Assembly (NCBI GenBank): GCA_051532055.1
Contig: JAOPTX010000016.1
Coordinates: 36,059-100,058, forward strand
DNA length: 64,000 nt
Source of the DNA: Fibrobacterales bacterium
GTDB lineage: Bacteria; Fibrobacterota; Fibrobacteria; Fibrobacterales; JAOPTW01
Reading direction: 5' to 3'
In this document: piece after piece, positions 1 through 64,000 of the stretch
Position numbering within the stretch: position 1 is the first letter of the stretch
Layout: every line of letters begins with the position of its first letter
Position numbers and translations under genes: made by a program
The notes under the pieces: model-generated
The model's database searches: none
Told to the model about the DNA's origin: nothing
Seen by the model: the letters and a program-made list of their open reading frames with translations, nothing else

Positions 1-531
1 GATATATACAACAAAGGGGGGCTCATTGTCTATCCTACTGATGCAGGCTATAGTGTTGGGTGTAATGCAGAAGACAAAAAGGCAATAAACCGCCTCTACA
101 AATTAAAAAAGCCTATCAAAAAATACGTAATGGCTTTGATGCTTAATGATTTCTCTCGTATAACTGAATATGCCAAAATGGATAACTTTGCGTTTAAATA
201 TATCAAACAAAGAGAGTCTGGCCGCTACACGTTTATCCTACCTGCACAGATTCACATTTTACGCAAATTGGATGTTAAAAGAAAAGAAGTGGGTATCCGT
301 ATGCCCAAACATCCTTTTCTTCAGGCATTTTTTGAGCTGACCAATGATCCCATTTTAAATACTGCCGCCCACATATCAGAAGATGAATTTTACACTAGTC
401 CTGATGATCTTATTAAAGCATATAATGGCAAGGTTGATGCTATCGTCACCTGTGGTGAAGTCCTCCTTGACCCTACAAATATTATCAGTCTAGTGGAAGG
501 GTACCCTGAGGTTCTCAGAGGCGAAGAATAA
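1..531 (+). CDS. Sua5/YrdC/YciO family protein (threonylcarbamoyl-AMP synthase-like), 5' truncated by window edge
   Basis: Frame is open from base 1 (DIYNKGGLIVYPTDAGYSVGC...); family motifs YPTD, YTFIL, VGIRMP. Confidence 0.85.
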   Translation, partial: DIYNKGGLIVYPTDAGYSVGCNAEDKKAINRLYKLKKPIKKYVMALMLNDFSRITEYAKMDNFAFKYIKQRESGRYTFILPAQIHILRKLDVKRKEVGIRMPKHPFLQAFFELTNDPILNTAAHISEDEFYTSPDDLIKAYNGKVDAIVTCGEVLLDPTNIISLVEGYPEVLRGEE

Positions 532-532
532 C

Positions 533-1306
533 ATGAGTATTGCAATTATCACCGGTGCATCATCAGGTATTGGCGCATCATTTGCAAAGAAACTCGATTC
601 CGTAGGACTCAGTGAAATTTGGATTACTGCTCGCCGTATTGACCGTCTAGAAGCTCTTGCTGAAGAACTCTCTACACCTGTTCGAGTTATTGGAGCAGAT
701 TTAACGATCTCGAAAGGGCTCGGTACTCTTACCGGAATCATTACCGAAGAAAAGCCCGACATCTCCTATCTTATAAACAATGCAGGTTTTGGTAAAGTAG
801 GTTCTTTTACAGAAATCTCTCTTGAAGACACCCTTGGCATGATAACCCTTCAAGTTTCCGCACTCACCGAAATCACTCATACAGCCCTCCCTTACATGAA
901 GAAAGGAAGTACGATTCTTCTTGTTTCATCCCTTGCATCTTTTGTATCTATGCCAGGTTTTGCAACGTACTCTGCAGTAAAGGCTTATATAACCAATCTT
1001 GGTTATTCACTGTATCGAGAATTAAAGCCCAGAGGGATTCATGTAACAACAATCTGTCCAGGACCCGTCAAAACAGAGTTTGGTGCGCGTGCTCAATTTA
1101 CAGTAGTATCAAAAGGAACTGATGTTGTTGCAGAAGATATCACCTCTCTCGCTCTTGCAGATGCACAGAGAAAACTCCCCTTCTCAATGTTTGGAGCCAC
1201 ACCCAAATTGACCAAGTGGGCCATCCGGATTCTTGGAAATCGCATTTCGAGCTTTATAATCTGGCACTATATGCAACGCGAAATGAGCAAACAAAATTTA
1301 CGGTAA
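533..1306 (+). CDS. Short-chain dehydrogenase/reductase
   Basis: TGASSGIG, NNAG, YSAVK (YxxxK), CPGPV. Confidence 0.9.
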   Translation: MSIAIITGASSGIGASFAKKLDSVGLSEIWITARRIDRLEALAEELSTPVRVIGADLTISKGLGTLTGIITEEKPDISYLINNAGFGKVGSFTEISLEDTLGMITLQVSALTEITHTALPYMKKGSTILLVSSLASFVSMPGFATYSAVKAYITNLGYSLYRELKPRGIHVTTICPGPVKTEFGARAQFTVVSKGTDVVAEDITSLALADAQRKLPFSMFGATPKLTKWAIRILGNRISSFIIWHYMQREMSKQNLR

Positions 1307-2296
1307 GAGAGATTCAACCCGCTCTTTAAGACTATTGGGCTCAACTATTTCACAGGCACCTGTGGCAACACGCCCCACCAGCCACCGTTCAAAATCGACA
1401 GTGATATACAGCTTCAATGCAATAGTTTTTTTGGATCCATCACAGTCCGCAGCGGGGTCAAAATGAGCATCTTTCATATGACGATAAAACCACGACTCTT
1501 TACTTTTTAAAACAACGCGCTCCACGCTCTCTTCACTGTTTTCGTTACTCCACTGAGCAAACTTATACTTATAAAACTCTTGTATCTCTTTTTGATGTGT
1601 ACTATCAAAATAGTGATCCGGTATTTTTCCGGATAACACTTGGATTATTCCTTTCATGCGATCAAGGCGAAGGGTGCGGAGAAGTGACTCATTCTTTTTA
1701 CCATAACCCATCACATAGAGCTGTCCAATACGGAGTACAAGTTTTACGGGATAGAATTCAATCATACTCTCTTCATCGCGACTCGATGTGTATTTACCAA
1801 TGCGAATAGCCTGCTGGTTATCAATAGCCTGCAAAATCTTATCCATAGCAGGATTCATTTTAATGGAATCAGGGTTTACCGCAAAAGGACCATGACTAAT
1901 GATCCAATGAGTATCTGACTGCTGTAGTTTTTGAGGTGAAGAACGATTCTCTAAAAATGACCCAACATGATTGAGAAGATCTTGATACTGCGCCATTCCC
2001 GAGCTCGAGAGATCTTGAGTCATTTTTTTAAAAGCAATAATAGAATCATCATCAATCCAACTTTCGCGCGATTGAATATGAAAGGTGGATTCTCTTCCTA
2101 TTTGATTGTCTTTTCGTACAAAATCTTGATTGTTGAGAGCTATCTCTTTTAAATATCGCGCAAGAGTGCGATCATCGATGGGATCACCATACTCTGATTC
2201 AATCTGATGAAGTAACCTCGTTTTTGTCCATTCACGCTCTTTAAGGAGGGACTCAATAAGAGAAATGCGTTGATATTTTGAACTCTCTTTTTTCAT
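1298..2296 (-). CDS. WYL-domain transcriptional regulator (wHTH-WYL-WCX)
   Basis: N-terminal HTH with DDRTLARYL; WYL core PVKLVLRIGQLYVMG...RTLRLDRM; C-terminal WLVG...EIVEPNSLKE; 332 aa typical of PafB/PafC/DriD-like proteins. Confidence 0.85.
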   Translation of the reverse strand: MKKESSKYQRISLIESLLKEREWTKTRLLHQIESEYGDPIDDRTLARYLKEIALNNQDFVRKDNQIGRESTFHIQSRESWIDDDSIIAFKKMTQDLSSSGMAQYQDLLNHVGSFLENRSSPQKLQQSDTHWIISHGPFAVNPDSIKMNPAMDKILQAIDNQQAIRIGKYTSSRDEESMIEFYPVKLVLRIGQLYVMGYGKKNESLLRTLRLDRMKGIIQVLSGKIPDHYFDSTHQKEIQEFYKYKFAQWSNENSEESVERVVLKSKESWFYRHMKDAHFDPAADCDGSKKTIALKLYITVDFERWLVGRVATGACEIVEPNSLKERVESLLP

Positions 2297-2345
2297 GGGT
2301 TAGCCTTACTCAATAAACTGAAGTATAAAGTAAAGAGAAGTAATA

Positions 2346-2360
2346 TGACAAAATTTGTCA
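2346..2360. promoter_or_regulatory. Palindrome TGACA-AAATT-TGTCA upstream of the WYL gene (candidate WYL operator)
   Basis: Exact 5-5-5 inverted repeat 50 bp upstream of WYL ATG; overlaps a minus-strand TTGTCA-N18-TATACT promoter. Confidence 0.7.
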
Positions 2361-2522
2361 AACCTATCAATGTCCATACTCTACTATCGCCCTTTATGGA
2401 CAATTTTAACCCTTTCCCATAGTAACACCCACCCAAGTAACACTCTTTTATTCTGTATTTTTAGATATGCCGAAACGACAATTCCCTCGACCTCACTCGT
2501 AAATTAAGATATAATACTATAT

Positions 2523-2792
2523 ATGAGATTGAAACCATTAAATGCGCAGACAGCAATCACCGATATGATAGAACAATCACAATCGGTATATGATAGACCT
2601 GTTTTATCAGAAGAGGACTACAAGACTAAAATGCGCGACCTACTTCCTGGTACAGCCCAATCTCAACTTGAATCAGATGAGCTTCAGCATATATCTGATA
2701 TGGTTGAACGATACGAGCAACTTTCGAAACAGTATCATGACAGCGACGAACGAGTCACCCTTAGAAAATTGATACAACGCAAATCGGAGTAA
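2523..2792 (+). CDS. Hypothetical protein, 89 aa
   Basis: ORF preceded by TATAAT (2510-2515) and ending 3 nt before glpK. Confidence 0.6.
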   Translation: MRLKPLNAQTAITDMIEQSQSVYDRPVLSEEDYKTKMRDLLPGTAQSQLESDELQHISDMVERYEQLSKQYHDSDERVTLRKLIQRKSE

Positions 2793-2795
2793 CAC

Positions 2796-4289
2796 GTGGC
2801 CGGTTACATTATTGCACTTGATCAGGGAACAACCAGTTCACGAGCAGTTCTTTTTACTGACACATTAGACCTTGTCGCCATTTGCCAAGAAGAGTTCCCC
2901 CAATGTTTCCCTCATGATGGCTGGGTTGAACACGACCCTGAACAGATCTGGCAGAGTCAACACAATGTATTACTCAAACTCATTACAGAAAACAATATCT
3001 CACCTTCTGAAATTATTACCATCGGCATTACAAATCAACGAGAAACTACTATTGTGTGGGACCGCACAACAGGTACCCCCATATATAACGCTATTGTCTG
3101 GCAAGATAGACGAACAGCCCCTCTCTGTGAAGAACTTAAACAACAAGGATTCACCGCTACTATTCAGGAAAAAACAGGTCTGGTGATCGATGCCTATTTT
3201 TCGGCAACCAAGCTGAAATGGATTTTAGATACGGTGCCCGGAGCTCATGAAAAAGCATTGAAGGGAGACCTCCTTTTTGGCACTGTTGACAGTTGGCTCA
3301 TATGGAAGTTAACAAATGGTGCACACCATGTAACTGACGCATCGAATGCCTGCAGAACAATGCTCTTTAATATATCTGATATGTGTTGGGACACTGAACT
3401 TTGTAATACTCTCTCTATCCCTATGGGAATGCTCCCCGAAGTAAGAGACTCATCGGGCTCTTTTGGTGAGTGGTTTCTGGATGGGGTTGCTATTCCTCTA
3501 TCTGGAGTGGCCGGCGATCAACAAGCCGCTACCTTTGGACAACGCTGCTTTGAAGAGGGAATGGTTAAAAACACCTACGGCACTGGCTGTTTTATGGTAA
3601 TGAATACGGGAGCTAAACGAGTAACGAGTACTCAAGGGCTCCTTACTACTATTGCGTGGAGTTTAAACGGCATACCTACTTACGCCCTTGAAGGCAGTGT
3701 CTTTATCGCTGGCGCTGCTATCCAATGGCTCCGTGATGGCTTAAAACTTTTTTCAAATGCTCAAGAATCAGAGATCCTCGCACACCATGCAAACAAAGAT
3801 GATCAGGTTGTGGTCGTTCCTGCTTTTACCGGACTGGGTGCACCGTACTGGGATATGTACGCCCGTGGCGCAATTTTTGGATTAACTCGTGATACCGGCA
3901 TAGAAGAAATTACTCGGGCCACTCTAGAATCAATCGCATTCCAAAGTTATGATATTTTACAGTGTATGCAAAGAGATAGTGAAACAACAATTCCTGCCCT
4001 GACCGTCGATGGCGGAGCAACTGCTAATAATTTCCTCATGCAATTTCAGGCTGATCTCTTGGGTATTCCCATTGAGCGCCCCCTAATTACTGAGTCTACT
4101 GCACTTGGTGTAGCCGCTCTTGCGGGACTGCATCATTCACTCTGGACAATGGATGCATTAAAGAACAAACACATTGAAAAAACGTTTTCTCCATCAATTG
4201 ATACAAAGTATAGAGCGGACCTCATAAAAAAATGGCATAGTGCAATTCAACGAGTTCTTTCAGACCCTGATCAATCACATGGAATGTAG
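2796..4289 (+). CDS. glpK: Glycerol kinase
   Basis: ALDQGTTSSRA, GITNQRETT, AIVWQDRRT, GDQQAA, KNTYGTGCF, DGGA. Confidence 0.97.
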   Translation: MAGYIIALDQGTTSSRAVLFTDTLDLVAICQEEFPQCFPHDGWVEHDPEQIWQSQHNVLLKLITENNISPSEIITIGITNQRETTIVWDRTTGTPIYNAIVWQDRRTAPLCEELKQQGFTATIQEKTGLVIDAYFSATKLKWILDTVPGAHEKALKGDLLFGTVDSWLIWKLTNGAHHVTDASNACRTMLFNISDMCWDTELCNTLSIPMGMLPEVRDSSGSFGEWFLDGVAIPLSGVAGDQQAATFGQRCFEEGMVKNTYGTGCFMVMNTGAKRVTSTQGLLTTIAWSLNGIPTYALEGSVFIAGAAIQWLRDGLKLFSNAQESEILAHHANKDDQVVVVPAFTGLGAPYWDMYARGAIFGLTRDTGIEEITRATLESIAFQSYDILQCMQRDSETTIPALTVDGGATANNFLMQFQADLLGIPIERPLITESTALGVAALAGLHHSLWTMDALKNKHIEKTFSPSIDTKYRADLIKKWHSAIQRVLSDPDQSHGM

Positions 4290-4342
4290 ATATAAAAAAA
4301 GGCCCTCTCTATAAAGGACCATAGCATTAAGAGCACTAAACG

Positions 4343-4594
4343 TTATCCGTCTATTTTCCCTTTAACATCATTCACGTCATCTTGACTGACTCCCATTTCA
4401 TCCATTACTTCTTGGAGTGCACCTGGATTCATCATCAATTCGCCAACAATTTTTTGAATTGCTGAAGGGTCGATACCCATTTCAGCTATTTTTGACATTG
4501 CCCCAAGTGGGTTTTCTTTGACCGCTGAGACGAGCTCTTGCGCTTGCTCAGGCGTGATATTAAGTTCTTTAAATATTTCTGATAGTTTAGACAT
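4343..4594 (-). CDS. Small helical protein resembling DUF2999 family
   Basis: 83 aa, ENPLGAM...MMNPGAL pattern recalled from family; not searched. Confidence 0.55.
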   Translation of the reverse strand: MSKLSEIFKELNITPEQAQELVSAVKENPLGAMSKIAEMGIDPSAIQKIVGELMMNPGALQEVMDEMGVSQDDVNDVKGKIDG

Positions 4595-4648
4595 AGAAGA
4601 CCTCTTTTTTAATTAATAATAGCAAATGGAATGATGTTTTTCATTCCA

Positions 4649-4996
4649 TTACTCAATGATATACAGCTCAACTTCATCCTCACCAACACCATTCACAACG
4701 TCATCAGTTTGATCATACTCATACAATAGATCAAAATCACTTTCCATATCTTCAAGCATTAATATCGCATAGCGCTCTTGCATAAGGTCAACTTGCTGTG
4801 ACAGGGGGGCATACAACAACACACCAATAATCCCGAGAACCATCACTGTTATTGAACTCATAGTTTTGATACTATAAAAAAGTATTTGCCGTTGTTTCTG
4901 TTCATGAATAACAGCAGTACTAAAGTGAAGTTCCTCTGGAGAAACCGATTTGAAAAGGTTACTCAGTGACGATTCACTATATTTCTTATCAGACAT
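4649..4996 (-). CDS. Putative single-TM anti-sigma factor
   Basis: Overlaps stop of ECF sigma gene; one hydrophobic helix followed by an acidic tail. Confidence 0.55.
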   Translation of the reverse strand: MSDKKYSESSLSNLFKSVSPEELHFSTAVIHEQKQRQILFYSIKTMSSITVMVLGIIGVLLYAPLSQQVDLMQERYAILMLEDMESDFDLLYEYDQTDDVVNGVGEDEVELYIIE

Positions 4997-5510
4997 ATTC
5001 TCCCCCTCTATTCAGTAACACTACCATTTTTTGTTTTGCCTCATGAATCCTTGATTTAGCTGTGCCTTCTTTAATATTCAAAATGATCGCAATTTCATTA
5101 TATTGAAAACCTTCTATCTCCTTCAAAATCAGCGGTTCACGATATTTCCCTTCAAGTTTTTGTAAGGCACTATTAAGATGGGCGACTTCTGGGCGTACCG
5201 AGGCTATTGCAGGGGCATGCAGCGATTCTTCAAAGACTTCAACAGGCTTGAGATGCTTACGTACATACTGTAAACTCACATTGCGCACCAGTCCAAATAG
5301 CCAAGTACTAAATGCAGCATTCTCCTTAAAGCGCATCAATGATTTTTGTAAGGCAATAAAAGACTCTTGTACCACATCATCTACACACCCTTTGTTACCA
5401 ATGGTGTACATGACCATCCGCCGAACACCATCAAGATATCGTTCAGCCAATTGATCAAAGGCCGGTTTAGAGCCAGCCTTAATTTGTTGTATCAACTCAC
5501 TATCAGTCAC
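4989..5510 (-). CDS. ECF RNA polymerase sigma factor
   Basis: DDVVQESF, FSTWL, region 4 EGFQYNEIAIILNIKEGTAKSRIH. Confidence 0.92.
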   Translation of the reverse strand: MTDSELIQQIKAGSKPAFDQLAERYLDGVRRMVMYTIGNKGCVDDVVQESFIALQKSLMRFKENAAFSTWLFGLVRNVSLQYVRKHLKPVEVFEESLHAPAIASVRPEVAHLNSALQKLEGKYREPLILKEIEGFQYNEIAIILNIKEGTAKSRIHEAKQKMVVLLNRGGEYV

Positions 5511-5544
5511 ACAGTACCTACGTTAAAATGAAAGTCCAACGTCT

Positions 5545-6048
5545 CTATTTATCCCAACCCTTACCATACTTGCCTCTCTTACCTTTATCACTGAGGCGAT
5601 GCATAATGTATGTATCCCACTGGTCTTTAGTTAGAAGCTCTTTAATTTTAGCATCTTTTTCAAACTGTTTAATTTGAATCTGCGCCCATATATCACCACG
5701 TTTGTTGCAATTTTCAGTTATAAGGCCCATATCAAATGTATCATTGAGTATCATTTTTTTAAGGACAATTTTATGTTCTTCCGATTCTAACTTCAGAAGG
5801 GCAACTTGTTTATGATGCGCACTCAAAATCACTTTCACTTGCTCTTGGGTTGACTTATCAAGCCCCAGCTTTTTAAAGAGTCTATTAAATTTAGGCCCTT
5901 TAGCCATTCGCTTGCACTCTTTATCTCCTTTTGGACACTCATATTTTTTACCACCGCCATCACCATACCTTTTACCATGGCCATATCCTAGGCCTTGAGC
6001 CACAACCATAGTTGCTGCAAGCATGAGTATCATTAGTAACTGTTTCAT
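5545..6048 (-). CDS. Spy/CpxP-like periplasmic helical protein
   Basis: Signal peptide MKQLLMILML...; LGLDKSTQEQV and LTKDQW motifs; start at 6048 has GAGG RBS. Confidence 0.7.
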   Translation of the reverse strand: MKQLLMILMLAATMVVAQGLGYGHGKRYGDGGGKKYECPKGDKECKRMAKGPKFNRLFKKLGLDKSTQEQVKVILSAHHKQVALLKLESEEHKIVLKKMILNDTFDMGLITENCNKRGDIWAQIQIKQFEKDAKIKELLTKDQWDTYIMHRLSDKGKRGKYGKGWDK

Positions 6049-6159
6049 TGTATCACCTCTTTTATTAATCATTCTTTTTAACTATAAGTGTAATGGACGA
6101 CCACTTTCGTTCGATAAAAATGAAAGTTATTTCACATTGTCTTATTTATTGGAATAATG

Positions 6160-6675
6160 CTATTCTGAGGTCAATAGGCGAATAGTATCTTCATATTCTG
6201 GAAATTCAGACAGCAAGTCATCTCGCTTTGCCAGCTCAAAATCCGCAAAATCAAACCCTGGCGCAACAGTACATCCAACAAGAGCATAGTCATTTGCCTC
6301 TTCGAGAGATGCCCCAAACCAACAGCCGGCCTTTACCATTCCTTGAAACTGTTCTCCAGCATCAGGGTCAGAGCCAATTTTAAGATGAAAGAGCACTCCC
6401 ATGGGGTCAATGACATGAACAATCAATGGAGTGCCGGTATAAAAATGCCATATTTCATCAGACTGAATACGATGAAAGTGAGATACTTGCGTACCTTCTA
6501 AAAGAAAATAGATAGCAGTGGAAGCTGACCGCACACCTGAAAATCGTTCTGGGGGATTTTCTAGTTGATCGCCCGACCGATAGCTTTCAGCAAAATAGCC
6601 TCCTTCAGGGTGTTGAGTCATCTGCAATGATTCAATCCAATAGTCAGCGCTCTTTTGTTCTGTCACCTTTTTCAT
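6160..6675 (-). CDS. Cupin_5 (DUF985) family protein
   Basis: HPEGGYF, STAIYFLL, SHFHRI.SDEIWHFY, VGCTVAPGFDFADF. Confidence 0.92.
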   Translation of the reverse strand: MKKVTEQKSADYWIESLQMTQHPEGGYFAESYRSGDQLENPPERFSGVRSASTAIYFLLEGTQVSHFHRIQSDEIWHFYTGTPLIVHVIDPMGVLFHLKIGSDPDAGEQFQGMVKAGCWFGASLEEANDYALVGCTVAPGFDFADFELAKRDDLLSEFPEYEDTIRLLTSE

Positions 6676-8087
6676 TTTTCTACAACTCCGTTAAGGTAGT
6701 GTTCTAACTCATCCAATAATTCTTTTTGAGCATAGTCAAGATTCTCATTTGATCTGAGTTCACCGATATCCCTATGAGCATCAATCAAAGTATACCGCTT
6801 ATTCCCTCGAAAATCAATACTGTCAGCAGTACTATCTAATGCCTGCTTTAAGTAGGTAGTACAAGCGGTAAGAGATGGCCCCCTTAACGCATCTTTAAAA
6901 TTTCTATAGAGAATTCGTTCAGCAAGTATATTTATGTGCGGTTGAGAAAACCCACCTACCAGTTCAATTTTCCGCGCAAGATCTCCGTTACGATATACAT
7001 AGGAAAGTTCGTCATCCCCCCGCGGCACAAACCCTTTTGTATAAAGAGCCGCATCAGGGTCAACCTGTTCAACATCATCGTACCGATACTCTTTATGGTA
7101 GGTAATAATCTTTTCCAAGAGAGTATCATGCTCTTTGAGCCAGGCGATGTTTTCCGTGACGAGTGCTGCTCTTTCATCACTCCAGTGACTTTTATATCGA
7201 TCAAGTACCGGAAGCAGTATATCTGATCCATCTTTTTTACGGATAACCCATGTCTCTTCTTCAATGGATGCTTCAGTCAATTCTGCAAAGGGAGTCCGGT
7301 CGAGAATAAGCCAGATTGTTTGGTTGGTGTAACTCTGGGATAGCCCAAGACTCAGTACAACATGTTGATACCCTTGTGCGGCCCCTGCCTTCACTTGTAT
7401 CGCAATGGCCATAGTATGATATTTGGGGAGTAGCTCAGGTACTTTTGTAAGTTTTTTTAGATATTCAGCCTCGACCTGTTTTTTAAATCCATTGGTAAGA
7501 TAACGCCACATCTCACCCTCTTTAGAAAACCGCTGTGCCAGTGCAACTGTTGCTTCAACATCAACCATAGCATTATGAGCCTGCCCTGTTGCAAGATTAT
7601 TTTCACTGCTTAAATATTCAAGTTTGAGGGTTGGCTTTTCCGCGACCGTTGGCCATTTGATTACTGAAGGCTTATAAAGGAAGTAGACCGCTGCAATAGG
7701 GAGTAAATCAAGCCTGCCACAATCATTATAAAATTGATGTTGATACGGGCTCAGTAGATTACGATAAAACATAAAGCGTAAAAACTCGTCATCAAAACCC
7801 ATTGTGTTATAGCCCACACTGATCGTTCCCGCTACATTCATGAGCTCATGAATGGCACAGGCAGCATCAAACTCACTCATACCACTTTTCAGGGCAGTCA
7901 GTGACACTCGATGAGTAATAGTTGCGTAGGGCGAAGGGATCACATCGGGGCGCAGGGCTATTTTAAATTCATGCCGCTCGATTTCATGTAAATTCTGATC
8001 TGTCCGAATCGCAGCAAATTGCACTACCTGATCAAAGCATTTGTTGAGGCCTGTAGTCTCTAAATCGTAAAAAAGAAAGGTTTTCAT
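6672..8087 (-). CDS. sbcB: Exodeoxyribonuclease I (DEDDh 3'-5' ssDNA exonuclease)
   Basis: FLFYDLETTG, QFAAIRTD, GYNTMGFDDEFLR, LKLEYL, AHNAMVDV; 471 aa. Confidence 0.88.
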   Translation of the reverse strand: MKTFLFYDLETTGLNKCFDQVVQFAAIRTDQNLHEIERHEFKIALRPDVIPSPYATITHRVSLTALKSGMSEFDAACAIHELMNVAGTISVGYNTMGFDDEFLRFMFYRNLLSPYQHQFYNDCGRLDLLPIAAVYFLYKPSVIKWPTVAEKPTLKLEYLSSENNLATGQAHNAMVDVEATVALAQRFSKEGEMWRYLTNGFKKQVEAEYLKKLTKVPELLPKYHTMAIAIQVKAGAAQGYQHVVLSLGLSQSYTNQTIWLILDRTPFAELTEASIEEETWVIRKKDGSDILLPVLDRYKSHWSDERAALVTENIAWLKEHDTLLEKIITYHKEYRYDDVEQVDPDAALYTKGFVPRGDDELSYVYRNGDLARKIELVGGFSQPHINILAERILYRNFKDALRGPSLTACTTYLKQALDSTADSIDFRGNKRYTLIDAHRDIGELRSNENLDYAQKELLDELEHYLNGVVEK

Positions 8088-8275
8088 AATGAGAAATATA
8101 CAATTTGTGAATGAGAACTTTGTGAAATGTACTTTTTAAGGCTTTACTAGGACCCTTTTGAATAAGTGACATAGTTGACAGAAGTTACGTATCCCCCCAA
8201 TCTCTCCCATGATTTTTTCTAAGCAGCCTAAATTATTATTACATTTGGAATTAAGCACTTAGACCAGATACCACC

Positions 8276-9016
8276 ATGACCAAATCAATACTCATTGCTT
8301 TTATGCTGACCACTATCACTACTGTATTTGCGGTTCCTCCAATAGAGGCTCTCAAACTGATAACAGCATACCCCGATCATCTTGATTATTATATTGAAGG
8401 CGATATTGTATGGCATGATGGCACGGTAACCCAATGGGATGATGGCAAAAAGAAAAGCTTTGATGAAAAACTAACCAATGCTGATTTAGAAGATCAAATG
8501 AGTCAAACATATGACCGGGCAACAATCACCAAAGAGACCCGAAAAGATTTTGATCCAGGTCGTATTCGCTCGACACCCTTTTTTGAGACTATGTATGGAG
8601 GATCTGAAGTTGATGTTGACTTTAACATGGTTGAAGTCGAATGGTTTGGCGAAAACCATAAAGTAACGACAGTGAATGATATTAATCTAAAACTGGCTGA
8701 AGTAGCAGACCGTTTAAAACATCATGAAGAGTACCTGAGCCCCAGTGCGGGAACGTACAACTTTCGTGTAATTGCAGGTACAAACCGATTGAGCTGTCAT
8801 AGTTTTGGTATTGCTATTGACATCAGTATCAATGTGAGCCGGTACTGGAGATGGGACAAAGACTGGGAAACACGCCCTGGCCATATTTCAATACCAGATG
8901 ATGCTCTTATGGAAATCATTGGGATTTTTGAAGAATTTGGCTTTATCTGGGGTGGCCGCTGGTATCACTATGATAGTATGCACTTTGAGTATCGCCCAGA
9001 GCTTTTAGTAAAGTAA
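8276..9016 (+). CDS. Exported M15 family peptidoglycan metallopeptidase
   Basis: Signal peptide; SCHSFGIAID (SxHxxGxAxD); GFIWGGRW.HYDSMHFEY. Confidence 0.88.
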   Translation: MTKSILIAFMLTTITTVFAVPPIEALKLITAYPDHLDYYIEGDIVWHDGTVTQWDDGKKKSFDEKLTNADLEDQMSQTYDRATITKETRKDFDPGRIRSTPFFETMYGGSEVDVDFNMVEVEWFGENHKVTTVNDINLKLAEVADRLKHHEEYLSPSAGTYNFRVIAGTNRLSCHSFGIAIDISINVSRYWRWDKDWETRPGHISIPDDALMEIIGIFEEFGFIWGGRWYHYDSMHFEYRPELLVK

Positions 9017-9042
9017 CGGCCCCTAAGAAAAAAAACATGCCA

Positions 9043-9075
9043 TGACAAATACTGTCACCGCTCCCATTCTATATT
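9043..9075 (+). promoter_or_regulatory. TGACA-AATAC-TGTCA box, 12 bp, then TATATT -10; ssb promoter
   Basis: Exact palindrome 9043-9057; -10 at 9070-9075. Confidence 0.7.
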
Positions 9076-9103
9076 TACTATAGAACTAAACGGGAGAACA
9101 ATT

Positions 9104-9493
9104 ATGGCATGTTTAAACAAAGTTACCCTCATTGGCAATTTGGGTGCAGATCCGGAAATCAAAACAACTGTGCAAGGTGTGAAACTCGCACGATTCAATG
9201 TAGCAGTTACCGAAAAATATAAAGATCAACAAAATCAGAAACAAGAGAAGACCCAATGGTTTACCGTCATTCTCTGGAGACGTCTTGCTGAGATAGCAGA
9301 ACAGTTTCTTAAAAAAGGTTCTATGGTCTATATTGAAGGCAAACTGGAAAATTCGAGCTGGGATGATGAAAAAACTGGTGAGAAAAAATATAAGACTGAA
9401 ATTCATGGACTTAACATGCAGATGCTTAGTTCATCAAAACATGTTTCTGAATATGCTGTTGGTCATTCAAACATGAGTACTATGGCATATTAA
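9104..9493 (+). CDS. ssb: Single-stranded DNA-binding protein, short form without acidic tail
   Basis: LNKVTLIGNLGADPE, TQWFTVILW, KGSMVYIEGKL, KYKTEI; GGAG RBS. Confidence 0.93.
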   Translation: MACLNKVTLIGNLGADPEIKTTVQGVKLARFNVAVTEKYKDQQNQKQEKTQWFTVILWRRLAEIAEQFLKKGSMVYIEGKLENSSWDDEKTGEKKYKTEIHGLNMQMLSSSKHVSEYAVGHSNMSTMAY

Positions 9494-10214
9494 TGCCATA
9501 ATTTTTAAAGATATTCTTGTACAATCCTTGGCGCTTGATCGTTTTTAGACCACGGTTAAACGCCTCAAGAAGCTCCCTTGCGCGAACACTTTTTTTTGAT
9601 ATTCCAACATAGGACAAATGTCTCTGTAAAGGATTCTTCACCGCCTGAATGTGATGACTTTTGTCAACGTTAATAAGAATAGAGTTCGCAACTCTCTCAG
9701 TTTCGACAACAAGGTCCACACGTCCCTTGATGAGGCGGATAAAATTCTCTTTATTACTCACGTCCTCAACCCGCTTAAACGAAGTTGCACTATCAAATTC
9801 AGGACTATTGGCATATCCTCTACCAACCCCAATATGCAGGCCGCTTAAACTTTCTAATCCCCTGTACATAAACCCATCTGTTTTCCTCTTGTAAAAAAGC
9901 ACTCGGAGTGTATCAATCGGCGTACTGTACAGCAAATATGACTCACGTTCTTTGGTTTTATACACTCCCAAAATCGCATCATAACTTCCGACCTTCGTAC
10001 CATGTAATGCTCTTGCCCAAGGAACAAAATTAAGCTTCACTGAATACCCAACTGATTTATATGCCGCAGTAACTATCTCAGTATAGAGCCCTCCTCGTTT
10101 ATCCGATTCTGTAAGATAGGGTGGATAATCATATTGAATTGCCAAACGTACAACGGGTCTCCCTATTGCGCATCCAATCATTACAACTATGATTACTATT
10201 ATTTTTTTAAGCAT
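9480..10214 (-). CDS. Family 3 (PAAT-type) periplasmic substrate-binding protein
   Basis: Signal peptide, YPPY, PWARAL, KERE, GRVD. Confidence 0.85.
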   Translation of the reverse strand: MLKKIIVIIVVMIGCAIGRPVVRLAIQYDYPPYLTESDKRGGLYTEIVTAAYKSVGYSVKLNFVPWARALHGTKVGSYDAILGVYKTKERESYLLYSTPIDTLRVLFYKRKTDGFMYRGLESLSGLHIGVGRGYANSPEFDSATSFKRVEDVSNKENFIRLIKGRVDLVVETERVANSILINVDKSHHIQAVKNPLQRHLSYVGISKKSVRARELLEAFNRGLKTIKRQGLYKNIFKNYGINMP

Positions 10215-10267
10215 AACTTACGCAGTTAAAACGAACCTATAGTGTACCATAATTTATCAAAATAATC

Positions 10268-12538
10268 TTACTTTCTTAAAATTCGCTCTGAGACCCCTGA
10301 TCTACGCATTATTGACTGCCCAACTGCCGAAATAACACTTTCAGCACCCCCTACAATACCCGCGAAATACTTCGCACGAGTGACTGCAGTATAGAGAATT
10401 TCTTTAGTCATGACACGATTCATCTCTTTCGGGAGAGCAATCAACGCATATTCATACTCAGAACCTTGAGATTTATGAACCGTTATGGCAAAAGCAGTAT
10501 CAAATTGAGCGATATCTGAGACGGGATATATCCCAACAGAATCATTTTCCGGAATTGCAATAAAGTAGTTGTCACCAGATGCAATCACCACTCCACAGTC
10601 ACCATTAAAAACCCCATGGGTATAGTCGTTTTGGGTTATCATAACCTGAAGCCCTGGATAGACTCCCTCACGTACTTCGTACTGAAGTTCACCCTGCATA
10701 TACTCAAAGAGAATTTGATTTATTATGGCAGTCCCAACAGGTCCACTTCGAGTGACTCCCAAAATTTGAGATTGATTCATATAGGCGAAGAGTTCTGTAA
10801 AAAGTTCCTTCACTGTTGCATCTTCTACAATTTTGGTCCGTATCTCAGATGGTGTCAAGCCACTCTTCATTTTTTTTGTTAGGGCTGCAATTATCCCGCA
10901 ATACGAATGGGTACGAGTCCATGCATTATGGTATACCGATGTTTCTGCATAAGGTTGATCAACCAAATGAAACCGACACCAATCAATAAGGAGTTCTTTG
11001 AATGGGTCACGCTCTTTGGTTCGTTCACCTGGTTCAAGGAGTAGAGTGCCCTGAGTATTACACCGTTTTGCCCCTTCATCATCTATCACAACCATGGGCC
11101 ATTCAGGGTATCCATGTACATGAGGTAATTCCGCTACTACTCTCTCTGCGTCTTGCTTATTAATTAAGGCACTCAAAGAAAGAATTGAAGCTTCTGAACG
11201 ATGACTTTTACTGAGTACCACCATTGAATCTTTTAATAGATGATGAGCGCCGAGTTCAAGGTTTTTACATGAGGCATCGTCCATCTCGGTTCCAAGAATA
11301 TTTTGAAGCGCCTTGACTGATTCGGATGTCAGACTCGGGTTACCCTCTGGAATAGTTTTTCCAAATAGGTCACTCAGAACTGCCCCTGCCTGTACCGAAG
11401 GAAGCTGATTGTGATCACCTAAAAGAATAATACGGGTATCAGACTGGAGCGCCTCAATAATATTCAGGAAGAGTGCAGCGTCTACCATAGAAACTTCATC
11501 AATAATTACAATTTTCGCCGGGTGCTTATTATCACGACCATAAGTAAAGCGATTACGCCCTGGGTTATATTTTAAAAATCGGTGGATCGTTTGGGAGTCA
11601 ATAGAATCGAGCAGCGAGTCCTTCATATCTGATTCACCTTGAGGAATGAGCGCAACACTTTGTTCAACCGATTCCGCCATTCGCGCTGCAGCTCTACCCG
11701 TTGGAGCCACCATACTGATCTGATTTGAGTGTAAGTGAGGATTGAGCCGCACTAATACCCGAAGAAGGGCAACAACCGTACTTGTTTTACCGGTACCAGG
11801 CCCACCTGAAATAACAGAGAACTGTTTCTGTGCCGCCATCAAAACCGCCGCTTGCTGACGCAGATGAAAATGCATGGGACGAGAACCCAGCACCATAGGT
11901 TTTTCTATAAAGACATCGTTATAGGCCAATTCCAAATCAGGAGAAATAGTTAAAGGAGCCGTATCAATGATCGAATCGAGCCAGAGAGAGAGACGTTTTT
12001 CTACCCCAAAGTATTTCCCCGTATAAAACCCATAAGTCGCATCATACACAAACAGTGAGCTACCACTAGGGCCTTCGCAAAAAACAGGACCGAGCATATC
12101 CAGTCTTGATACCACATGATTCATTGCACTGGAAAATTGATGTTTGAGTGCAATCGAATCAAATAGAGAGACGAGTTGGTCTGCCAGAACGACATCTTGA
12201 GTTACAATTTTCTTACGTTCAATATACCCTTCAATCACCTCAATAATTTCTTGGTCTGTTTCACCAGGTAAATAATAGAGATGTCCCAACCCAGTAGAAA
12301 CAATAATTAATAGTTGGGCAAGGGTACTATGCGAGTCACGGACATTATTATTTAATAACCTATCTGAAAGTGTAGTCAATGAAAGATGAGCACCATCGAT
12401 ACAACCCGATTCTACAAGAAGATACACTGCAACAAAAAAAATATCTTCTTTCTCACTTGGCCTAATACCACCTTTGAGAGCCGCCTCACTCGGACCAATA
12501 GTTTCAATCCAGCACCGGGTCTGTAGTAATGCATCCAT
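10268..12538 (-). CDS. recD: Exodeoxyribonuclease V alpha subunit
   Basis: SGGPGTGKT, APTGRAA, DEVSMV, GDHNQLPSV, TVHKSQGSEY, LYTAVTRA. Confidence 0.93.
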   Translation of the reverse strand: MDALLQTRCWIETIGPSEAALKGGIRPSEKEDIFFVAVYLLVESGCIDGAHLSLTTLSDRLLNNNVRDSHSTLAQLLIIVSTGLGHLYYLPGETDQEIIEVIEGYIERKKIVTQDVVLADQLVSLFDSIALKHQFSSAMNHVVSRLDMLGPVFCEGPSGSSLFVYDATYGFYTGKYFGVEKRLSLWLDSIIDTAPLTISPDLELAYNDVFIEKPMVLGSRPMHFHLRQQAAVLMAAQKQFSVISGGPGTGKTSTVVALLRVLVRLNPHLHSNQISMVAPTGRAAARMAESVEQSVALIPQGESDMKDSLLDSIDSQTIHRFLKYNPGRNRFTYGRDNKHPAKIVIIDEVSMVDAALFLNIIEALQSDTRIILLGDHNQLPSVQAGAVLSDLFGKTIPEGNPSLTSESVKALQNILGTEMDDASCKNLELGAHHLLKDSMVVLSKSHRSEASILSLSALINKQDAERVVAELPHVHGYPEWPMVVIDDEGAKRCNTQGTLLLEPGERTKERDPFKELLIDWCRFHLVDQPYAETSVYHNAWTRTHSYCGIIAALTKKMKSGLTPSEIRTKIVEDATVKELFTELFAYMNQSQILGVTRSGPVGTAIINQILFEYMQGELQYEVREGVYPGLQVMITQNDYTHGVFNGDCGVVIASGDNYFIAIPENDSVGIYPVSDIAQFDTAFAITVHKSQGSEYEYALIALPKEMNRVMTKEILYTAVTRAKYFAGIVGGAESVISAVGQSIMRRSGVSERILRK

Positions 12539-15500
12539 TATTTATCTCCACTTATTTCAGGGTGCGCATCACGAATCATTTTTTCAATATCTATAGTATA
12601 GTGTTCTTCAATTATTGTTGCAGACTCTGGGCACATACATACATATCCATCATTGGATCCGGGCTGCATGCCTCGTATATAGAGATAGTAGACGCCACCA
12701 AAATGAGTATCAAAAGAGTAGCCAGGTAGGGCTGCCTGTAACCAACGATGGAGAGCAAGCGCATAAACCTGCAATTGTATATCATAATGATCTCGAATCA
12801 TACTCTCTTCAATTGCCTGGGCATCATAGCCATTTTCTAAATAATTTGATTTCCAATCGAGAATGTAATAACGTCCCTCAAAACGGAAGAGCAGATCAAT
12901 AAATCCTTTTACAAAATGAGCATCTTCATTCTTTGTAAAAAGTTGCACGCTCTCTGAATGGAGATAACTAAACTGAAACTCCATTTCAGCTTTAAGATCT
13001 TTTTCGGGAATTGTTGCCAGGGAAAAGGTATTGAACGGGTTGCGCGCATCGATCATCGGGGCAGTTAAACAGTTATGTATCAATCGTCCAATTGCCCGAT
13101 AATGCTGAGATCCAATACCATATTTTGTACAATAGAATTCAATTACATCCGCTGTCTTTTTATTCTTAAGTAGTGCAACCCCTGCATCTTCTCCAGACAA
13201 TGCACCCACTTCGGCAAAGGAGATATGTTCAAAAATATCGTGTAAGCAATTACCCGGCTCAGCTCCTCGGGGAATATCTTGAATATATTTATCAAACTGT
13301 GCCGGCCGTGGAGCCGTGGGCACAACACCGATAGAGGTAATTACCCGATTATTTTCATTAACAGTATGAGAAAGATGCGAGTACGACTCCATTATAATTT
13401 TTTTCTTAGAAAAACCAGAATAGTTAGGGATAACACCCACCAACTCTTTTACCATTTCTTCAGAAGGAGGTTCAACCTGTGTCGCTTTATACTCTTCACA
13501 ATCAGGATTTATAGTGACATAGCCTGAAAGCGTGTCATTGAGTGCGCCTGTAATAGCGGAAGTAAGTACCCGCCTCATCCCTACTTTTTGATTCACTTTT
13601 TCGGAACCCATAAGCGGCATATAGAGAAAGTATTTAGCCCGAGTAAGTGCTACATAGAGCAACCTGGTATATTCTGCAAGCCTCTTTTCTAAGGGTTCTT
13701 TTTGAGTAAAATCAAAGTGCCGGTGATCACTCTCTTTAGTGACCACATAGTTATTCATTTGTAATTCACCAAAACCACCGAGAAAAACCACATTAAACTC
13801 AAGGCCCTTAGATGCGTGCATAGTCAATATCTGTACTGCTGCATCATCACGTTCTTTCCGATAGAGTTCACCATCATCTTCACGTTCAAGACGCTTCGCC
13901 CGCCAATTTTTAAGGAGCGCGACTTGATCCTCAAGAGACAACTTTTTGCGATATGCCTCAGTTTGTAGGTCCTGCATTACTTGTTTATACGCATCAAGCT
14001 CTCGAAACCTATTAGGGCCAATTGTTATAGTACGTAACAGCTCTGTATCGTGTAAAAAAGAGTGGTAGAGCTCCCCCCATCTCCGTCGAGTAACCAGGCT
14101 GTGCCATCTATCATAGAGCACTCGTCGAGCACTGTCATTTTGGTGCTCGCCCAGCCCCCTCTCACCTTCTCCAAAAAAAGGCGTAAAGAGCGCTTTGGTT
14201 GCTGTATCAGGTGCAGCATCTGAGATACTCTCAAGAAGGTAGAGTATATGAGCCGATTCTTTTGACTGATAGACACCCTGCTGCTTATAATAGCTATAGG
14301 GTATTCCCCGCTCTTGGAGAAGTGATTCAAAATGAGTTACATCCCCTCGTTTCTCAACAAGGATTGCCATATCACTCCACTCTGCTCCTTGTACACGAAG
14401 ATCAAGAAGCGCATCAACCATCCAAGGATAATACTCTTCTCGATTTCCACCGAGACCCTCGCTTAACAATTCTTTCACCACAAATGGAGTGTATGTATCA
14501 TTCACCTTAAAACGTTCGTAAAAGGTTCCCGGTCTTTGGGCGGGCGAGGCATCAGGATAATGAACAGGGCTATATGTAATAGCACCCTCTGCAGTATCAT
14601 AACCAAAAAATGATGGTCGAGAAAAGAGGGCATTAAAGGCCTCAAGTATTCGCTTGCTCGAACGATAGTTGTCAGAGAGCGTGTGCATAACTTCATGACC
14701 AGAGAATGAAAGCATCTCTTCTTTGGCTCTATAATAGGTTTCAATATCAGCACCCCGAAAAGAGTAAATTGCTTGTTTTGGGTCACCAATAAGAAATAAA
14801 CGTGTATAGGTCGTTCTTAAAAAGAGAGTTTTAAATATATCCCATTGCGCGTCATCAGTATCTTGAAATTCATCAACCAATACCACATGATATTGACCAC
14901 GAATCCTCTGTGCAATATCTGGATTCGTTGTCACAAGTGTGCGCACTCGTTGTATCATATCATTAAAAGTAAAGAGCGACTGATTCTCTTTGGTCTCGCA
15001 GACTTTCTCGATTAACCGACTCAATAGCGGGATAATTCGAGCAGCCTCTACCTCTGTGTGGTAATTGACTGCTGCCTCACACAATGAAACAACAGCCTTT
15101 ACCACTACACTATAACTCTTACCATTGCAGTAAGGAAAAATTGTTTCATCATCAATATCAAACTGGGGATCATCACATTTTGATCCGAGCCATCCGGGTT
15201 CACTTTTTTGTCCCTTAAATTGTCTAATAAAACTATTCAGTGGTTCGGGACTAGTATCACTTTCACATTGTTCAATAACACCGCCCAATGCACCCCAAAA
15301 CATTTCGGTCCACTCATCAAACTTAGGGAGTTTTTTCCCTTTATTGAAAGCCCCTTTATGGGCGACAGCGACTTCTCTCTGTCGATCACCAAAAGCACTT
15401 AAGGTCGTATTGAAATCTATTCCCACTTGTTGTTTGAATAAGCCTATGCTCTCAGTAAATGGCTTCAGGGCTTCCCCAACCACCGTATCACTCTTACTCT

Positions 15501-16029
15501 TCTGTTCGGCAATAGCAATAAATACAGACTTTAAGAGATCATCAACATTTAAGTACGGACTCGATTTTACCAGACGTACCAACTCCGGATACTCTTTTGA
15601 CCATTCACCTTTGAATAGTTCGATACACTCCTGTACAATAAGTTCACGCTCATCAGTGAGTTTCTCTTGAAATGAACGCCCTGATTCAAATGGAATTTTT
15701 TGCAATACCTTTTTACACCACCCATGAATGGTATACACTTCTGCCGTTTCAAAATCACGAATAGCTTGCATGAGTCGAGCACACTCATCATGCCCTAATG
15801 CCTCACCATGAAGTTCACGGGAATGGAGTGTTTCAAGTAGTCCTTCTCGAATACGCTCACGCATCTCACCTGCAGCTTTTTCGGTGAACGTTACCAGCAG
15901 GATTTCATTAATACATGTCTCACTTGAGCGAAGTATCTCAAGAACCATCTGTTGAATAGTATAGGTTTTACCCGTTCCAGCCGATGCCTCAATCCACCCA
16001 TTGGGTCGTGTTGCTATTTCTTTAAACAT
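12538..16029 (-). CDS. recB: Exodeoxyribonuclease V beta subunit (helicase-nuclease)
   Basis: IEASAGTGKT, DEFQDTD, GDPKQAIYSFRGAD, HASKGLEF, LYVALTRA; nuclease GFIDLLF...ILDWKSN. Confidence 0.95.
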   Translation of the reverse strand: MFKEIATRPNGWIEASAGTGKTYTIQQMVLEILRSSETCINEILLVTFTEKAAGEMRERIREGLLETLHSRELHGEALGHDECARLMQAIRDFETAEVYTIHGWCKKVLQKIPFESGRSFQEKLTDERELIVQECIELFKGEWSKEYPELVRLVKSSPYLNVDDLLKSVFIAIAEQKSKSDTVVGEALKPFTESIGLFKQQVGIDFNTTLSAFGDRQREVAVAHKGAFNKGKKLPKFDEWTEMFWGALGGVIEQCESDTSPEPLNSFIRQFKGQKSEPGWLGSKCDDPQFDIDDETIFPYCNGKSYSVVVKAVVSLCEAAVNYHTEVEAARIIPLLSRLIEKVCETKENQSLFTFNDMIQRVRTLVTTNPDIAQRIRGQYHVVLVDEFQDTDDAQWDIFKTLFLRTTYTRLFLIGDPKQAIYSFRGADIETYYRAKEEMLSFSGHEVMHTLSDNYRSSKRILEAFNALFSRPSFFGYDTAEGAITYSPVHYPDASPAQRPGTFYERFKVNDTYTPFVVKELLSEGLGGNREEYYPWMVDALLDLRVQGAEWSDMAILVEKRGDVTHFESLLQERGIPYSYYKQQGVYQSKESAHILYLLESISDAAPDTATKALFTPFFGEGERGLGEHQNDSARRVLYDRWHSLVTRRRWGELYHSFLHDTELLRTITIGPNRFRELDAYKQVMQDLQTEAYRKKLSLEDQVALLKNWRAKRLEREDDGELYRKERDDAAVQILTMHASKGLEFNVVFLGGFGELQMNNYVVTKESDHRHFDFTQKEPLEKRLAEYTRLLYVALTRAKYFLYMPLMGSEKVNQKVGMRRVLTSAITGALNDTLSGYVTINPDCEEYKATQVEPPSEEMVKELVGVIPNYSGFSKKKIIMESYSHLSHTVNENNRVITSIGVVPTAPRPAQFDKYIQDIPRGAEPGNCLHDIFEHISFAEVGALSGEDAGVALLKNKKTADVIEFYCTKYGIGSQHYRAIGRLIHNCLTAPMIDARNPFNTFSLATIPEKDLKAEMEFQFSYLHSESVQLFTKNEDAHFVKGFIDLLFRFEGRYYILDWKSNYLENGYDAQAIEESMIRDHYDIQLQVYALALHRWLQAALPGYSFDTHFGGVYYLYIRGMQPGSNDGYVCMCPESATIIEEHYTIDIEKMIRDAHPEISGDK

Positions 16030-19000
16030 ACAACCCCTAGTATCGCGCCAAACCTATGTAAGTACACTTCAAGAGAGTCTGGTCGATATACTTTAAAGCG
16101 ATCAAATCCTAAATAATCGGGGACATAACTCGCTGAACAGTGACTTTCCCAAGCGGTCTCTATGGTAGTTACTACCTCTTGATAGAGTTCTTGATTAATA
16201 ATCGGTTTTTGGTCCTCTTCTGCAAAAGCTAATAATGATTCTTTTATGGGATCACACTTCTCAAGTCCTAACAACTCAAAACTTTCCGCTATCGCACCAT
16301 CTGATGATAAGCTCCCCGTATAAAGAGATTCAAAGGGAAGAGAATAAAGGTTTTCGGTTAATACCATTTCTGCAAGAAGCTCTTTGAGGCGTCTATCCGA
16401 GCCACTCAATGAGAGAGGTATTTTAAATTTCCTAATCGTACTCTTTTCGAGGCTACTCCAACACCATACCTCCACTCCATTCTGTACCTGTTCTTTGTAT
16501 GAATCAGTTTGAGCAAGAATAAGGAGACGCACATAGGCTATGAGTAGATGCTTGGGTTGAAAACTTTTTGTAAAATTATTGGGGACCAACATTATGGGGA
16601 GTTGGCCAGTAGATGAAACAAAGAGATGACCAGTGTTTCCTGTCACTTCTATTATATGATGTTCACCCGGAAGAGCAATTGGAATAGTTACCGATTGAGG
16701 CATTACGTATTGATATTCTTCTAAGTGCGTTTGCATACTATGAATACGCTCAATTTCAATTGATGCACCTTCGATAGTTTTTTCGAGGGCAATCTCACCC
16801 AGTACTGAAGTCGGTAAATTACCTAAGCGACAATTCCGGTCCCACTCGTCTTTAATAATACTCTGTACTCGATGCTCCCCAATTTCTTTTTCTAGACCAA
16901 ACCACTCCGTCAGTATTGTTTCAACAACCGCTCCTTTAATAGCACCCGCTTGGAGCATTGCAACTGTCAATGGTTCTTCAGACTCAATTGAGTGATCTTC
17001 ATCATCACCCCAAAGCCCGTACTTCTGTTGTAGCCGGTAGACTAATGGGTTTTCTAAAAACCGTTTTAAATGCCCCTCAGTTACTACAACATCGTCATTC
17101 AGACTCACCGGTATGGAAACATATTCACTCGTGTACGTTTCTGTCTCTTGCTGTAGCAAACTCGAAAGGTGTGCAAAGTGAGATGAGTAACTCGGAACGG
17201 TATACGTATCACATTGAGGCAGTTCAATAAGTGGTTGAGTATGCCCTCCTGTAAATAGACGACTATCACTATTAAGTAATGGAATATGACATCCCTTCAC
17301 CTGCGTAGTCAGAAGATAGTCATTGAAAAACTCTTTCAGTTCGGACACTAGCGAGCTTTGTTGAAGTGGCTCATCTTTTTTAAGGTCCATAGAGAGATAA
17401 CTCAATACCAGTTGTTCTTTAACTGAGGTTATAACTTCTAAAAAGAGATACCGATCAGTCTCAATAGGGGAAAAATCTCCTATTTCACGACGACACCCTC
17501 TGAGATCTAACGATCCATAACTCATACGCGAAGGAAAAACCCCTTCATTGAGTCCTAAGAGATACATACTTCTATAGGGAACCGGTGGCTTTGGACTCAA
17601 TGAAGTAACCGTTACGCCACCAGTGAGATAACTTCCGCCAAATCCTGGGAGGTCAATGAGTAATCCCAAAATAAATTCTTGGAGGAGTACCCAAGGAATA
17701 GTGCTTGACTTCCTCTGAAGAAGGGTCACCCGTGTCAATTCTTCATACAGTTGATCTCGTAACTTTTTCTCCGACTCGAGTTCTTCGGGTACACTGCACC
17801 ACGTTGTAAAAAAGAGCGGTAAAAAGGTGAGCCACTCAGAAACTGATTTTTGTTTTTTAAGTGCTGAAAGATCGCGATAGAGCAATTCAATAGTTTCAAC
17901 AAAAAGAGAGAGCAGTGCACTATTTTGCGAATCAATATCACTATAGGCCTCAAGAGCATCACCAACAACACTCCCTACTTCCGTAACTTGGCCAAGAAGC
18001 AGTCGATCCAAGGCCATTCTCCAGGTGTGAATATACTCTTCTGCATAGCCAGCACTCTGCCGATGGCTTTGATCAAAATGACGATAAATATTTAGACGTT
18101 CCGCCCACCCCACAAAGGTTGTGACCATCTCGGGCGTGATACCTCGAGCCGCTTGTACACAGGGGTTCTCCAAAAATGAAAACAGTTCTTTACGCGTAAA
18201 ATGACTCCCCGAGAGAGCCATCAAATCACGCACCGCCTGGCTATAGACACTAGTACTTGAGGTGCCATCGATGAGGCTATAAGGAATGCGCTCATGCCCT
18301 TCACTATTACGTGCCTCAAAGACCTGTTGTACTACGGGTGCATACCGTTCAAGGTCTGTTACAAATACTGCGATATCATGAAAACGCATCGTAGGATTGA
18401 GTCTGAGGGTATGGACAATACTATCATAGAGTGTCTCAACCTCTCGTTTAATTTCAGGTGCACTCCAAAACTGAACTGATGCATCTTGTTTTACAGGGGT
18501 GATATCTGTTGTTCTCTTGAGAAGTGAATGCTGAAGAGTTCCAAGGATAGTTTTTGTATCATGAGGTTCACTATAGCGATCAGCAAAAGCATAGTCTGTC
18601 GCCTGACACCAAAGCTGTATCCCTTCACGTCCTGGCCTTCCCCACTCTGCAAGAAGAGGATGCATCTGACCCTGTTCTTCTGGGAGAACCTCATCCATAA
18701 GGGCGTCTTCATCTTTGGTCAGTACATTCCGTTCTTCATCACTCAGCAGATTCCAGGTGCCAGTGTGTTGAATACGCCGCTTCTCCGAAACAAGATCTTC
18801 CCAAAACTCTGCACAAGGATTAAGGGCATAGACATTAAAAGTAACCCCCAACTCCGAGAGGGTAAAAATAAGGCTTCGATGAAACAGTGATATTTGAGAC
18901 ATTGCAAATATATGCCATGTTTCACCCTTACACGGTTCAGCATCAAAACTTTCTTCAGCTTTAAATACCTGCCGTGCATACATAGGGAGTGAGCAGTACC

Positions 19001-19643
19001 AGTCACTATTCGCTTCGGCGTAGCGACCGAGTACACCTCCTTCACCAAAGAGTTCTCGGTAAAGCGCTTTCTGCCAGAGCTCCACCTGCCCAAACCAAGT
19101 CTCTTCGTCAGGGCGAACGCCCTTTCCAATTTTTTTAGAAAAAAGAAGAAGATCTACATCAAGCCACGACTCAATCACTCCTTCACATGAGGGACTTTTG
19201 ATGCGCTTAAATTCATAATCAATAAAGACCGTAGCTATCTGTGTTGCAAGCTGCATCAATTTCCGGAAATAGAGACCCTCACTACTCTCTGTATCTCCTA
19301 AATATTTTTTAAGAGGCTCATACACCGGCAGAGCCATAAGCTCAGTATCCATCAAGCAATGAGCGACAAAGAGTGAAAGTGATGCTTTATTGAGGGGTTC
19401 AGCAGAGCCTTCCTCGTAAGTATCTATTTCTTGAAGTAATCGCCACAAGTTTTTTTCTAATCGTCCTACCTGCAAGTTTGCCACAATACCATCGCGCTGG
19501 GCCATATGGTATTGCAACCAAGTCCCCATCTGGCCACCCACAATTATAGGGTCGGGATTAAAGATATCATCGGGCTGATAATTATCGCGCAACTTCTCAA
19601 AGAGCTGCATAGTATCGTTACTAAAAAAGAGGTTTATAGCCAT
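16014..19643 (-). CDS. recC: Exodeoxyribonuclease V gamma subunit
   Basis: LNPCAEFW, HPLLAEWG, REVE, DIAVFV...YAP, DRYLFLE; first gene of recC-recB-recD. Confidence 0.9.
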   Translation of the reverse strand: MAINLFFSNDTMQLFEKLRDNYQPDDIFNPDPIIVGGQMGTWLQYHMAQRDGIVANLQVGRLEKNLWRLLQEIDTYEEGSAEPLNKASLSLFVAHCLMDTELMALPVYEPLKKYLGDTESSEGLYFRKLMQLATQIATVFIDYEFKRIKSPSCEGVIESWLDVDLLLFSKKIGKGVRPDEETWFGQVELWQKALYRELFGEGGVLGRYAEANSDWYCSLPMYARQVFKAEESFDAEPCKGETWHIFAMSQISLFHRSLIFTLSELGVTFNVYALNPCAEFWEDLVSEKRRIQHTGTWNLLSDEERNVLTKDEDALMDEVLPEEQGQMHPLLAEWGRPGREGIQLWCQATDYAFADRYSEPHDTKTILGTLQHSLLKRTTDITPVKQDASVQFWSAPEIKREVETLYDSIVHTLRLNPTMRFHDIAVFVTDLERYAPVVQQVFEARNSEGHERIPYSLIDGTSSTSVYSQAVRDLMALSGSHFTRKELFSFLENPCVQAARGITPEMVTTFVGWAERLNIYRHFDQSHRQSAGYAEEYIHTWRMALDRLLLGQVTEVGSVVGDALEAYSDIDSQNSALLSLFVETIELLYRDLSALKKQKSVSEWLTFLPLFFTTWCSVPEELESEKKLRDQLYEELTRVTLLQRKSSTIPWVLLQEFILGLLIDLPGFGGSYLTGGVTVTSLSPKPPVPYRSMYLLGLNEGVFPSRMSYGSLDLRGCRREIGDFSPIETDRYLFLEVITSVKEQLVLSYLSMDLKKDEPLQQSSLVSELKEFFNDYLLTTQVKGCHIPLLNSDSRLFTGGHTQPLIELPQCDTYTVPSYSSHFAHLSSLLQQETETYTSEYVSIPVSLNDDVVVTEGHLKRFLENPLVYRLQQKYGLWGDDEDHSIESEEPLTVAMLQAGAIKGAVVETILTEWFGLEKEIGEHRVQSIIKDEWDRNCRLGNLPTSVLGEIALEKTIEGASIEIERIHSMQTHLEEYQYVMPQSVTIPIALPGEHHIIEVTGNTGHLFVSSTGQLPIMLVPNNFTKSFQPKHLLIAYVRLLILAQTDSYKEQVQNGVEVWCWSSLEKSTIRKFKIPLSLSGSDRRLKELLAEMVLTENLYSLPFESLYTGSLSSDGAIAESFELLGLEKCDPIKESLLAFAEEDQKPIINQELYQEVVTTIETAWESHCSASYVPDYLGFDRFKVYRPDSLEVYLHRFGAILGVVCLKK

Positions 19644-19649
19644 GGTTGA

Positions 19650-19681
19650 AATATAAGTATTTTACCAGACAATAATTGTCA
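19650..19681 (-). promoter_or_regulatory. TGACA-ATTAT-TGTCT box, 11 bp, then TATATT -10; recCBD promoter (probably leaderless)
   Basis: One-mismatch palindrome 19667-19681; -10 at 19655-19650; ATG 6 nt downstream. Confidence 0.7.
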
Positions 19682-19682
19682 C

Positions 19683-20396
19683 CTACAGATCAATCTTGCG
19701 GATATCTTGAAAGGATCCCGACTCAAACTGAGTCAGTTTTGGAATCACTGCAACCGCTCGCTGAGCAAACAATTCTGGAGTGGGCATTGCATCTGTCCCC
19801 CTCGCCGCTTGAATACGGGCGACTGTGGGGTACTCTTCGCCATTAACCTGATCACAGAGGTAATCTTGCATTGCCGTATCGACAAGCCCGGGCGCAAATG
19901 CACAAAAGTGGGTTTCTGGGCGCTCTGCTGCGTAGAGTGCAATAAGCATGTTGAGAGCCGCTTTTGAAATAGCATAGCCACTCCATCCTTTATTTCCACT
20001 CACCGCTGCACCCGATGACGTTGCAACAACTTGAGTAAGGGTTACATTGAGGTCATAGAGTGTATCGAGAATTATCTTATTTGCCCAAACGTTAACTGTC
20101 ATGCTCTCTTCGAGTTCAAGAATGGAGGTTCCCTGAAGTGAGGTAACGGAACCAAGCATACCAGCATTCAACAATACCAAATCAAAGGTGCAACACTCTC
20201 CTATAAGAGACTCTATTGCTGAAGCTATCTGAAAGTGATCTGACAGATCACAGGATACAAAGGTAAAGGTATCTAATTTAGACAGGCCTTTGGGTTCACG
20301 CCTACTTAACCCAAAGACTTGGTGCCCCATATCGAGGTATTGTTTAGCCAATCCATGACCAATACCTGAACTGACACCGGTGATTAAAATATTCAT
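19683..20396 (-). CDS. SDR oxidoreductase (benzil/sepiapterin reductase-like)
   Basis: TGVSSGIG, LNAG, SSGAA, YAISK, APGLVDTAMQ. Confidence 0.88.
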   Translation of the reverse strand: MNILITGVSSGIGHGLAKQYLDMGHQVFGLSRREPKGLSKLDTFTFVSCDLSDHFQIASAIESLIGECCTFDLVLLNAGMLGSVTSLQGTSILELEESMTVNVWANKIILDTLYDLNVTLTQVVATSSGAAVSGNKGWSGYAISKAALNMLIALYAAERPETHFCAFAPGLVDTAMQDYLCDQVNGEEYPTVARIQAARGTDAMPTPELFAQRAVAVIPKLTQFESGSFQDIRKIDL

Positions 20397-20516
20397 ACCA
20401 ACCTTTTAAATTCTTCTTCTTTCTATGGTAAATGTGCTTAAATTGAGCTTTCCGCACAATAGGTCCCGTTATTTTTGCCATAAAACCCCCCAAATTATTG
20501 ATTAAACAATAACGGC

Positions 20517-20553
20517 TTGACTTCACCGCATTATTGTACTATTTTACTAGTAC
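20517..20553 (+). promoter_or_regulatory. Sigma70 promoter TTGACT-N17-TATTTT overlapped by TrpR operator GTACTATTTTACTAGTAC
   Basis: 18-bp operator 20536-20553 matches symmetric TrpR consensus GTACTAGTTAACTAGTAC at 16/18. Confidence 0.8.
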
Positions 20554-20802
20554 ATGAATACACAAAGCAACTACTTAGACGAATTGGTAACCCATCTTCT
20601 CGAAAAAAAGAGTCCCGATGAGTTCAAAAAAGCCCTTAAAGGGCTCCTTACTCCAGCAGAGCTGAGTGAGATTCCAAAACGTCTCCAAATTTTTAATATG
20701 CTTAAGGCCGGAATACCGCAGCGTGAAATCGCAAAAACCCTAGGAGTCGGAATTGCTACCGTCACAAGAGGATCACGCGAATTAAAATCTGGTAACATTT
20801 AA
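20554..20802 (+). CDS. trpR: Trp repressor family protein
   Basis: LLTPAE...RLQI...PQREIAKTLGVGIATVTRGSRELK. Confidence 0.88.
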   Translation: MNTQSNYLDELVTHLLEKKSPDEFKKALKGLLTPAELSEIPKRLQIFNMLKAGIPQREIAKTLGVGIATVTRGSRELKSGNI

Positions 20803-20814
20803 CGTGGAGCTACT

Positions 20815-22203
20815 ATGAAAAAACCACCTATGATTGAACTCCCTCGTAAGCCTCACTATGTGAAAATGGCAGAGGATATCAATTTCTTCGAACTCTTCAA
20901 GAAAATTGAAAAAAAGTTTGAAACCTGCTTTCTCCTAGAATCACTCGGTGAGGAAAGTTTTATTTCACGCTACTCACTTATCGGGTTTGACCCAGAGCAG
21001 ATTCTCTATGCAAAGGGTAAGAGCCTCTTTATTGAAGAGCGTGATGGCACCACCAAAGAGTACCCTTCAGATAACCCCTATTATTTACTGAGGGATGTCG
21101 TACCTCAAAATATCATCTCTAAAAAATATGCCGGTGGACTCACAGGGTATATTGGTTATGATAGCATGAGTTACTTTGAGCCTACAATGGACATCCAATC
21201 AAGCGAAATGTTTGATGCTTTTAAATTTGGCCTGTATAAAGACGGGCTTATTCTCGACAAAATGACCGGTGAACTTATCTATTTCTATTACCATGATAGC
21301 CGACTTTCGGATATTGAAGCAATACTCCACGCCCCTTATGAAGGCAATGGCGACCTTTCAATAAAATATCTCGGCGATACCATGTCAGAAGAAGCTCATA
21401 AAAATGCTGTTAACAAAGTAAAACAAGATATTGTTAATGGCCTTATTTTTCAGTGCGAAGTAGGCTTTAAGTCTCGCTATGAACTCAATGGCGACACCAT
21501 CAATATTTACGAGCAACTCCGAGAAGTAAACCCTTCTCCACAGATGTACTATGTAAAATTTGGTGAAGAAAAAGTGATTGGCGCAAGTCCCGAACTCCTC
21601 TTTAGGCTCCGCCAAGGAGAAATGGAAACATTCCCATTAGCCGGCACCGCCAAGCGTGGAGCGAATGTAACAGAAGATACTCAATTTGCTCGGGCGCTCC
21701 TCAACGACCCTAAAGAGATCGCTGAACACAACATGATTGTGGACCTCCATAGAAATGACATCGGCCGCGTTGCACGATTTGGCACTGTTAAAGTTCGTTC
21801 TCTTATGGACATTAAACGGTTCTCTCATGTACAACATATTTCTAGCGAAATTGTCGGTATTATCTCTGAGAAAGAAGACATGTTCTCGGCTCTTGCGAGT
21901 AACTTCCCTGCAGGCACCTTAACTGGCGCCCCGAAAATTGAAGCTATGAAAATCATTAATGAGCTTGAAGGCGATGGCCGAGGCCCTTATGGCGGTGCCC
22001 TAGGGCACTTTGCATTTAATGGCGACTGCACCTTTGCCATACCCATTCGAACCGTTTTTGCAAATGGCAACGATGCCTACGTCCAAACCTGTGGTGGCAA
22101 CGTCTACGATTCAAATGCTGCTGATGAATATGAAGAAATCAAACGAAAGCTTGCGGGTACCAAAAAAGTGCTCGACCAATTTATTACCGAAGAGGATGCA
22201 TAA
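20815..22203 (+). CDS. trpE: Anthranilate synthase component I
   Basis: LLES, NPSPQM, GASPE, PLAGT, KEIAEHNMIVDL, FPAGTLTGAPK; context with trpR favours TrpE over PabB. Confidence 0.85.
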   Translation: MKKPPMIELPRKPHYVKMAEDINFFELFKKIEKKFETCFLLESLGEESFISRYSLIGFDPEQILYAKGKSLFIEERDGTTKEYPSDNPYYLLRDVVPQNIISKKYAGGLTGYIGYDSMSYFEPTMDIQSSEMFDAFKFGLYKDGLILDKMTGELIYFYYHDSRLSDIEAILHAPYEGNGDLSIKYLGDTMSEEAHKNAVNKVKQDIVNGLIFQCEVGFKSRYELNGDTINIYEQLREVNPSPQMYYVKFGEEKVIGASPELLFRLRQGEMETFPLAGTAKRGANVTEDTQFARALLNDPKEIAEHNMIVDLHRNDIGRVARFGTVKVRSLMDIKRFSHVQHISSEIVGIISEKEDMFSALASNFPAGTLTGAPKIEAMKIINELEGDGRGPYGGALGHFAFNGDCTFAIPIRTVFANGNDAYVQTCGGNVYDSNAADEYEEIKRKLAGTKKVLDQFITEEDA

Positions 22204-22869
22204 ATGCGCGTACTAATTATCGATAACTACGACTCCTTTACTTACAATCTCTATCAGTTTATTGGCGAAATTTTTAAAACTGAACAGAGCAATGGAACCA
22301 TTGATAGCTTTGATATCACCGTTAAACGGAATGATGAAATAACCATCCATGGTATTAAAGAATATGCCCCTGATAGAATCATCGTATCGCCTGGACCTGG
22401 TACTCCTGAAGACGAAGCCTACTTTGGCGTGTGTGCAAAAGCGATTACTGAACTCGGAAAAGATATTCCACTTCTTGGTGTGTGCCTCGGCATGCAAGGC
22501 ATTGTGCACCTTTTTGGCGGCCGTATTACCCTTGCAGAGCTTCCTATGCATGGAAAAACAAGTCCAATTACTCACACCGGCACAGGAGTGTTTGCAGACA
22601 TCCCCAATCAACTTGAGGTGATGCGTTATCACTCACTGATTGCTGAAGCAAAAAGCTTTCCTGACTGTTTAGAGCTCACCGCTACAGTCGGTTCACTTGC
22701 CCTTGATCAGTTTGGTGATATTGATGCAATACGAACAAGTAGCGACTTTGAAGTAATGGGTGTGAAGCATAAAGAGTACCCCATTTATGGGATTCAGTTT
22801 CACCCTGAGTCATTTGCGACTGAAGGCGGGAAAGAGATTATCAGGAATTTTCTATTTGGTGCTCAATAA
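22204..22869 (+). CDS. trpG: Anthranilate synthase component II (glutamine amidotransferase)
   Basis: IDNYDSFTYNL, SPGPG, GVCLGMQ, MRYHSL, QFHPES. Confidence 0.88.
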   Translation: MRVLIIDNYDSFTYNLYQFIGEIFKTEQSNGTIDSFDITVKRNDEITIHGIKEYAPDRIIVSPGPGTPEDEAYFGVCAKAITELGKDIPLLGVCLGMQGIVHLFGGRITLAELPMHGKTSPITHTGTGVFADIPNQLEVMRYHSLIAEAKSFPDCLELTATVGSLALDQFGDIDAIRTSSDFEVMGVKHKEYPIYGIQFHPESFATEGGKEIIRNFLFGAQ

Positions 22870-22881
22870 TTCTGAATGTTT

Positions 22882-22912
22882 TAAGGGTGAGAATTGTTTC
22901 TCACCCTTATTT
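22882..22912. terminator. Intrinsic terminator hairpin after trpG (between convergent genes)
   Basis: TAAGGGTGAGAA-ttgt-TTCTCACCCTTA 12-bp stem. Confidence 0.7.
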
Positions 22913-22956
22913 AAATCGTCTGGTATTTATAAAGCACCATTTTTGAACTCTTTCTA

Positions 22957-24528
22957 CTACTCAGTAGGCCAAAGAGCAATCTCATCTTTGATAGTACGCG
23001 TCAAAATATCATTTAACGTTTCTACTGTAACGTCACTCACATCGGCCTCAAGGTGACTCCCTCCAACGCCCGAATGATCTGTGAGAAATATATATTTACC
23101 CATTGTCGCCACTGAAATGGATCTGAATAAATATTCAGTTGACCGTGAGATACCACTCGCTGCAACCGTTATGATTTTAACCCCTTTTTGAGAAGCTTCT
23201 CTGATAGCATCACTATAGGTGTATTGTTCATCTTCATAATAATGTGGCGGTGCATCAGCGATAAGAAAATTAAGCCGTACTGCACCTGACTCGCTCCATG
23301 AAAATTTTTGGAATGATTCTTTGAGCGCTTGATTGACTGACTCGGGCGTGTCACCACCCCCACCAGCACTCATAGTTTCAAGATTGGTCTGCACCGTCTG
23401 AAGGTCACTACTAAAGTCCCATCCTTTGGTTATAAAATTGTCTGTACGATCTTTATAAAACATCAAACCAATTCTCAGACCCGCAATTTGTTCCTCTTCA
23501 ATTTTTGCCGTAATATCAAGGAGCTCCTGTTTGAGATACTCAAGTTCATCACCCATGCTGCCTGTCACATCAACAGTAAAGACAATATCAATCGCAGGTA
23601 CACTTACTACTTGTTCTATAGGAAGTGTTACTGTCCAAGTTTGGTCGTCATCACTCGTCGCTTCAAAAGCGCTAGTGAAGTGTGCATCGTCGACAAAAAT
23701 AGTAAGTTCAAATTCTTCACTCTGTTGCTCAGAAATAATAGGGAACAGTGCAACAGTCCCTCCAGCAGTAGTTCGCCCTTGTGACACAACCATATCATTC
23801 CAAGAGACATTTACCTGAGCATCGGGGATAGGAGTGCCCAATGAATCAGTTACCGTGATGATAATACGTTTTTCAATTTTTAAATTCCACTCTTGATAAT
23901 GTTCAGGGTATTTATAGATGAATTCACGAAACTCAGGCCAGTGCGCGTGATCGTACCATTCTGATGCAGTAAGGACTTGTGCCTGAGCCTGTACCTCTTC
24001 AATATACACATCATCGGTTATCAAAGGCAAGTCAGTAAACACGGCATCAGAACTTTTTGAAATCTCAGTTATACTTTCAACAGTCCCCCCTGAACCTCCT
24101 CCCATCTCAGTTTCTGAGGGAGCCATGCTAATGTCACTATCCATTTCATCACTCATCCCTGACTCTTCTCTAAAATCATGGTCCCTAATCGGCGACCGAG
24201 TGATGAGTGCGCCGCTAGTTGACTCTGTGGTATCTGTTACTGTTTCAGGGTTTTCTAAAGTAATTTCACCGAAAGCTTCTGCAGTAATTTCAGGGAGTGA
24301 ACTCGGCAATGTGGTCGATTGTTTTGTTTGCGTAATAACCACTGTTAGAGGCGTTATTGGCGTAGCTTCAGATGAAAGATTTGATTCAGAGGAATCTCCC
24401 TGATCGGAGGAGCTCTCCACTGAATTATCAGAAACAGGATTGGCATTATTGTTCTCTGAAAAAATACAGCTATTCATAGTACCTGTTATCATCACCATTA
24501 GTGCAAGATTTCGAAGGAATATACTCAT
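22957..24528 (-). CDS. VWA-domain lipoprotein
   Basis: Lipobox-like MNSC; MIDAS DVTGSM; GGGDTPE; DAPPH. Confidence 0.85.
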   Translation of the reverse strand: MSIFLRNLALMVMITGTMNSCIFSENNNANPVSDNSVESSSDQGDSSESNLSSEATPITPLTVVITQTKQSTTLPSSLPEITAEAFGEITLENPETVTDTTESTSGALITRSPIRDHDFREESGMSDEMDSDISMAPSETEMGGGSGGTVESITEISKSSDAVFTDLPLITDDVYIEEVQAQAQVLTASEWYDHAHWPEFREFIYKYPEHYQEWNLKIEKRIIITVTDSLGTPIPDAQVNVSWNDMVVSQGRTTAGGTVALFPIISEQQSEEFELTIFVDDAHFTSAFEATSDDDQTWTVTLPIEQVVSVPAIDIVFTVDVTGSMGDELEYLKQELLDITAKIEEEQIAGLRIGLMFYKDRTDNFITKGWDFSSDLQTVQTNLETMSAGGGGDTPESVNQALKESFQKFSWSESGAVRLNFLIADAPPHYYEDEQYTYSDAIREASQKGVKIITVAASGISRSTEYLFRSISVATMGKYIFLTDHSGVGGSHLEADVSDVTVETLNDILTRTIKDEIALWPTE

Positions 24529-24767
24529 GATCAGTACCTACTTAAGTGTTCTATAATTTAAAAATAGATTAATAGCATGTGCCCTCATGGCAATGTACCC
24601 CTCGAAAGATTAAAGTGCTCCCTTTTTGTGAGCGGTACACAGTCATTTTTAGGTAATTTAAGCAACACATTTACATTAACCAGCTTTTACCCCTCTTAAA
24701 CAACCTTATCCAACAGTCAAACCTAGCAAATTAACTAACTTTCGAATACATTCAACCCTATTGAGAT

Positions 24768-25397
24768 ATGCCCAAAACGATACTTTTTGATTTTGATGGA
24801 ACCATTGCCGACTCACTGCGGGCAACCATTGTCGTGTATAATAGGATCGCTCCACATTACAACGCACGCCCAATTCAAGAGAAGCATATTGAGACCTTTA
24901 AAAGTGATCGAATACAACGGTTTTTCAAATACCTCAATTTGAAATATTATAAGCTTCCCTTTATGGTCATTAAAGGTCGCTCTGAATTCAGGAAAGATAT
25001 GGGCCTCGTTACAGAGCAACCCGGCGTTTGTGATGTCATTAGACAGCTCAAGATTGAGGGCCATACTCTTGGTATCCTAACCTCTAATTCAAAAGAAAAT
25101 GTCAGCGATATGTTGAATAAATACGGAATTGCTGATTGCTTTTCATTTTTAAAAAATAGCAAGCACATGTTTGGCAAATCCAAATACATTAAACAAGTTA
25201 TTAAATCAGAGAAGACCACCGCAGACCAAGTCTACTTTGTTGCAGATGAAACACGAGATATTGAAGCCGCTCATAAAGCGAAAATCAACATGGTGGCAGT
25301 CACCTGGGGTTTTCAAAACAGAAGAGCCTTTAAAAAGCTCTCACCAGAGTACATAGTTGACACTCCTGATGAGCTCTACAGCGTACTCAAGAGTTAG
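24768..25397 (+). CDS. HAD-IA family phosphatase (Gph-like)
   Basis: FDFDGTIADS, LTSN, DETRDIEAA, VTWGF. Confidence 0.88.
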   Translation: MPKTILFDFDGTIADSLRATIVVYNRIAPHYNARPIQEKHIETFKSDRIQRFFKYLNLKYYKLPFMVIKGRSEFRKDMGLVTEQPGVCDVIRQLKIEGHTLGILTSNSKENVSDMLNKYGIADCFSFLKNSKHMFGKSKYIKQVIKSEKTTADQVYFVADETRDIEAAHKAKINMVAVTWGFQNRRAFKKLSPEYIVDTPDELYSVLKS

Positions 25398-25466
25398 ATT
25401 GCGTTATAGACACAATTTTTCTATCTTTACTCACAATACAAGACAGCGAACAACCCGGATTATACC

Positions 25467-26414
25467 ATGAAAGCAAAAATATTCGTCGACGGACAAGCAG
25501 GAACAACAGGCTTAGAAATTCATGAGCGCCTTGCCCTGCGTACAGACATCGAACTCCTCATCATTGATCCAGAACTCAGAAAAGATATTAACGAGCGAAA
25601 AAGGCTTATTAATGCATCTGACATAACTTTTCTCTGCCTTCCCGATGACGCATCTCGTGAATCTGTTTCACTTTGTGAAAATGATACAACCCGGTTTATT
25701 GATGCAAGTACTGCATTCAGAACCGCTGATGACTGGGCCTATGGCATTCCAGAGCTTTCACCAGCCCAACGCACTACCATTGCAGATTCAAAACGAGTTT
25801 CAAACCCAGGTTGTCATGCGACAGGTTTTATTGTGGGAATTAAGCCTTTGATTGAGCAAGGAATAATATCACCAAAACACCACTTATCGTGTTATTCAAT
25901 AACGGGCTATAGCGGTGGTGGCAAACAACTTATTGCAGCCTATGAAGCAGCACCTGCAGACGACGAATCAATGAATTGTCCTCGTCATTATGCACTCGGC
26001 CTTAATCATAAACATCTTCCTGAGATGAAAACGGTGTGTGGCCTTGAACACCCACCTATTTTTATGCCAGTACTGGGTCGCTACTACCGTGGTATGACGG
26101 TTACTATGGTCATTCCAACAAGTAAACTTGAAAAAAAGTTCTCAGCACAAGAAGTACACTCGGTATTAGAGGCTCATTATGCTAATGAATACTTTGTACG
26201 AGTGCAACCTTTTGGATCAGACACCGGCCTCGATAACGGTATACTTAACGCGACTGCATGTAACAATACCAACAATCTTGATCTCTTTGTCTTTGGTGAT
26301 GAAAACCAAGTAGTGATTGCGAGTCGTTTTGATAATTTAGGTAAAGGCGCCTCAGGTGCAGCCGTTCAAAACATGAACATTATGCTTGGTTTTGATGAAA
26401 AAATAGGCCTTTAA
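25467..26414 (+). CDS. argC: N-acetyl-gamma-glutamyl-phosphate reductase (type 2)
   Basis: FVDGQAGTTG, DASTAFR, NPGCHATG, GYSGGG, DNLGKGASGAAVQN. Confidence 0.95.
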   Translation: MKAKIFVDGQAGTTGLEIHERLALRTDIELLIIDPELRKDINERKRLINASDITFLCLPDDASRESVSLCENDTTRFIDASTAFRTADDWAYGIPELSPAQRTTIADSKRVSNPGCHATGFIVGIKPLIEQGIISPKHHLSCYSITGYSGGGKQLIAAYEAAPADDESMNCPRHYALGLNHKHLPEMKTVCGLEHPPIFMPVLGRYYRGMTVTMVIPTSKLEKKFSAQEVHSVLEAHYANEYFVRVQPFGSDTGLDNGILNATACNNTNNLDLFVFGDENQVVIASRFDNLGKGASGAAVQNMNIMLGFDEKIGL

Positions 26415-26488
26415 AGGTCTTTTTTAGACCTTTTTGCATTTTAGTTTAAAAAAGTGGTATTATCGAGTATGTTCTACTCGAGGTTGCT

Positions 26489-26722
26489 ATGCCCAATCCT
26501 GATACTCGTATTGAGGAAAATGTACTCGGTCCTTTTTATGTCGATGGCAGCTGTACTTCTTGTGAAGACTGCATCAACACTGCACCCGAAAACTTTAAGC
26601 TCAATGAAAAAGGGACCAATGCATTTGTTCACAAACAACCCGAAGATGAAGATGAAATTAATCTTTGTCGTGAAGCCATGGAAAACTGCCCTACTGACTC
26701 AATTGGTGATGATGGTGATTAA
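26489..26722 (+). CDS. Single-cluster ferredoxin
   Basis: FYVD..CTSCEDC...APENF...CPTDSIG; GAGG RBS. Confidence 0.88.
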   Translation: MPNPDTRIEENVLGPFYVDGSCTSCEDCINTAPENFKLNEKGTNAFVHKQPEDEDEINLCREAMENCPTDSIGDDGD

Positions 26723-26827
26723 CCCAATGCGAGTCTAACACCATACAACCTTGCAGTATATTCTCTCTACCAAAGCGCTCCTTTCCATAATTTTTTATAC
26801 TATAGATACTTAGTGTGAGGGAGATAC

Positions 26828-27661
26828 ATGTCTCAAAAACGATCGATTAAAGCAACCTTTAAAGGGGTCGACACCATGGATGGTGCTGGTGTAAAACTCA
26901 AGAGAATATTTGGATTCTATGAACGCCCTCAATTTGACCCTTTTTTATTATTTGATCATTTTGGTTCAGACAATCCCAATGATTATATAGAAGGATTCCC
27001 TTGGCATCCTCATCGTGGCATAGAAACCATAACCTACATGCTGAGTGGTGAAGTACTTCACGAAGATAGTCTCGGCAATAAAGGAACACTCCGTGCGGGA
27101 GATATACAATGGATGACTGCAGGAAGTGGCATTGTACACCAAGAAATGCCACAGCGCGTAGATAATGCACTGGAAGGCTTTCAACTCTGGGCAAATATGC
27201 CGGCCAAAAACAAGATGTCACCTCCCCGCTACCAAGATATACCAGCCCACTTTGTTCCCGAAGTTTCTATTGATGGCGGAATGGTACGCGTTCTAGCGGG
27301 TGAGTATCAAGACGAAATGGGACCGATAACCGGCGTTTCAATTCTGCCCTTGTATCTTGACCTTCAGCTTGAACCCAACACCCAATTTACATTATCTAAC
27401 ACACTCGACACCAACTGTATTTATATCTATCGAGGCTCTATCGAATCCGGAATTCATTCTCTTGAAAAATTCAATGCTGCACTCTTTACCAGAGGAGATT
27501 CCTTCACTTTAACGAGTGGCTCAGAAGGAGCAAAGCTTTTGATTATCGGTGGAAATCAAATTAATGAAAAAATTGCCTGGCGTGGCCCCATTGTAATGAA
27601 CAGTGACGATGAACTTATCACTGCATTTAATGAATTGAATAATGATACATTTTTAAAATAG
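26828..27661 (+). CDS. Pirin family protein
   Basis: DPFLLFDH, FPWHPHRGIETITY, QWMTAGSGIVHQE. Confidence 0.93.
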   Translation: MSQKRSIKATFKGVDTMDGAGVKLKRIFGFYERPQFDPFLLFDHFGSDNPNDYIEGFPWHPHRGIETITYMLSGEVLHEDSLGNKGTLRAGDIQWMTAGSGIVHQEMPQRVDNALEGFQLWANMPAKNKMSPPRYQDIPAHFVPEVSIDGGMVRVLAGEYQDEMGPITGVSILPLYLDLQLEPNTQFTLSNTLDTNCIYIYRGSIESGIHSLEKFNAALFTRGDSFTLTSGSEGAKLLIIGGNQINEKIAWRGPIVMNSDDELITAFNELNNDTFLK

Positions 27662-27667
27662 ACTTCT

Positions 27668-28390
27668 TTACTCGACTACCGGAGCAACTGCATTTCTATT
27701 AGTAGCGTTAAATACCTGTCTCCAGAAATTTGCCAACTCATCTTCCTTAAAATAGTTGGGCTGTAGCCCATCATTGAAGGAGAGCGAGAGAACGATATTA
27801 TGTGACGCCTCCTGAAGTTCAGTATAGACATTCAGAAATTGTGCCTTAAACTGAACAGTGCAGGTTGCACTATTAATATCACCTTTGCTATTTTGAACGA
27901 TCACATGATAATCAATGGGAGGTGCATCAACAAAACCATCACCATTGAAACCCAATCTATCCAATGCACCATGGGTTGGTTCACCGCCAATTTCTTTTGG
28001 AAGATAGTGCACACCACCATCTCTGTGAGTCGCCACGATACTTTTTGTAAGTTGTGCCAAAAACATTATGGGCGCTTTATATTCCAAGGCTTTAGAAAAA
28101 TCGAGCCCTTGCTCGGTAAGTGCAGCTTGAAAATATTCCTGCTGAAAAGTCTTTACATCAAACTGATTTTGTTCAAAATCAAAGGGAAGAAAGGTCTTCA
28201 AATTTATGGTTAATCCTAAGAGATCTCCCACACATTTTGTCGATTTTTCAGCTTTGTGTAAAGCAGTCTTTAAGACTAGAGCCTGACCGTACTGCACAAT
28301 CTTCTGTTGATTTACAGGGTTTGTTTCCCACTGAGCAAGCTTTTGAAAGAGTTGCTGCTTCTCTTCGTTTGTAAGTTCTCTTTTCTGCAT
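27668..28390 (-). CDS. Hypothetical protein, 240 aa
   Basis: Long ORF, TATAAT 6 nt before ATG; no family recognised. Confidence 0.7.
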   Translation of the reverse strand: MQKRELTNEEKQQLFQKLAQWETNPVNQQKIVQYGQALVLKTALHKAEKSTKCVGDLLGLTINLKTFLPFDFEQNQFDVKTFQQEYFQAALTEQGLDFSKALEYKAPIMFLAQLTKSIVATHRDGGVHYLPKEIGGEPTHGALDRLGFNGDGFVDAPPIDYHVIVQNSKGDINSATCTVQFKAQFLNVYTELQEASHNIVLSLSFNDGLQPNYFKEDELANFWRQVFNATNRNAVAPVVE

Positions 28391-28583
28391 GTTGTAATTA
28401 TATAAAATTTGTTACCGTAATGTATACAATAACTATTTGTAAAGAAAGTTAAACATTCTATTTACATAGGTTTTTCTCGCAATACAAAAAAAGATTGTAC
28501 TATCTTTCCTTTGCAAGAAAGGGCATTTTAATGGTTTGTAACACATCAAGTTCATAAGGCGCGAACTGATAAAAGGATAACAC

Positions 28584-29393
28584 ATGACGTTAGAAACAGG
28601 CTTATCAATTTTATTATGGGCTATTACTCTCTCTTCAATTCCAAACATACTCAATTCTCGTTCAACAATCACCACCACCATCAATGCAACAGTTGCTGCA
28701 CTCCTTTTTGTAGGGGCTGTCATCATGACGACAAGCATTCCTGGAAAGGTTAATTCAACAACGCTGAGCCTCCAAAGTGAAGCGCAACAGACCCCAACGG
28801 CTTCTACACATCCAACAGACAAGAATCAACCTAATTTTAACGAACTCACAGAAGAAGATATCGCCGATCTAGAACGAGAAGCTATTATAGAAATGGCTGA
28901 ACCTAAAAAAGAGTCTCCTCCCCCTGTTGTCATTGCGCAAGCCAAAAAAGAAAAAGAGCTTAAAAAAGCTGCAAAAAAAAGGAATAAGAAAAAAACATCT
29001 AAGGCCACCATCTATTCTTTTCTTAAATCATCAAAAAAACTAGTTAAAGCAGGCCGTAAATATGTCACTGCTCTTAACAAACTCAAACTCTCAAACATAG
29101 AGGGAATGAGTGATTCTGAGTATGATAAACTAATAGCCAAAACAACTAAACTCTCTACACAGATCAAACAATATTATCGCGACGTCAACCGCCTAAAAGC
29201 CCCGAATCCTCACGGGAAATCTTTTAAGAAAACCCTCATTAGAGCAGCAACAGACCTCAAAAAATCAGCAAAGAAAATGCACTCATATGTACATGATGAT
29301 AACATTGAAGACTACGACAAACTCTACAAATCCCATGTAAAATATGCCAAACGAGCTGCATCAAGAATATCGGATCTCAATAACCGCCTCTAG
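28584..29393 (+). CDS. Hypothetical membrane-anchored Lys-rich helical protein
   Basis: Two N-terminal hydrophobic segments, AGGA RBS, downstream hairpin. Confidence 0.7.
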   Translation: MTLETGLSILLWAITLSSIPNILNSRSTITTTINATVAALLFVGAVIMTTSIPGKVNSTTLSLQSEAQQTPTASTHPTDKNQPNFNELTEEDIADLEREAIIEMAEPKKESPPPVVIAQAKKEKELKKAAKKRNKKKTSKATIYSFLKSSKKLVKAGRKYVTALNKLKLSNIEGMSDSEYDKLIAKTTKLSTQIKQYYRDVNRLKAPNPHGKSFKKTLIRAATDLKKSAKKMHSYVHDDNIEDYDKLYKSHVKYAKRAASRISDLNNRL

Positions 29394-29525
29394 GTAGAGC
29401 CCTTTCACTGTTATTCAATCACTATAAAAGGCCCCTTATTAGAATAGGGCTTTTTATGCACTTTGCAACCCCCGTCAACAATTGAAATTGCTACATTAGC
29501 TCAAAACCTATAACCAGAGACCGAT

Positions 29526-31205
29526 ATGGCTTCAGATAAGTTTATTTATTACATGCATCGCATGACAAAAATCTTTCCTCCCTCAAAAGAGATCCTCAAA
29601 GATATCTCACTCTCATTTTTTTATGGCGCCAAAATTGGTATTGTCGGTACAAATGGTTCTGGTAAATCAACACTTCTCAAAATCATGGCTGGTCTCGATA
29701 CTGATTTCCAAGGTGAAGCATGGGTAGAGCAGGGACGTACGGTTGGCTACCTTCCACAAGAGCCACAACTTGATCCAGACAAAACAGTCAAAGAGAATGT
29801 AGAGCTTGCCGTTAAAGCAATCAAAGACCTTCTGGATGAGTTCAATGAAGTCTCAATGAAATTTGGTGAAGACATGACCGATGACGAGATGGATAAACTC
29901 TGCGCTCGCCAAGCCGAGCTCCAAGATCAAATCGATGCCTCTGATGCCTGGGAAATAGATCGCAAGCTTGAGATCGCTATGGATGCACTGCGCTGCCCTC
30001 CTGGAGATTCGCCCGTTACTAACCTTTCTGGTGGTGAAAAACGTCGCGTCGCACTCTGTAAATTACTTCTTGAAGCACCTGACCTCCTTCTATTGGACGA
30101 ACCAACCAATCACTTGGATGCAGAATCTGTTGCATGGCTCGAAAATCATCTTCGCGCCTTTAAAGGGTCAGTTATTCTTGTAACACATGACCGGTACTTT
30201 CTTGACAATGTTACCGGTTGGGTTCTGGAGCTTCAAAACGGTCGTGGTATACCATGGGAAGGAAATTACACTGATTGGCTCGATCAAAAAACAAAATCAC
30301 TCGCTGCATCAGAGAAACAAGAGAGCTCACGTCAGAGACGCCTTAAAGATGAGCTTGAATGGGTACGTACCAATCCTAAAGGCCGGCATACCAAAAACAA
30401 AGCACGGCTCGGTGCTTATGAGCAGTTACTCGCACAAGATTCTCAGAAGAAGAGCAATGAAACAATACTCTACATTCCTCAAGGTAAACGCCTTGGTGAT
30501 AAAGTTATAAATGTTTCAGGCCTTACCAAAGCCTATGGCGAAAAGCTTCTCTTTGAAAATCTTGAATTTTCACTACCGCGCTCAGGTATTGTTGGAATTA
30601 TTGGACCCAATGGTGCTGGTAAAACAACACTCCTTAAAATGCTCCTCGGTATGGAAGAGGCAGATTCAGGTGAGATTGATGTTGGAGAGACTGTTGATAT
30701 CATCTCTGCTGATCAAGACCGGGCAGGCCTCAATGATGAAGCAACGGTTTGGGAAGAAATCACAGAAAAAGCCCAAGAAGTTGAACTCGGAGATAGAAAA
30801 ATGAACAGTAGGGCCTATTGTGGTCTGTTCAATTTCACCGGTACCGATCAGCAAAAACCAGTAGGAAAACTCTCTGGTGGTGAACGAAACCGCGTACTCA
30901 TGGCAAAGCTCATTAAACGCGGTGGTAATGTCCTCGTGCTCGATGAACCCACCAATGATCTCGACGTAGAGACCCTTCAATCACTCGAACAAGCTATTCT
31001 TAACTTTGCTGGCTGTGTACTTGTTACTTCGCATGATAGATGGTTTCTCAACAGAATTGCTACTCACATTCTTGCCTTTGAAAGTAACTCAGAAGTAAAA
31101 TGGTTCTCAGGCACCTATGACGAATACGATGAAGATCGTAAAAAACGTCTTGGATCTGACGCAGAGATTCCGCATCGTATTAAATACCGTACACTTACTC
31201 GATAA
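29526..31205 (+). CDS. ettA: Energy-dependent translational throttle ABC-F ATPase
   Basis: ILKDISLSFFYGAKIG, two ABC cassettes, ELEWVR linker, PHRIKYR C-terminus. Confidence 0.95.
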   Translation: MASDKFIYYMHRMTKIFPPSKEILKDISLSFFYGAKIGIVGTNGSGKSTLLKIMAGLDTDFQGEAWVEQGRTVGYLPQEPQLDPDKTVKENVELAVKAIKDLLDEFNEVSMKFGEDMTDDEMDKLCARQAELQDQIDASDAWEIDRKLEIAMDALRCPPGDSPVTNLSGGEKRRVALCKLLLEAPDLLLLDEPTNHLDAESVAWLENHLRAFKGSVILVTHDRYFLDNVTGWVLELQNGRGIPWEGNYTDWLDQKTKSLAASEKQESSRQRRLKDELEWVRTNPKGRHTKNKARLGAYEQLLAQDSQKKSNETILYIPQGKRLGDKVINVSGLTKAYGEKLLFENLEFSLPRSGIVGIIGPNGAGKTTLLKMLLGMEEADSGEIDVGETVDIISADQDRAGLNDEATVWEEITEKAQEVELGDRKMNSRAYCGLFNFTGTDQQKPVGKLSGGERNRVLMAKLIKRGGNVLVLDEPTNDLDVETLQSLEQAILNFAGCVLVTSHDRWFLNRIATHILAFESNSEVKWFSGTYDEYDEDRKKRLGSDAEIPHRIKYRTLTR

Positions 31206-31226
31206 TAGAGTACCACCCTCACATTC

Positions 31227-31259
31227 AAGGCCATCTCATGTATGAGGTGGCCTTTTTTT
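31227..31259 (+). terminator. Intrinsic terminator after ettA
   Basis: AAGGCCATCTCAT..ATGAGGTGGCCTT hairpin followed by T run. Confidence 0.8.
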
Positions 31260-31308
31260 GATTAAATCAGTCAACTATTACACCTTTGTACATTAGACAA
31301 TCATTATA

Positions 31309-31352
31309 TTGACATGTAGTTATATTATTAGTATATTAGGATTTAATAATAT
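31309..31352 (+). promoter_or_regulatory. TTGACA-N17-TATATT promoter flanked by inverted repeat ATATTATTA-N13-TAATAATAT
   Basis: -35 at 31309-31314, -10 at 31332-31337; IR arms 31322-31330 and 31344-31352. Confidence 0.65.
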
Positions 31353-34029
31353 GAAAGTGGATAATACAATGACAAAGATTAAAAGCGCACTAAGTACTCT
31401 CCGACATTTAGTAATAGACTTTTCAATTCAAAGCCCCAAGGCCGTCACCGGAATCATGATGCTCCTCACTACAGCTCTCCTTTTATTGGCTGCCCTCCCC
31501 AGCATCGCACCAGAAAATTTCCCCGCCCTGAATGCTCTCAAGGTAGATACCGATCCAGAAAACATGCTCCCTGATAGTGAACCTGCACGTTTATTTCACA
31601 AACAGATGAACAATGAGTTTAGCCTCAAAGAATTTGTAGGCATTGGTGTTGTAAATGAAACACACCCAAATGGTATTTACAACGCAAAAACTCTCGAGAA
31701 GGTCCATCGTCTCACTCAATTTGCAAAAAACCTCCAATGGGCCAAAGAAGATGGCTCTACTGAAGGGATTGTTGCCGTCGACATAATGGCTCCTTCGCTC
31801 ATAGACAACATTAAGCAAAATGTAGATGGCGGAGTTCAATTTGAATTGTTACTCCCTGGCGCCCCTACCACTGAAGCTGAAGCACTTGCACTCAGGCAAA
31901 AGGTAGACAAACTTCCCTTTCTTCAAGGATCCATGTTTGCCAAAAATGGCAAAGCTTTGGCGCTTATGCTCCCCATGAGTGATAAAAAAGTAGGATACCA
32001 AGTGTATCAAAAGCTTCTTAAAGAAATTGAATCCTATCAGGGTAATGGTGATATTTTTCATATCGCAGGTCTCCCTGTCGCTAAAGAGACCTTTGGTGTA
32101 GAAATGTTTAGCCAGATGGCAATTGCCGCCCCTGCATCAATGTTTATCATCTTCTTACTCATGCTCTTCTTTTTCAGAAAAGTCCGGCTCATTCTCTCAC
32201 CAATGATTGTTGCAATGGTTTCGATCATTATGACTATGGGACTCCTCGTCATTAGCGGAAACACTATCCATATTATGAGCTCAATGATCCCAATTTTTAT
32301 TATGCCCATTGCAGTACTGAATGCAGTACACATACTCTCTGATTTTTTTGAAGAGTATCAAAAAATTGGTGATCGTAAAAAAACCATAGAAATCGTTATG
32401 GTAAAACTCTTTAGTCCCATGCTCTTTACTTCACTGACTACCGTAGCTGGATTTGCATCTCTTGCTCTCACTCCAAACCCTCCTGTACAAGTATTTGGTA
32501 TTTTTGTAGCTCTCGGCGTTGGGTTTGCATGGCTTTGGACTATCCTTTTTATTCCTTCGTACATTATGATGATGCCCGAAGACTCCCTCAAAGATTTTGG
32601 TACCAGTGAAGATGCTGCCAACAACAGCCCCCTCAATAAAGCTATCTCCAAAGTTGGTTCCATTGCTTATAATAAAAAGGGTTCTATCATTGTTGCGGTG
32701 ATAGCTTTAATGGTTCTTTCTGTCGTTGGCATTAAACAAATTGTTATTAACGACAACCCAACACTATGGTTTGCATCAGATCACCCACTTCGTGTTGCAG
32801 ATAAAGAGTTGAATAAACACCTTTCAGGAACCTATTCTGGATATCTTGCCCTTCACCAAAAAAATGAACAAAGTAACACAACTGCATTTACTGAAGCTCT
32901 ACAAAAACAGGTCCCTGAGCAGCTCATTACTCCTATTCTACAAAAGGTAACCGGCAAGACCCTTGCAGAATACATTGCCAATAGTGAAACGGCCATTGAA
33001 GAAGCCCTTGACTCTGACGACATAAGTGACAATAACGCAGAAGACCTTGAAGAAGCCTTCACCATTATCGATACATTTAAAGGCGCATTACAAACCTTTA
33101 AAAACCCCGAGGTACTCAACTACATAGTCGACCTCCAAAAACACATTGAAACCGTTGAAGGTGTGGGTAAAGTAAATGGTCTCACTGATCTCGTTCAAAC
33201 AGTTTATCGTGAAATGCATGGCGGTGATTCCAAGTACTACACTATTCCTGAAACTCAAAGTGCTGTCGCTCAATCACTCACCACTTATCAAAGTAGCCAC
33301 CGCCCTCAAGATCTCTGGCACTTTGTAACCCCTGATTACTCAAAAGCAAACCTTTGGGTACAACTCCAATCAGGCAACAACACTGACATGCAACGTGTAG
33401 TTACTGCCGTTGATAATTACATCGCACAGAATCCACTCCCAGCAGGCTTAGCACACAACTGGTTTGGCCTTACATATATCAACCTCATATGGCAAGAAAA
33501 CATGGTTTCGGGGATGCTCAGTGCTTTTATCGGAAGCTTTATCATTGTCATGATTATGATGATCTTTCTCTTTAGATCATTCTGGTGGGGTATTCTTTCT
33601 ATGATCCCTCTGAGTGTCACTATTGTGGCAATCTATGGCATTGTAGGATTCATCGGAAAAGATTTTGATATGCCTGTCGCAGTACTCTCTTCCCTTTCGC
33701 TCGGCCTTGCTATAGACTATGCTATTCATTTTATCGTACGGAGCAAACAGATCACCGCCCGTCATAAAAGCTGGGATGACTCGATCGAAGAGATCTTCCA
33801 AGAACCAGCACGGGCAATTGTTAAAAATGTTTTTGTAGTAGGCATCGGATTTTTACCGCTACTCCTCTCACCACTAGTTCCGTATAAAACTGTAGGAATT
33901 TTCATCGCCTCAATTCTTATTTTTGCAGGTGCTGCATCAATTATAATTCTCCCCGCTCTTATTACCCTCTTTCAAAAACAGTTATTTAAAAATCACACAA
34001 TGGACACACCTTCAACAGACAAACATTAA
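31351..34029 (+). CDS. MMPL/RND family transporter (start 31351 or 31369)
   Basis: Two TM bundles with periplasmic loops; TSLTTVAGF, GLAIDYAIH; ORF-track TTG start is the -35 box. Confidence 0.88.
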   Translation: MKVDNTMTKIKSALSTLRHLVIDFSIQSPKAVTGIMMLLTTALLLLAALPSIAPENFPALNALKVDTDPENMLPDSEPARLFHKQMNNEFSLKEFVGIGVVNETHPNGIYNAKTLEKVHRLTQFAKNLQWAKEDGSTEGIVAVDIMAPSLIDNIKQNVDGGVQFELLLPGAPTTEAEALALRQKVDKLPFLQGSMFAKNGKALALMLPMSDKKVGYQVYQKLLKEIESYQGNGDIFHIAGLPVAKETFGVEMFSQMAIAAPASMFIIFLLMLFFFRKVRLILSPMIVAMVSIIMTMGLLVISGNTIHIMSSMIPIFIMPIAVLNAVHILSDFFEEYQKIGDRKKTIEIVMVKLFSPMLFTSLTTVAGFASLALTPNPPVQVFGIFVALGVGFAWLWTILFIPSYIMMMPEDSLKDFGTSEDAANNSPLNKAISKVGSIAYNKKGSIIVAVIALMVLSVVGIKQIVINDNPTLWFASDHPLRVADKELNKHLSGTYSGYLALHQKNEQSNTTAFTEALQKQVPEQLITPILQKVTGKTLAEYIANSETAIEEALDSDDISDNNAEDLEEAFTIIDTFKGALQTFKNPEVLNYIVDLQKHIETVEGVGKVNGLTDLVQTVYREMHGGDSKYYTIPETQSAVAQSLTTYQSSHRPQDLWHFVTPDYSKANLWVQLQSGNNTDMQRVVTAVDNYIAQNPLPAGLAHNWFGLTYINLIWQENMVSGMLSAFIGSFIIVMIMMIFLFRSFWWGILSMIPLSVTIVAIYGIVGFIGKDFDMPVAVLSSLSLGLAIDYAIHFIVRSKQITARHKSWDDSIEEIFQEPARAIVKNVFVVGIGFLPLLLSPLVPYKTVGIFIASILIFAGAASIIILPALITLFQKQLFKNHTMDTPSTDKH

Positions 34030-34046
34030 GATAAAGGAACAATATA

Positions 34047-34844
34047 ATGAAACAGCTTATTAAAAATACTGTAGTAGCCCTTACCTTTTTAACCGGATCA
34101 CTCTTTGCCGAGTCGACCCTTAATGTGACAGATATTATTACCAAAGCAAATAACACGTCTTACTACGCGGGCAAGGACGGCAGAGCAAAAGTACATATGA
34201 CCATTAAAGATGATCAAGGACGCAAACGAAAACGGAGCTTTACGATTCTGCGCAAAGATATTGGCGAGACCGATGGCGAACAAAAATTTTATGTCTTTTT
34301 TCGCAGGCCTTCAGATATTAAAAATATGGCTTTTCTCGTTTACAAACATATGGAGCGCGATGATGACCGTTGGCTATACCTTCCATCAATGGATCTCGTG
34401 AAACGTATAGCAGGGAGTGATAAACGAACCAGTTTTGTGGGCTCAAGCTTCTTTTACGAGGATGTATCAGGGAGAGGCTTAACCCTCGACACTCATACTC
34501 TTGAAAAAACAACGGCAAAGCATTATGTGGTAAAGAATGTACCAAAGGATCTCGGTTCTGTTGAGTTTTCAGAGTACACCGTCTGGATCAACAAAACAAA
34601 TTTTGTTCCCGAAAAAATTGAATACCTCGACAAAAAAGGAGTGCTCTATAGAAGTTATCGTGCGCTCAAAACCAAGGTAGTACAAGGGCACCCTACAGTA
34701 ACCATGGCAGTAATGAAAGACCATAATACGGGGGTAGAAACACTCAACAAATACACAAAAGTGGGATACGACATCGGTATTGATGAGTCAATTTTTACTG
34801 AACGCTTCCTCAGAAAACCGCCGCAAAAATTGTTGAAATTTTAG
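34047..34844 (+). CDS. LolA-like outer-membrane lipoprotein-sorting protein
   Basis: Signal peptide; DDRWLYLP..VKRIA..K..SFVGSSFFYED; FTERFL. Confidence 0.85.
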   Translation: MKQLIKNTVVALTFLTGSLFAESTLNVTDIITKANNTSYYAGKDGRAKVHMTIKDDQGRKRKRSFTILRKDIGETDGEQKFYVFFRRPSDIKNMAFLVYKHMERDDDRWLYLPSMDLVKRIAGSDKRTSFVGSSFFYEDVSGRGLTLDTHTLEKTTAKHYVVKNVPKDLGSVEFSEYTVWINKTNFVPEKIEYLDKKGVLYRSYRALKTKVVQGHPTVTMAVMKDHNTGVETLNKYTKVGYDIGIDESIFTERFLRKPPQKLLKF

Positions 34845-34853
34845 GAGATACTT

Positions 34854-36218
34854 ATGAAAAAGCTACTGATATTTATAATCTCATTTGCTGCGCTACTCTC
34901 TGCAACAGAGGTTGGTGACACCAAGAATGCTGACTCTTTTGATACATATGATCTCTCAGGCTTTGAAGATGAGATGGATGACGCTGATGAAGTATTTGAT
35001 GAAGAGGAAGGAGAATCATCTTCACCGCTCTCCTATGAGGGCTATATGGATGGGCGCATTGGTTCACGAATCTATTCAGGTAAAGACAACGACCAATTCA
35101 CCCTTGTCGAACTCAGGTTACGGACCGCCCTTCAGGCTGACTTTAACCATGTAAACCTCAAAGTTGTACTTGATCTGCTGTACGACCCAATCGAACATCC
35201 TGACACTGTTGATTTCTATCAAGGAAATGGATGGCTCGATTTAAGAGAAGCGCATTTTGGAACTGCCCTCGGTAATCTTGACCTCCGGGTGGGACGCCAA
35301 GCAGTTACATGGGGAACTGGTGATATGCTCTTTATTAATGATCTCTTTCCTAAAGATTGGAAATCTTTTTTTATTGGACGCGATCAGGAATTTCTTAAAG
35401 CACCACTTGATGGTGTAAAGAGTTCGTTTTACACGCCGTATTTCTCTCTCGACTTTGTATGGGTACCCTTTTTTGCATCAGACAGATACCTTGATGGTAA
35501 TCGTGTGAGCTTCTTTGGCCCATCAGGTCAGATAACCGGCAAAACCTATGAATTTGATGCAGAGGAACCCGACTCTTTTGGGGATGACTCCGAGTATGCG
35601 GTACGTCTTCACACAACTGTTAGCGGTTACACTGCAGCGCTCTATGGCTACCACGGTTTTTGGAAAAGTCCGAGTGGCATGACTGAGACAGGTCAATTTT
35701 ATTACCCTAAATTACAGGTTTATGGGGCCTCACTGCAAGGGCCACTCTTAGGTGGGCTTGCCAACGCAGAAGTCGGCCATTACCACTCTAAAGAAGATGT
35801 AGGTGGTTTTAATCCTATGATTCCAAACCCTGAGATGCGCTACCTTTTTGGTTATGAACGAGAAGTGTTTTTAAATATAATGGCAAGTGCACAATACTAC
35901 CTAGAGTACATGCTTGAGTATGCCCCATACACTCAAACCCTTTTTCCCGGCATGAATGCCAAAGAGGAATATCGTGATCTCATTACTCTTAGACTAACCA
36001 AGTACTTTCTCATGCAGACCCTTACCTATTCACTCTTTGGGTATTTTTCACCTGCTGATGAAGATGGATACATCAAGACATCACTTGCGTACAAGATATC
36101 AGACACCATCCAGGTCGATGGAGGAATCAATATTTTTAGTGGCACCAATGAGTACTCTTTTTGGGGACAATTTGAATCAAACTCGAATGTGTATGCCGGG
36201 GTTAAGTATCGTTTTTAG
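34854..36218 (+). CDS. Outer-membrane beta-barrel (DUF1302-like) partner of MMPL system
   Basis: Signal peptide, LREA...GRQAVTWG, C-terminal YAGVKYRF. Confidence 0.75.
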   Translation: MKKLLIFIISFAALLSATEVGDTKNADSFDTYDLSGFEDEMDDADEVFDEEEGESSSPLSYEGYMDGRIGSRIYSGKDNDQFTLVELRLRTALQADFNHVNLKVVLDLLYDPIEHPDTVDFYQGNGWLDLREAHFGTALGNLDLRVGRQAVTWGTGDMLFINDLFPKDWKSFFIGRDQEFLKAPLDGVKSSFYTPYFSLDFVWVPFFASDRYLDGNRVSFFGPSGQITGKTYEFDAEEPDSFGDDSEYAVRLHTTVSGYTAALYGYHGFWKSPSGMTETGQFYYPKLQVYGASLQGPLLGGLANAEVGHYHSKEDVGGFNPMIPNPEMRYLFGYEREVFLNIMASAQYYLEYMLEYAPYTQTLFPGMNAKEEYRDLITLRLTKYFLMQTLTYSLFGYFSPADEDGYIKTSLAYKISDTIQVDGGINIFSGTNEYSFWGQFESNSNVYAGVKYRF

Positions 36219-36247
36219 ATCATAAGACCTATACATAGAATAACGCC

Positions 36248-36276
36248 GAGTCAGGGAGTCATCCACTCCCTGACTC
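36248..36276. terminator. Perfect 12-bp hairpin after the MMPL operon
   Basis: GAGTCAGGGAGT-catcc-ACTCCCTGACTC; no clear U tract. Confidence 0.55.
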
Positions 36277-36383
36277 CATAAACCATTTACCGTTATTCTA
36301 TTTGAGTACGCTTTCGGTACGGTAATCCCCCTTTCAACACCGCTTTGCTTCACATACCCCCTACCTATTCATATATTTAGAGT

Positions 36384-36513
36384 CAGAAGGGTATTTGAGA
36401 CTGTTTTGTTATTCTAAGTGATTATTCGTCTCATGCCCACCTTCATCTACTGGATTCTACAGTAGATTTGCCCAAAGGTTCACTCCCTCCCCAGGAGTGA
36501 ACCTCTCTTTTTT
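36384..36513 (+). ncRNA. Candidate stand-alone sRNA with three hairpins
   Basis: TTCACA-N17-TATATT promoter, two stem-loops, then an 11-bp terminator stem with T run. Confidence 0.55.
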
Positions 36514-36642
36514 ACCCCTCATACACCCACAACTCACATAGTGCTCAAAAAAGCACTAACTTTCTATTTATCCCCTTGCAAAGCAATACGTTAGCACCTA
36601 TATTGCCCATATGTGCAGTGCACGTTTGAATGAGGAGAATAG

Positions 36643-39090
36643 ATGTCACATAAAATGAAAACCTATATTGAGCAAACTTTTTCTGAGCAGATTCGCTCTC
36701 ATGAAGCCCTGCCCAAAACTACAGGTACCTATGCCGACTTCCCCCCCGACCTCAACCCGCTCCTCACGCAAACCCTTAGAGAGAAACAGATCCTCTCCCT
36801 GTATAGTCATCAACGAGAGGCGTATGACTCTATAACTGCCGGTAAAAACACCGTTATTGTCTCCCAAACGGCCAGTGGCAAGACCCTCTCATTCTTACTC
36901 CCTATTCTCAATCAGCATATTGCTGCTAAAAACCCTTTTAGTACTCTTTTTCTCTATCCAACCAAAGCTCTTTCTCGAGATCAAGAGGGAAATCTCGCCT
37001 CACTGCTCGATACCGCAAATCTTGAACGCAAACTGGGAACATTTGATGGCGATACCCCAAAAGAAGAACGAGCAAAAATGATGAGAAATGCGGACTTTAT
37101 TATGAGTAACCCCGACATGCTCCATGGAGGGATTCTCCCTAATCACAATCGCAAGTGGAAAGATTTCATCTCGCGTTTAAAATATATTGTTATTGATGAA
37201 GTCCATACTTATCGTGGGGCGTATGGATCTCACGTTGCCAATATTTTTAGACGGCTCCTACGCGTATGTGAAATACATGGATCAGAACCAATTTTCATCT
37301 GCTCATCAGCAACCATTGGCAACCCTAAAGAGCACGTTGAAAAATTATTTAACCAAGCATTTACCGTCATTGATCAAGATGGTTCGCCTCGTCCAAAAAG
37401 AGACCTCTACCTTCTCAATCCATCAATGGCTCGCACTCATGGAGGGTCTCTCTACCGAAAGGGCCCCGGATCTGCCTCAATTCCGTTACTCGTTGAAGCG
37501 TGTAAACAAGGGGTGCGCACTATCTGTTTTTGTAGAGGCCGGCAAGAGGTTGAACGTCTCTATAAAGCCGTACTTGACCGTGACCCTAGTTTAAAAGATG
37601 TCATTAAACCCTACCGAGGGGGACTCCTCCCCAATGAGAGGCGACAATTAGAACAAGACCTTTTTAGTGGGAAATTAAAGGCAATTATCTCGACTAATGC
37701 ACTCGAACTTGGTATTGATATTGGCGACCTCGATCTCTGTATACTCTCGGGGCATCCCGGTACCGTTGCGAGTTTTTGGCAACAAGCAGGACGTGTTGGT
37801 CGTAAAAACAATAATGCTATCATTGCCTACATCGCAAAAGAATCACCGGTTGATCAATACCTCGTGCATCACTCTGACTTTATCACATCAGCTCCTGCAG
37901 AACAAGCATGGCTGAATGCCAACAATCCATACATTCTCTTACAACATCTCCCCTGTGCAGCCTATGAACATCCGTTCAGAGAAGAAGAGCCGGCCTTCCC
38001 CAATGTACTATTCAATCAAAGTATCGAAGTACTCAAAGAGGACGGTAGCCTTAAACCCTATAAAACATTTTTAAGATATAGCCGCGATGATTACCCAGCA
38101 AAAGGAGTCAACATTCGGGGTATGACCGACTACAACATCGAAATCTATTGTGGCACTGAAGTAATTGGTGAAATCGACCCCATTGGGGCCCGCGGTGAGC
38201 TCTACAAAGATGCCATTTATATGCATTTAGGCAAACGCTACATGTCTATGGATCTCGATCTTGAAAAAAAATTATGTCGTGTCGAACGAGTCGATGTTGA
38301 CTACTATACTGAGGCCCACTGGGAGCGTAGTGTTTCACTCGAAGATGAATTTGACCAACAATTTGTTCACGGCCACAAACTCACTTTTGGCTTTATCAAT
38401 GCAAAAAAACAACCAAAGCTCTATAAAAAAATACGTGAAAAGACTTTTGAAAACATTGGTGCCGGCCCCATAACCCTCGCCCCTTTTGAATATGACACAA
38501 CAGGTTTTTGTATTCAACCCAATCCCACCTGGATGCGTGAAGTTCAAGCGGTCGACCGCAGATTTGTAGGCGCCGGTCTCTATGGCCTCGCTTCCATCAT
38601 GCGAAAAGTATGTCCGTCTGTTTGCATGGCCTCAACCGGTGACATCGAAACCGATGTGTCATTAACCGACAAAGATGAAACTGAATGGAAAAGTTCACTC
38701 TATCTCTTTGACTCTATTGACGGTGGTGTTGGTTATGGCGAGAAAATTTACGAAAACCTAGACACTGCTCTTAAACTCTGTCTCGATATTATTAACGAGT
38801 GTGAGTGCGAGGCGGGCTGCCCATCTTGTGTCCCTACAATGCCACCAGGTGCTGAAGGTGAAGAAATGAGCAGTCTCCTTATTGAGTCAAATGCATCTCG
38901 AGAGTGTACTAAAAGCTTACTGCTTGATCTTCTCTACGGTGAGACCTACCTCCCTCAGGTATCTATCATCAAAAAACCACTTAATAACCAAATAGAACCA
39001 CCACCTGCGGACTTGGAATTTTTGATGAATCAAAAAAGACTTTCAAGTGCCGCGCTCATCATGAAACGGAAAAGAGAGCGTCTCCATTGA
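36643..39090 (+). CDS. DEAD/DEAH helicase with C-terminal DUF1998 (MrfA/YprA/SftH/Hrq1-like)
   Basis: LYSHQ, TASGKT, YPTKAL, DEVH, SAT, ALELGIDIG, QQAGRVGR, CECEAGCPSC. Confidence 0.9.
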   Translation: MSHKMKTYIEQTFSEQIRSHEALPKTTGTYADFPPDLNPLLTQTLREKQILSLYSHQREAYDSITAGKNTVIVSQTASGKTLSFLLPILNQHIAAKNPFSTLFLYPTKALSRDQEGNLASLLDTANLERKLGTFDGDTPKEERAKMMRNADFIMSNPDMLHGGILPNHNRKWKDFISRLKYIVIDEVHTYRGAYGSHVANIFRRLLRVCEIHGSEPIFICSSATIGNPKEHVEKLFNQAFTVIDQDGSPRPKRDLYLLNPSMARTHGGSLYRKGPGSASIPLLVEACKQGVRTICFCRGRQEVERLYKAVLDRDPSLKDVIKPYRGGLLPNERRQLEQDLFSGKLKAIISTNALELGIDIGDLDLCILSGHPGTVASFWQQAGRVGRKNNNAIIAYIAKESPVDQYLVHHSDFITSAPAEQAWLNANNPYILLQHLPCAAYEHPFREEEPAFPNVLFNQSIEVLKEDGSLKPYKTFLRYSRDDYPAKGVNIRGMTDYNIEIYCGTEVIGEIDPIGARGELYKDAIYMHLGKRYMSMDLDLEKKLCRVERVDVDYYTEAHWERSVSLEDEFDQQFVHGHKLTFGFINAKKQPKLYKKIREKTFENIGAGPITLAPFEYDTTGFCIQPNPTWMREVQAVDRRFVGAGLYGLASIMRKVCPSVCMASTGDIETDVSLTDKDETEWKSSLYLFDSIDGGVGYGEKIYENLDTALKLCLDIINECECEAGCPSCVPTMPPGAEGEEMSSLLIESNASRECTKSLLLDLLYGETYLPQVSIIKKPLNNQIEPPPADLEFLMNQKRLSSAALIMKRKRERLH

Positions 39091-39860
39091 TCAATCAAAC
39101 CTTTCAACACTGTAAGGGCATTGGCCCAGTAACCGAAGAGAAAGTACTCCATGCAGGCTTTTCTCGTTGGGAAGACATTTTAGAAAAACCTGACTCCCTC
39201 CCCGTAGGTGGTAAAGTAAAAGACTCTCTCATGCAAATGACCGAGCAGAGTATCTATGCCCTTGAGTCAGACGATATTCAATTTTTTGTCGATTCGTTTG
39301 CTCCGTCACAACACTGGCGAATCCTCGATCGTTATTTCTCAAAGGCCTCTTACTTTGATATTGAAACAACTGGCTTTTCCAATTATGAAAGTGACATATC
39401 ATGTATCGTCTGTATGCACAAAGGCGAGCTTCACACTTTTGTACGCGATAAAAACCTGGATGATTTTCTCGATCTACTTGAAGATGTCGAACTCCTCGTT
39501 TCCTTTAATGGCACAAGCTTTGATGTTCCTTTTGTCGTTAATTCGTTTCATATTCCAGAAATCCCTTGTCCCCATGTTGATCTCAGATGGATCTGTTATC
39601 ACGCAGGCATCACCGGTGGTCTGAAATCCATAGAAAAGCAACTCAATATACAACGGCCAAAGCACCTCCAAGAGGTTGATGGCTTTGAAGCAATTTACCT
39701 CTGGGAAAACTGGAAGCGCTATCAAGACCATCAATCCCTCAATAAGCTCATTCAATATTGTCAGTACGATGTGCGCTCTCTCGCGACGGTTGCATCAAAA
39801 GTCATGACTAAAGTCCGCCCAAAGCCTGAGATTCATTCTCTACATACCCATGTTACTTAA
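39087..39860 (+). CDS. RNase H-like DEDD exonuclease (YprB/MrfB-like)
   Basis: FDIETTG, FNGTSFDVP, GGLKSIE, YCQYDV; overlaps helicase stop. Confidence 0.85.
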   Translation: MINQTFQHCKGIGPVTEEKVLHAGFSRWEDILEKPDSLPVGGKVKDSLMQMTEQSIYALESDDIQFFVDSFAPSQHWRILDRYFSKASYFDIETTGFSNYESDISCIVCMHKGELHTFVRDKNLDDFLDLLEDVELLVSFNGTSFDVPFVVNSFHIPEIPCPHVDLRWICYHAGITGGLKSIEKQLNIQRPKHLQEVDGFEAIYLWENWKRYQDHQSLNKLIQYCQYDVRSLATVASKVMTKVRPKPEIHSLHTHVT

Positions 39861-40742
39861 GTGAGTCGTATGATTAAAGAGATAGAGACCAAATCCATTT
39901 TATCGACCCTTAAAGAACCAGACAAGTTCTTTGGGGTTCGTTATAATATGAATCTCTATAGAGGGTGTAGCCATCAATGCATCTACTGCGATAGTAGAAG
40001 TGACTGTTATCACATAGAAGATTTTAACCATTCCATTGAAATAAAAATCAATGCCATAGAACTACTCAACAATGAGCTGAGTAAGAAAAAAATAAAAGGA
40101 ACCATTGGAACCGGTTCTATGAACGACCCCTACATGCCTATTGAAAAAAAGTATCAGCTCACTCGACAAGCGTTAAAAGCCATCTACCTCAACAGGTTCC
40201 CTTTGCATATTATTACTAAAGGAACCCTCGTTACCCGAGACCGCGATATTTTACAAGAAATTCACAAACTCTATGCTGCTATTAGTTTCTCAATCACCAC
40301 ACCACATGATGAAATTGCTCGATCAATTGAACCAGGCGCCCCAAACGCGACCAGTCGTTTTTCTGCGATGCAAACACTCGCCCTTGCGGGACTCTATACT
40401 GGGGTTACACTTATGCCTTCTCTACCATGGATTACTAATGATATAGACGACTTAAAACTACTCATTAGTAAATCAGTCGATGCAGGGGCCCAATATATTA
40501 TATCTGGTTTTGGCGTCACACTCAGAGACCGCCAAAGGGATCATTTTTTGAAAGAACTTGACCAGCGATTTCCGGCCCTCAAAGAACGTTACCTAAATAC
40601 CTATGGAATAACACACTCATGCCTTCCCACCAATCATCAGCAACTAGAAGATGTTTTCCAGGAACTCTGTTATGTAAAAAGTATTGCAACAACGATTACC
40701 CCGTTCCACCTTCAAGAGACCGAACAACTACAACTGCTCTAA
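39861..40742 (+). CDS. Radical SAM protein, SplB-like DNA repair family
   Basis: NLYRGCSHQCIYC (CxxxCxxC), DPYMPIE, IITKG, IEPGAP. Confidence 0.85.
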   Translation: MSRMIKEIETKSILSTLKEPDKFFGVRYNMNLYRGCSHQCIYCDSRSDCYHIEDFNHSIEIKINAIELLNNELSKKKIKGTIGTGSMNDPYMPIEKKYQLTRQALKAIYLNRFPLHIITKGTLVTRDRDILQEIHKLYAAISFSITTPHDEIARSIEPGAPNATSRFSAMQTLALAGLYTGVTLMPSLPWITNDIDDLKLLISKSVDAGAQYIISGFGVTLRDRQRDHFLKELDQRFPALKERYLNTYGITHSCLPTNHQQLEDVFQELCYVKSIATTITPFHLQETEQLQLL

Positions 40743-40960
40743 CAAATTCAGTTCCATTGTACAAACAACACCTCACTCTTGACACTATCGAAAGTAAAGT
40801 AAAGAAACCTTGATTACTCAATGAGCACACCCTAATAACTCAAACCCATTGTAAACTTTCATCTAATAAACCCAATCTAAAGCGAATTGCCTATCCCTGA
40901 ATTCAGGTATTATCTATGTTTCCTCATACGAGGGTAAACATTATTTTGAGAGAGGTAGTA

Positions 40961-41644
40961 ATGCAGTTTGCCGTAGTTTCCGATATACACAGTAATTTCT
41001 ATGCCTTAGAGGCTGTTTTTTATGATATTCGCTCCAAAGGGATTGATACAATCTATTGTGCTGGTGATATTGCTGGGTATTATACACTACCCAATGAGAC
41101 CATTGATTTATTAAAGAAAATGGATGCTCAGGCAATTTTGGGTAATCATGATTTTGATATCCTCTACCAAAAATTTAAAGACCCAATGAGCTCTAGCTGT
41201 CCAAAAGTCTGGAACTACAATAACCTTTCAGAGTCAAGTCTTGAGTACCTTAAGGGCCTACCCGATTTTATAAACATCGAAATTGAAGGTAAAAAGGTTC
41301 ACATCTGTCATGGAAGTCCTTCAAGTAGAACCGAGTACCTGTATCAAAACAGCATCGAAGCAGAGCTTGCCATAACCAGTATTGAACATGATGTACTCAT
41401 TTGTGGCCACACTCATATCCCCTATCATCAGCAATATGGAAACAAACACATTATCAATTCAGGAAGTGTCGGCAAACCTAAAAATGGTTCACCCAATGCA
41501 ACCTATGTGGTTGTCACTATTACCGATGATGTTTCCGTTGAAATTGGTGATGTGCAATATAAGTTTCATAAGACCGTAGAACATGTGGTAAACTCATCAG
41601 AGCTCCCAGAGCACAATACACTTTCTCTTATTTACGGAAAATAA
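40961..41644 (+). CDS. Calcineurin-like metallophosphoesterase
   Basis: SDIHSN, GD, GNHD, HGSP, GHTH, NSGSVG; GAGG RBS before 40961. Confidence 0.9.
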   Translation: MQFAVVSDIHSNFYALEAVFYDIRSKGIDTIYCAGDIAGYYTLPNETIDLLKKMDAQAILGNHDFDILYQKFKDPMSSSCPKVWNYNNLSESSLEYLKGLPDFINIEIEGKKVHICHGSPSSRTEYLYQNSIEAELAITSIEHDVLICGHTHIPYHQQYGNKHIINSGSVGKPKNGSPNATYVVVTITDDVSVEIGDVQYKFHKTVEHVVNSSELPEHNTLSLIYGK

Positions 41645-41716
41645 GGAACCCCGGCCTGGGGAAGGGCTCGGGGTTTACCTTTGGTGATTGGATTGGGACT
41701 ACTATCTAATCATCAT

Positions 41717-42538
41717 TTATTTCTTCTCTTTTTTCTCTTTCTGTTCTGCCTTGTATTTAATGGTGTGTTTCTCAAACGTTGTTTTGATACTTTCGGTACC
41801 CACTGTTCCTATGTTAATTTCAAGGATTCCTGCTCCAGCCGGCGGCTCTTCTGCTCCAACCCATGCCATATGTAATGTATACCCTTGATCCACACCTGAC
41901 TTAGGTTCAACAGTAACTGAGCCTTCATAGAGATCCATTACAGCTCCCCACATAACTCCTTGAGCCACAAGAACAATGCTATGCGCATCATCAACAGTCA
42001 GGTAATCGTAAGAGAGTACAAGAGGTTTACCTTTCTCCACAACATCTACTACAATGCCGTCTACAATGAGCGAGAATGATGTTACCGAATCTGGAAGTTC
42101 AGAAACGGTCGCTATAAGACCAGAATATGATGCTTCAAGATCGAGTACCACTTCAGTCATCTTTTCTGGTTCAACATAAAAGGACGTGCCCCCTCTATGA
42201 ATAACTACACCTTCATTATCAATAGTATATGCAACAACAGTCCAACTTTTGAATGATGCGAGGCCATTAAAATCAGCGACTACATCATCCCCACCACGGG
42301 TACTCACCTCAATTTTTTTTACAATATCTTCTTCACCTTCAGCAGTAAGGGTAACAACAAGTTCTTCCATTTCAAATTGTGATACTTTTGCAAGAATCCC
42401 CACTTGTGCTACATCTACAGTGAGTGTTGCACCACCAGTCTGATCTAAGCTTTGTGCACTCAGTAAAGAAAGGTTATCAGAGCACCCAACTATTCCAAGA
42501 AGTGAAACGAGTGCTGCTTTAATTATTAACTGTTTCAT
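41717..42538 (-). CDS. Hypothetical beta-rich lipoprotein
   Basis: Lipobox IVGC; GGGG RBS. Confidence 0.7.
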   Translation of the reverse strand: MKQLIIKAALVSLLGIVGCSDNLSLLSAQSLDQTGGATLTVDVAQVGILAKVSQFEMEELVVTLTAEGEEDIVKKIEVSTRGGDDVVADFNGLASFKSWTVVAYTIDNEGVVIHRGGTSFYVEPEKMTEVVLDLEASYSGLIATVSELPDSVTSFSLIVDGIVVDVVEKGKPLVLSYDYLTVDDAHSIVLVAQGVMWGAVMDLYEGSVTVEPKSGVDQGYTLHMAWVGAEEPPAGAGILEINIGTVGTESIKTTFEKHTIKYKAEQKEKKEKK

Positions 42539-42785
42539 ATTCCCCTACCCCATAAATATTATTGCTGTACTGATTTCTAAAATCATGTTTATTTATCGAG
42601 CATTGTGAGAGACAACATTAGCATAAAGTGTATTAATGACACTTTAATTTGAACATCAACTCCATCTCCATATAATTCAAAGACTTATGGATTCTAAAAA
42701 AATATCATCATTAACAACAAATCAACTAATTGCATTTTAAATGCAGTATATAGGCAAATTGATTCCTTTTTTCTAAGTTCGAGCC

Positions 42786-43283
42786 ATGACTAGAGAAGAT
42801 ATTACCTGCATTACCAGCCACGACCTCACTCATTTGAGTACTGAAGCATCGATTAACCCAAGAAAGCGTAAAAACCTTAATATTCATCAATTAGATGACC
42901 CCATCCAGCGCTTCTTTAATGCTCTTGAGCCAAATACCTACATACAGCCCCATCGGCATATCGACCCACCAAAGATTGAGACCTTTATTCATGTCAAAGG
43001 ATCATTTTTGGTCGTACTTTTTAACGACAATGGTACCATAGTAAGAGTAGAGCGTTTTTCTGACTTAAAGGAGAATATTGTAATGGATATTCAACCAGGA
43101 GTCTGGCACTCCCTCATTTGCGAAGAGCCGAATACCATTTTTTTTGAGATTAAAACAGGCCCTTATAGAGCGCCCACTGATAAAGATTTTGCACCCTGGT
43201 CACCACAACCTGACACGCATGAAGTAAAAGCATATTTAGAGCAGCTCCACTCAGATGTCCTTTCCTTCATGAAAACGATCTAA
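42786..43283 (+). CDS. WbuC family cupin
   Basis: PRKRKNLN.H, YIQPHRH, WHSL, FEIKTGPY, FAPWSP. Confidence 0.88.
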   Translation: MTREDITCITSHDLTHLSTEASINPRKRKNLNIHQLDDPIQRFFNALEPNTYIQPHRHIDPPKIETFIHVKGSFLVVLFNDNGTIVRVERFSDLKENIVMDIQPGVWHSLICEEPNTIFFEIKTGPYRAPTDKDFAPWSPQPDTHEVKAYLEQLHSDVLSFMKTI

Positions 43284-43976
43284 ATAGAACGCTTTATATA
43301 CATTATCGGCTATCTGCCGTTTTAACATGCCTAAATCAATAGATAAGTGACGTGCTGCAGAAAGATACACCTCTTCTATTGAGCCATCCCAGTCATCAGT
43401 TTCAAAAAGAATCCTATCAAGGGGGGTCGCTTTTAAGGTTGCTATCCGTTTTTTATGCCCTAAAACAATATCTTTTCCATAAGAGAACCAGACTGGGTAA
43501 TGAAGTAACTGTATCATCTCTTCTTTAGAGCCTGAGTACCAGTGAAATATCCATGCGGGGATAGTATCATTGCGGACAATTTCTTTCATTATCTGATGAG
43601 TACTCTTGACTGAATGAATCACTATTGGAGAACTAAACTGCTTCGCTATAGAAACATGGTTCAAAAACACCTTAATCTGAAGGTCATATTCAGTTGAAGC
43701 TAATCTATCAAGACCGGTCTCACCCACCGCGAGGCATCCCGATTCTGGATTTTTTAATAACCGAATGAGCAGACTAAGATGTTCTTCAAATTCAGTATCA
43801 ATATACCAAGGGTGCACTCCTGCTGAATGAGTAACACTGGAGGGCTGTTCCTTCCCCAAAAGTGAGGCATAAATAGCGCTCGCCTCTGACAAAGTATGAG
43901 TATGAACATCAATTGACTCTCCTGCCTCAATAGACTCATAAAGTCGACGATATACAGGAGGGGTTACACTCATCAC
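43251..43976 (-). CDS. TatD family hydrolase
   Basis: DVHTH, GVHPW, VGETGLD, IHSV, FHWY, LFETD. Confidence 0.88.
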   Translation of the reverse strand: MMSVTPPVYRRLYESIEAGESIDVHTHTLSEASAIYASLLGKEQPSSVTHSAGVHPWYIDTEFEEHLSLLIRLLKNPESGCLAVGETGLDRLASTEYDLQIKVFLNHVSIAKQFSSPIVIHSVKSTHQIMKEIVRNDTIPAWIFHWYSGSKEEMIQLLHYPVWFSYGKDIVLGHKKRIATLKATPLDRILFETDDWDGSIEEVYLSAARHLSIDLGMLKRQIADNVYKAFYLDRFHEGKDI

Positions 43977-44072
43977 AATTGTTTATCCTATCAATAATTC
44001 TACCATAAAAATACTCAATTTTAAATTTTAGTATGGTATAATAATTGGTATTCACTATCCATTAGTACTCTT

Positions 44073-45854
44073 ATGATACAAGATAACACCGTGAACGACA
44101 CATCACAAAATGCAGAATATATACAAAAGAAACTGATACTCAACACTAAAATGAGTTTGAGCTTTGTAGCACTTTTAGTGATACTTTCCGCTACATTTCT
44201 CGTAAGTGGTTACCAGACGCTGGGACTGTTACTTATTCCATTTATGGCAATATTTATCGCAATCACTCTTTTATCAAAAATGGGATTTACCAAAGCAGCG
44301 CGTCAAGGATTTGTAATATCCTCCAATATTACCGTGCTGGTATTCTCAATCCTAGTAGGCAAAGAGAGTGCTATTGAGTTACTTTTTATAATACTTATTA
44401 TGTTTCCCTTTCAACTTTTTACCGTTAAAGAGAAATATCAACAAATTTTTTCAATCATCATGCTCCTCTCATGCGCAGCATGTACACAACTTTTCCACGT
44501 ATTTAGTCCAAGTGAAGGAATAACTCCCGCAGTAGCACGTATTATTGAGTTTATCATATACTTCTACGTGTTTTTCACAGTAATCGCACTTAATGCATCA
44601 GAGTACTTCGTCACAACATCACGCAGCGAAAAATTGAAAGCCAGTAATAAAGAACTCGGGAACTACAAAGATAAACTTGAAGAAATGGTTGTCGAACGCA
44701 CCAAAGCACTCGAAGAGGCTAATCGTTCTAAGTCGGAATTTTTGGCAAGTATGTCAAATGAAATTATTAGCCCAATTAATGAGATCATCAGTTACAATAA
44801 ACTTTTGAGTGGTTCGATACAACCAGAACTTAGATCCCACGTATCCGCTATCGAAAAGTCATCTCAAGATCTTCTTGTTCTTATTAACGATATTATTGAT
44901 GTTTCAAAACTTGAAACTGGATGGATTAAGCTTAATCAAAATCCCCTAGACCTCAAACTAATACTCAACGAAATAAAAGAAACCTACTTCGCTCGCTGTG
45001 AGAACAAGCAAGTTGCCTTTGAAGTAAATATTGCGTCCAACTTCCCCCATAGAATCATATTAGATGAACTCAGGCTCCGTCAAATTATTACGAACTTTGT
45101 GAGTAATTCTGTAAAATTTACTCCATCAGGCAGCATTACAATAGATGTCACTTTTGATTATATCGATGAGGAACTTATATCCTTTGACGTGCAAGTTTCC
45201 GACACCGGAAAAGGAATGTCCGAAAATAAGCTCCAACACCTCTTTGATACCTTTAGAGTCAGTAACATCAAAGACTCGGTGAAATATAAAGGAACGGGAC
45301 TCGGTCTCTCTATTTGTGAGAAGCTCACCAGAATGATGGGCGGGCATATTAAAGTAAAAAGTCAACTCAATAAAGGAACAACCTTTACTATCCACTTTGC
45401 CGATATAGCAATTTCAGCACTCCATGCTATTTCTACCGAAGGTTTCAAAGAGGTAAGTGACATTGAATTTGATGGCCAAACGATATTAACCGTTGACGAT
45501 GTCGCCTTTAACAGAGAGGTAGTTAAAAAGATATTAATGAACCATAATCTCAAAGTTATTACAGCCGAGAATGGTTCAGAGGCAACGCTTATAGCTCAAA
45601 AAATCATTCCCGATCTCATCATCATGGATATTAGAATGCCGATAATGAATGGTTATCAAGCTGCAGAAATAATTAAAACTGGCGTAGATACTAAACAAAT
45701 TCCTATAATTGCCTTAACAGCATCAACCAGTTCAGAAAACATCGATGATGATGACAACAACTTTTTTGATGGTGTACTCCCTAAACCAATTAAAGCACCA
45801 CTGTTGTTAGGGGAGCTTTCAAAACACCTTCATGTGGACGGAACAAAAAAGTGA
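44073..45854 (+). CDS. Membrane hybrid sensor kinase/receiver, H-box His replaced by Asn
   Basis: N-terminal TMs; KSEFLASMSNEIISP; NSVKFT, DTGKG, GTGLGL; receiver DD...MDIRMP...KP. Confidence 0.88.
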   Translation: MIQDNTVNDTSQNAEYIQKKLILNTKMSLSFVALLVILSATFLVSGYQTLGLLLIPFMAIFIAITLLSKMGFTKAARQGFVISSNITVLVFSILVGKESAIELLFIILIMFPFQLFTVKEKYQQIFSIIMLLSCAACTQLFHVFSPSEGITPAVARIIEFIIYFYVFFTVIALNASEYFVTTSRSEKLKASNKELGNYKDKLEEMVVERTKALEEANRSKSEFLASMSNEIISPINEIISYNKLLSGSIQPELRSHVSAIEKSSQDLLVLINDIIDVSKLETGWIKLNQNPLDLKLILNEIKETYFARCENKQVAFEVNIASNFPHRIILDELRLRQIITNFVSNSVKFTPSGSITIDVTFDYIDEELISFDVQVSDTGKGMSENKLQHLFDTFRVSNIKDSVKYKGTGLGLSICEKLTRMMGGHIKVKSQLNKGTTFTIHFADIAISALHAISTEGFKEVSDIEFDGQTILTVDDVAFNREVVKKILMNHNLKVITAENGSEATLIAQKIIPDLIIMDIRMPIMNGYQAAEIIKTGVDTKQIPIIALTASTSSENIDDDDNNFFDGVLPKPIKAPLLLGELSKHLHVDGTKK

Positions 45855-46777
45855 AAGTTTTTATCTATTTAAAAAACCCGATTAAGACATTTGATATGCA
45901 AGCATATATCCATGAGATGGTGCTCAAACAGTTCCCTACTCTGGAAGTTGAATCGTTTGAACGATTTTCAGAATTAGTAGAACGAATTCATGAACCCGAC
46001 ATTATTGTTACGTGGGTATTCAAGAAAGAACTCTACGCGCAAGCGACGAACCTAAAAGAAATCTACACACCCGCAGCAGGGAACGATTGGGTTCCTGATG
46101 ACCCATCACGTCGAGTCGATGTAACCTATGGTACTTTTCACGGCTCAATGATGGCAGAATCCCTTGTAGGAAACATCCTCTACCACAGTCATCGAACCCC
46201 CCTTATGCTTACCCGTCAAAAAGAGCATCACTGGGACCGCGCTGCACAATCAGGTATAACACTCCTCAAAGATCAGACCGTTCTTATTATAGGATATGGC
46301 AATATTGGGCGTTCCTGCGCACAGCTATTAATACCCTTTGGCTGTCATGTCATTGGCATGAAGAGATCCATCTCCAGTTCAATTGATGAATTTGGTGTTG
46401 AGTGTACGACTCCCGAGCATATGGAATCAGCCCTAGAACGCGCAGACCATGTTATACTGATACTCCCATCAGGTCATGCAACCGATGGTATGTTCAAACA
46501 AGAATACTTCACCTTTATGAAAAAAACAGCATATCTCTATAATATTGGTCGGGGGAATGCGATCACCACAGAGAGTTTGATATGGGCACTAGAAAATGAA
46601 GTTATTGCTGGCGCCGCTATCGATGTTTTCGAAGCAGAGCCTCTTTCGAAAGAGTCACCACTCTGGGATCTCAAAAATCTTTTTATCACTCCCCACTCAG
46701 CTTGTGTCTTTGAAAACTATAAAAGTGAATTTTTTTACGAACTCCGTGATGCACTCTCAGAACGTCTCAACGAATAA
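45851..46777 (+). CDS. D-2-hydroxyacid dehydrogenase family protein
   Basis: GYGNIG, NIGRG, DVFEAEPL, ITPH. Confidence 0.88.
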   Translation: MKVFIYLKNPIKTFDMQAYIHEMVLKQFPTLEVESFERFSELVERIHEPDIIVTWVFKKELYAQATNLKEIYTPAAGNDWVPDDPSRRVDVTYGTFHGSMMAESLVGNILYHSHRTPLMLTRQKEHHWDRAAQSGITLLKDQTVLIIGYGNIGRSCAQLLIPFGCHVIGMKRSISSSIDEFGVECTTPEHMESALERADHVILILPSGHATDGMFKQEYFTFMKKTAYLYNIGRGNAITTESLIWALENEVIAGAAIDVFEAEPLSKESPLWDLKNLFITPHSACVFENYKSEFFYELRDALSERLNE

Positions 46778-46783
46778 TAATAT

Positions 46784-47029
46784 TCACTCCTGATACTCAA
46801 GATAGCGCAATCCTTTAAGCAGTGAGTGAGTTGTCTCATCTCTCAGTGGCTCATAGAGTTTGGTACGACCAATTTGGTCAAGCACAGGAAAACCTTGTAC
46901 GGGCATTGTTTCTTCACAGGGAATAAAACACCCTATTACTTGGTTTCCTTGTACAATAGCAATAGGTTCACCACCATTTGTTACTTGTGCAAGTCTCTGC
47001 CCCAACCGTGTGCTATCTATAACTTCCAT
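46784..47029 (-). CDS. Small protein with Phd/YefM-like N-terminus
   Basis: VIDSTRLGQRLAQV..GEPIAIVQGNQVIGCFIP pattern resembles the Phd DNA-binding fold. Confidence 0.45.
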   Translation of the reverse strand: MEVIDSTRLGQRLAQVTNGGEPIAIVQGNQVIGCFIPCEETMPVQGFPVLDQIGRTKLYEPLRDETTHSLLKGLRYLEYQE

Positions 47030-47273
47030 ATTCCCACCAACTCCAATCACATTTGTTCCATAAGTGAAACCATTTTACTGTTGATCACAATAGGAGTCAA
47101 GATTATAACCACACCTTTAAAATTTTTAGTACCGCATCACATAAAATAGAATTAAGATTTCTAATTCCTCAAACGACTTTTTTGTGCACTCAGGAATATT
47201 TATTTTTAAGAGCGCTCAGTCATGGTGAGATTACCGAGTTGCCCCTCTTTTTTTTTCTATGTTTCACGGTACT

Positions 47274-47972
47274 ATGAAAGACACCACTTACTTTATATCG
47301 CTCCTCAACCTAAGTATCATGCTCATCCCCTGTGCCATTGTGGCACTCTTTTATTACCGATGGCAACTGAAGGATCAAAAGCCCCTCTACTCACTTACCC
47401 GCATGGTGGTACAGCTCCTTCTTGTGGGGTATTGTCTCAGTTTTATATTTACACAACACAATGTTATCATAACTCTTGCTGTGGTACTCGTCATGATTCT
47501 TTTTGCAACATGGATTGCACTCCGGGTTATACCTGGTCGTAAAAAAGAGCTCCTCGGTAAATCATTTCTTGCAATAATCCTCTCATTTATCCCCATATAT
47601 ATTATCACTACCTTTTTTGTGATAGACCTCGACCCATGGCACAACCCACGATATCTCATCCCCCTTGCAGGCATGATGCTCGCACGCTCAGTAGATAGCG
47701 TTAGCTTAAGTGCTGAACGTTTCTTTAGTGAGAAAGACGCTGGCCGGGACTACCTTACCTGTCGCTTCGCTGGCTTTAAATCAGCCATGATTCCCACCAT
47801 AAACTCTCTTATCGCCGTGGGGATCGTTTTTATTCCGGGTATGATGACAGGCCAAATACTCTCTGGCATAGACCCACTCATTGCAGTACGATATCAAATA
47901 CTCGTAATGACCATGATTTTTAGTGTGACCGGCCTCAGTGCGGTTATTTTTCTTAAAATGAATAAGTTCTAA
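47274..47972 (+). CDS. FetB/STAR2 (UPF0014) family ABC permease
   Basis: RMVVQLLLVGY, PRYLIPLAGM, PGMMTGQILSG..P..AVRYQ. Confidence 0.88.
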   Translation: MKDTTYFISLLNLSIMLIPCAIVALFYYRWQLKDQKPLYSLTRMVVQLLLVGYCLSFIFTQHNVIITLAVVLVMILFATWIALRVIPGRKKELLGKSFLAIILSFIPIYIITTFFVIDLDPWHNPRYLIPLAGMMLARSVDSVSLSAERFFSEKDAGRDYLTCRFAGFKSAMIPTINSLIAVGIVFIPGMMTGQILSGIDPLIAVRYQILVMTMIFSVTGLSAVIFLKMNKF

Positions 47973-48026
47973 CCGCAAGTACCAAAAATTATTTGACCCA
48001 GACTCATTTTAGGTATATTTATTCTG

Positions 48027-48722
48027 ATGAAAAATATACCTACTCTTCTTTCGCTCCTCATTATTGCAGTACTCACTCTGTTGATCTGTTCATGCAATAA
48101 CCCCAGTGACAAACGATATCCAGTCAAAGGAATCGACGTTTCTCACCACCAAGGTGACATTATATGGGATAGCATCATTAATCAACAGATAACCTTTGCG
48201 TTTTTAAAAGCTACCGAGGGTGAAAACCATAAAGACACTCGGTTCGAAGAGTATTGGGCCGCTATTTCAAAGAGCTCAATAAAAAAAGGCGCCTACCATT
48301 TTTTTAGCTTCTGTAAAGAGGGGGCTGTGCAGGCAAAAAATTATATTGAATCAGTAACACTTACTCACGGTGATTTACCACCCGCTGTGGACCTTGAGTT
48401 CGCAGGAAATTGTAAAAATGCATTTGACACCCCAAAGCTTGTCGCTGAAATACGTATCTACCTCGACAGTATTGAAGGTCATTATGGAGTCAAACCCGTA
48501 ATATACACCACAAACAGATTTTATAAAGAGATAATCTTTGAGCATTTTAAAGACCAAAACATCTGGATTCGAAACACCTATTTCAACCCATCTCTTTCCA
48601 ATCGTAAAAATTGGATTTTTTGGCAGTATAAAGTAGGGCCATTCCCTGGCATAACTGGAGATGTAGATCTGAATGTTTTTAATGGGTCATTAGACAAACT
48701 AAATACCTACTGTATTCCATAA
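48027..48722 (+). CDS. GH25 lysozyme/muramidase lipoprotein
   Basis: GIDVSHHQG, KATEG, GAYHFF, DLE, WIFWQY, VDLNVF. Confidence 0.92.
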   Translation: MKNIPTLLSLLIIAVLTLLICSCNNPSDKRYPVKGIDVSHHQGDIIWDSIINQQITFAFLKATEGENHKDTRFEEYWAAISKSSIKKGAYHFFSFCKEGAVQAKNYIESVTLTHGDLPPAVDLEFAGNCKNAFDTPKLVAEIRIYLDSIEGHYGVKPVIYTTNRFYKEIIFEHFKDQNIWIRNTYFNPSLSNRKNWIFWQYKVGPFPGITGDVDLNVFNGSLDKLNTYCIP

Positions 48723-49267
48723 CGGGTCTGTAAGTAAGAATTGAGTTTTTGATACTCATCTCTCCGAGGGACAAAGTTTGCATCACCCTCAATAAGTTCC
48801 TCTAATATTGAATAAGGATGCCAGATTACCTCGGTTACCTCTTCAGCTTGTAGTGCAAATGACTCGAGTGTTGTATCATTCTCTACAAGATACACATACT
48901 GAAAAACCTGTTCAAAAAGAGTTTGCGTCTGAAGAGATGTTTGTACTGTAAAGAGATACAATAATGCTGATTCAGTAATCTCAAGTCCAATTTCTTCAGA
49001 AACCTCTCTCACGGCACTCACCGTAAGAGTATCATTATCAACAACATGTCCAGCCGCGCTTAAATCCCACAACCCTGGATATATTTCTGCGGTTGGGGAG
49101 CGCTTTTGAAAAAGAAGCTCACCGCTAGGGTTCACAATCCAAACATGCACGGTAGCATGCCAGTCACCATCTCTGTGGGCATCGCGACGACTCTTAAACT
49201 GGTCGGTCGGGTCGCCCGTTTCTGTATATATTCTCAGTTGCTCATCCAGTGCCATCAATGCCTCCAC
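48707..49267 (-). CDS. NUDIX hydrolase (IPP isomerase type 1-like)
   Basis: AHRDG.WH, FQKRS, WDLSAAGH, REVSEEIG. Confidence 0.85.
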   Translation of the reverse strand: MEALMALDEQLRIYTETGDPTDQFKSRRDAHRDGDWHATVHVWIVNPSGELLFQKRSPTAEIYPGLWDLSAAGHVVDNDTLTVSAVREVSEEIGLEITESALLYLFTVQTSLQTQTLFEQVFQYVYLVENDTTLESFALQAEEVTEVIWHPYSILEELIEGDANFVPRRDEYQKLNSYLQTRYGIQ

Positions 49268-49389
49268 AATGCTTAATCTCCTCTAAAAACAGCATCAAAA
49301 GGAGATCTCAGCAATAATCTAGGTATTTTTTTATTTTTCTCACCAAATCAGTATCACATTCTTATAGTCTCACCGTTTTACTTACAGAT

Positions 49390-49872
49390 ATGAATAATAG
49401 ACAACTAGAGAACCTATTTATGCAGTTTTCACCCCTTGCATTTTCTGTAAGTGTCTCAGTCCTTCATTCCCGTGAAGAAGCTGAAGATGTTGTACAAGAG
49501 CTCTTTCTCAACCGAGTACCTAAAATGATGGAGCGCTATAGCACTGTAAGCCCTGAAGAGATGGGCCGTATTATCGCACGCAGTGCAAAAAACCTTTCTA
49601 TTGATATGTTTCGTAAAAAAAGGCGCTATCCTGAGCAACAAATCCTGGAATCAGATGCCGTGACTGAAGTTGAAAACCCTACAGAAACTCCAGAGGTGAC
49701 CACATTCCTTGATGCAGTCAATGAAACCGATCGTGAAGTACTGACTCTAAAATATCTCAACAAGCTCACATGGAGCCAGGTTGCAGAAATCCTTGGTCTC
49801 TCTGAAGTGGGCTCACGAAAACGGGGACGCATTGCACTTGAACGCATTAAAAACTTGGTGAAACGAGGGTAA
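49390..49872 (+). CDS. ECF RNA polymerase sigma factor
   Basis: EAEDVVQELF, NLSID, TWSQVAEILG. Confidence 0.85.
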   Translation: MNNRQLENLFMQFSPLAFSVSVSVLHSREEAEDVVQELFLNRVPKMMERYSTVSPEEMGRIIARSAKNLSIDMFRKKRRYPEQQILESDAVTEVENPTETPEVTTFLDAVNETDREVLTLKYLNKLTWSQVAEILGLSEVGSRKRGRIALERIKNLVKRG

Positions 49873-49873
49873 T

Positions 49874-50647
49874 ATGAAACAGAAACTACTCAGCGATATA
49901 GATATGCAACTCTTTCTTGCCCGAGCACTCCCTTGGTACAAACGACTCTTTATCCGTATTCTCCTCCTCCTTTCGCCAGAATTACAGAAACAATATTCAA
50001 AAATTGCAGCAGAAAACACTGTTTTTATGAACCGTGAACAACCACGACTCCACCAATCTCTCTTTGAAAAAAACAGCACGCGTGCCCCCATTAAAAATAG
50101 CTCTCCGTTTTTGGCGCCCTGGTTCAAACCTGCAATCTCTTTTGCCACGGTCGCCCTTATTGCCCTCCCCATGATTACCACCTACATGGCCACAAGTACC
50201 GATAGTCCAGATCAACCCTACTACGCCGCAAAAGGCTCAGGCCTCGGAGTTTCCCTTTTTAAAAAAGAGCGAGAATACACCCTCCTCAGTGACGCCCATG
50301 TCAACCTCAATATTCTTGACACACTCCAACTTATGCCTATGGGAACATCAAGCCAATTTGTTGCACTCTATACACTGCACAACAACAAGCTCTCTCGCAT
50401 TTATCCAGAAAACACCAAAACGCTCGTTCTCTTTAATGAGCAAACGCTCCCCCCATCACTCATTTTTGATGGCGATACCACCAGGCTCATAGCTGTTACA
50501 GCCACAATCCCCCATGCTCTTACCAAAGTTGAACAAATCATTACGGGCTTTTCATCAGACTACAACCAAACACCTCCTCTTTCTCACCTTGTTGATAGTA
50601 TCTATATTCAGCCATTTCTTATTACCTTAGAGACTTCTCATGATTAA
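49874..50647 (+). CDS. Putative single-TM anti-sigma factor with periplasmic domain
   Basis: Directly follows sigma gene; TM near residues 85-105, then YAAKGSG. Confidence 0.6.
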   Translation: MKQKLLSDIDMQLFLARALPWYKRLFIRILLLLSPELQKQYSKIAAENTVFMNREQPRLHQSLFEKNSTRAPIKNSSPFLAPWFKPAISFATVALIALPMITTYMATSTDSPDQPYYAAKGSGLGVSLFKKEREYTLLSDAHVNLNILDTLQLMPMGTSSQFVALYTLHNNKLSRIYPENTKTLVLFNEQTLPPSLIFDGDTTRLIAVTATIPHALTKVEQIITGFSSDYNQTPPLSHLVDSIYIQPFLITLETSHD

Positions 50648-52433
50648 GCACCTTGTTCTCTCTATCGTCTTTATCTCTCTCACCCTCAGTGCATCACCAC
50701 AGTGGGCTAAGGTAAATGTTATCGTAGCCAGTAAAAGTGGTCTATCAAATGACACAGAATTGCGCTATGCTTATAATGACGCCCAAAAGATGAGTACTAC
50801 TCTTACAGAACTCAGCGATATCGATCCCAACAACAACTTTCTCATCACTACAGAATCTACATCAGAGTTACGAGAACAGCTCACCGCCATTAGCACACAT
50901 ATTGCGAAGCTCAAACAAACGAATAAAATTCTCCTGCAATTTTATTACTCTGGACATGGTTCAGGGAGTAGCTTCCATATTGGCAACGAAAAGTTTCTTT
51001 TCAAAGAGGTCAAATCATTACTCAACACCCACAGCATTGACACCCGTATCTTCATTCTTGATGTCTGCTTTGGGGGTACCTTCCTCAACACCAAGGGATT
51101 TACCAAAGCAAAACCAATCTCAGTCAACCTCGATGTCAATGATGTTACTAAAGGTGAAGTGATCATTAGTTCATCCGCAATAAACGAACAGGCCTATGAG
51201 ATAGAATCACTCGAAGGATCAGTATTTAGTACCAACTGGATTATGGGCCTCAGAGGAGCGGGCGATAAGAATAGTGATGGTCAAGTTTCACTCTTTGAAG
51301 CGTACAACCACGCGTATGATCATACGGTAAATTACACATCCCAAACACTACAAAAACCGCAGCATCCTTCATATAACATGGACCTTACCGGCGCTCATGA
51401 TATTGTGCTAACCAAGCCCACCCTTTCCGCAAATGGTATCGTATTCGACAATTGCCCCAAAGGAATCTATACCATATATAACGCATCTCAGTTTCACACT
51501 ATTGGCGATGTTCGACTCTCAAATTCGGGGCGCTTCTTTTTAGCACTCCAAAGCGGCGTATACTCTATTACAACCCCCAATACTGATGGTCGTATTATGG
51601 AAGCCTCAGTGACCGTAACCAAATACCTTACAGAAGTGGCCTATACAGAGTTTGCACCCAAGAAGGAGTCAGCCATCATCCATAAAAGAAAAGGCTCCCG
51701 CAGTACCTATAAACAAAACTTTATATCTACCGTCTACAACAACTCTGGCGTCAATCTCTTACTCGGACTTGGACATCACTCTCTTTCAAAAATCACTCAA
51801 ACACTGAATACCCAAAATGACATTGAAGACCTATTTAACATCACCCCAGAGTACACCCTTGACGAGACGCTCTATACCAACTATGGTATAAATCTCATGC
51901 TCACTACAGGCAACTGGGGTATTACAGGTTACATCGAAGGGTATACTCAAAAAATCTCAATGAAAGCCTCAGGAACCGAACCCACTCAAGAGCCTCAAGA
52001 AGACCTTGATGTATTTGCTCTTGGGTCAATTGAATTATATCATATAGAAATTGGTATTGCTCTCCATAAACAGGTATTCCTACATCAAAACCAGAGTATC
52101 CATGGGGAATTTGGCGCTTCTTTAGTGAGTGAGAATTACACAAGTTCTTGGAGTTATGAGAGAAAAGCAATGCTCTTCCCCAAAGAGAACTATGAATTTA
52201 AAACAAACATGACAGGGGGACGCTACCATATTGCTGCCCGCTATCAGTATCGAATGGATACAACACTCAATCTTGCCCTTGGAGCAAAACTGAGCGCCTA
52301 CCTCCTCGACCTTGCCACCCACAATGTACCAACAGGTGAAAATGCAACAATCTTTCAAGAACTCAAAGGGCACTCCTTTGTTCCTGGAATTAAACTTGAT
52401 CTACTCCTCTTTATTGGCCCGCGGAGATTTTAA
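50640..52433 (+). CDS. Exported caspase-family (C14) protease with C-terminal beta-rich/barrel-like domain
   Basis: Signal peptide; LRYA..DA, YYSGHG, ILDVCFGG (His/Cys dyad), GLRGAGD..DGQVSL.E, QHP; ends in Phe. Confidence 0.8.
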   Translation: MIKHLVLSIVFISLTLSASPQWAKVNVIVASKSGLSNDTELRYAYNDAQKMSTTLTELSDIDPNNNFLITTESTSELREQLTAISTHIAKLKQTNKILLQFYYSGHGSGSSFHIGNEKFLFKEVKSLLNTHSIDTRIFILDVCFGGTFLNTKGFTKAKPISVNLDVNDVTKGEVIISSSAINEQAYEIESLEGSVFSTNWIMGLRGAGDKNSDGQVSLFEAYNHAYDHTVNYTSQTLQKPQHPSYNMDLTGAHDIVLTKPTLSANGIVFDNCPKGIYTIYNASQFHTIGDVRLSNSGRFFLALQSGVYSITTPNTDGRIMEASVTVTKYLTEVAYTEFAPKKESAIIHKRKGSRSTYKQNFISTVYNNSGVNLLLGLGHHSLSKITQTLNTQNDIEDLFNITPEYTLDETLYTNYGINLMLTTGNWGITGYIEGYTQKISMKASGTEPTQEPQEDLDVFALGSIELYHIEIGIALHKQVFLHQNQSIHGEFGASLVSENYTSSWSYERKAMLFPKENYEFKTNMTGGRYHIAARYQYRMDTTLNLALGAKLSAYLLDLATHNVPTGENATIFQELKGHSFVPGIKLDLLLFIGPRRF

Positions 52434-52435
52434 TT

Positions 52436-53203
52436 ATGCGTATACAACTACCGTCACTATTATTGAAAACACTGCTATTAACATACCCTTTATTGGTTTT
52501 GGGGTGTGCCGAAACCGCGATGTCTACGGATACGAGTCAAAGTACAGACTCATCATTAATTAGAACACTCAACTACACCTACATCGGTTCAAAGATTTTT
52601 CCTCTCGAACACTCCGGTAACTACACCTACAACTTTTTACAATATGATACTGAAGGCAATAAGGTAGACTCTACAACAAAATTTAAGTTAGAAATTTCAT
52701 CATACTCTGCCGGGCCTGATGACAGCTTTCTCTTTCACATGCCCGGAGATGAAGCAGACATTCTACAATGGAAGGGAGAAGACTACTCTGCAGATGAACG
52801 TGGCATTTATATCATTGGCCGATACGACACAAAGAAAAAGCGGGAAATTTCTACGGAGGCTGATCCTATCTTTTGGCTTCCTCAATCTCCCGAAAAAGGG
52901 GTGCGTACTCTGGGTAGTGACTATACCATCGAGTACCTTGGCAATGACTTCTCCTATATCATGAGCGTTGACAACTGTAGCCGCCCAGTCCTTGAAGAAG
53001 CAATGCTCTTTAAAGAAGAAGCAGGAGACTTCACCAACTACTACTACATCAAAAAAGGGGTTGGCATTTTAGGCTGGGAGAAATACTACAAAGGCATACT
53101 CACCGACATGGCCGTACTAAACAATATGAATTTTAAGACGGACGATGAAGATGATTACTACGCGCCTAATAGCTGTTATGAGGATAATTACTATAACGAT
53201 TAG
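52436..53203 (+). CDS. Hypothetical lipoprotein
   Basis: Lipobox VLGC; YYIKKGVG motif; 2 nt after caspase gene. Confidence 0.7.
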   Translation: MRIQLPSLLLKTLLLTYPLLVLGCAETAMSTDTSQSTDSSLIRTLNYTYIGSKIFPLEHSGNYTYNFLQYDTEGNKVDSTTKFKLEISSYSAGPDDSFLFHMPGDEADILQWKGEDYSADERGIYIIGRYDTKKKREISTEADPIFWLPQSPEKGVRTLGSDYTIEYLGNDFSYIMSVDNCSRPVLEEAMLFKEEAGDFTNYYYIKKGVGILGWEKYYKGILTDMAVLNNMNFKTDDEDDYYAPNSCYEDNYYND

Positions 53204-53238
53204 TACAAAGTAATCACTCAGAACATCTCAATTGGCCC

Positions 53239-53271
53239 TGTCAATAAGTGTCACTGTACCCGAGCTACCTT
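53239..53271 (+). promoter_or_regulatory. TGTCA-ATAAG-TGTCA box, 12 bp, then TACCTT -10; rmuC promoter
   Basis: One-mismatch palindrome 53239-53253; -10 at 53266-53271. Confidence 0.62.
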
Positions 53272-53303
53272 TACTATGTTTACCACAGTAAAGGAGTTCT
53301 TCT

Positions 53304-54635
53304 ATGACGACACACCCCCTTGTTATCACTCTATTGATACTTCTCAGTATCAACCTCATTATCTTAATTCTTGTGCTCATTAAAACCAGGGCTTCATCCG
53401 CACAAAAACCCATAACACAGTTTTCAGAGTCTATTACTCAACTCCTCCACGATTCATTTAATCAAAATCGCAATGACAGTCTCCATCGTTCATCTCTCCA
53501 GCGAGAGGAGCTCAACAATAGCCTTCAACGCGTCTCTGACTCCCTTTCTCAACGACTCTCAGAGAGCGCAACACAGCAAAAAGAACAACTTGAGCTTTTT
53601 TCAAATGTCCTCCAAAGTCTGAGTAACTCAAATGAAGCACGTTTTACCAAACTCAATGCCACTCTCAGTGAAAAAATCACCGCACTCCAAACCGATAACA
53701 ACAAAAGGCTCGACCTCATCAACCATACTGTTGATGAAAAGCTTCACAAAACTCTCGAAGAACGCTTGGGCCACTCATTTAAACTGGTCTCTGAGCAACT
53801 CGAAAAGGTGCAAAAAGGACTGGGCGAAATGCAAACCCTCGCCCATGGTGTCGGTGACCTCAAACGGGTTTTAACCAACGTAAAAACCAAGGGAGTACTG
53901 GGCGAATATCAATTAGCCAATATTTTAGAGCAACTCCTTACTCCAGCACAATACTCTTCAAACGTTAAAACCAAGAAAGGGAGTGACGCTATTGTAGAAT
54001 TTGCCATCAAACTCCCTGGCAGGAATGAGACCAATGAGACCGTTTGGATTCCCATCGATGCAAAGTTCCCCACTGAGCACTACCAAGAACTCTTGATGAT
54101 GTATGAAACAGGAGACAAAGCAGTCATTGACACCGCTCAAAAAGCGCTCTACAAAACCATCCGCCAGTGTGCCAAAGACATTGCTACCAAATATATTGAC
54201 CCACCACACACTACTGATTTCGCCATACTCTTTCTTCCTATTGAAGGGCTCTATGCCGAGGTACTACGGGACCATGAACTCTTTCAAACGCTTCAACGAG
54301 ACTATCATGTAGTCGTTGCAGGCCCCACCACACTCTCTGCCCTCCTCAATTCTCTTCAAATGGGTTTTAAAACCCTTGCTATTGAGCAACGTTCGAGCGA
54401 AGTTTGGAACATTCTCGGAGCCGTTAAAACCGAATTCAATAAGTTTGGCACCATTCTCGACAAAACTCAAAAGAAACTTGATGAGGCCAGTAAAACTATC
54501 GAATCTGCAGGAGTACGTACCCGAGCAATTGAACGCAAACTCCGTGATGTTGAAGAGATCCCTCTGCAACAGGATTCACAGCAATTTTCTGACATTCTTC
54601 CCTCATCCCCTGATTTAGAGAAGGTTGAAGATTAA
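53304..54635 (+). CDS. rmuC: DNA recombination protein RmuC
   Basis: N-terminal TM plus coiled coil; LKRVLTNVKTKG..GE, PIDAKFP, KYIDPP.TTDFA, GPTTL. Confidence 0.93.
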   Translation: MTTHPLVITLLILLSINLIILILVLIKTRASSAQKPITQFSESITQLLHDSFNQNRNDSLHRSSLQREELNNSLQRVSDSLSQRLSESATQQKEQLELFSNVLQSLSNSNEARFTKLNATLSEKITALQTDNNKRLDLINHTVDEKLHKTLEERLGHSFKLVSEQLEKVQKGLGEMQTLAHGVGDLKRVLTNVKTKGVLGEYQLANILEQLLTPAQYSSNVKTKKGSDAIVEFAIKLPGRNETNETVWIPIDAKFPTEHYQELLMMYETGDKAVIDTAQKALYKTIRQCAKDIATKYIDPPHTTDFAILFLPIEGLYAEVLRDHELFQTLQRDYHVVVAGPTTLSALLNSLQMGFKTLAIEQRSSEVWNILGAVKTEFNKFGTILDKTQKKLDEASKTIESAGVRTRAIERKLRDVEEIPLQQDSQQFSDILPSSPDLEKVED

Positions 54636-54767
54636 AAGGCTCCTTGCCATACAATCACCCCATTCTCAAATTGAAAATGTGTTCATTGGGTTTCAAAATG
54701 ACCCTTAAAATTGTCAAAGAGTGGTAACTTAGCTATCTTTTGTTCATTATTGTTTACTCGTTGACTC

Positions 54768-55454
54768 ATGAAATTAGCACTTATTATACCTCTATTACTC
54801 CTTTTACTTCTTGGGTGCTCTTATGTACCGCCAAACTACTCTGCAATGCTTATTCAGTCTCGGGACCCCAGTAATACCATGCAAAGTAATATTGGCTTTA
54901 GCGGAACCAACTTAGGGATTAATATTGGAAAACCAAACCAAGCAGACTCAGCAGCACTTTCAGAGTATCCAAAAACGACCTTTACTCAGAGCGTCTTCTC
55001 ATTCGATTATTTTATCAATACCGAAAGCTTTCATTTTGCACCCAACCTTTCGAATACAAACACTTCTCTTGGGATGGGTTTCGATTATGACAACACATTC
55101 CTTGTTATGGTTACTCCTGGTGTACATTTTACCGGAAAAAGTGGCACCAATTTATACCCTACCTCTTTAGATGTTAAAAAGGATTATTTTGTCAATTTTC
55201 ACACCAGTGTAAATCTATCAAGTACAAAAGGGAATGTGATTCTCATCTCTAATGACATATTCCAAAGTCAATTTATTGAAACCAGTCGATATCAAGAATT
55301 TTCAAATCATGTGACACCGTACATGAACAAACTTGCTCTTTCACTCTTTTTCTATGACCGAGCAATTTTTGCCGGCCTTGAATTGAGTATGATCAATAGC
55401 TACAACTTTGATTACTATGGTGCAGGTGTTATGTTCACCTTTGGCTTTAAATAA
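54768..55454 (+). CDS. Hypothetical lipoprotein / small outer-membrane protein
   Basis: Lipobox LLGC; TTGTCA-N17-TATCTT promoter upstream. Confidence 0.65.
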   Translation: MKLALIIPLLLLLLLGCSYVPPNYSAMLIQSRDPSNTMQSNIGFSGTNLGINIGKPNQADSAALSEYPKTTFTQSVFSFDYFINTESFHFAPNLSNTNTSLGMGFDYDNTFLVMVTPGVHFTGKSGTNLYPTSLDVKKDYFVNFHTSVNLSSTKGNVILISNDIFQSQFIETSRYQEFSNHVTPYMNKLALSLFFYDRAIFAGLELSMINSYNFDYYGAGVMFTFGFK

Positions 55455-55464
55455 CACGCTCCTT

Positions 55465-57006
55465 TTAAAACATAACCTGACTATACTTTCTATCAAGACT
55501 GCGATATTGCAACGCCTCTGAAAGGTGGTTTGCTTCAATCATTTTACTCTCTGCCAAATCTGCGATCGTACGGGCAACTTTAAGAATCCTATCATAGGCT
55601 CTTGCTGAAAAGCCCATTTTTACCGTTGCCATCTTAAGTATCTCCTGTGCATCAGCCCCCAATACACAGTGAATACGAATAAGCCGTCCCTGCATATGCG
55701 CATTACAAAAAACACCAGGAACATTTACAAATCGATCCCCTTGTATTTCACGGGCCTTTTGAACCCGTGTACGAATTGAAGCAGAGGTCTCTCCCTCTTT
55801 TTTATCACTCATTTCTTGATAATTCAATGAACCCACTGAAACATGAATATCAATGCGATCAAGAAGAGGACCCGAAATTTTATTCATATATCGAATAACT
55901 TCATTCTCACTACAGGTACAGGGTTGAATAGGATCCCCATAGTAACCACAAGGGCAAGGGTTCATAGCTGCTCCCAGCATAAATCTCGAAGGATAGGTCA
56001 CTGTCATAGCAGTTCGCGAGATCGTCACGACATTATCCTCTAAAGGTTGCCGTAGCACCTCAAGTACCGGCTTTGAAAATTCTGGCAACTCATCCAAAAA
56101 AAGCAAACCATTATGAGCCAAACTTACCTCTCCAGGCCTCGGGTAGGCCCCGCCTCCCACAAGTGACGTATTCGAAACCGTATGATGCGGGCTTCGAAAG
56201 GGGCGCTCCACAATGAGTGATTCAAACCCTTTAAAGAGCCCTGCCCCACTGTGAATCGTCGTGGTTTCAATGGCTTCTTCTTTAGTCATATTGGGTAGTA
56301 TCGACGAAATCCTCCGAGCACACATGCTTTTCCCTGTCCCTGGCGACCCTATGAGCAGAAAGTTATGAGCCCCTGATGCTGCGATCTCCAAAGCGCGACG
56401 CGTCACCTCTTGCCCTTTTACATCACTGAAATCCAGTGCGTATTCTTTACTGGGGTGTAAGTCATCTCGAGATGTCTCAACCTTATACGCATCTCTTTCG
56501 CCACCCAACACCTCAATGCACTCTTTGACATTCCCAACGCCATACACATCCACCCCATCTATAATTGCCGCTTCAGCGGCACTTGTCCTTGGAAGTATCA
56601 TGGATTTAAATCCTTGCTTTTTTGCAAAAATTGCAATAGAGAGCGCCCCTTTTATCCGTTTCACATCACCACAGAGAGAAAGCTCTCCGAGAATAAGTGT
56701 TTTATCAAGTTCAATATAAGGAACCTGTTCGGACGAAATAAGCATCCCTACTGCAAGGGGGAGATCAAAGGATGACCCCTCCTTTTTTACATCTGCTGGG
56801 GCCATATTTATAGTGGTTCTTTTATTATAGATCTGATACCCAAAGTTTTTTAGAGCCGCACTCACTCTATCCCTAGACTCACGTACAGCAGAGTCAGGGA
56901 GCCCGACCAAGGTAAAGCCAGGCATTCCATCTCTACAATCTACCTCGATAAGCACTTCAAAGGCTTCGATACCCCATAATGCTGCCGCCTTTATGATTGA
57001 GATCAT
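55465..57006 (-). CDS. comM: YifB/ComM family AAA+ ATPase
   Basis: VGLPD.AVRESR.RV, DLPLA, GSPGTGKS, RPFRSPHH, PGEVSLAHNG.LFLDE, AMNPCPCG, SGPLLDRID. Confidence 0.92.
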   Translation of the reverse strand: MISIIKAAALWGIEAFEVLIEVDCRDGMPGFTLVGLPDSAVRESRDRVSAALKNFGYQIYNKRTTINMAPADVKKEGSSFDLPLAVGMLISSEQVPYIELDKTLILGELSLCGDVKRIKGALSIAIFAKKQGFKSMILPRTSAAEAAIIDGVDVYGVGNVKECIEVLGGERDAYKVETSRDDLHPSKEYALDFSDVKGQEVTRRALEIAASGAHNFLLIGSPGTGKSMCARRISSILPNMTKEEAIETTTIHSGAGLFKGFESLIVERPFRSPHHTVSNTSLVGGGAYPRPGEVSLAHNGLLFLDELPEFSKPVLEVLRQPLEDNVVTISRTAMTVTYPSRFMLGAAMNPCPCGYYGDPIQPCTCSENEVIRYMNKISGPLLDRIDIHVSVGSLNYQEMSDKKEGETSASIRTRVQKAREIQGDRFVNVPGVFCNAHMQGRLIRIHCVLGADAQEILKMATVKMGFSARAYDRILKVARTIADLAESKMIEANHLSEALQYRSLDRKYSQVMF

Positions 57007-57299
57007 ACCAGTTCCAGTTGAGGTGAGGTCTCACTTCCCAAAAGAGAGTGATGTTCATAAGCGGTAACAACCTGAGATTGAATCTCTTTAATAAGACCCG
57101 CTGACAAAAAATTATAGGCACTCATTGGGGTATCCTGTTTTAACTCAGGTAGTTTTAAATGATACCCCAGCCCTGTTTTAAAAAGTTTAAGCCCCCTGAG
57201 AACCAATTGATTATTGATTGAAACATCGGTTGTCCCTTTAAAGGTGCTCCCAAAATAAGCAGGGAACGGCTTGAATGCAAGTACTCGTATTTGAATCAT
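57003..57299 (-). CDS. Divergent SpoVG-like protein
   Basis: FKGTTDVSINNQLVLRGLKL...GYHLKLP aligns by eye with the neighbouring SpoVGs. Confidence 0.6.
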   Translation of the reverse strand: MIQIRVLAFKPFPAYFGSTFKGTTDVSINNQLVLRGLKLFKTGLGYHLKLPELKQDTPMSAYNFLSAGLIKEIQSQVVTAYEHHSLLGSETSPQLELV

Positions 57300-57307
57300 A
57301 TTCTCTC

Positions 57308-57592
57308 CTATACCACTTTCTCTAAAACATTTGAATACTCATTCAACACTTCGCACTCGACATACTCACGAAAATCCTTTTTTACGGGATAAAAAATCTG
57401 CCGAAATTCTTCACCTTTCTGAGTGAACTCGACAGGATACGATACAAAAAGTCCATTGCTCCCATCATATACTCTGAGATTTGTCAATTGCAATACGTCA
57501 TTGAGTACTACTCTGGCAAGAGCCCGAAGGCGCCCTTCAGAACGACTTACGGGATAAATTGAAATATGGGTTATGGTTAATCCTGCAATCAT
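57308..57592 (-). CDS. spoVG: SpoVG family nucleic-acid-binding protein
   Basis: LRALARVVLND...LRVYDGSNGLFVSYP...IFYP. Confidence 0.85.
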   Translation of the reverse strand: MIAGLTITHISIYPVSRSEGRLRALARVVLNDVLQLTNLRVYDGSNGLFVSYPVEFTQKGEEFRQIFYPVKKDFREYVECEVLNEYSNVLEKVV

Positions 57593-57600
57593 AGTACCCC

Positions 57601-57882
57601 CTATGCCGCTACTGCATGCTGTTCAAATTCTTTGAGCACCGCTTGTTGGATGTACTCTTTAAAATCTCGGGTAATGGGATGATATACCGAACGATACTCT
57701 TGACCTTCCTTTTTAGGTTCACTCGGATAGCCTACAAAAAGCCCATTTACGCTATCATAGATTCTTAGACTACTCAGCGTAATTTGGTCATTCAGTACCA
57801 CTCGGGCAAAGGCTTTGAGCATACCTTTTGATTCTGTAAGGGGAAATACATTCAGTTTTGTAATGAGAAGTTGTTGTGACAT
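57601..57882 (-). CDS. spoVG: SpoVG family nucleic-acid-binding protein
   Basis: LKAFARVVLND...LRIYDSVNGLFVGYPS...YRSVYHPIT; AGGAGG RBS. Confidence 0.88.
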   Translation of the reverse strand: MSQQLLITKLNVFPLTESKGMLKAFARVVLNDQITLSSLRIYDSVNGLFVGYPSEPKKEGQEYRSVYHPITRDFKEYIQQAVLKEFEQHAVAA

Positions 57883-57938
57883 TGCTGCCTCCTTGTTTAG
57901 TTAATTGGTTATGTCAAACTCAGACGAATATCCACTTA

Positions 57939-57955
57939 TGCAAGAGGTGTGCCAA
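57939..57955 (-). promoter_or_regulatory. Sigma54 (-24/-12) promoter TTGGCACACCTCTTGCA
   Basis: TGGCAC-N5-TTGCA with GG-N10-GC spacing, 56 nt upstream of first spoVG. Confidence 0.8.
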
Positions 57956-58136
57956 TTCAGTTTTTAGGCCATAATCAAACAATTACCACTCAAACTCATT
58001 GACGGCTCTGACTACAACTATCCAGATGTGATCATAATTGATTAAAACTGATTAAAAGAGTTTAAAATGGATATATTTCTCTTTCAGTTCTCTAGTATAC
58101 TTAGTACTATTACTATGCTCAGCTATTGGAGAACCC

Positions 58137-58658
58137 ATGGAACAGACATCTACCTCAATCCCTTTTCTTGAATCATATCCTTATGAAGTGTTACACATTA
58201 ATGATTTTCATTACACTAACATCATACAAGAACTTCAAGATCACTTTAAGCATGCCTCCAAAGTCTTTAGCTCAATACCTGACGAAAAATTACACTACCG
58301 ATATCAATCTGAAAAATGGAGTGTCGCAGAAGTACTGGGGCATCTCATCGATCACCATTTACTTTTTATGCATCGCGCTATTACCTTTGCTCGGGGATTT
58401 GAAAACCCAATTCTTCCCGCAGATGAAAATCTTTGGGTTACCAATAGTGTACTGGGTAATAAAAGTTTTCAGACCCTTGTTGATCTTTATGAAAAATCAT
58501 CTACCCTCTTTGAAACCCATATTATCTTACTCGAGAAGAGCCAGCTTCAAAACAGCGGTATTGCCAATAACATTGAGATGACCATTGAACAGCTTCTCTC
58601 ATATTTTATTCTGCACGAGAAGCATCATTTTGATTTTATTCTTTCACACTATCTGTAA
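58137..58658 (+). CDS. DinB family protein
   Basis: YRY..EKWSVAEVLGHL, HEKHH. Confidence 0.85.
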   Translation: MEQTSTSIPFLESYPYEVLHINDFHYTNIIQELQDHFKHASKVFSSIPDEKLHYRYQSEKWSVAEVLGHLIDHHLLFMHRAITFARGFENPILPADENLWVTNSVLGNKSFQTLVDLYEKSSTLFETHIILLEKSQLQNSGIANNIEMTIEQLLSYFILHEKHHFDFILSHYL

Positions 58659-58664
58659 CATACA

Positions 58665-59483
58665 CTACTCGATAATAATTTTTGCATCACGGTTAAAAGG
58701 GTTAGTCCTTATTTCCAGCGAGTAGAGATAAGGATACTGCTCTTGTAGATGGCGCAAATAATTGAGCCACTGACGAATAAGATGATCATAGACCCGTTTA
58801 AAATCATTCGCAATATGCTCCTGATCTTTTTCTGGAAGATTATGGAGTGACTCTCGTGCCCCTATTTCATCAAGAAGATGCAAACTCGACAGCATCACAT
58901 CTGAAAAATGTTCATTATCAAGCACATACCGATTTTCGAGAAGTCGTGAAATGGTATCCCGACGATGCATCACATGAGCCTCGAGAAGATCCAACACCTC
59001 AGCATCAAAACGTGTCTCAACAATAATCTTCTCTACCGTTTTTTCGGCATGTAAAAACTCTTTAGCAGTCCATTCAGGAGTCACCAAAAGTGTTTCCTGT
59101 ATTTCTTTATAATTAACTATCACTGATTCTGTATGCCGTAAAATTTCTTTACCAAATTCCTTAAGATAGACACCGACAAGAATGTTGATTTTCTGCCTTT
59201 TAATTTCACGTTCTTTTTTATTCAGGGCAATTTCAGTTAAATTACCGACAAAGGCCAAAAAGGTTGCAACCCCAACCAAAATAACCACTACTGAAATAAG
59301 GCGACCAATTGTAGTCTCTGGTGCAATGTCTCCATACCCCACAGTAGACATGGTAACTAAGCAAAAGTAATAGGCATCACTCAAGGAGATACCTTCTGCA
59401 ATTGAGAGTAATAATCCTCCAAAAATAAAGGTAATACTGAAGGTCAATAGGTAAAATCGTTTTTTGCTCTCTATAGCTATCAT
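58665..59483 (-). CDS. Potassium channel family protein (2TM pore)
   Basis: TMSTVGYGD selectivity filter; GGAG RBS before 59483. Confidence 0.88.
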   Translation of the reverse strand: MIAIESKKRFYLLTFSITFIFGGLLLSIAEGISLSDAYYFCLVTMSTVGYGDIAPETTIGRLISVVVILVGVATFLAFVGNLTEIALNKKEREIKRQKINILVGVYLKEFGKEILRHTESVIVNYKEIQETLLVTPEWTAKEFLHAEKTVEKIIVETRFDAEVLDLLEAHVMHRRDTISRLLENRYVLDNEHFSDVMLSSLHLLDEIGARESLHNLPEKDQEHIANDFKRVYDHLIRQWLNYLRHLQEQYPYLYSLEIRTNPFNRDAKIIIE

Positions 59484-59647
59484 AAACACTCCATTCTTTG
59501 GCAATACAAAGGTGTTACAAAACAGAGTTGGTGAGCCTTAAAGTCCATCCACTCCTCTCTATACTATACCATAGAGAGTCAAAAAGATTCCACACTATTA
59601 CGGAACATTGTTATTTTTCAAAAAACCCAAATATCGAGGAGAACTCA

Positions 59648-61006
59648 ATGGACATTGCATCACTCATATCAACAATTGATGGCTATATCTGGGGCCCTTG
59701 GCTCATGGTGCTCTTAGTAGGCACAGGACTTTACCTTTCGATACGTCTCTTTTTTGTTCAATTTAGAGGATTTAAACATGGACTCAAAGTTGTCCGTGGG
59801 GGTTTTGACAAAGAAGAAGATGCAGGTGAAATCACCCACTTTCAGGCACTGACCGCAGCTCTTTCTGCAACCATTGGTACCGGTAATATCGTCGGCGTTG
59901 CTGCGGCTATATTAATGGGCGGCCCTGGTGCTGCCTTCTGGATGTGGGTTACGGCCCTCGTAGGAATGGCAACCAAATTTGCGTCATGCACCCTTGCCGT
60001 TCACTATAGAACTATTGATGAAACGGGCGAGGCCCACGGTGGTCCAATGCACTTTATTGAACAAGGAATGGGACCAAAGTTTAAATGGCTTGCCGTCCTT
60101 TTTGCTCTTTTTACTGTGACTGCTAGTTTTGGTATTGGCAACATGTTTCAAATCAACAATGTCGCAACAAGCCTCAACACCTTATTTAGAAGTGGCAGCG
60201 AACCAAGCGCTCTCTTTAATGGTATTGTTGGTCTTGTATTTGCCATAATGGTTGGTATTGTCATACTTGGTGGAATAAAAAGCATTGGCAAGTTTGCCTC
60301 AAAGATTGTCCCTATTATGTGTTTTTTCTATGTCGGTGCAGGACTTATCATACTGGTAAAGAATATGGGTGCCATACCTGACGCATTTGGAACAATATTT
60401 TACTATGCCTTCAACACTCCAGAAGCTCTTGCGGGCGGCCTATTGGGCACGGTAATCCGTGCGGGCGTGGCACGAGGGCTTTTCTCTAACGAAGCAGGAA
60501 TGGGCTCAGCTGCCATGGTACATGGCGCAGCAAAAACTGACGAACCAGTACGCGAAGGCCTAGTCGCAATGCTTGGCCCCTTTATTGATACTATTGTTAT
60601 CTGCTCTATCACCGCATTAGTCATTATCATTACCGGCGCTCACGAAATTCAAGACATTGCCAAAGGCGAATTAACCGGCAAAGCTTTTGAACTTGGCCTT
60701 GGCAGTAGTATTGGTTCTCAACTTGTCGCTATTGGTATTATCTTCTTTTCATTTTCCACTCTCATTTCATGGTCCTACTACGGAGACCGTGCAGCCGACT
60801 ACCTATTTGGTAAAAAAGCGGTCGTTCCTTATCGCTATATCTACCTTGGATTTATTATAATTGGTGCAACCATTAAAATTGGAACGGTCATAGATTTCTC
60901 TGATGCTATGAATGGCCTTATGGTTATTCCTAACCTTATTGCACTGATAGTACTCTCACCCGTTGTAGTAAAACTTACCAAAGATTATTTTGCACGAATG
61001 AACTAA
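59648..61006 (+). CDS. Alanine/glycine:cation symporter (AGCS family)
   Basis: TIGTGNI.GVA, GGPGA.FWMW, GGPM, RGLFSNEAG.GS, PFIDT; GAGGAG RBS before 59648. Confidence 0.93.
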   Translation: MDIASLISTIDGYIWGPWLMVLLVGTGLYLSIRLFFVQFRGFKHGLKVVRGGFDKEEDAGEITHFQALTAALSATIGTGNIVGVAAAILMGGPGAAFWMWVTALVGMATKFASCTLAVHYRTIDETGEAHGGPMHFIEQGMGPKFKWLAVLFALFTVTASFGIGNMFQINNVATSLNTLFRSGSEPSALFNGIVGLVFAIMVGIVILGGIKSIGKFASKIVPIMCFFYVGAGLIILVKNMGAIPDAFGTIFYYAFNTPEALAGGLLGTVIRAGVARGLFSNEAGMGSAAMVHGAAKTDEPVREGLVAMLGPFIDTIVICSITALVIIITGAHEIQDIAKGELTGKAFELGLGSSIGSQLVAIGIIFFSFSTLISWSYYGDRAADYLFGKKAVVPYRYIYLGFIIIGATIKIGTVIDFSDAMNGLMVIPNLIALIVLSPVVVKLTKDYFARMN

Positions 61007-61069
61007 CGTTTACACCCACCACCAAGACACAGCTCTGGTGGGCCCACCTTTACCTTAATTGAGAATGAT

Positions 61070-61498
61070 ATGAAACTATTAATACCACTAAACATTGATG
61101 AAGAAACTGAACTCATAGTCACCTATATCGAGAAACTCATTCAAAGTATCCCTGGTTCAGAGCTCTTTTTCCTCCATGTCCTCAAACCTGATGACATCAA
61201 ATATGATTATGACAAAAACTCAACCACTAAAGAGAGTTACAAAACCACCTTTGTTGGTTACAAAAAGCTTGAGAGAGTTGTCCAAGGGTTTCTTGACCAA
61301 GGAATAGAAACAAATGATCTCGTAAAAAAAGGTATTCCTCACGAAGTAATTATCAAAGAAGCTCAACGATTAGAAGCTGATATGATCATTATTGGAGCAT
61401 CACACCAACATGCTTTTATCGAAGCAATCGCCGGAAGTGTCCCACTAAAAGTTCTACAAAATAGTACGCTACCGGTTCTTGTCGTTCCAGATCAGTAA
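61070..61498 (+). CDS. Universal stress protein
   Basis: LLIPL, LHV, G.P..II..A...ADMIIIG, GSV, PVLVVP. Confidence 0.88.
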   Translation: MKLLIPLNIDEETELIVTYIEKLIQSIPGSELFFLHVLKPDDIKYDYDKNSTTKESYKTTFVGYKKLERVVQGFLDQGIETNDLVKKGIPHEVIIKEAQRLEADMIIIGASHQHAFIEAIAGSVPLKVLQNSTLPVLVVPDQ

Positions 61499-61531
61499 CA
61501 GAAAAATATGATGGGAATTTGGTTTTTGGGC

Positions 61532-61592
61532 AAAAAAAAATATCTTTGAGAGATAAGTTATTTAGCCAGGAACCAATTCTCAAAGATATTTT
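61532..61592 (-). terminator. 15-bp inverted repeat with poly-U on minus strand
   Basis: AAAATATCTTTGAGA (61537-61551) / TCTCAAAGATATTTT (61578-61592); A9 on plus strand. Confidence 0.55.
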
Positions 61593-61868
61593 AATCTTGG
61601 GGTAAAGGTCGGGTAACCCCAATATTAACTAGTAGTAATGAACAAGCAACTTGCCCGAAGGCCTGTTACTATCAGCTAATATAGCCACTAAGTTTTGAGC
61701 AAACAACTGTTATCTTTTTAGGCACCCCTATGTTAATCACATGTTACAAAACAATGACATTTCGGGGCTGTCAACTCTATTCTTACCATACTAAAGCAGT
61801 CAACACTCTCATCAAATAGCCTATTTGTAAAGTTATCTTTACCCTTCAATGCCATTAGGGTCACTTGG

Positions 61869-63329
61869 TCATAAGACCATTTTTGTTTTTTGAGGAATAA
61901 GATATGAGCAAACGTAGCAGAGCATCAGAGTTACCATAAAATTAAGTGCACCATAATAGTGTAACGCAAGTACTTCTACCTGAGTCAACACTACTACACT
62001 CCCTATAAACCCTAAAACACCTCCAACAAACACACCATTACTTGAACACCACTTACTAAACATACCCAGCAGCATAATTGCACAAAGGGGCGCCCCCAAT
62101 CCATTAATCAGTACATTGATCATCTTAAAGATACTTTGATGCGGACCAAGAAGTGATATCAGCATCAGTGCTAAAAGGGTTATGGTACCACCAAGAAGAA
62201 TCGTAATGGTACTCAGTTCTCGCCTTCCCGGCTCAACCCCCATTAATCGTCGTCTAAAGTCTACAGACCACACGGTTACACAGGAGTGTACTCCAGAGTC
62301 AACACTGGACATGGTTGCCGCCATAAGGCCAGATGCCACCAACCCCGCAACGCCAACAGGCATAGCCTTTAGCATCATTCCCATATATTTAAGTGGGGGT
62401 AATCCTTTTTGAATACTACCGTTCTGCACGGCATATGAATAAATAGCCAAACCAAAGAGAGCCAACAATAGTAATGCACCGATAGCAACCGCACCATTCA
62501 GCCAGAGCGCTTTACGGACATCAGCCATTGAAGAGGCCGTGAAATAGCGTTGAACCACAACTTGATCAGAACTATACCGAGTAATAAATGCCACCATCGT
62601 TCCGATAATTCCACTCCAAAAGCTAATTCTCATGGTAGGATCAAGAGAGAAAAATTGAGGGTCAAAAGGAGCTACGGGCATCAACTTCCCACCACTAACG
62701 AGATCACTCAACGCACCAGCAATACCGCCCCCATGAAAGGTTAATGCATAAGCTACGGCAACAACAATTCCGCCAAAGAGAACAAAAAACTGAAGGGTAT
62801 CGGTCATCATAACCGACCGCATACCACCAACTGCCGTGTAAAGAGTCGCAATAACTCCAGCAGCTATAATGACAATTTCCATAGGGAAGCCAAGAGTCGC
62901 TTGAAGAATGCGTCCGGCAGCATACAGAGCTACAGCCATCCATGTGATACGCCATAGTATGAAAAAGCTACTTGCTAATATTCTCACCCGAACATCATAT
63001 TTTTCTTCAAGAATTTCATAGACCGAAACAATTGATCGATTGTAGAGATTTGGAATTATCCAACGGGTTAACGGATAGATGACTAAAATAAAAACGGGTA
63101 AGGCAATCAAAACATAGAGGCCATTTTTAAAAACCTCAGAGGGAAAAGCCATAAAATTTATAGAGCTAAATGCAGTGATCATGACAGATATTCCCACAGG
63201 GAACCAATGCATGGACCTTCCTGCGGTGTAAAATGAATCTTTATTTAAAGAACCTCTCCGTACATACCACCCGATTGCAAAAACTACGAGTAAATAGGTT
63301 ACAAATAGTGAAATATCAACTGCAGTCAT
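61869..63329 (-). CDS. Sodium:solute symporter (SSS family)
   Basis: AGRSM, GGMRSVMMTD..Q, DQVVVQRY, AATMSSVDSG; many TMs. Confidence 0.92.
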   Translation of the reverse strand: MTAVDISLFVTYLLVVFAIGWYVRRGSLNKDSFYTAGRSMHWFPVGISVMITAFSSINFMAFPSEVFKNGLYVLIALPVFILVIYPLTRWIIPNLYNRSIVSVYEILEEKYDVRVRILASSFFILWRITWMAVALYAAGRILQATLGFPMEIVIIAAGVIATLYTAVGGMRSVMMTDTLQFFVLFGGIVVAVAYALTFHGGGIAGALSDLVSGGKLMPVAPFDPQFFSLDPTMRISFWSGIIGTMVAFITRYSSDQVVVQRYFTASSMADVRKALWLNGAVAIGALLLLALFGLAIYSYAVQNGSIQKGLPPLKYMGMMLKAMPVGVAGLVASGLMAATMSSVDSGVHSCVTVWSVDFRRRLMGVEPGRRELSTITILLGGTITLLALMLISLLGPHQSIFKMINVLINGLGAPLCAIMLLGMFSKWCSSNGVFVGGVLGFIGSVVVLTQVEVLALHYYGALNFMVTLMLCYVCSYLIPQKTKMVL

Positions 63330-63547
63330 AGTTACTCCTTATCATTCTGGCAAATATAATTTATTCTCATATACACAGAGCTCCATCATCACCCTACCCC
63401 AAAATAGCGACTAAAACGCGCTTACTTTTAGGGGCCACGCAACCCACAAAGCCCCTTTCTATAAGGGTTTAACTAGAATATTCCTATTGACCACCCCCAC
63501 CACATATTAATAGATTAACGTCAAATCACAAAACAAGCAAGGGTGTA

Positions 63548-63931
63548 ATGGCTCAGGAATGGTTTCATTTTGAACCGAAAGGCAAAGTTCTACATATTAC
63601 CTTAAAAGGTCAATGGGACGAGAACACGGCTAAAACATACTGTGACGAGTATCAAAAATTCGCATCACGATTCTCAGGTGACTCTTGGGGCAAACTAGTG
63701 GATGCCACCAAATGGGACTGCGCATCGTTGAGTAGCGAAAAGCACCTAAGAAAGCTTGTCGATTGGTCTAAAAAGAACAACCTAACTTTTCAGATTAACA
63801 TCACCAACAACAGTACCATGAAGACCTTTCAAATTCAAAAGATCTTCAAAAATAAAGGCCCCATTGACACCCACTATGTTAATACAAAGGCAGATGCAAT
63901 TAAGTGGCTTCACGAAAAAGGGCACGCATAA
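63548..63931 (+). CDS. Hypothetical protein, STAS/SEC14-like alpha/beta fold suspected
   Basis: LHITLKGQW...LVDATKW...ADAIKWL pattern. Confidence 0.55.
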   Translation: MAQEWFHFEPKGKVLHITLKGQWDENTAKTYCDEYQKFASRFSGDSWGKLVDATKWDCASLSSEKHLRKLVDWSKKNNLTFQINITNNSTMKTFQIQKIFKNKGPIDTHYVNTKADAIKWLHEKGHA

Positions 63932-64000
63932 CCTACTCTAGGTACCTCATTGAGCAGCATATTGACAATGAAAACAAAAGTTTACAAAAAACCCATTGCT

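Follow-up and report, generated by a model that had tools for sequence, protein, structure and literature searches.

In the present study, a 64,000-nt stretch of DNA (hereafter the window) from an uncultured marine Fibrobacterales bacterium with a genome of 5.17 Mb (G000) was analyzed, and the results suggest that a DNA-damage-type WYL regulator probably turns on its own gene, a single-stranded DNA-binding protein (SSB) paralog gene (ssb2) and rmuC through a DriD/DdaA-like box. Established here are the sites with their architecture and conservation in one congener, along with the protein fold and the recognition helix.

Boxes and promoter architecture

An earlier note on this DNA placed four copies of TGACA-N5-TGTCA before the WYL, ssb, recC and rmuC genes, and all four sequences and coordinates were found to be correct, as were the gene names (WYL, ssb, recCBD and rmuC), which are borne out by Pfam. 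Two copies are exact palindromes, namely Box 1 (TGACAAAATTTGTCA, 2346..2360), in the WYL gene's own promoter, and Box 2 (TGACAAATACTGTCA, 9043..9057), 5' of ssb2. Box 3 (TGTCAATAAGTGTCA, plus strand, 53239..53253), 5' of rmuC, reads TGTCA-N5-TGTCA, with T rather than A at the centre of its distal half, and the fourth site, a doubtful one (TGACAATTATTGTCT on the minus strand, AGACAATAATTGTCA on the plus strand, 19667..19681), lies 23 nt 5' of the recC start. The rarity claimed for the motif holds for the exact palindromes, of which the window contains 2 against 0.05 expected (two or more in 0 of 100 shuffles), but not for one-mismatch sites, of which there are 5 against 2.93 expected (five or more in 14 of 100 shuffles), the fifth lying at 45136-45150 within a histidine-kinase ORF. 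Thus, the recC and rmuC copies do not stand above chance by count alone. In the whole genome, six exact palindromes were observed and approximately six are predicted from base composition; three of the six are intergenic, and other half-site spacings give 0-2 intergenic copies.

These background-level counts of both the one-mismatch sites and the genome-wide palindrome, together with the presence of TGACA as the core of the -35 consensus in this genome (the lexA promoter reads TTGACA-N17-TACATT), would also fit a situation in which there is no dedicated regulator and the boxes are -35-like relatives of TTGACA recurring by chance and shared ancestry. We consider this very unlikely because of the surroundings of the boxes. 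First, three matches to the composite TGWCA-N5-TGTCA-N18-TAYWHT, and no more, were found across the 5.17 Mb, one each at the WYL gene, ssb2 and rmuC, and this membership rescues the rmuC copy from the background. The -10 elements, all of them sequence predictions by pattern match without mapped transcription starts, are TATACT at the WYL promoter (2322..2327, minus strand), 18 nt from the proximal half-site, TACTAT at ssb2 (9076..9081, plus strand) and TACTAT at rmuC (53272..53277, plus strand), 18 nt from Box 3. Intergenic composite matches number three at a half-site spacing of 5 and zero at each of 12 other spacings, and the reversed pattern gave no match in this genome or in the congener. 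When the distance between the box and the -10 element was varied, three matches were obtained at 17-19 nt and 0-2 in the other 3-nt windows, a signal that is modest when taken alone. Second, promoters of the form TGTCA-N18-TAYWHT are not a common kind, since N18 gives 10 intergenic occurrences and other distances give 5-14.

Third, the architecture is conserved in the congener (G001), the sole related genome with a WYL ortholog (91% identity), in which the composite, searched with N17 to N19, likewise has three matches, all in orthologous places and all with N18. In both genomes, all three promoters have the box over the -35 position, separated by an unvarying N18 from the predicted -10 element. 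In the congener, Box 1 retains both half-sites with one spacer change, and homology stops directly past the box; in a second strain, represented in RNA run X1, homology to the WYL promoter breaks at 2361. Box 2 has both half-sites intact and a spacing of still 18 nt, although three of its five spacer bases and the spacer between the -35 and -10 elements have diverged. Box 3 is identical, with homology beginning 4 nt 5' of the box. Half-sites kept amid diverged spacers argue against chance and shared ancestry, and the conservation in relatives that the earlier note had proposed to look for is thereby observed for three composite promoters in the one congener genome compared; more distant WYL homologs have identities of 65-68% and 39%.

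The WYL regulator

The WYL gene (1298..2296, minus strand; Pfam WYL, 6e-11) encodes a protein of 332 aa, and an RNA contig covers positions 1677-2047 of it. Its AlphaFold model (mean pLDDT 82.9) has the DriD/DdaA-type domain order of a wHTH (winged helix-turn-helix) domain, a helical linker, a WYL domain and a C-terminal WCX dimer domain (model secondary structure: H7-55/E59-74, H83-117, strands 162-224 and WCX 259-330). In Foldseek, DriD chains ranked first, with E-values of 1.9e-12 to 3.7e-10 and alignments of approximately 350 columns, followed by PafBC and then BrxR/CapW (E 7e-7 to 3e-5). The family profile matches full-length DriD with an E-value of 4.9e-9, positions 3-317 falling on DriD residues 8-324, and a single-sequence search of the PDB returned PafBC as the sole match (E 3.5e-4). 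The recognition helix R43-T44-x-x-R47 aligns with RRTAER of DriD (RTxxR on RTxxR), and among 32 homologs R47 is invariant and R43 is at least 90% conserved; in the DdaA study, both recognition-helix arginines read bases (PMC12392091). As read from the profile alignment, Y169, Y194, R207 and R210 correspond to the ssDNA-contacting Tyr168, Tyr192, Arg204 and Arg207 of DriD, and for the DriD contacts Arg176 and Arg178 no clear equivalent is seen in the same alignment. Homodimer prediction gave a score of 0.57 against 0.00 for the best of three controls, with at least 73% contact agreement between runs and a partner pLDDT of at least 75; among proteins of solved structure, 20 of 30 same-chain pairs and 1 of 23 single-chain proteins attained the mark, and this pass may reflect likeness only, since DriD dimers have already been solved. 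Overall, a DriD-like nature of the WYL protein is supported. The family is very small (a search of 1.84 billion representatives gave 46 matches with E no higher than 0.001), which indicates a narrow lineage and no general rule.

Comparison with known WYL systems and proposed mechanism

The earlier note had regarded the motif as not described; however, the motif class is already in print for DdaA and DriD. The DdaA operator is CGWCA-N5-TGWCG and ssb is one of the DdaA targets (PMC12392091), the DriD operator is CGAC-N7-GTCG (PMC13010146), used elsewhere as ATACGACCGTTTCTGTCGCA (PMC9186387), and the DriD site lies over the -35 element, keeps a constant distance to the -10 element and is found in the bidirectional promoter of driD as well (PMC13004042). 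The core GAC-N7-GTC and its spacing are common to these operators and the present box; the palindromic core is present exactly in Boxes 1 and 2, which are candidate operators by sequence, and the GTC/GTC variant at rmuC falls within the W at the half-site centre of DdaA.

DriD, the Caulobacter crescentus WYL activator of an SOS-independent damage response, resembles the present protein in length, domain order, RTxxR helix, overlap of the site with the -35 position, a site in its own promoter and homodimerization, which is predicted here. It differs in protein sequence (identity of only 18-19%), in the outer half-site bases (C/G in DriD, T/A here), in phylum (Fibrobacterota here) and in targets (didA, bapE, recJ, dnaG and others for DriD, ssb2 and rmuC here); moreover, the DriD site in its own promoter drives a divergent operon, whereas the predicted -10 element here lies on the regulator's side. 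DdaA, the WYL activator of Acinetobacter and other Moraxellaceae, is compared here by its operator and published description. DdaA takes the place of LexA, which is present here, and its regulon of over 15 genes takes in recA, uvrA and Cas/RM systems, in contrast to the three full-architecture promoters of the present genome. PafBC, the actinobacterial WYL activator, has the same WYL fold and is likewise linked to DNA damage; it is a heterodimer or fusion that contacts sigma and recognizes a -26 element lacking a palindrome (PMC13004042). A PafBC type does not fit the single 332-aa ORF and the palindrome at the -35 position, as opposed to a two-chain or fused protein acting at -26 without a -35 element.

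Herein, we propose that the WYL protein is a homodimeric activator of the DriD/DdaA type, an account to which we give somewhat better than even credence. The two winged-helix domains of the homodimer would read TGWCA-N5-TGWCA (core GAC-N7-GTC), and the promoter-proximal half-box, which precedes a TAYWHT -10 element by exactly 18 nt, would stand in for the -35 element, so that the bound protein could recruit a sigma70-type RNA polymerase. Three promoters would be activated, those of the WYL gene itself (positive autoregulation), the tail-less ssb paralog and rmuC. If DriD is a guide, ssDNA bound by the WYL domain might be the signal, and the circuit would operate beside a LexA regulon with a different box, not in its stead. 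Binding of the boxes, activation over repression and the ssDNA signal are what we infer.

The same protein on the same boxes might instead act as a repressor like BrxR/CapW, blocking polymerase at the -35 position until released by a ligand. A box covering the -35 position fits repression equally well, WYL regulators may be activators or repressors (PMC13010146), and BrxR/CapW, described as wHTH-WYL-WCX dimers with palindromic operators in their own promoter region, are structural relatives at the Foldseek E-values given above. In addition, transcripts of the WYL gene and ssb2 are present in an environmental RNA library with no known stress, weak evidence in that contigs cannot show level. However, the activators DriD and PafBC are the closer structures, and the operator core matches those of the activators DriD and DdaA. 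The poor hexamers at the -35 position (xTGTCA) and the 18-nt spacer suit dependence on an activator, in contrast to the strong promoters on which repressors commonly sit, a judgement made from sequence. Furthermore, BrxR/CapW repressors adjoin the defence system that they control, whereas the neighbours of the WYL gene are a dehydrogenase gene, an 89-aa ORF and an FGGY kinase gene (Pfam); no defence genes were found beside it, and PADLOC matched only WYL models and, 51 kb off, a weak RmuC-type model. A defence-repressor type does not fit this neighbourhood, and repression in general is unlikely in our estimation, though the strongest of the alternatives to the activator model.

Among WYL activators, ssDNA sensing is established for DriD of Alphaproteobacteria, PafBC of Actinobacteria and DdaA of Moraxellaceae. 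Should Fibrobacterota use a DriD-like regulator that shares the operator core and promoter geometry, the mechanism would reach the FCB group as well, and it would be seen working beside an intact LexA, not as a replacement. The small target set might be the useful part, since two genes under a single ssDNA-type switch would offer a testable handle on the function of RmuC, whose role is poorly understood, and of the tail-less SSB. The latter is the product of ssb2 (9104..9493, plus strand; 129 aa; Pfam SSB, 4.3e-34), which lacks the acidic C-terminal tip, its translation ending in ...STMAY, while the other SSB of the genome (contig C2, 147 aa) ends in ...EDDLPF. The ssb target named in the earlier note is therefore an SSB by Pfam but a second, tail-less paralog, not the housekeeping protein; such paralogs are otherwise known from competence. 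The rmuC gene (53304..54635, plus strand) encodes 443 aa (Pfam RmuC, 6.2e-75).

Direct repeats at secreted glycan-enzyme genes

The direct-repeat form of the box raises the question of ownership. TGTCA-N5-TGTCA occurs at 8 intergenic and 2 coding positions at spacing 5, with 0-3 intergenic occurrences at other spacings, and all eight intergenic copies precede secreted or glycan-related genes (BNR/LamG, CBM6, Fib_succ_major and GH63-like); TGWCA-N5-TGWCA as a whole occurs at 11 intergenic and 8 coding positions. The congener has 18 TGWCA-N5-TGWCA sites, of which 10 are direct repeats; four of these repeats match sites of the present genome letter for letter, the one at rmuC included. The rmuC box belongs by sequence to this class and fits its spacer consensus, and another factor, the one behind the eight glycan-gene repeats, could thus own TGWCA-N5-TGWCA, with the WYL gene as a mere target. 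We find ownership by another factor rather unlikely. None of the eight glycan-gene repeats has a -10 element at N18, and the perfect palindromes conserved in the congener are exactly the two at the WYL gene and ssb2. The promoter of the WYL gene itself holds the best palindrome, a position paralleled in driD, and the likeness to the DriD and DdaA operators also directs attention to the WYL protein.

LexA and the recCBD operon

Whether a lexA gene is present had been raised as a check, and it is (206.5 bits), with a box of its own that differs from the WYL-type box. The lexA promoter carries TGCTCATAAGTACA rather than TGACA-N5-TGTCA. The pattern TGCNC-N4-GNGCA, which we take to be the Fibrobacter LexA box, is enriched in intergenic DNA, with 26 intergenic and 24 coding positions at spacing 4 (3-16 intergenic at other spacings), although 14 of the 26 are one repeated 24-mer. 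Copies stand at uvrA, lexA, mrfA and a umuD-like operon and, with one mismatch, at recA, and no LexA-type box was found upstream of the WYL gene, ssb2, recC or rmuC. A divergent LexA binding the WYL-type box and making it an SOS regulon, for which the presence of lexA could be adduced, is hardly credible given these differences. The broad repair regulon that had been anticipated also falls away, in that recA and uvrA carry LexA-type boxes and not the WYL-type box.

The idea of a single WYL protein over RecBCD, SSB and RmuC survives for the architecture at ssb2 and rmuC but is unsupported for RecBCD. The operon comprises recC (16014-19643), recB (12538-16029) and recD (10268-12538), all on the minus strand and assigned by Pfam, and the recC copy, although literally intergenic as claimed for all four, lies in the 39-nt gap between recC and a short-chain dehydrogenase gene 5' of it (19683-20396, minus strand). 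No -10 element was found at N18 from this site, where the composite architecture is absent, and an RNA contig (19463-19743) runs across the gap. With the site at statistical background, no room for the same promoter and a transcript bridging the two genes, membership of recCBD is doubtful, and the operon probably lies outside the WYL regulon.

A wider reading would nevertheless have a LexA-independent, ssDNA-sensing WYL circuit drive a break or phage module of tail-less SSB and RmuC, touch recCBD with feedback by RecBCD-made ssDNA, and maybe include the glycan-gene direct repeats; we hold it to be quite unlikely, somewhat more so than ownership of the boxes by another factor. If it were true, the tail-less SSB might be unable to recruit the usual partners, and control of the glycan-gene repeats would tie surface and foraging functions to DNA stress. 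The recC site retains the core GACA-N5-TGTC, and its region is 100% conserved in the congener; such a perfectly conserved core site could let ssDNA made by RecBCD feed back on recCBD.

Composite promoters behind the boxes

The four box sequences described in the earlier note were confirmed at 2346-2360, 9043-9057, 19667-19681 (minus strand) and 53239-53253, and Pfam assigned their neighbour genes to a WYL-domain protein (1298-2296, minus strand, 332 aa), an SSB (ssb2, 9104-9493, plus strand), RecC-RecB-RecD and RmuC (53304-54635, plus strand). The proposed excess of the exact palindrome TGACA-N5-TGTCA in the window was also borne out, with two copies against 0.05 expected and two copies in none of 100 shuffles. 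For the recC and rmuC copies no such excess emerged: one-mismatch sites numbered five against 2.93 expected, 14 of 100 shuffles reached five, and one of the five lies within a histidine-kinase ORF; with a count so near expectation, these two copies are not significant by count. Across the source genome G000 (5.17 Mb, 181 contigs, 39.6% G+C), the exact palindrome was found six times, about the number that composition predicts by our own calculation, and three of the six were intergenic compared with zero to two at other half-site spacings, according to a crude mask (ORFs of at least 100 aa, 87% coding).

A further signal lies in the sequence that follows the boxes. First, the stretch from box to gene has a common layout at three of the four sites, the proximal half-site TGTCA being followed by N18 and a predicted -10 element (TATACT for the WYL gene, TACTAT for both ssb2 and rmuC), with a Shine-Dalgarno sequence and ATG at a sensible distance past each. 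Second, the composite pattern TGWCA-N5-TGTCA-N17..19-TAYWHT has exactly three matches in G000 and three in its one congener, G001, in orthologous places and all with N18, and the reversed-pattern control gave none in either genome. Third, the intergenic matches to this composite were confined to half-site spacing 5 (three; none of 12 other spacings gave any). As a promoter type, TGTCA-N18-TAYWHT is not common in G000 (10 intergenic matches at N18 vs 5-14 at other distances). The signal from the box-to-(-10) distance alone is modest (zero to two matches in other 3-nt windows), and a non-overlapping-match scan for one-mismatch composite sites, which passes over the WYL promoter, returned four in addition to ssb2 and rmuC and was no richer than at other spacings. 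The genome-wide palindrome count is at the chance level, and the one-mismatch sites are at background; the orthologous triplets and the single productive spacing speak against chance, which we regard as a very improbable origin of the three promoters.

The WYL protein of G001 is 91% identical to that of the window. In the WYL promoter, G001 retains the half-sites, one spacer base is changed, and homology ends directly past the box. In the ssb promoter, both half-sites are again intact, with changes in three of the five spacer bases and throughout most of the -35/-10 spacer, whose length is still 18. The rmuC box is identical, with homology starting 4 nt upstream of it. The break at 2361 is also observed in a second strain in DNA run X1; runs X3 and X4 covered small shares of the window and held informative variants at neither box. 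The segment 2361-2481, between the first box and an 89-aa ORF of no family (2523-2792), is replaced by unrelated sequence of similar length in the related strain (119 nt vs 131 nt); conservation thus does not extend to the divergent side of the WYL promoter.

A DriD-like WYL protein

Herein, we propose, with some reserve, as the probable reading that the WYL protein is a DriD-like, autoregulated activator of these three promoters. The AlphaFold model of the protein (mean pLDDT 82.9, 32-sequence alignment) retrieved DriD chains first in a PDB structure search (E 1.9e-12 to 3.7e-10, about 350 aligned columns), followed by PafBC and then by BrxR and CapW at 7e-7 to 3e-5. The family profile matches full-length DriD (E 4.9e-9), and the profile alignment places the recognition helix RTxxR against DriD RRTAER, R47 being invariant and R43 at least 90% conserved among the 32 aligned sequences. 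A two-copy prediction passed its mark, scoring 0.57 compared with 0.00 for the best of three controls (contact agreement at least 73%, pLDDT at least 75), which indicates likeness rather than proof of a homodimer because DriD dimers have already been solved. Of 30 proteins with a solved structure made of two copies of one chain, 20 reached this mark, as did one of 23 solved as single chains.

The published operators are consistent with this assignment. The DriD operator is ATACGACCGTTTCTGTCGCA, reported together with the ssDNA-contact residues (PMC9186387); DriD sites overlap the -35 at a fixed distance from the -10, and driD's own bidirectional promoter also holds one (PMC13004042). The DdaA motif, CGWCA-N5-TGWCG, marks more than 15 genes, recA, ssb and uvrA/C among them, at a position some 50 bp ahead of the transcription start, and its likeness to the DriD sequence CGAC-N7-GTCG was remarked by Song et al. 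(PMC12392091); both operator sequences are confirmed in PMC13010146. The window box, T-GAC-A-N5-T-GTC-A, shares with DriD the core GAC-N7-GTC and the placement, and the W at the centre of the DdaA half-site accommodates the rmuC variant TGTCA...TGTCA. The structural matches to BrxR and CapW, which are repressors, would allow the same WYL protein to repress these genes; given the order of the matches and an operator core shared with the activators DriD and DdaA, we consider repression unlikely. In the partly accessible literature searched, no paper joined WYL with Fibrobacter, or WYL with TGACA/TGTCA.

The family of this protein is tiny. Apart from the query itself, a word-based homolog search returned two proteins, 65% and 68% identical to it (two further clusters), and a representative search among 1.84 billion gave 46 matches at E up to 0.001, only two of them at E 1e-30 or better. 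The scan of genome contigs returned the congener alone, homologs outside the genus did not exceed 33% identity in the 296 genomes of the phylum searched, and a metagenome scan with a four-protein alignment found no homolog. Fibrobacter homologs of about 28% identity were set aside as uninformative paralogs, no related box being present in the loci read. A WYL homolog of 28-30% identity is present in all 35 genomes searched of the main family (Fibrobacterales loci L003-L030); in most loci read, it lies directly behind another gene with coding-like upstream sequence, a placement that suggests a conserved operon. G000 itself encodes a second WYL regulator (L069:2806-3852, contig C42; HTH_11 and WYL, 348 aa), 23% identical to that of the window. 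Upstream of it (L069 2680-2810) are four GTGCAC copies, two of which form the palindrome AGTGCAC-N6-GTGCACT. This gene may be controlled through an operator of its own or by LexA-type regulation. At C1:63538, a third match to WYL contains an in-frame TAG.

Proposed targets of the regulator

The window SSB (129 aa) lacks the acidic tip, and a second SSB of 147 aa, encoded on contig C2, ends in ...EDDLPF; thus, the regulated gene would be the spare, tail-less paralog. The rmuC product is a full-length RmuC by Pfam, and the gene is rare in the order (4 of 41 Fibrobacterales genomes searched). Outside the genus, the box was upstream of rmuC in neither of two Fibrobacterales regions, and among the 72 of 80 metagenomic rmuC loci whose upstream sequence was 120 nt or longer there were two core matches, not above other spacings, neither of which had the N18 -10.

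The direct repeat TGTCA-N5-TGTCA, the form of the rmuC box (53239-53253), was observed at eight intergenic vs two coding positions in G000, with zero to three intergenic at other spacings. TGWCA-N5-TGWCA, palindromes included, gave 11 intergenic vs 8 coding, the everted form was absent from intergenic sequence, and half-sites with G or C at the centre were not enriched. Direct repeats outside the window lie at C4:188836, C7:243105, C35:39719, C44:8545, C47:75281, C47:78344 and C57:26945. These seven have a common spacer, WCAAR, and no N18 -10, and the genes downstream of them encode BNR/LamG, CBM6/fn3/phosphoesterase, Fib_succ_major, GH63-like, HDOD, ferredoxin-like and unnamed proteins, those of the BNR/LamG, CBM6, Fib_succ_major and GH63-like types being secreted or glycan-related. 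Of the 18 TGWCA-N5-TGWCA sites in G001, 10 have the direct-repeat form; four of these, including the rmuC box, match G000 sites letter for letter. The direct repeats likely mark a separate regulon; they would be bound either by the same WYL protein without the activation geometry or by another factor. Judged from sequence, the rmuC box could fit either class. Control of all three composite promoters, each with the N18 -10 that the seven repeats lack, by another factor seems distinctly unlikely.

The earlier note's inclusion of recCBD under control of the box was not supported. The recC site, TGACAATTATTGTCT, retains the core GAC-N7-GTC, but its count is at background and there is no room for the same promoter, since only 23 nt separate it from the ATG, within the 39-nt gap that follows a dehydrogenase gene, and box, N18 and hexamer would overrun the start codon. 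In addition, an RNA-library contig of the related strain covers 19463-19743, across the gap, a hint that transcription may continue from the dehydrogenase gene into recC; such contigs are no proof of a single transcript, and RNA-run depth, derived from contigs, carries no expression-level information. The gap is 100% identical to G001 over its full length, which suggests constraint of some kind, and the box therefore cannot be singled out. Membership of recCBD in the regulon is, in our view, rather doubtful. In a comparison with G001 over 181 nt, overall identity is 92%, and 19639-19685, which spans the recC start and gap, is free of mismatches, and the other strain in run X2 likewise shows no difference there. 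With no Shine-Dalgarno sequence and TATATT 6 nt before its ATG, a leaderless start of recC is conceivable. The recC palindrome was judged by eye not to be a terminator, its 5-bp stem being AT-rich. A candidate upstream of recA, TGACAGAAACTGTCT, 126 nt before the ATG, was also rejected; read by eye, it apparently lies in the upstream gene's coding frame, and it lacks the N18 -10.

Co-existence with LexA

A check for lexA found it present (206.5 bits), with the promoter TTGACA-N17-TACATT, whose spacer carries TGCTCATAAGTACA. LexA-type boxes are also carried by uvrA (TGCACACTTGTGCA), by recA as a one-mismatch copy, by a umuD-like operon and, in the window, by mrfA (TGCCCATATGTGCA, 36604-36617). 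The form TGCNC-N4-GNGCA, which we take to equal the published Fibrobacter succinogenes LexA box, gave 26 intergenic vs 24 coding matches at spacing 4 and 3-16 intergenic at other spacings, one repeated 24-mer accounting for 14 of the 26; it replaced a guessed box, AGTGY-N8-RCACT, with only three intergenic matches. The regions upstream of the WYL gene, ssb2, recC and rmuC contain no such box, and control of the three promoters by LexA is hardly conceivable. Compared with known WYL activators, a DriD-like activator here would be new in its phylum, its co-existence with LexA and its unusual small target set.

In the window, 36643-39090 encodes an MrfA-like helicase (DEAD, Helicase_C and MrfA Zn-binding domains), followed by an MrfB-like RNase_H_2 exonuclease (39087-39860). 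A palindrome, TAGTGCT-N6-AGCACTA (36539-36558), lies upstream of mrfA and TGCCCATATGTGCA is 25 nt before the ATG; the two genes are probably an SOS-controlled mitomycin-repair pair. At C15:224101-229473 (minus strand), a 1791-aa frame combines a full UvrA with a second UvrA-like copy, and TGCACACTTGTGCA lies 51 nt upstream. The repeated 24-mer, TTCTATGCACTGAAGTGCAAAAAG, contains a LexA-box-like palindrome and has about 14 near-identical copies on contigs C3, C45, C46, C47, C83, C89, C100 and C115. In the nine copies with a plus-strand gene within 350 nt, it lies 136-342 nt upstream of that gene, making it a candidate repeated promoter or mobile-element end.

Follow-up and report, generated by a model that had tools for sequence, protein, structure and literature searches.

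A palindromic box, NGWCA-N5-TGWCN, was found 11–12 nt ahead of a TAnnTT -10 hexamer at ssb, recC, and rmuC in the window (the whole 64,000-nt stretch of Fibrobacterales DNA that was analyzed). The palindrome is probably the site of P0001, a WYL protein encoded in the same stretch and predicted to be a DriD-like homodimeric activator of these three genes. Activation is considered likely because of the spread of the composite (box, spacer, and hexamer), its sharp N11/12 spacing, the lack of a canonical -35 element, the repair and defense targets, and the tracking of a wHTH-WYL family. The best reading is still that of the original prediction, in which a homodimeric WYL protein activates from a palindrome. 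The sigma-adaptation mechanism attached to it was not sustained: DriD, with the same spacing, recruits differently, both half-sites are conserved, and no PafC-like partner was found.

The window contained only four NGWCA-N5-TGWCN boxes, and all four were intergenic (one each ahead of ssb, recC, rmuC, and the WYL gene itself; Table 1). The box-to-hexamer strings that had been predicted at recC (N11), ssb (N12), and rmuC (N12) were all located. For ssb, the ATG follows the TATATT hexamer by 28 nt; the genome has two SSB genes, and a search of the region upstream of the second copy (contig C2) returned no box. The recC box is situated directly past the stop codon of an upstream dehydrogenase gene, and its hexamer is only 6 nt ahead of the ATG, so the mRNA would be leaderless. 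The right half-site would lie at about -28 to -24, within a box that stretches from about -38 to -24. The box had been predicted to occupy the -35 region; this placement stands for the box as a whole, but it is the 5-bp center, not the right half-site, that covers -35. At ssb and rmuC, a second TAnnnT (TACTAT) occurs at N18 and is also present in the congener G001; the -10 assignments in this genome are therefore inferred. The WYL-gene box is followed by TAnnnT at N13 (2332-2327) or N18 (2327-2322) and may serve in autoregulation, either activating or repressing.

Table 1. Positions of boxes, putative -10 hexamers, and genes in the window.
Feature	Position	Strand	Remarks
P0001 gene, wHTH-helical bundle-WYL-WCX regulator, 332 aa	1298..2296	-	Pfam WYL 6e-11
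WYL gene upstream box, perfect	2346..2360	-	Kept in G001
ssb box TGACA-N5-TGTCA	9043..9057	+	Halves kept in G001, center different
ssb -10 hexamer TATATT, putative	9070..9075	+	N12 after box; kept in G001
ssb gene	9104..9493	+	Pfam SSB 4e-34
recC-recB-recD genes	10268..19643	-	recC 16014-19643 (Exonuc_V_gamma/RecC_C); recB 12538-16029 (UvrD-helicase and PDDEXK); recD 10268-12538 (AAA_19/SH3_13)
recC -10 hexamer TATATT, putative	19650..19655	-	N11; identical in G001
recC box TGACA-N5-TGTCT	19667..19681	-	Identical in G001
rmuC box TGTCA-N5-TGTCA	53239..53253	+	Identical in G001
rmuC -10 hexamer TACCTT, putative	53266..53271	+	N12; kept in G001
rmuC gene	53304..54635	+	Pfam RmuC 6e-75

The full box followed at N11/12 by TAnnTT occurred three times in the window; 150 third-order Markov simulations gave 0.047 on average and never more than 2. 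The right-half pattern alone (TGTCW-N10-13-TAnnnT) was not above chance in the window (17 found, 23.4 expected). At all three genes, G001 retains the box, its spacing, and the hexamer; in the N12 spacer of ssb, 9 of 12 bases were changed there with no change in length. Genome-wide, the signal in this organism was modest (strict pattern: N12 in 5 of 19 matches, p about 0.03), and G001 had no total excess over the control (19 vs. 24), yet 7 of its 19 matches were at N11/12. With the outer bases left free, 11 composites were found in this genome: four immediately precede repair genes (ssb, recC, rmuC, and sbcD), two fall within the genes that lie upstream of recN and recA, and five lack a clear link to repair.

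The pattern YGWCA-N5-TGWCR-N4..24-TAnnTT was matched 101 times in five genomes, with 40 matches at N11, 21 at N12, and at most four at every other spacing. Across the order, the N11/12 composite was present in 60 of 61 genomes, with 986 matches compared to 20 for the reversed pattern; related genomes in these counts are not independent of one another. The single genome that had no composite (G057, 94% complete) was also the one in which no P0001 orthologue was found. In five sister-family genomes, the YGWCR pattern was not in excess (57 vs. 140 in the control), and an excess appeared with an outer base of G/C. The box in nine sister-family genomes having the orthologue reads GGWCA-N5-TGWCC, with N11/12 in 44 of 55 matches; in nine genomes in which the orthologue was not found, GGWCA-N5-TGWCC matches totaled six. 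Beyond the class Fibrobacteria, the composite was patchy and often close to the control level. More than one regulator contributes to the counts: several CGACA-type matches lie beside other WYL genes, and no Pfam family was assigned to 15 of 39 annotated targets in genomes G039 and G029.

Among repair genes, the composite was found across the order at ssb, recC, rmuC, radA (11 of 21), sbcD (7 of 19), and cinA-recA; dnaE, radC, a DnaQ-like exonuclease, and dCTP deaminase were further targets. The defense genes so preceded encode Cas9, HsdM (hsdM), a C5 methylase, AbiH, and an AbiEii-type ATPase.

Half-site usage was assessed in 51 rmuC and recC upstream regions in which the left half was not selected. 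The right half occurred at N11/12 in 25, and 18 of these 25 had a perfect left half at N5 (chance about 0.015–0.03 each). Lone half-sites in this genome showed no N11/12 excess (17 and 15, compared to 19–33 at other spacings). Housekeeping promoters conformed to TTG[AC]nn-N16/17-TAnnTT, whereas TTG at N16-18 was found at 0 of 45 box promoters and at 16 of 79 background -10 sites, a comparison in which some of the bases are already set by the box pattern. A Bacteroidetes-type promoter was rejected as the source of TAnnTTT because of the housekeeping TTG[AC]nn located 16–17 nt upstream. The box was likewise rejected as a general housekeeping element, given that lone TGTCA had no preferred spacing, and as a LexA site, given that a different palindrome is found at the proximal promoters of recA and uvrA. 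Only 2 of 60 recA/uvrA upstream regions had the composite (recA of G000 and G001, inside cinA).

P0001 is the likely binder of the boxes. Its gene has a dehydrogenase gene and a carbohydrate kinase gene as neighbors, and orthologues were found in 58 of the 61 genomes; a word-index homologue search returned two relatives only. The structural model (pLDDT 78) features a wHTH (residues 7-74), helices (83-119), and then the WYL and WCX domains. In Foldseek, DriD (8tp8) ranked first (E 1.8e-12), followed by PafB (1.3e-11), with BrxR/CapW weaker (2e-7 to 5e-5). The profile alignment of the P0001 family spans positions 18-317 of DriD, and P0001 is only 17–19% identical to DriD. In DriD, R37 and R41 are the recognition arginines and E40 reads the outer base (PMC10853764). 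The RxxxR recognition helix of P0001 has R43 and R47, which were invariant in all 15 sequences of alignment A1; in alignment A2 (45 sequences), R47 was invariant and R43 was present in at least 90%. Sister-family orthologues have the helix RTVKR, RTIKR, or RTAKR as opposed to RTIFR or RTIYR, and the change falls at the residue that matches E40. This residue and the outer base covary (E/Q with C, K with G, F/Y with T), which amounts to a simple, testable recognition rule. By alignment, P0001 keeps Y168, Y194, R207, and R210 (DriD Y168, Y192, R204, and R207). DriD R178 has no clear counterpart, and the RxxR ssDNA motif is absent from most family f4 orthologues in alignment A1; the activating signal may thus differ from that of DriD. 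The other WYL matches in this genome, a YafY-like gene (contig C42) and a broken gene, are on other contigs, and no PafC-like partner was found among the genome's WYL matches.

By analogy with DriD and DdaA, each wHTH would read one GWC half-site via R43 and R47 after a damage signal, probably single-stranded DNA, has freed the wHTHs. The dimer would then hold the housekeeping sigma70 holoenzyme on the -35-less promoter via RNAP beta and alpha-CTD, with sigma4 staying on the opposite DNA face. Such a WYL regulon would run alongside a separate LexA regulon (recA, lexA, uvrA, and mrfA).

Sigma adaptation by a homodimer, in which the proximal wHTH would read the -26 half-site and the other would be off the DNA on sigma region 4 in the manner of PafC, is an unlikely alternative to DriD-like recruitment. 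The right half-site does occupy the PafBC -26 position, and it keeps a fixed distance to the -10 even at those orthologous promoters in which the center ranges from N4 to N6. Three family f3 promoters (rmuC and recC of G006, recC of G003) have the right half only. A related mechanism was regarded as plausible for a homodimer by the SiwR authors (PMC10693628), and PafB and PafC are near DriD in Foldseek score. The spacing also equals that of the PafBC motif, tGTCgg-N10-tA-N3-T (PMC8635444), as had been predicted. Spacing cannot separate the two mechanisms, however, because DriD promoters are N11 as well (our count from the promoter sequences of didA and CCNA_03891 in PMC13004042), yet in the 2026 DriD-RNAP cryo-EM structures the two HTHs both sit on DNA, the protein touches beta and alpha-CTD through its helical bundle, and sigma4 has not left the DNA (PMC13004042). 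The left half was conserved in 18 of the 25 unselected cases, and lone halves were not enriched. Sigma adaptation requires a second HTH, that of PafC, on sigma4 in place of DNA. P0001 keeps both arginines, whereas the acidic helix 3 of PafC does not bind DNA; the wing of P0001 has no tryptophan, which PafB uses. PafBC is described as the sole heterodimeric WYL factor, and genomes G002 and G006 (92–95% complete) have one WYL match each. When the P0001 wHTH (residues 1-80) was predicted in complex with sigma70 region 4 of the same genome, the score was 0.00, which weighs neither way. In a variant that is also improbable, the homodimer would locate the promoter by the full palindrome, after which the distal wHTH would quit the left half-site and grip sigma region 4. 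If true, this palindrome-then-switch mode would be homodimer sigma adaptation outside Actinobacteria; a class-wide regulon would couple recombination repair to Cas9, restriction, and abortive infection, the outer base of the box being specified by a single residue.

It is likewise doubtful that the box is the operator of a BrxR/CapW-like repressor, with the right half doubling as a weak -35 for an N18 -10 and the N11/12 hexamer being incidental. In its favor, the N18 hexamers are present and kept in G001 (ssb and rmuC have TACTAT, the WYL gene has TATACT), TTGTCA-N18-TATACT at the WYL gene is a plausible canonical promoter, and the many defense targets in relatives agree with the repression of such genes by known WYL factors. 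But recC has no N18 hexamer, and none of the 101 matches in the five relatives was at N18. The LexA-type box had no comparable spacing peak (38 matches over N0-24, at most five per spacing), in a search that was itself not above its own control. The fold of P0001 is nearer to DriD and PafB than to BrxR/CapW; that type has a single operator at an adjacent defense operon, whereas the sites here are dispersed at a fixed spacing and the gene is nearly order-wide. The binder in this genome could in principle be another protein with the same activator geometry, e.g. the YafY-like WYL protein of contig C42, but the chances of this are slim. The helix of the C42 protein reads RTVYR, a TGACA-N6-TGTCA-N11-TATGAT site lies at its neighboring gene, and the rmuC box resembles the TGTCA-N5-TGTCA direct repeats ahead of many non-repair genes. 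The center of the C42 site, however, is 6 bp; in G002 and G006, which carry the N5 box, the P0001 orthologue is the sole WYL match; the outer base shifts with the helix residue of that orthologue; and a perfect N5 box lies at P0001's own gene. Finally, the spacing might be meaningless, with TAnnnT being frequent in AT-rich intergenic DNA; the chance level of the loose half-site pattern in the window and the probability of 0.066 per site for TAnnnT at either of two spacings would suit this. Set against the Markov simulations, the order-wide excess over the reversed pattern, and the ssb spacer, which keeps its length as its sequence changes, coincidence is very improbable. For the full order it is already refuted, though an individual site could still be due to chance.

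DriD-like activation therefore stays the preferred reading, and the Fibrobacteria regulator likely belongs to the DriD/DdaA kind. Literature searches returned no published account of a regulator of this type in Fibrobacteria. A likely regulator, box, and target genes (including Cas9 and restriction genes) are now proposed for the class, and the whole class, probably including rumen cellulose degraders, would join the lineages in which an SOS-independent WYL damage regulon is predicted. The recruitment mechanism itself is already known from DriD. The -26/N11 geometry is common to DriD and PafBC, so promoter spacing alone is no evidence of sigma adaptation.

PafBC of mycobacteria resembles the present system in its GTC core, read by two arginines at -26 and 11 nt from the -10 (PMC8635444, PMC11804915), in having no -35, and in its DNA-repair regulon. 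It differs as a heterodimer of adjacent-gene paralogues on a single non-palindromic half-site, and in the PafC HTH being on sigma4 instead of DNA and the wing tryptophan of PafB; none of these features was found here. SiwR of Mycobacterium smegmatis is a homodimeric WYL activator whose imperfect palindrome covers the -26 region, but it controls one adjacent dinB-family operon, its core is GGA, and its mechanism is unresolved (PMC10693628). For DdaA of Acinetobacter and other Moraxellaceae, the site is CGWCA-N5-TGWCG, with the same W degeneracy, and it is a lineage-wide regulator that jointly controls repair (ssb, recA) and RM/CRISPR-Cas genes and pulls down RNAP alpha, beta, and beta-prime (PMC12392091, PMC13010146). 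However, DdaA sites are reported to be about 50 bp upstream of the start, compared to the inferred -38 to -24 here, and DdaA is described as replacing the SOS system, whereas LexA is kept here. DriD is a homodimeric WYL activator of the Gram-negative Caulobacter crescentus (PMC13004042, PMC10853764; PDB 8tp8, 9pfq, 9pfv). Palindromic homodimer sites like the predicted one had already been published for non-actinobacterial diderms, in DriD and DdaA. The likeness to DriD includes the wHTH-3HB-WYL-WCX build with its RxxxR recognition helix, the 15-bp palindrome, in which 7 bp separate the GWC cores and the center is AT-rich, the placement of the box on the -35 position with a fixed N11 to the -10 and no -35 hexamer, and repair targets alongside a LexA regulon.

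Pfam searches of the window identified genes for a WYL protein, exonuclease I, ssb, recD-recB-recC, an mrfA-mrfB-radical SAM cluster, rmuC and comM; lexA and recA are present in the source genome (G000) outside the window. Sites are collected in the table, in which N11, N12 and so on give the nucleotides between the box (NGWCA-N5-TGWCN) and the hexamer. The promoter strings originally given for ssb, recC and rmuC were all correct. The link drawn there between box and -10 was borne out for the full box followed by N11/12 and TAnnTT (the composite; three observed in the window, 0.047 expected), and failed for the half-site pattern alone, which occurred at chance (17 matches, 23.4 expected). The congener G001 retains all three boxes and spacings, and 9 of the 12 bases of the ssb spacer are changed at the same length. 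We infer the -10 assignments, because TACTAT also lies at N18 at ssb and rmuC and is likewise kept in G001.

Boxes, composites and the WYL gene (window positions unless a contig of the source genome is named)
Feature	Position	Strand	Remarks
WYL gene	1298-2296	minus	Pfam
Fourth, perfect box	2346-2360		before WYL gene; hexamers at N13 and N18
ssb box	9043-9057		TATATT at N12
recC box	19667-19681	minus	TATATT at N11; ATG 6 nt further on
rmuC box	53239-53253		TACCTT at N12
nadK-internal composite	G000:C12:59622		~470 nt before recN; retained in G001
cinA-internal composite	C37:20264		106 nt before recA; retained in G001

Upstream of exonuclease I (8088-8190, minus strand), the ATG follows TATATT by 7 nt, a leaderless arrangement, and a degenerate TCTCA stands at N11; a TGWCA-N4-TGTCA element retained in G001 lies ~90 nt upstream. 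Two SpoVG genes stand in tandem upstream of comM (57308-57882).

Housekeeping promoters, compiled from the source genome and 400 kb of the relative G039, conformed to TTG[AC]nn-N16/17-TAnnTT. The claim that the box occupies the -35 region held in the sense that placing the -10 at -12 would put the box at about -38 to -24, with position -35 under its 5-bp centre. TTG at N16-18 was found in 0 of 45 box promoters (G039 and a second relative, G029) vs. 16 of 79 background -10 sites, a difference partly forced by the box sequence.

Spacing was examined with YGWCA-N5-TGWCR-N4..24-TAnnTT and a control. The matches (control in brackets) were 40 (3) in G039, 25 (1) in G029, 14 (5) in G002, 3 (0) in G006 and 19 (24) in G001. 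Among the 101 pooled matches of these five genomes, N11 accounted for 40 and N12 for 21; every other spacing occurred at most four times, and N18 never. In the source genome, 5 of 19 matches had N12 (p about 0.03). Across the order, the pattern at N11/12 was present in 60 of 61 genomes (986 matches vs. 20 reversed; median 16), which, because the genomes are kin, counts as one lineage-wide trait rather than 60 tests. No match came from G057 (94% complete), the same genome in which no orthologue of the window's WYL protein (P0001) was found. The recC boxes of G126 and G121 lie 22 nt before TATTAT, one helical turn beyond the usual distance; DdaA sites have also been reported further upstream.

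For P0001, orthologues turned up in 58 of the order's 61 genomes and in 9 of 17 from elsewhere in the class. Its profile aligned with DriD over positions 18-317, and with PafB and PafC over the WYL domain only. The predicted model (pLDDT 78) matched DriD best (1.8e-12), then PafB (1.3e-11) and PafC (2.4e-9); the repressors BrxR and CapW gave 2e-7 to 5e-5. R43 and R47, conserved among the orthologues, correspond to DriD R37 and R41 (PMC10853764). The outer base of the box covaries with the residue that precedes the second arginine in the RxxxR recognition helix: it is C where that residue is E or Q, G where it is K, T where it is F or Y, and relaxed where it is A. In DriD, an E at this position reads the outer C (PMC10853764). 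RNVQR or RSVQR occurs in the island WYL proteins that neighbour CGACA boxes, and RTIFR or RTIYR in family f4, which we infer to be Fibrobacteraceae. In nine sister-family genomes with an orthologue, the pattern with T/A outer bases was not found; GGWCA-N5-TGWCC gave 55 matches there, 44 at N11/12, vs. 6 in nine genomes without one. Six of these nine orthologues were read (RTVKR, RTIKR or RTAKR). G139 has an orthologue and no GGWCA-N5-TGWCC match. This covariation, a sequence correlation, supports the P0001 family as the putative box binder. RxxR, which binds ssDNA in DriD, is retained in P0001 and lost in most f4 orthologues; these may respond to a different ligand or need none. The YafY-like WYL protein of the source genome goes with a separate site whose centre measures 6 bp, also at N11; a broken YafY-like gene with several stops and frameshifts was noted at G000:C1:63100-64160.

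With the outer bases freed, the source genome held 11 composites: at ssb, recC, rmuC and sbcD-sbcC, one each inside nadK and cinA, and five without a clear repair link. The nadK and cinA elements reflect either internal promoters or coding conservation. In relatives, a composite preceded radA in 11 of 21 regions and sbcD in 7 of 19. Of 39 downstream ORFs scanned in G039 and G029, 24 had a Pfam family and 15 had none. Those with a family included RadA, RecC, CinA, an SNF2 helicase, a DnaQ-like exonuclease, a DnaB-like helicase, Cas9, HsdM, a C5 methylase, AbiH, an AbiEii-type ATPase, Fic, MqsR, RhuM, a WCX protein and, at N10, a mechanosensitive channel. Other families added dnaE, radC, cinA, an integrase, an anti-phage dCTP deaminase, a response regulator, and TPR or surface proteins. 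These counts mix regulators, because some CGACA-N5-TGTCG matches adjoin further WYL genes located in islands. One such box, flanked by an island WYL gene and a gene in divergent orientation, is followed in either direction by a -10 at N11 or N12 (G039:C1:1769890-1769938, G029:C1:862300-862349). A perfect box at N12 (G000:C44:8545, retained in G001) precedes a 106-aa cysteine-rich ORF without an NCBIfam family, a candidate unknown damage gene. A TGTCAACAAA/G-TGTCA direct repeat, lacking a -10 at N11/12, lies upstream of lipoprotein or secreted-protein genes (G000 contigs C4, C22, C28, C35, C47, C72, C95 and C103) and is probably the site of another regulator.

The proximal promoters of recA and uvrA carry a palindrome different from the WYL box, which we take, by its match to the consensus TGCNC-N4-GNGCA, for the LexA box. 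A perfect TGCCC-N4-GTGCA palindrome, presumably LexA-type by that consensus, lies at 36604-36617 upstream of mrfA-mrfB-radical SAM and is retained in G001; the window would thus hold targets of two damage regulons. The same spacing search with the LexA-type box gave 38 matches scattered over N0-24, with no excess over the control. In genus g6, the leaderless radA (L384-L391, L395-L397) combines a WYL box at N11/12 with a TGCAC palindrome of LexA-like type lying across its start codon; their co-occurrence suggests dual control. The uvrA reading frame (G000:C15:224173-229461 in the source genome) has double length, ~1,770-1,790 aa, in the majority of the order's genomes that were searched. The available text of PMC3091678 confirms here only that the LexA of F. 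succinogenes has been studied.

The PafBC motif is tGTCgg-N10-tA-N3-T, with PafB on the -26 element and PafC, acidic in helix 3, on sigma4; the authors explain the heterodimer by this sigma4 binding (PMC8635444). The available text of PMC11804915 describes PafBC as the only heterodimeric WYL factor. For the DriD promoters didA and CCNA_03891, our count on the printed sequences places a CAnnnT hexamer 11 nt beyond the right half and the optimised -35 of the DriD paper 17 nt ahead of that hexamer, both assignments being our own; bapE was not unambiguously readable. Because both show the 11-nt distance, N11 is common to the two mechanisms; the distinction between DriD-type recruitment and sigma adaptation lies in the second HTH, which is either bound to DNA or off it. 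The proposal of sigma adaptation outside Actinobacteria thus lost its footing, since it rested on a spacing that DriD has without it.

Sigma adaptation by the WYL protein would fit the right half as a fixed anchor and a centre that in some promoters ranges between N4 and N6. Against it stands the left half. When 51 rmuC/recC upstream regions were searched for the right half and -10 only, 25 matches lay at N11/12, and the left half was perfect at N5 in 18, had one mismatch in 1, lay at N6 in 2 and was missing in 4 (three of them from family f3). Lone half-sites showed no N11/12 excess, and a search for a PafC-like partner found none, G002 and G006 having one WYL match each. Sigma adaptation is improbable at these promoters; DriD-type recruitment is the better reading and moderately likely. 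The promoter feature is genuine, and we assign it to a repair-and-defence regulon predicted to span the lineage under a WYL activator of the DriD/DdaA type.

Among the papers searched by title and abstract, mainly open-access ones, none was relevant to a WYL regulon or a promoter motif of Fibrobacter. Among known systems, SiwR binds a -26 palindrome as a homodimer, and a mechanism related to sigma adaptation was called plausible for it (PMC10693628). DdaA of Moraxellaceae, an activator of repair, RM and CRISPR-Cas genes, binds CGWCA-N5-TGWCG; in the available text, the DdaA authors argued against sigma adaptation (PMC12392091, PMC13010146). The predicted Fibrobacterales regulon would add to this DriD/DdaA kind, the recruitment mechanism of which is already known from DriD.

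Follow-up and report, generated by a model that had tools for sequence, protein, structure and literature searches.

ComM is a recombination helicase that requires a loader, and in the published accounts of Vibrio cholerae, Helicobacter pylori, and other Gram-negative bacteria, it acts as the hexameric branch-migration helicase of natural transformation (PMC6158740, PMC12012524). It is described there as transformation-specific in the Gram-negative species studied, and the winged-helix domain of DprA is reported to recruit it in other bacteria (PMC12012524). The helicase has been understood only recently, and its loading is only now being worked out. The passages of these two papers that deal with ComM mention neither a SpoVG partner nor sigma-54 control (PMC6158740, PMC12012524). 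SpoVG, by comparison, is a widespread protein that affects sporulation, virulence, and biofilms, and its mechanism is still debated. According to the account in PMC3688583, SpoVG proteins bind DNA, a basic doublet is essential for this binding (K50-R51 in the Staphylococcus aureus protein and R53-R54 in the Borrelia burgdorferi protein), and spoVG is often transcribed via alternative sigma factors. No published description of a link between spoVG and comM was found in the literature. The locus described below, in which spoVG genes and comM share what appears to be one sigma-54-driven operon, is a new arrangement built of known parts.

The locus was analyzed within a 64-kb window, that is, the whole stretch of 64,000 nucleotides of Fibrobacterales DNA under study, and its features are listed in Table 1. 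Two clear spoVG genes are followed by a diverged third gene of the SpoVG fold and then by comM. The gaps between spoVG-A and spoVG-B and between spoVG-B and spoVG-C are 8 nt each, and the stop codon of spoVG-C overlaps the start codon of comM by 4 nt (ATGA). This gene order and spacing, as well as a -24/-12 promoter in front of the first gene, had been proposed by a first-pass annotation made from the sequence, and all of them were confirmed. No terminator-like site was found on the minus strand within the operon, sigma-70-like matches in it were at chance level (6 found versus 6.0 expected), and no Rfam family matched the interval 55000-58600, leader included. Codon differences from a genome of the same genus (G001) indicated purifying selection on all four genes, with 25 synonymous and 9 non-synonymous differences in spoVG-A, 31 and 4 in spoVG-B, 40 and 4 in spoVG-C, and 230 and 39 in comM. 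Judged by sequence, all four genes seem to form a single operon driven by sigma-54 and are probably co-transcribed.

Table 1. Features of the spoVG-comM locus (positions within the window)
Feature	Position	Strand	Description
spoVG-A	57601..57882	-	93 aa; Pfam SpoVG PF04026, 67 bits
spoVG-B	57308..57592	-	94 aa; PF04026, 69.9 bits; 46.5% identity to spoVG-A
spoVG-C (third gene)	57003..57299	-	98 aa; PF04026, 19.7 bits
comM/yifB	55465..57006	-	513 aa; TIGR00368, 615 bits; AAA+ branch-migration helicase family
Leader	57883..57938	-	56 nt; GGAGG ribosome-binding site 7 nt 5' of the ATG
Sigma-54 (-24/-12) promoter	57939..57954	-	TGGCACACCTCTTGCA, exact consensus
Putative upstream activator site	58012..58060	-	~100 nt 5' of the -24 element; predicted function

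The promoter, TGGCACACCTCTTGCA (read from 57954 to 57939), is the sole exact match to TGGCAC-N5-TTGCW in the window. It has the correct GG-N10-GC spacing and lies 56 nt 5' of the first ATG, within an intergenic gap of 254 nt. Genome-wide, the strict pattern was observed 20 times, versus 5.2 ± 3.0 expected from 20 first-order Markov simulations. Four of these 20 matches belong to one repeated coding sequence. Other strong sigma-54 sites of the genome precede the classic targets amtB, nirB, and flagellin. The gene for sigma-54 itself, rpoN, on which the first-pass annotation had made its reading depend, is present (395 bits; cut-off, 277), together with 14 sigma-54 activator genes (Sigma54_activat matches). 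The promoter and the next 17 nt are identical in G001. Among the loci read, a sigma-54-like site 5' of the first spoVG was found in 21 of 22, some with a weaker -12 element, and GG and GC were both exact in 15 of the first 21 loci.

In classical sigma-54 operons, for example, the NtrC-dependent ones, an enhancer-binding activator has its site approximately 100 nt upstream. The spoVG-comM operon resembles them in its -24/-12 consensus, in an array of repeats 50-140 nt upstream, and in the many activator genes of the genome, but it differs in that the activator is not encoded beside the operon and in that the array varies between orders. The putative activator site comprises TTAATCA half-sites at 58055-58049 and 58045-58039, 10 nt apart, together with TGATCAC and a TGGATAG box. 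The whole block is conserved in G001, whereas the nearby intergenic sequence differs. At the equivalent place, two to five TTAATC/GATTAA half-sites were found in 6 of 8 Fibrobacterales loci, and the full palindrome TGATTAATCA was detected upstream of spoVG-comM in four of five Fibrobacter-like genomes. These five genomes hold 11 exact copies (1 to 4 per genome), of which 5 are upstream of spoVG-comM, and in two genomes, the copy at this operon is the only one. The palindrome is nearly private to the spoVG-comM operon, and no clustering of it was found elsewhere in this genome. The upstream arrays are lineage-specific, with TGATTAATCA palindromes in one order and TTCAC/TTGCAC direct repeats of a 10-nt period in another. 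An activator site common to groES, grpE, ahpC, and other sigma-54 promoters of the genome was also sought and dropped, as each of these promoters has a different upstream repeat.

The first-pass annotation had gone further and tentatively placed the operon in a sigma-54-controlled competence program. In its full form, this model holds that a sigma-54 competence regulon includes DNA-uptake and DNA-processing genes and that SpoVG hetero-oligomers handle single-stranded DNA for ComM. The model gains from the transformation-specific role that ComM is given in PMC12012524 and from the presence of dprA and comEC, alongside rpoN, in the genome. However, neither dprA nor comEC has a sigma-54-like site upstream; in the 500 nt 5' of the two genes, even the closest sigma-54-like words agreed with the consensus at 6 to 8 of its 11 positions, and GG and GC occurred together in none of them. 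Moreover, competence genes are absent from the 37 annotated genes that follow candidate sigma-54 sites, and the small number of TGATTAATCA copies per genome also speaks against a regulon. We consider the model highly improbable. The sigma-54-driven operon, rpoN, and conserved synteny survive from that interpretation, and the wider competence program finds no support.

The synteny was conserved well beyond this genome. In all 77 genomes of the class Fibrobacteria, spoVG lies directly 5' of comM on the same strand (62 of 62 genomes of the same order and 15 of 15 from other orders of the class); for one of the 77, G095, the locus was pieced together from overlapping contigs, and its spacer is ~0.5 kb. 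The adjacency was found in none of 66 genomes of the sister classes and in none of 65 genomes of another FCB phylum, in all of which both genes are present. Likewise, no SpoVG was found within 2.5 kb of comM at 80 comM loci of other phyla, which were collected with ComM as a single query at 49-56% identity. In the sister classes, the canonical spoVG belongs to a spoVG-rplY-pth (L25) cluster at 5 of 6 loci read. This usual rplY (ctc)-pth neighborhood has been lost in the class, where spoVG sits 5' of comM instead. The 77 genomes are not independent cases because all of them derive from one ancestral rearrangement.

That rearrangement might have been an accident that brought spoVG in front of comM and was then preserved by operon inertia, with no shared function. 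Such an origin would agree with a single event confined to one class, as the three control sets indicate. It accounts poorly for what has happened since. The class covers several orders, ComM identities fall to 43%, and the neighbors have turned over fully; CBM9, T2SS F protein, exonuclease, PCMT, HsdM, FolB, and other genes flank individual loci, and only the spoVG-comM module is kept. Nonetheless, the genes have kept their order, strand, and spacing as well as the sigma-54 promoter, and paralogs have been added inside the operon and not elsewhere. An inherited accident seems to us quite unlikely. Because the arrangement is kept throughout the class, it is suggested that the SpoVG proteins work with ComM.

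As the first-pass annotation rightly stated, most knowledge of SpoVG comes from Firmicutes and spirochaetes, yet nearly all genomes of this phylum also carry it (144 of 151). What is peculiar to this class is a diverged SpoVG subfamily relocated to comM. The class SpoVGs score 62-75 bits against the Pfam family, compared with 100-117 bits for the best-scoring, principal copy of the sister classes, whose extra paralogs score lower. The class profile nevertheless matched PDB SpoVG chains at an E value of 5e-19. Both spoVG-A and spoVG-B fall in the order-level clade of comM-linked SpoVGs (support for spoVG-B, 96/95), and the split into these two genes occurs only in this genus. With respect to the Pfam cut-off of 29.6 bits, spoVG-A and spoVG-B are above it and spoVG-C is below it, and no NCBIfam family matched spoVG-C. 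In a profile-profile comparison, however, spoVG-C was related to the class SpoVGs with 99.3% probability (E value, 1.9e-20), and the profile of its subfamily matched PDB SpoVG chains (E value, 3.3e-7). An AlphaFold model of spoVG-C (pLDDT, 73.7) agreed with the SpoVG fold, in which a C-terminal helix follows a beta sheet; it contained four strands plus a helix (residues 67-88), and its ten best Foldseek matches in the PDB were all SpoVG chains, with TM scores of 0.48-0.67 and E values of 1.4e-3 to 3e-2, none reaching 0.001 or below. By profile comparison and predicted structure, the third gene is a genuine SpoVG-fold gene.

A single-sequence search with spoVG-C among 1.84 billion representatives returned one true relative, 96% identical, and four weak matches to long proteins. 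spoVG-C has evolved quickly within an old paralog group, the C-type SpoVGs, whose genes always stand beside comM. Wherever a C-type gene occurs, its distance to comM is between -11 and +40 nt. A phage origin of the diverged SpoVG was also considered, since the look-alikes in the Atlas include clusters in which the few classified members are phage. This idea was dropped; the PHROGs search gave 23.8 bits for spoVG-A and no match for spoVG-B or spoVG-C, the canonical sister-class protein scored better, and matches were found in 14 of 50,697 phage records at ~30% identity. A search for fusions, a weak form of evidence, found no longer proteins with a SpoVG-B-like part.

Compared with the SpoVG proteins of Bacillus subtilis, S. 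aureus, Listeria, and B. burgdorferi (PF04026; PDB 2ia9, 2i9x, and 2i9z), those of the class share the fold and the family, and the expression through alternative sigma factors described in PMC3688583 appears to recur here. They differ in that one to three paralogs are fixed 5' of comM and in that the K/R doublet is not in place. At the position of the K-R doublet of 2ia9 and 2i9x in HMMER alignments, the class consensus is "e-l," and the residues are E-P, E-F, or D-P across the class SpoVGs, with E-P in spoVG-A, E-F in spoVG-B, and E-L in the C type. The sister-class SpoVGs retain PSRKRK. Nucleic-acid binding by the class SpoVGs is not assured, because the basic doublet is absent from the aligned position. 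In spoVG-A, lysines are found 1-3 residues past the doublet position (PSEPKKEG).

These features bear on a reading in which the genes are co-regulated without any partnership. Like its counterparts in Firmicutes and Borrelia, SpoVG would be a DNA- or RNA-binding regulator made under an alternative sigma factor; its targets here would be other genes or the operon itself, under stress or in stationary phase, and comM would merely belong to the same transcription unit. The frequent use of alternative sigma factors for spoVG, as described in PMC3688583, points in this direction. So does the gene content: the class has no SpoVG genes besides the comM-linked copies, and in this genome, the three genes of the operon are the only ones found (a fourth match, of 16 bits, lies inside a 480-aa frame). 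Since they are the sole SpoVG genes of the class, the comM-linked SpoVGs would have to carry any general SpoVG role. In addition, the repeated boxes near the promoter, TGGATA here and TTCAC arrays elsewhere, could serve autoregulation, and ComM shows no class-specific change. On the other hand, co-regulation leaves unexplained why the link is specifically to comM in 77 of 77 genomes although all flanks have changed and why the translational tightness of the C type to comM is constant, and the canonical DNA-binding doublet is out of place for a regulator of this kind. We consider it unlikely that co-regulation is the whole explanation.

The explanation that we prefer is that an activator-dependent sigma-54 operon produces ComM together with SpoVG-fold accessory factors that aid it; in our judgment, this account is evenly balanced between right and wrong. 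In the class ancestor, spoVG would have departed from the rplY-pth housekeeping site, landed 5' of comM, and diverged. A duplication would then have given rise to a primary type and the comM-proximal C type, followed later, in this genus, by the split into spoVG-A and spoVG-B. The sigma-54 promoter would be turned on by an enhancer-binding activator at the repeat array ~100 nt upstream, and the operon would yield the AAA+ branch-migration helicase and one to three SpoVG-fold proteins, with translation probably coupled tightly through the 8-nt gaps and the ATGA overlap. The SpoVG-fold proteins would be nucleic-acid-binding accessory factors that help ComM to find, load on, or process recombination intermediates. 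The candidate substrates are single strands taken up during transformation or intermediates of repair.

The TIGR00368 match of the ComM protein encoded here spans positions 3-499 of 499 (cut-off, 362.4 bits), the domains ChlI (PF13541), Mg_chelatase (PF01078), and Mg_chelatase_C (PF13335) are all present, and the sequence includes GSPGTGKS (Walker A), FLDELPEF, and NPCPCGY, with the Walker A and Walker B-like motifs intact. The protein belongs to the same family and has the same domain set as the Gram-negative ComM proteins, and a winged-helix DprA is encoded in the genome as well. It differs from them in that its gene appears to be the last in a sigma-54 operon and to be translationally coupled to SpoVG-fold genes. 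No class-specific insertion in ComM, which might have marked a docking site, was found, and a single fixed residue difference separates the class from 76 outgroup ComMs; these two results give no visible co-adaptation of ComM. Also against a partnership, DprA with its winged helix means that a ComM loader is already at hand. For this genome, we discarded the idea that SpoVG takes the place of an absent DprA winged helix, since the encoded DprA keeps that domain. In five other genomes of the class, matches to the DprA winged-helix domain are weak or absent.

Overall, we infer a physical or functional partnership between SpoVG and ComM from gene arrangement. In a stronger form, the SpoVG-fold proteins would be dedicated accessory subunits of ComM that load it or set its substrate specificity on branched or single-stranded DNA, with a hetero-oligomer of the primary and C types docking on ComM. 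This form is tentative and, in our view, somewhat unlikely. If it is true, SpoVG would gain a defined biochemical role in recombination after decades of unclear mechanism, and ComM would gain a second partner besides DprA. The pairing in every sampled genome of the class, served by a sigma-54 promoter of its own and by a dedicated site further upstream, leads to the testable hypothesis that the two proteins act jointly on DNA. The locus would also represent a gene of housekeeping context that was captured by a conditional operon and is diversifying there. Fibrobacter succinogenes, in which one spoVG stands 5' of comM, has been cultured, so that transcript mapping and protein biochemistry are feasible, and the results may bear on gene exchange in an important fiber-degrading group. 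In a small marine metatranscriptome that contained 6% of the sequence words, two short contigs, which say nothing on co-transcription or the transcription start, corresponded to this locus, one at 56131-56261 within comM and the other upstream at 57958-58100.

Four abutting open reading frames, spoVG-A, spoVG-B, spoVG-C and comM/yifB, were recovered on the minus strand of the window, separated by 8 nt, 8 nt and then a 4-nt ATGA overlap, as the first-pass annotation had described. The consensus -24/-12 promoter motif noted there was confirmed 56 nt ahead of the first ATG and was the single exact match to TGGCAC-N5-TTGCW in the window. Within the operon, no minus-strand terminator-like site and no Rfam family were found, and sigma-70-like matches were at chance level only. 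Codon differences between the genome of the window (G000) and a genome of the same genus (G001) were 25 synonymous and 9 non-synonymous in spoVG-A, 31 and 4 in spoVG-B, and 230 and 39 in comM. The three operon copies were the only SpoVG genes found in G000. A Fib_succ_major domain protein in this genome, and an Atlas cluster in which Fibrobacterota is the most frequent phylum, agree with its placement in the Fibrobacterales.

Features of the spoVG-comM locus, strong sigma-54-type sites elsewhere in G000 (contig:position), and tandem SpoVG pairs in two sister-class genomes
Feature	Location	Strand	Remarks
Promoter TGGCACACCTCTTGCA	57954..57939	-	
spoVG-A	57882..57601	-	93 aa; Pfam SpoVG 67 bits (cut-off 29.6)
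spoVG-B	57592..57308	-	94 aa; Pfam SpoVG 69.9 bits (cut-off 29.6)
spoVG-C	57299..57003	-	98 aa; Pfam SpoVG 19.7 bits, below cut-off (29.6)
comM/yifB	57006..55465	-	513 aa; three ComM/YifB domains (Pfam); TIGR00368 615 bits (cut-off 362)
TGGATA boxes	57925-57937, 58018-58026	-	
RmuC-family gene	53304-54635	+	DNA recombination; 252 bits
DinB_2 superfamily gene	58137-58658	+	
Site ahead of groES	C12:25314		
Site ahead of grpE	C79:1669		
Site ahead of ahpC	C24:38986		
Site ahead of amtB	C94:3269		
Site ahead of nirB	C67:3812		
Site ahead of flagellin	C10:98730		
SpoVG pair, G043	C19:21361-21978		
SpoVG pair, G049	C172:9328-9940		

The RmuC-family gene lay ~0.8 kb past the end of comM on the opposite strand, with a lipoprotein-like gene in between; RmuC was not seen beside comM in relatives' loci with annotated flanks. 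The DinB_2 gene and the operon are transcribed away from each other across a common 254-nt intergenic region. At the same position, G001 has an unannotated 173-aa ORF, which was not found in other relatives.

The gene pair is conserved. In all 41 Fibrobacterales genomes searched with both PF04026 and TIGR00368, spoVG immediately precedes comM and is encoded on the same strand. A phylum sample of 151 genomes contributed another 21 Fibrobacterales and, within the class Fibrobacteria, 15 genomes belonging to other orders, all with the pair as judged from listed coordinates, 20 fetched loci and extra look-ups, so that the synteny was conserved in 77 of 77 class genomes, G000 included. In one of these (G095), spoVG and comM were on two contigs whose ends overlap by ~118 nt; the spacer is ~0.5 kb and may contain a repeat or mobile sequence. 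Among the 78 sister-class genomes of this sample, 67 had both genes, and adjacency was found in none of the 66 with positions listed (G094, G045 and G056 each had one weak SpoVG match outside the listed positions). Adjacency was likewise absent from 65 genomes with both genes in another FCB phylum, the home of a Zixibacteria record (L113), and our SpoVG profiles gave no match within 2.5 kb of comM in 80 loci from other phyla. The genes flanking the module vary between loci. The best-supported reading is that a sigma-54-dependent, activator-gated operon co-producing ComM and SpoVG-fold proteins has been fixed in the class by selection, for which a working partnership of the proteins on DNA would be the most likely reason. 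The rival readings are co-regulation without partnership and an inherited accident. In the literature searched, supplements excluded, no description of a SpoVG-ComM link was found, nothing for SpoVG with YifB or for Fibrobacter succinogenes with sigma-54, no relevant title for Fibrobacter with natural competence, and only an unrelated review for Fibrobacter with SpoVG.

The promoter was also followed in relatives. Among the first 21 loci, the best sigma-54-like word before the first spoVG had an exact GG and GC at 15 and a weakened -12 element (TTGTT, TTGTA or TTCCA) at five more; only L021 (G002:C53) had no such site. One further locus, L146, was positive. At L021, spoVG still overlaps comM by 4 nt, and the ComM is aberrant (26% identity to the window ComM, with a family match in two pieces); the module may be decaying there. 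Upstream, TTAATC/GATTAA half-sites occurred in 2-5 copies in six of eight loci of the order, and TTCAC, TTGCAC or CTGCAC in 3-6 same-strand copies in 11 of 14 loci of other orders, the latter repeats recurring every 10 nt exactly and lying 46-141 nt ahead of the -24 element (phased repeats: L025-L032, L035-L037 and L146). Phased direct repeats are unusual as sigma-54 activator sites. The exact palindrome TGATTAATCA was present in 11 copies across five Fibrobacter-like genomes; five of them, spread over four genomes, were located ~200 nt ahead of spoVG, and in two genomes this was the sole copy. Between G000 and G001, the promoter with 17 nt downstream and a TTAATCA block were identical, versus 80-87% identity in coding DNA. 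TGGATA boxes, TGGATAG ~60 nt upstream of the promoter and TGGATAT directly downstream, were also conserved between the two and might be bound by a repressor or serve in autoregulation. In six loci of other orders (L027, L028 and L034-L037), the leader from the sigma-54 site to spoVG measured 87-157 nt, was rich in G+C and had apparent inverted repeats.

The third protein had no NCBIfam match. A "C-type" subfamily was recognisable at the same position in related genomes (alignment A2). Its profile matched the primary SpoVG profile with 99.3% probability and SpoVG chains of the PDB with an E-value of 3.3e-7. The AlphaFold model of the third protein (pLDDT 73.7) returned SpoVG chains as its ten best Foldseek matches, at modest E-values, and its gene differed between G000 and G001 by 40 synonymous and 4 non-synonymous codons. 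From sequence and model, the third gene is genuine and encodes a SpoVG fold. A single-sequence search among 1.84 billion representatives found one true relative, and the branch length in the tree was 4.5, pointing to rapid evolution.

The principal SpoVGs of the sister classes (the best-scoring copy per genome) scored 100-117 Pfam bits versus 62-75 for the class proteins. In five of six sister-class loci, spoVG is followed by genes for ribosomal protein L25 and peptidyl-tRNA hydrolase, indicating that spoVG left this neighbourhood in the class ancestor; at the sixth, GHMP kinase precedes spoVG. The tree resolved a canonical SpoVG clade (support 100/99), placed both spoVG-A and spoVG-B inside an order-level clade (96/95), and grouped eight of ten C-type sequences (93/97), with two long-branch C types unplaced. 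C types were present in G000, G001 and 7 of 13 fetched loci of other orders, with an eighth (L033) uncertain; the Fibrobacter-like family lacked them. Only G000 and G001 showed the A/B pair. Five sister-class genomes (G043, G049, G051, G053 and G047) had four to seven SpoVG matches each, some in tandem pairs and none on the comM contig, which represents an independent expansion.

In passages of PMC3688583, a conserved basic doublet of SpoVG is described as essential for DNA binding and the C-terminal helix as setting sequence specificity. Sister-class SpoVGs retain PSRKRK, whereas in HMMER alignments neither class subfamily has the doublet in the aligned place; the class SpoVGs may therefore bind otherwise, with a different ligand or a different binding mode.

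Furthermore, rpoN, the absence of which would have spoken against the first-pass annotation, was present in the genome, as were 14 Sigma54_activat genes, several beside candidate promoters (e.g., next to ahpC). The wider sigma-54 competence regulon suggested there was not supported by what was tested: dprA and comEC were present without a sigma-54-like site upstream, and none of 37 annotated candidate targets was a competence gene. The DprA of G000 retains its winged-helix domain, which in other bacteria recruits ComM according to PMC12012524. Compared with 76 outgroup sequences, the class ComM had no class-specific indel and one fixed difference only.

Across G000 (5.17 Mb, 39.6% G+C), the strict TGGCAC-N5-TTGCW pattern occurred 20 times versus 5.2 +/- 3.0 in 20 Markov simulations; four of the 20 matches were a single repeated coding sequence. 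TGGCACTGACATTGCA recurred at C25:51, C25:558, C105:223 and the C148:640 region, in apparent repeated coding segments at contig ends; these copies, which are unlikely to be promoters, push up the number of sigma-54-like sites counted. Weaker TGGTAC-type matches were mostly intragenic. Besides the genes in the table, a solute-binding protein gene and polysaccharide genes lay downstream of the strongest candidate sites. The candidate sigma-54 control of chaperone genes, like the occurrence of a flagellin gene in a member of the Fibrobacterales, may be worth attention; TTTCA/TGAAA words were common to the regions upstream of the groES and grpE sites.
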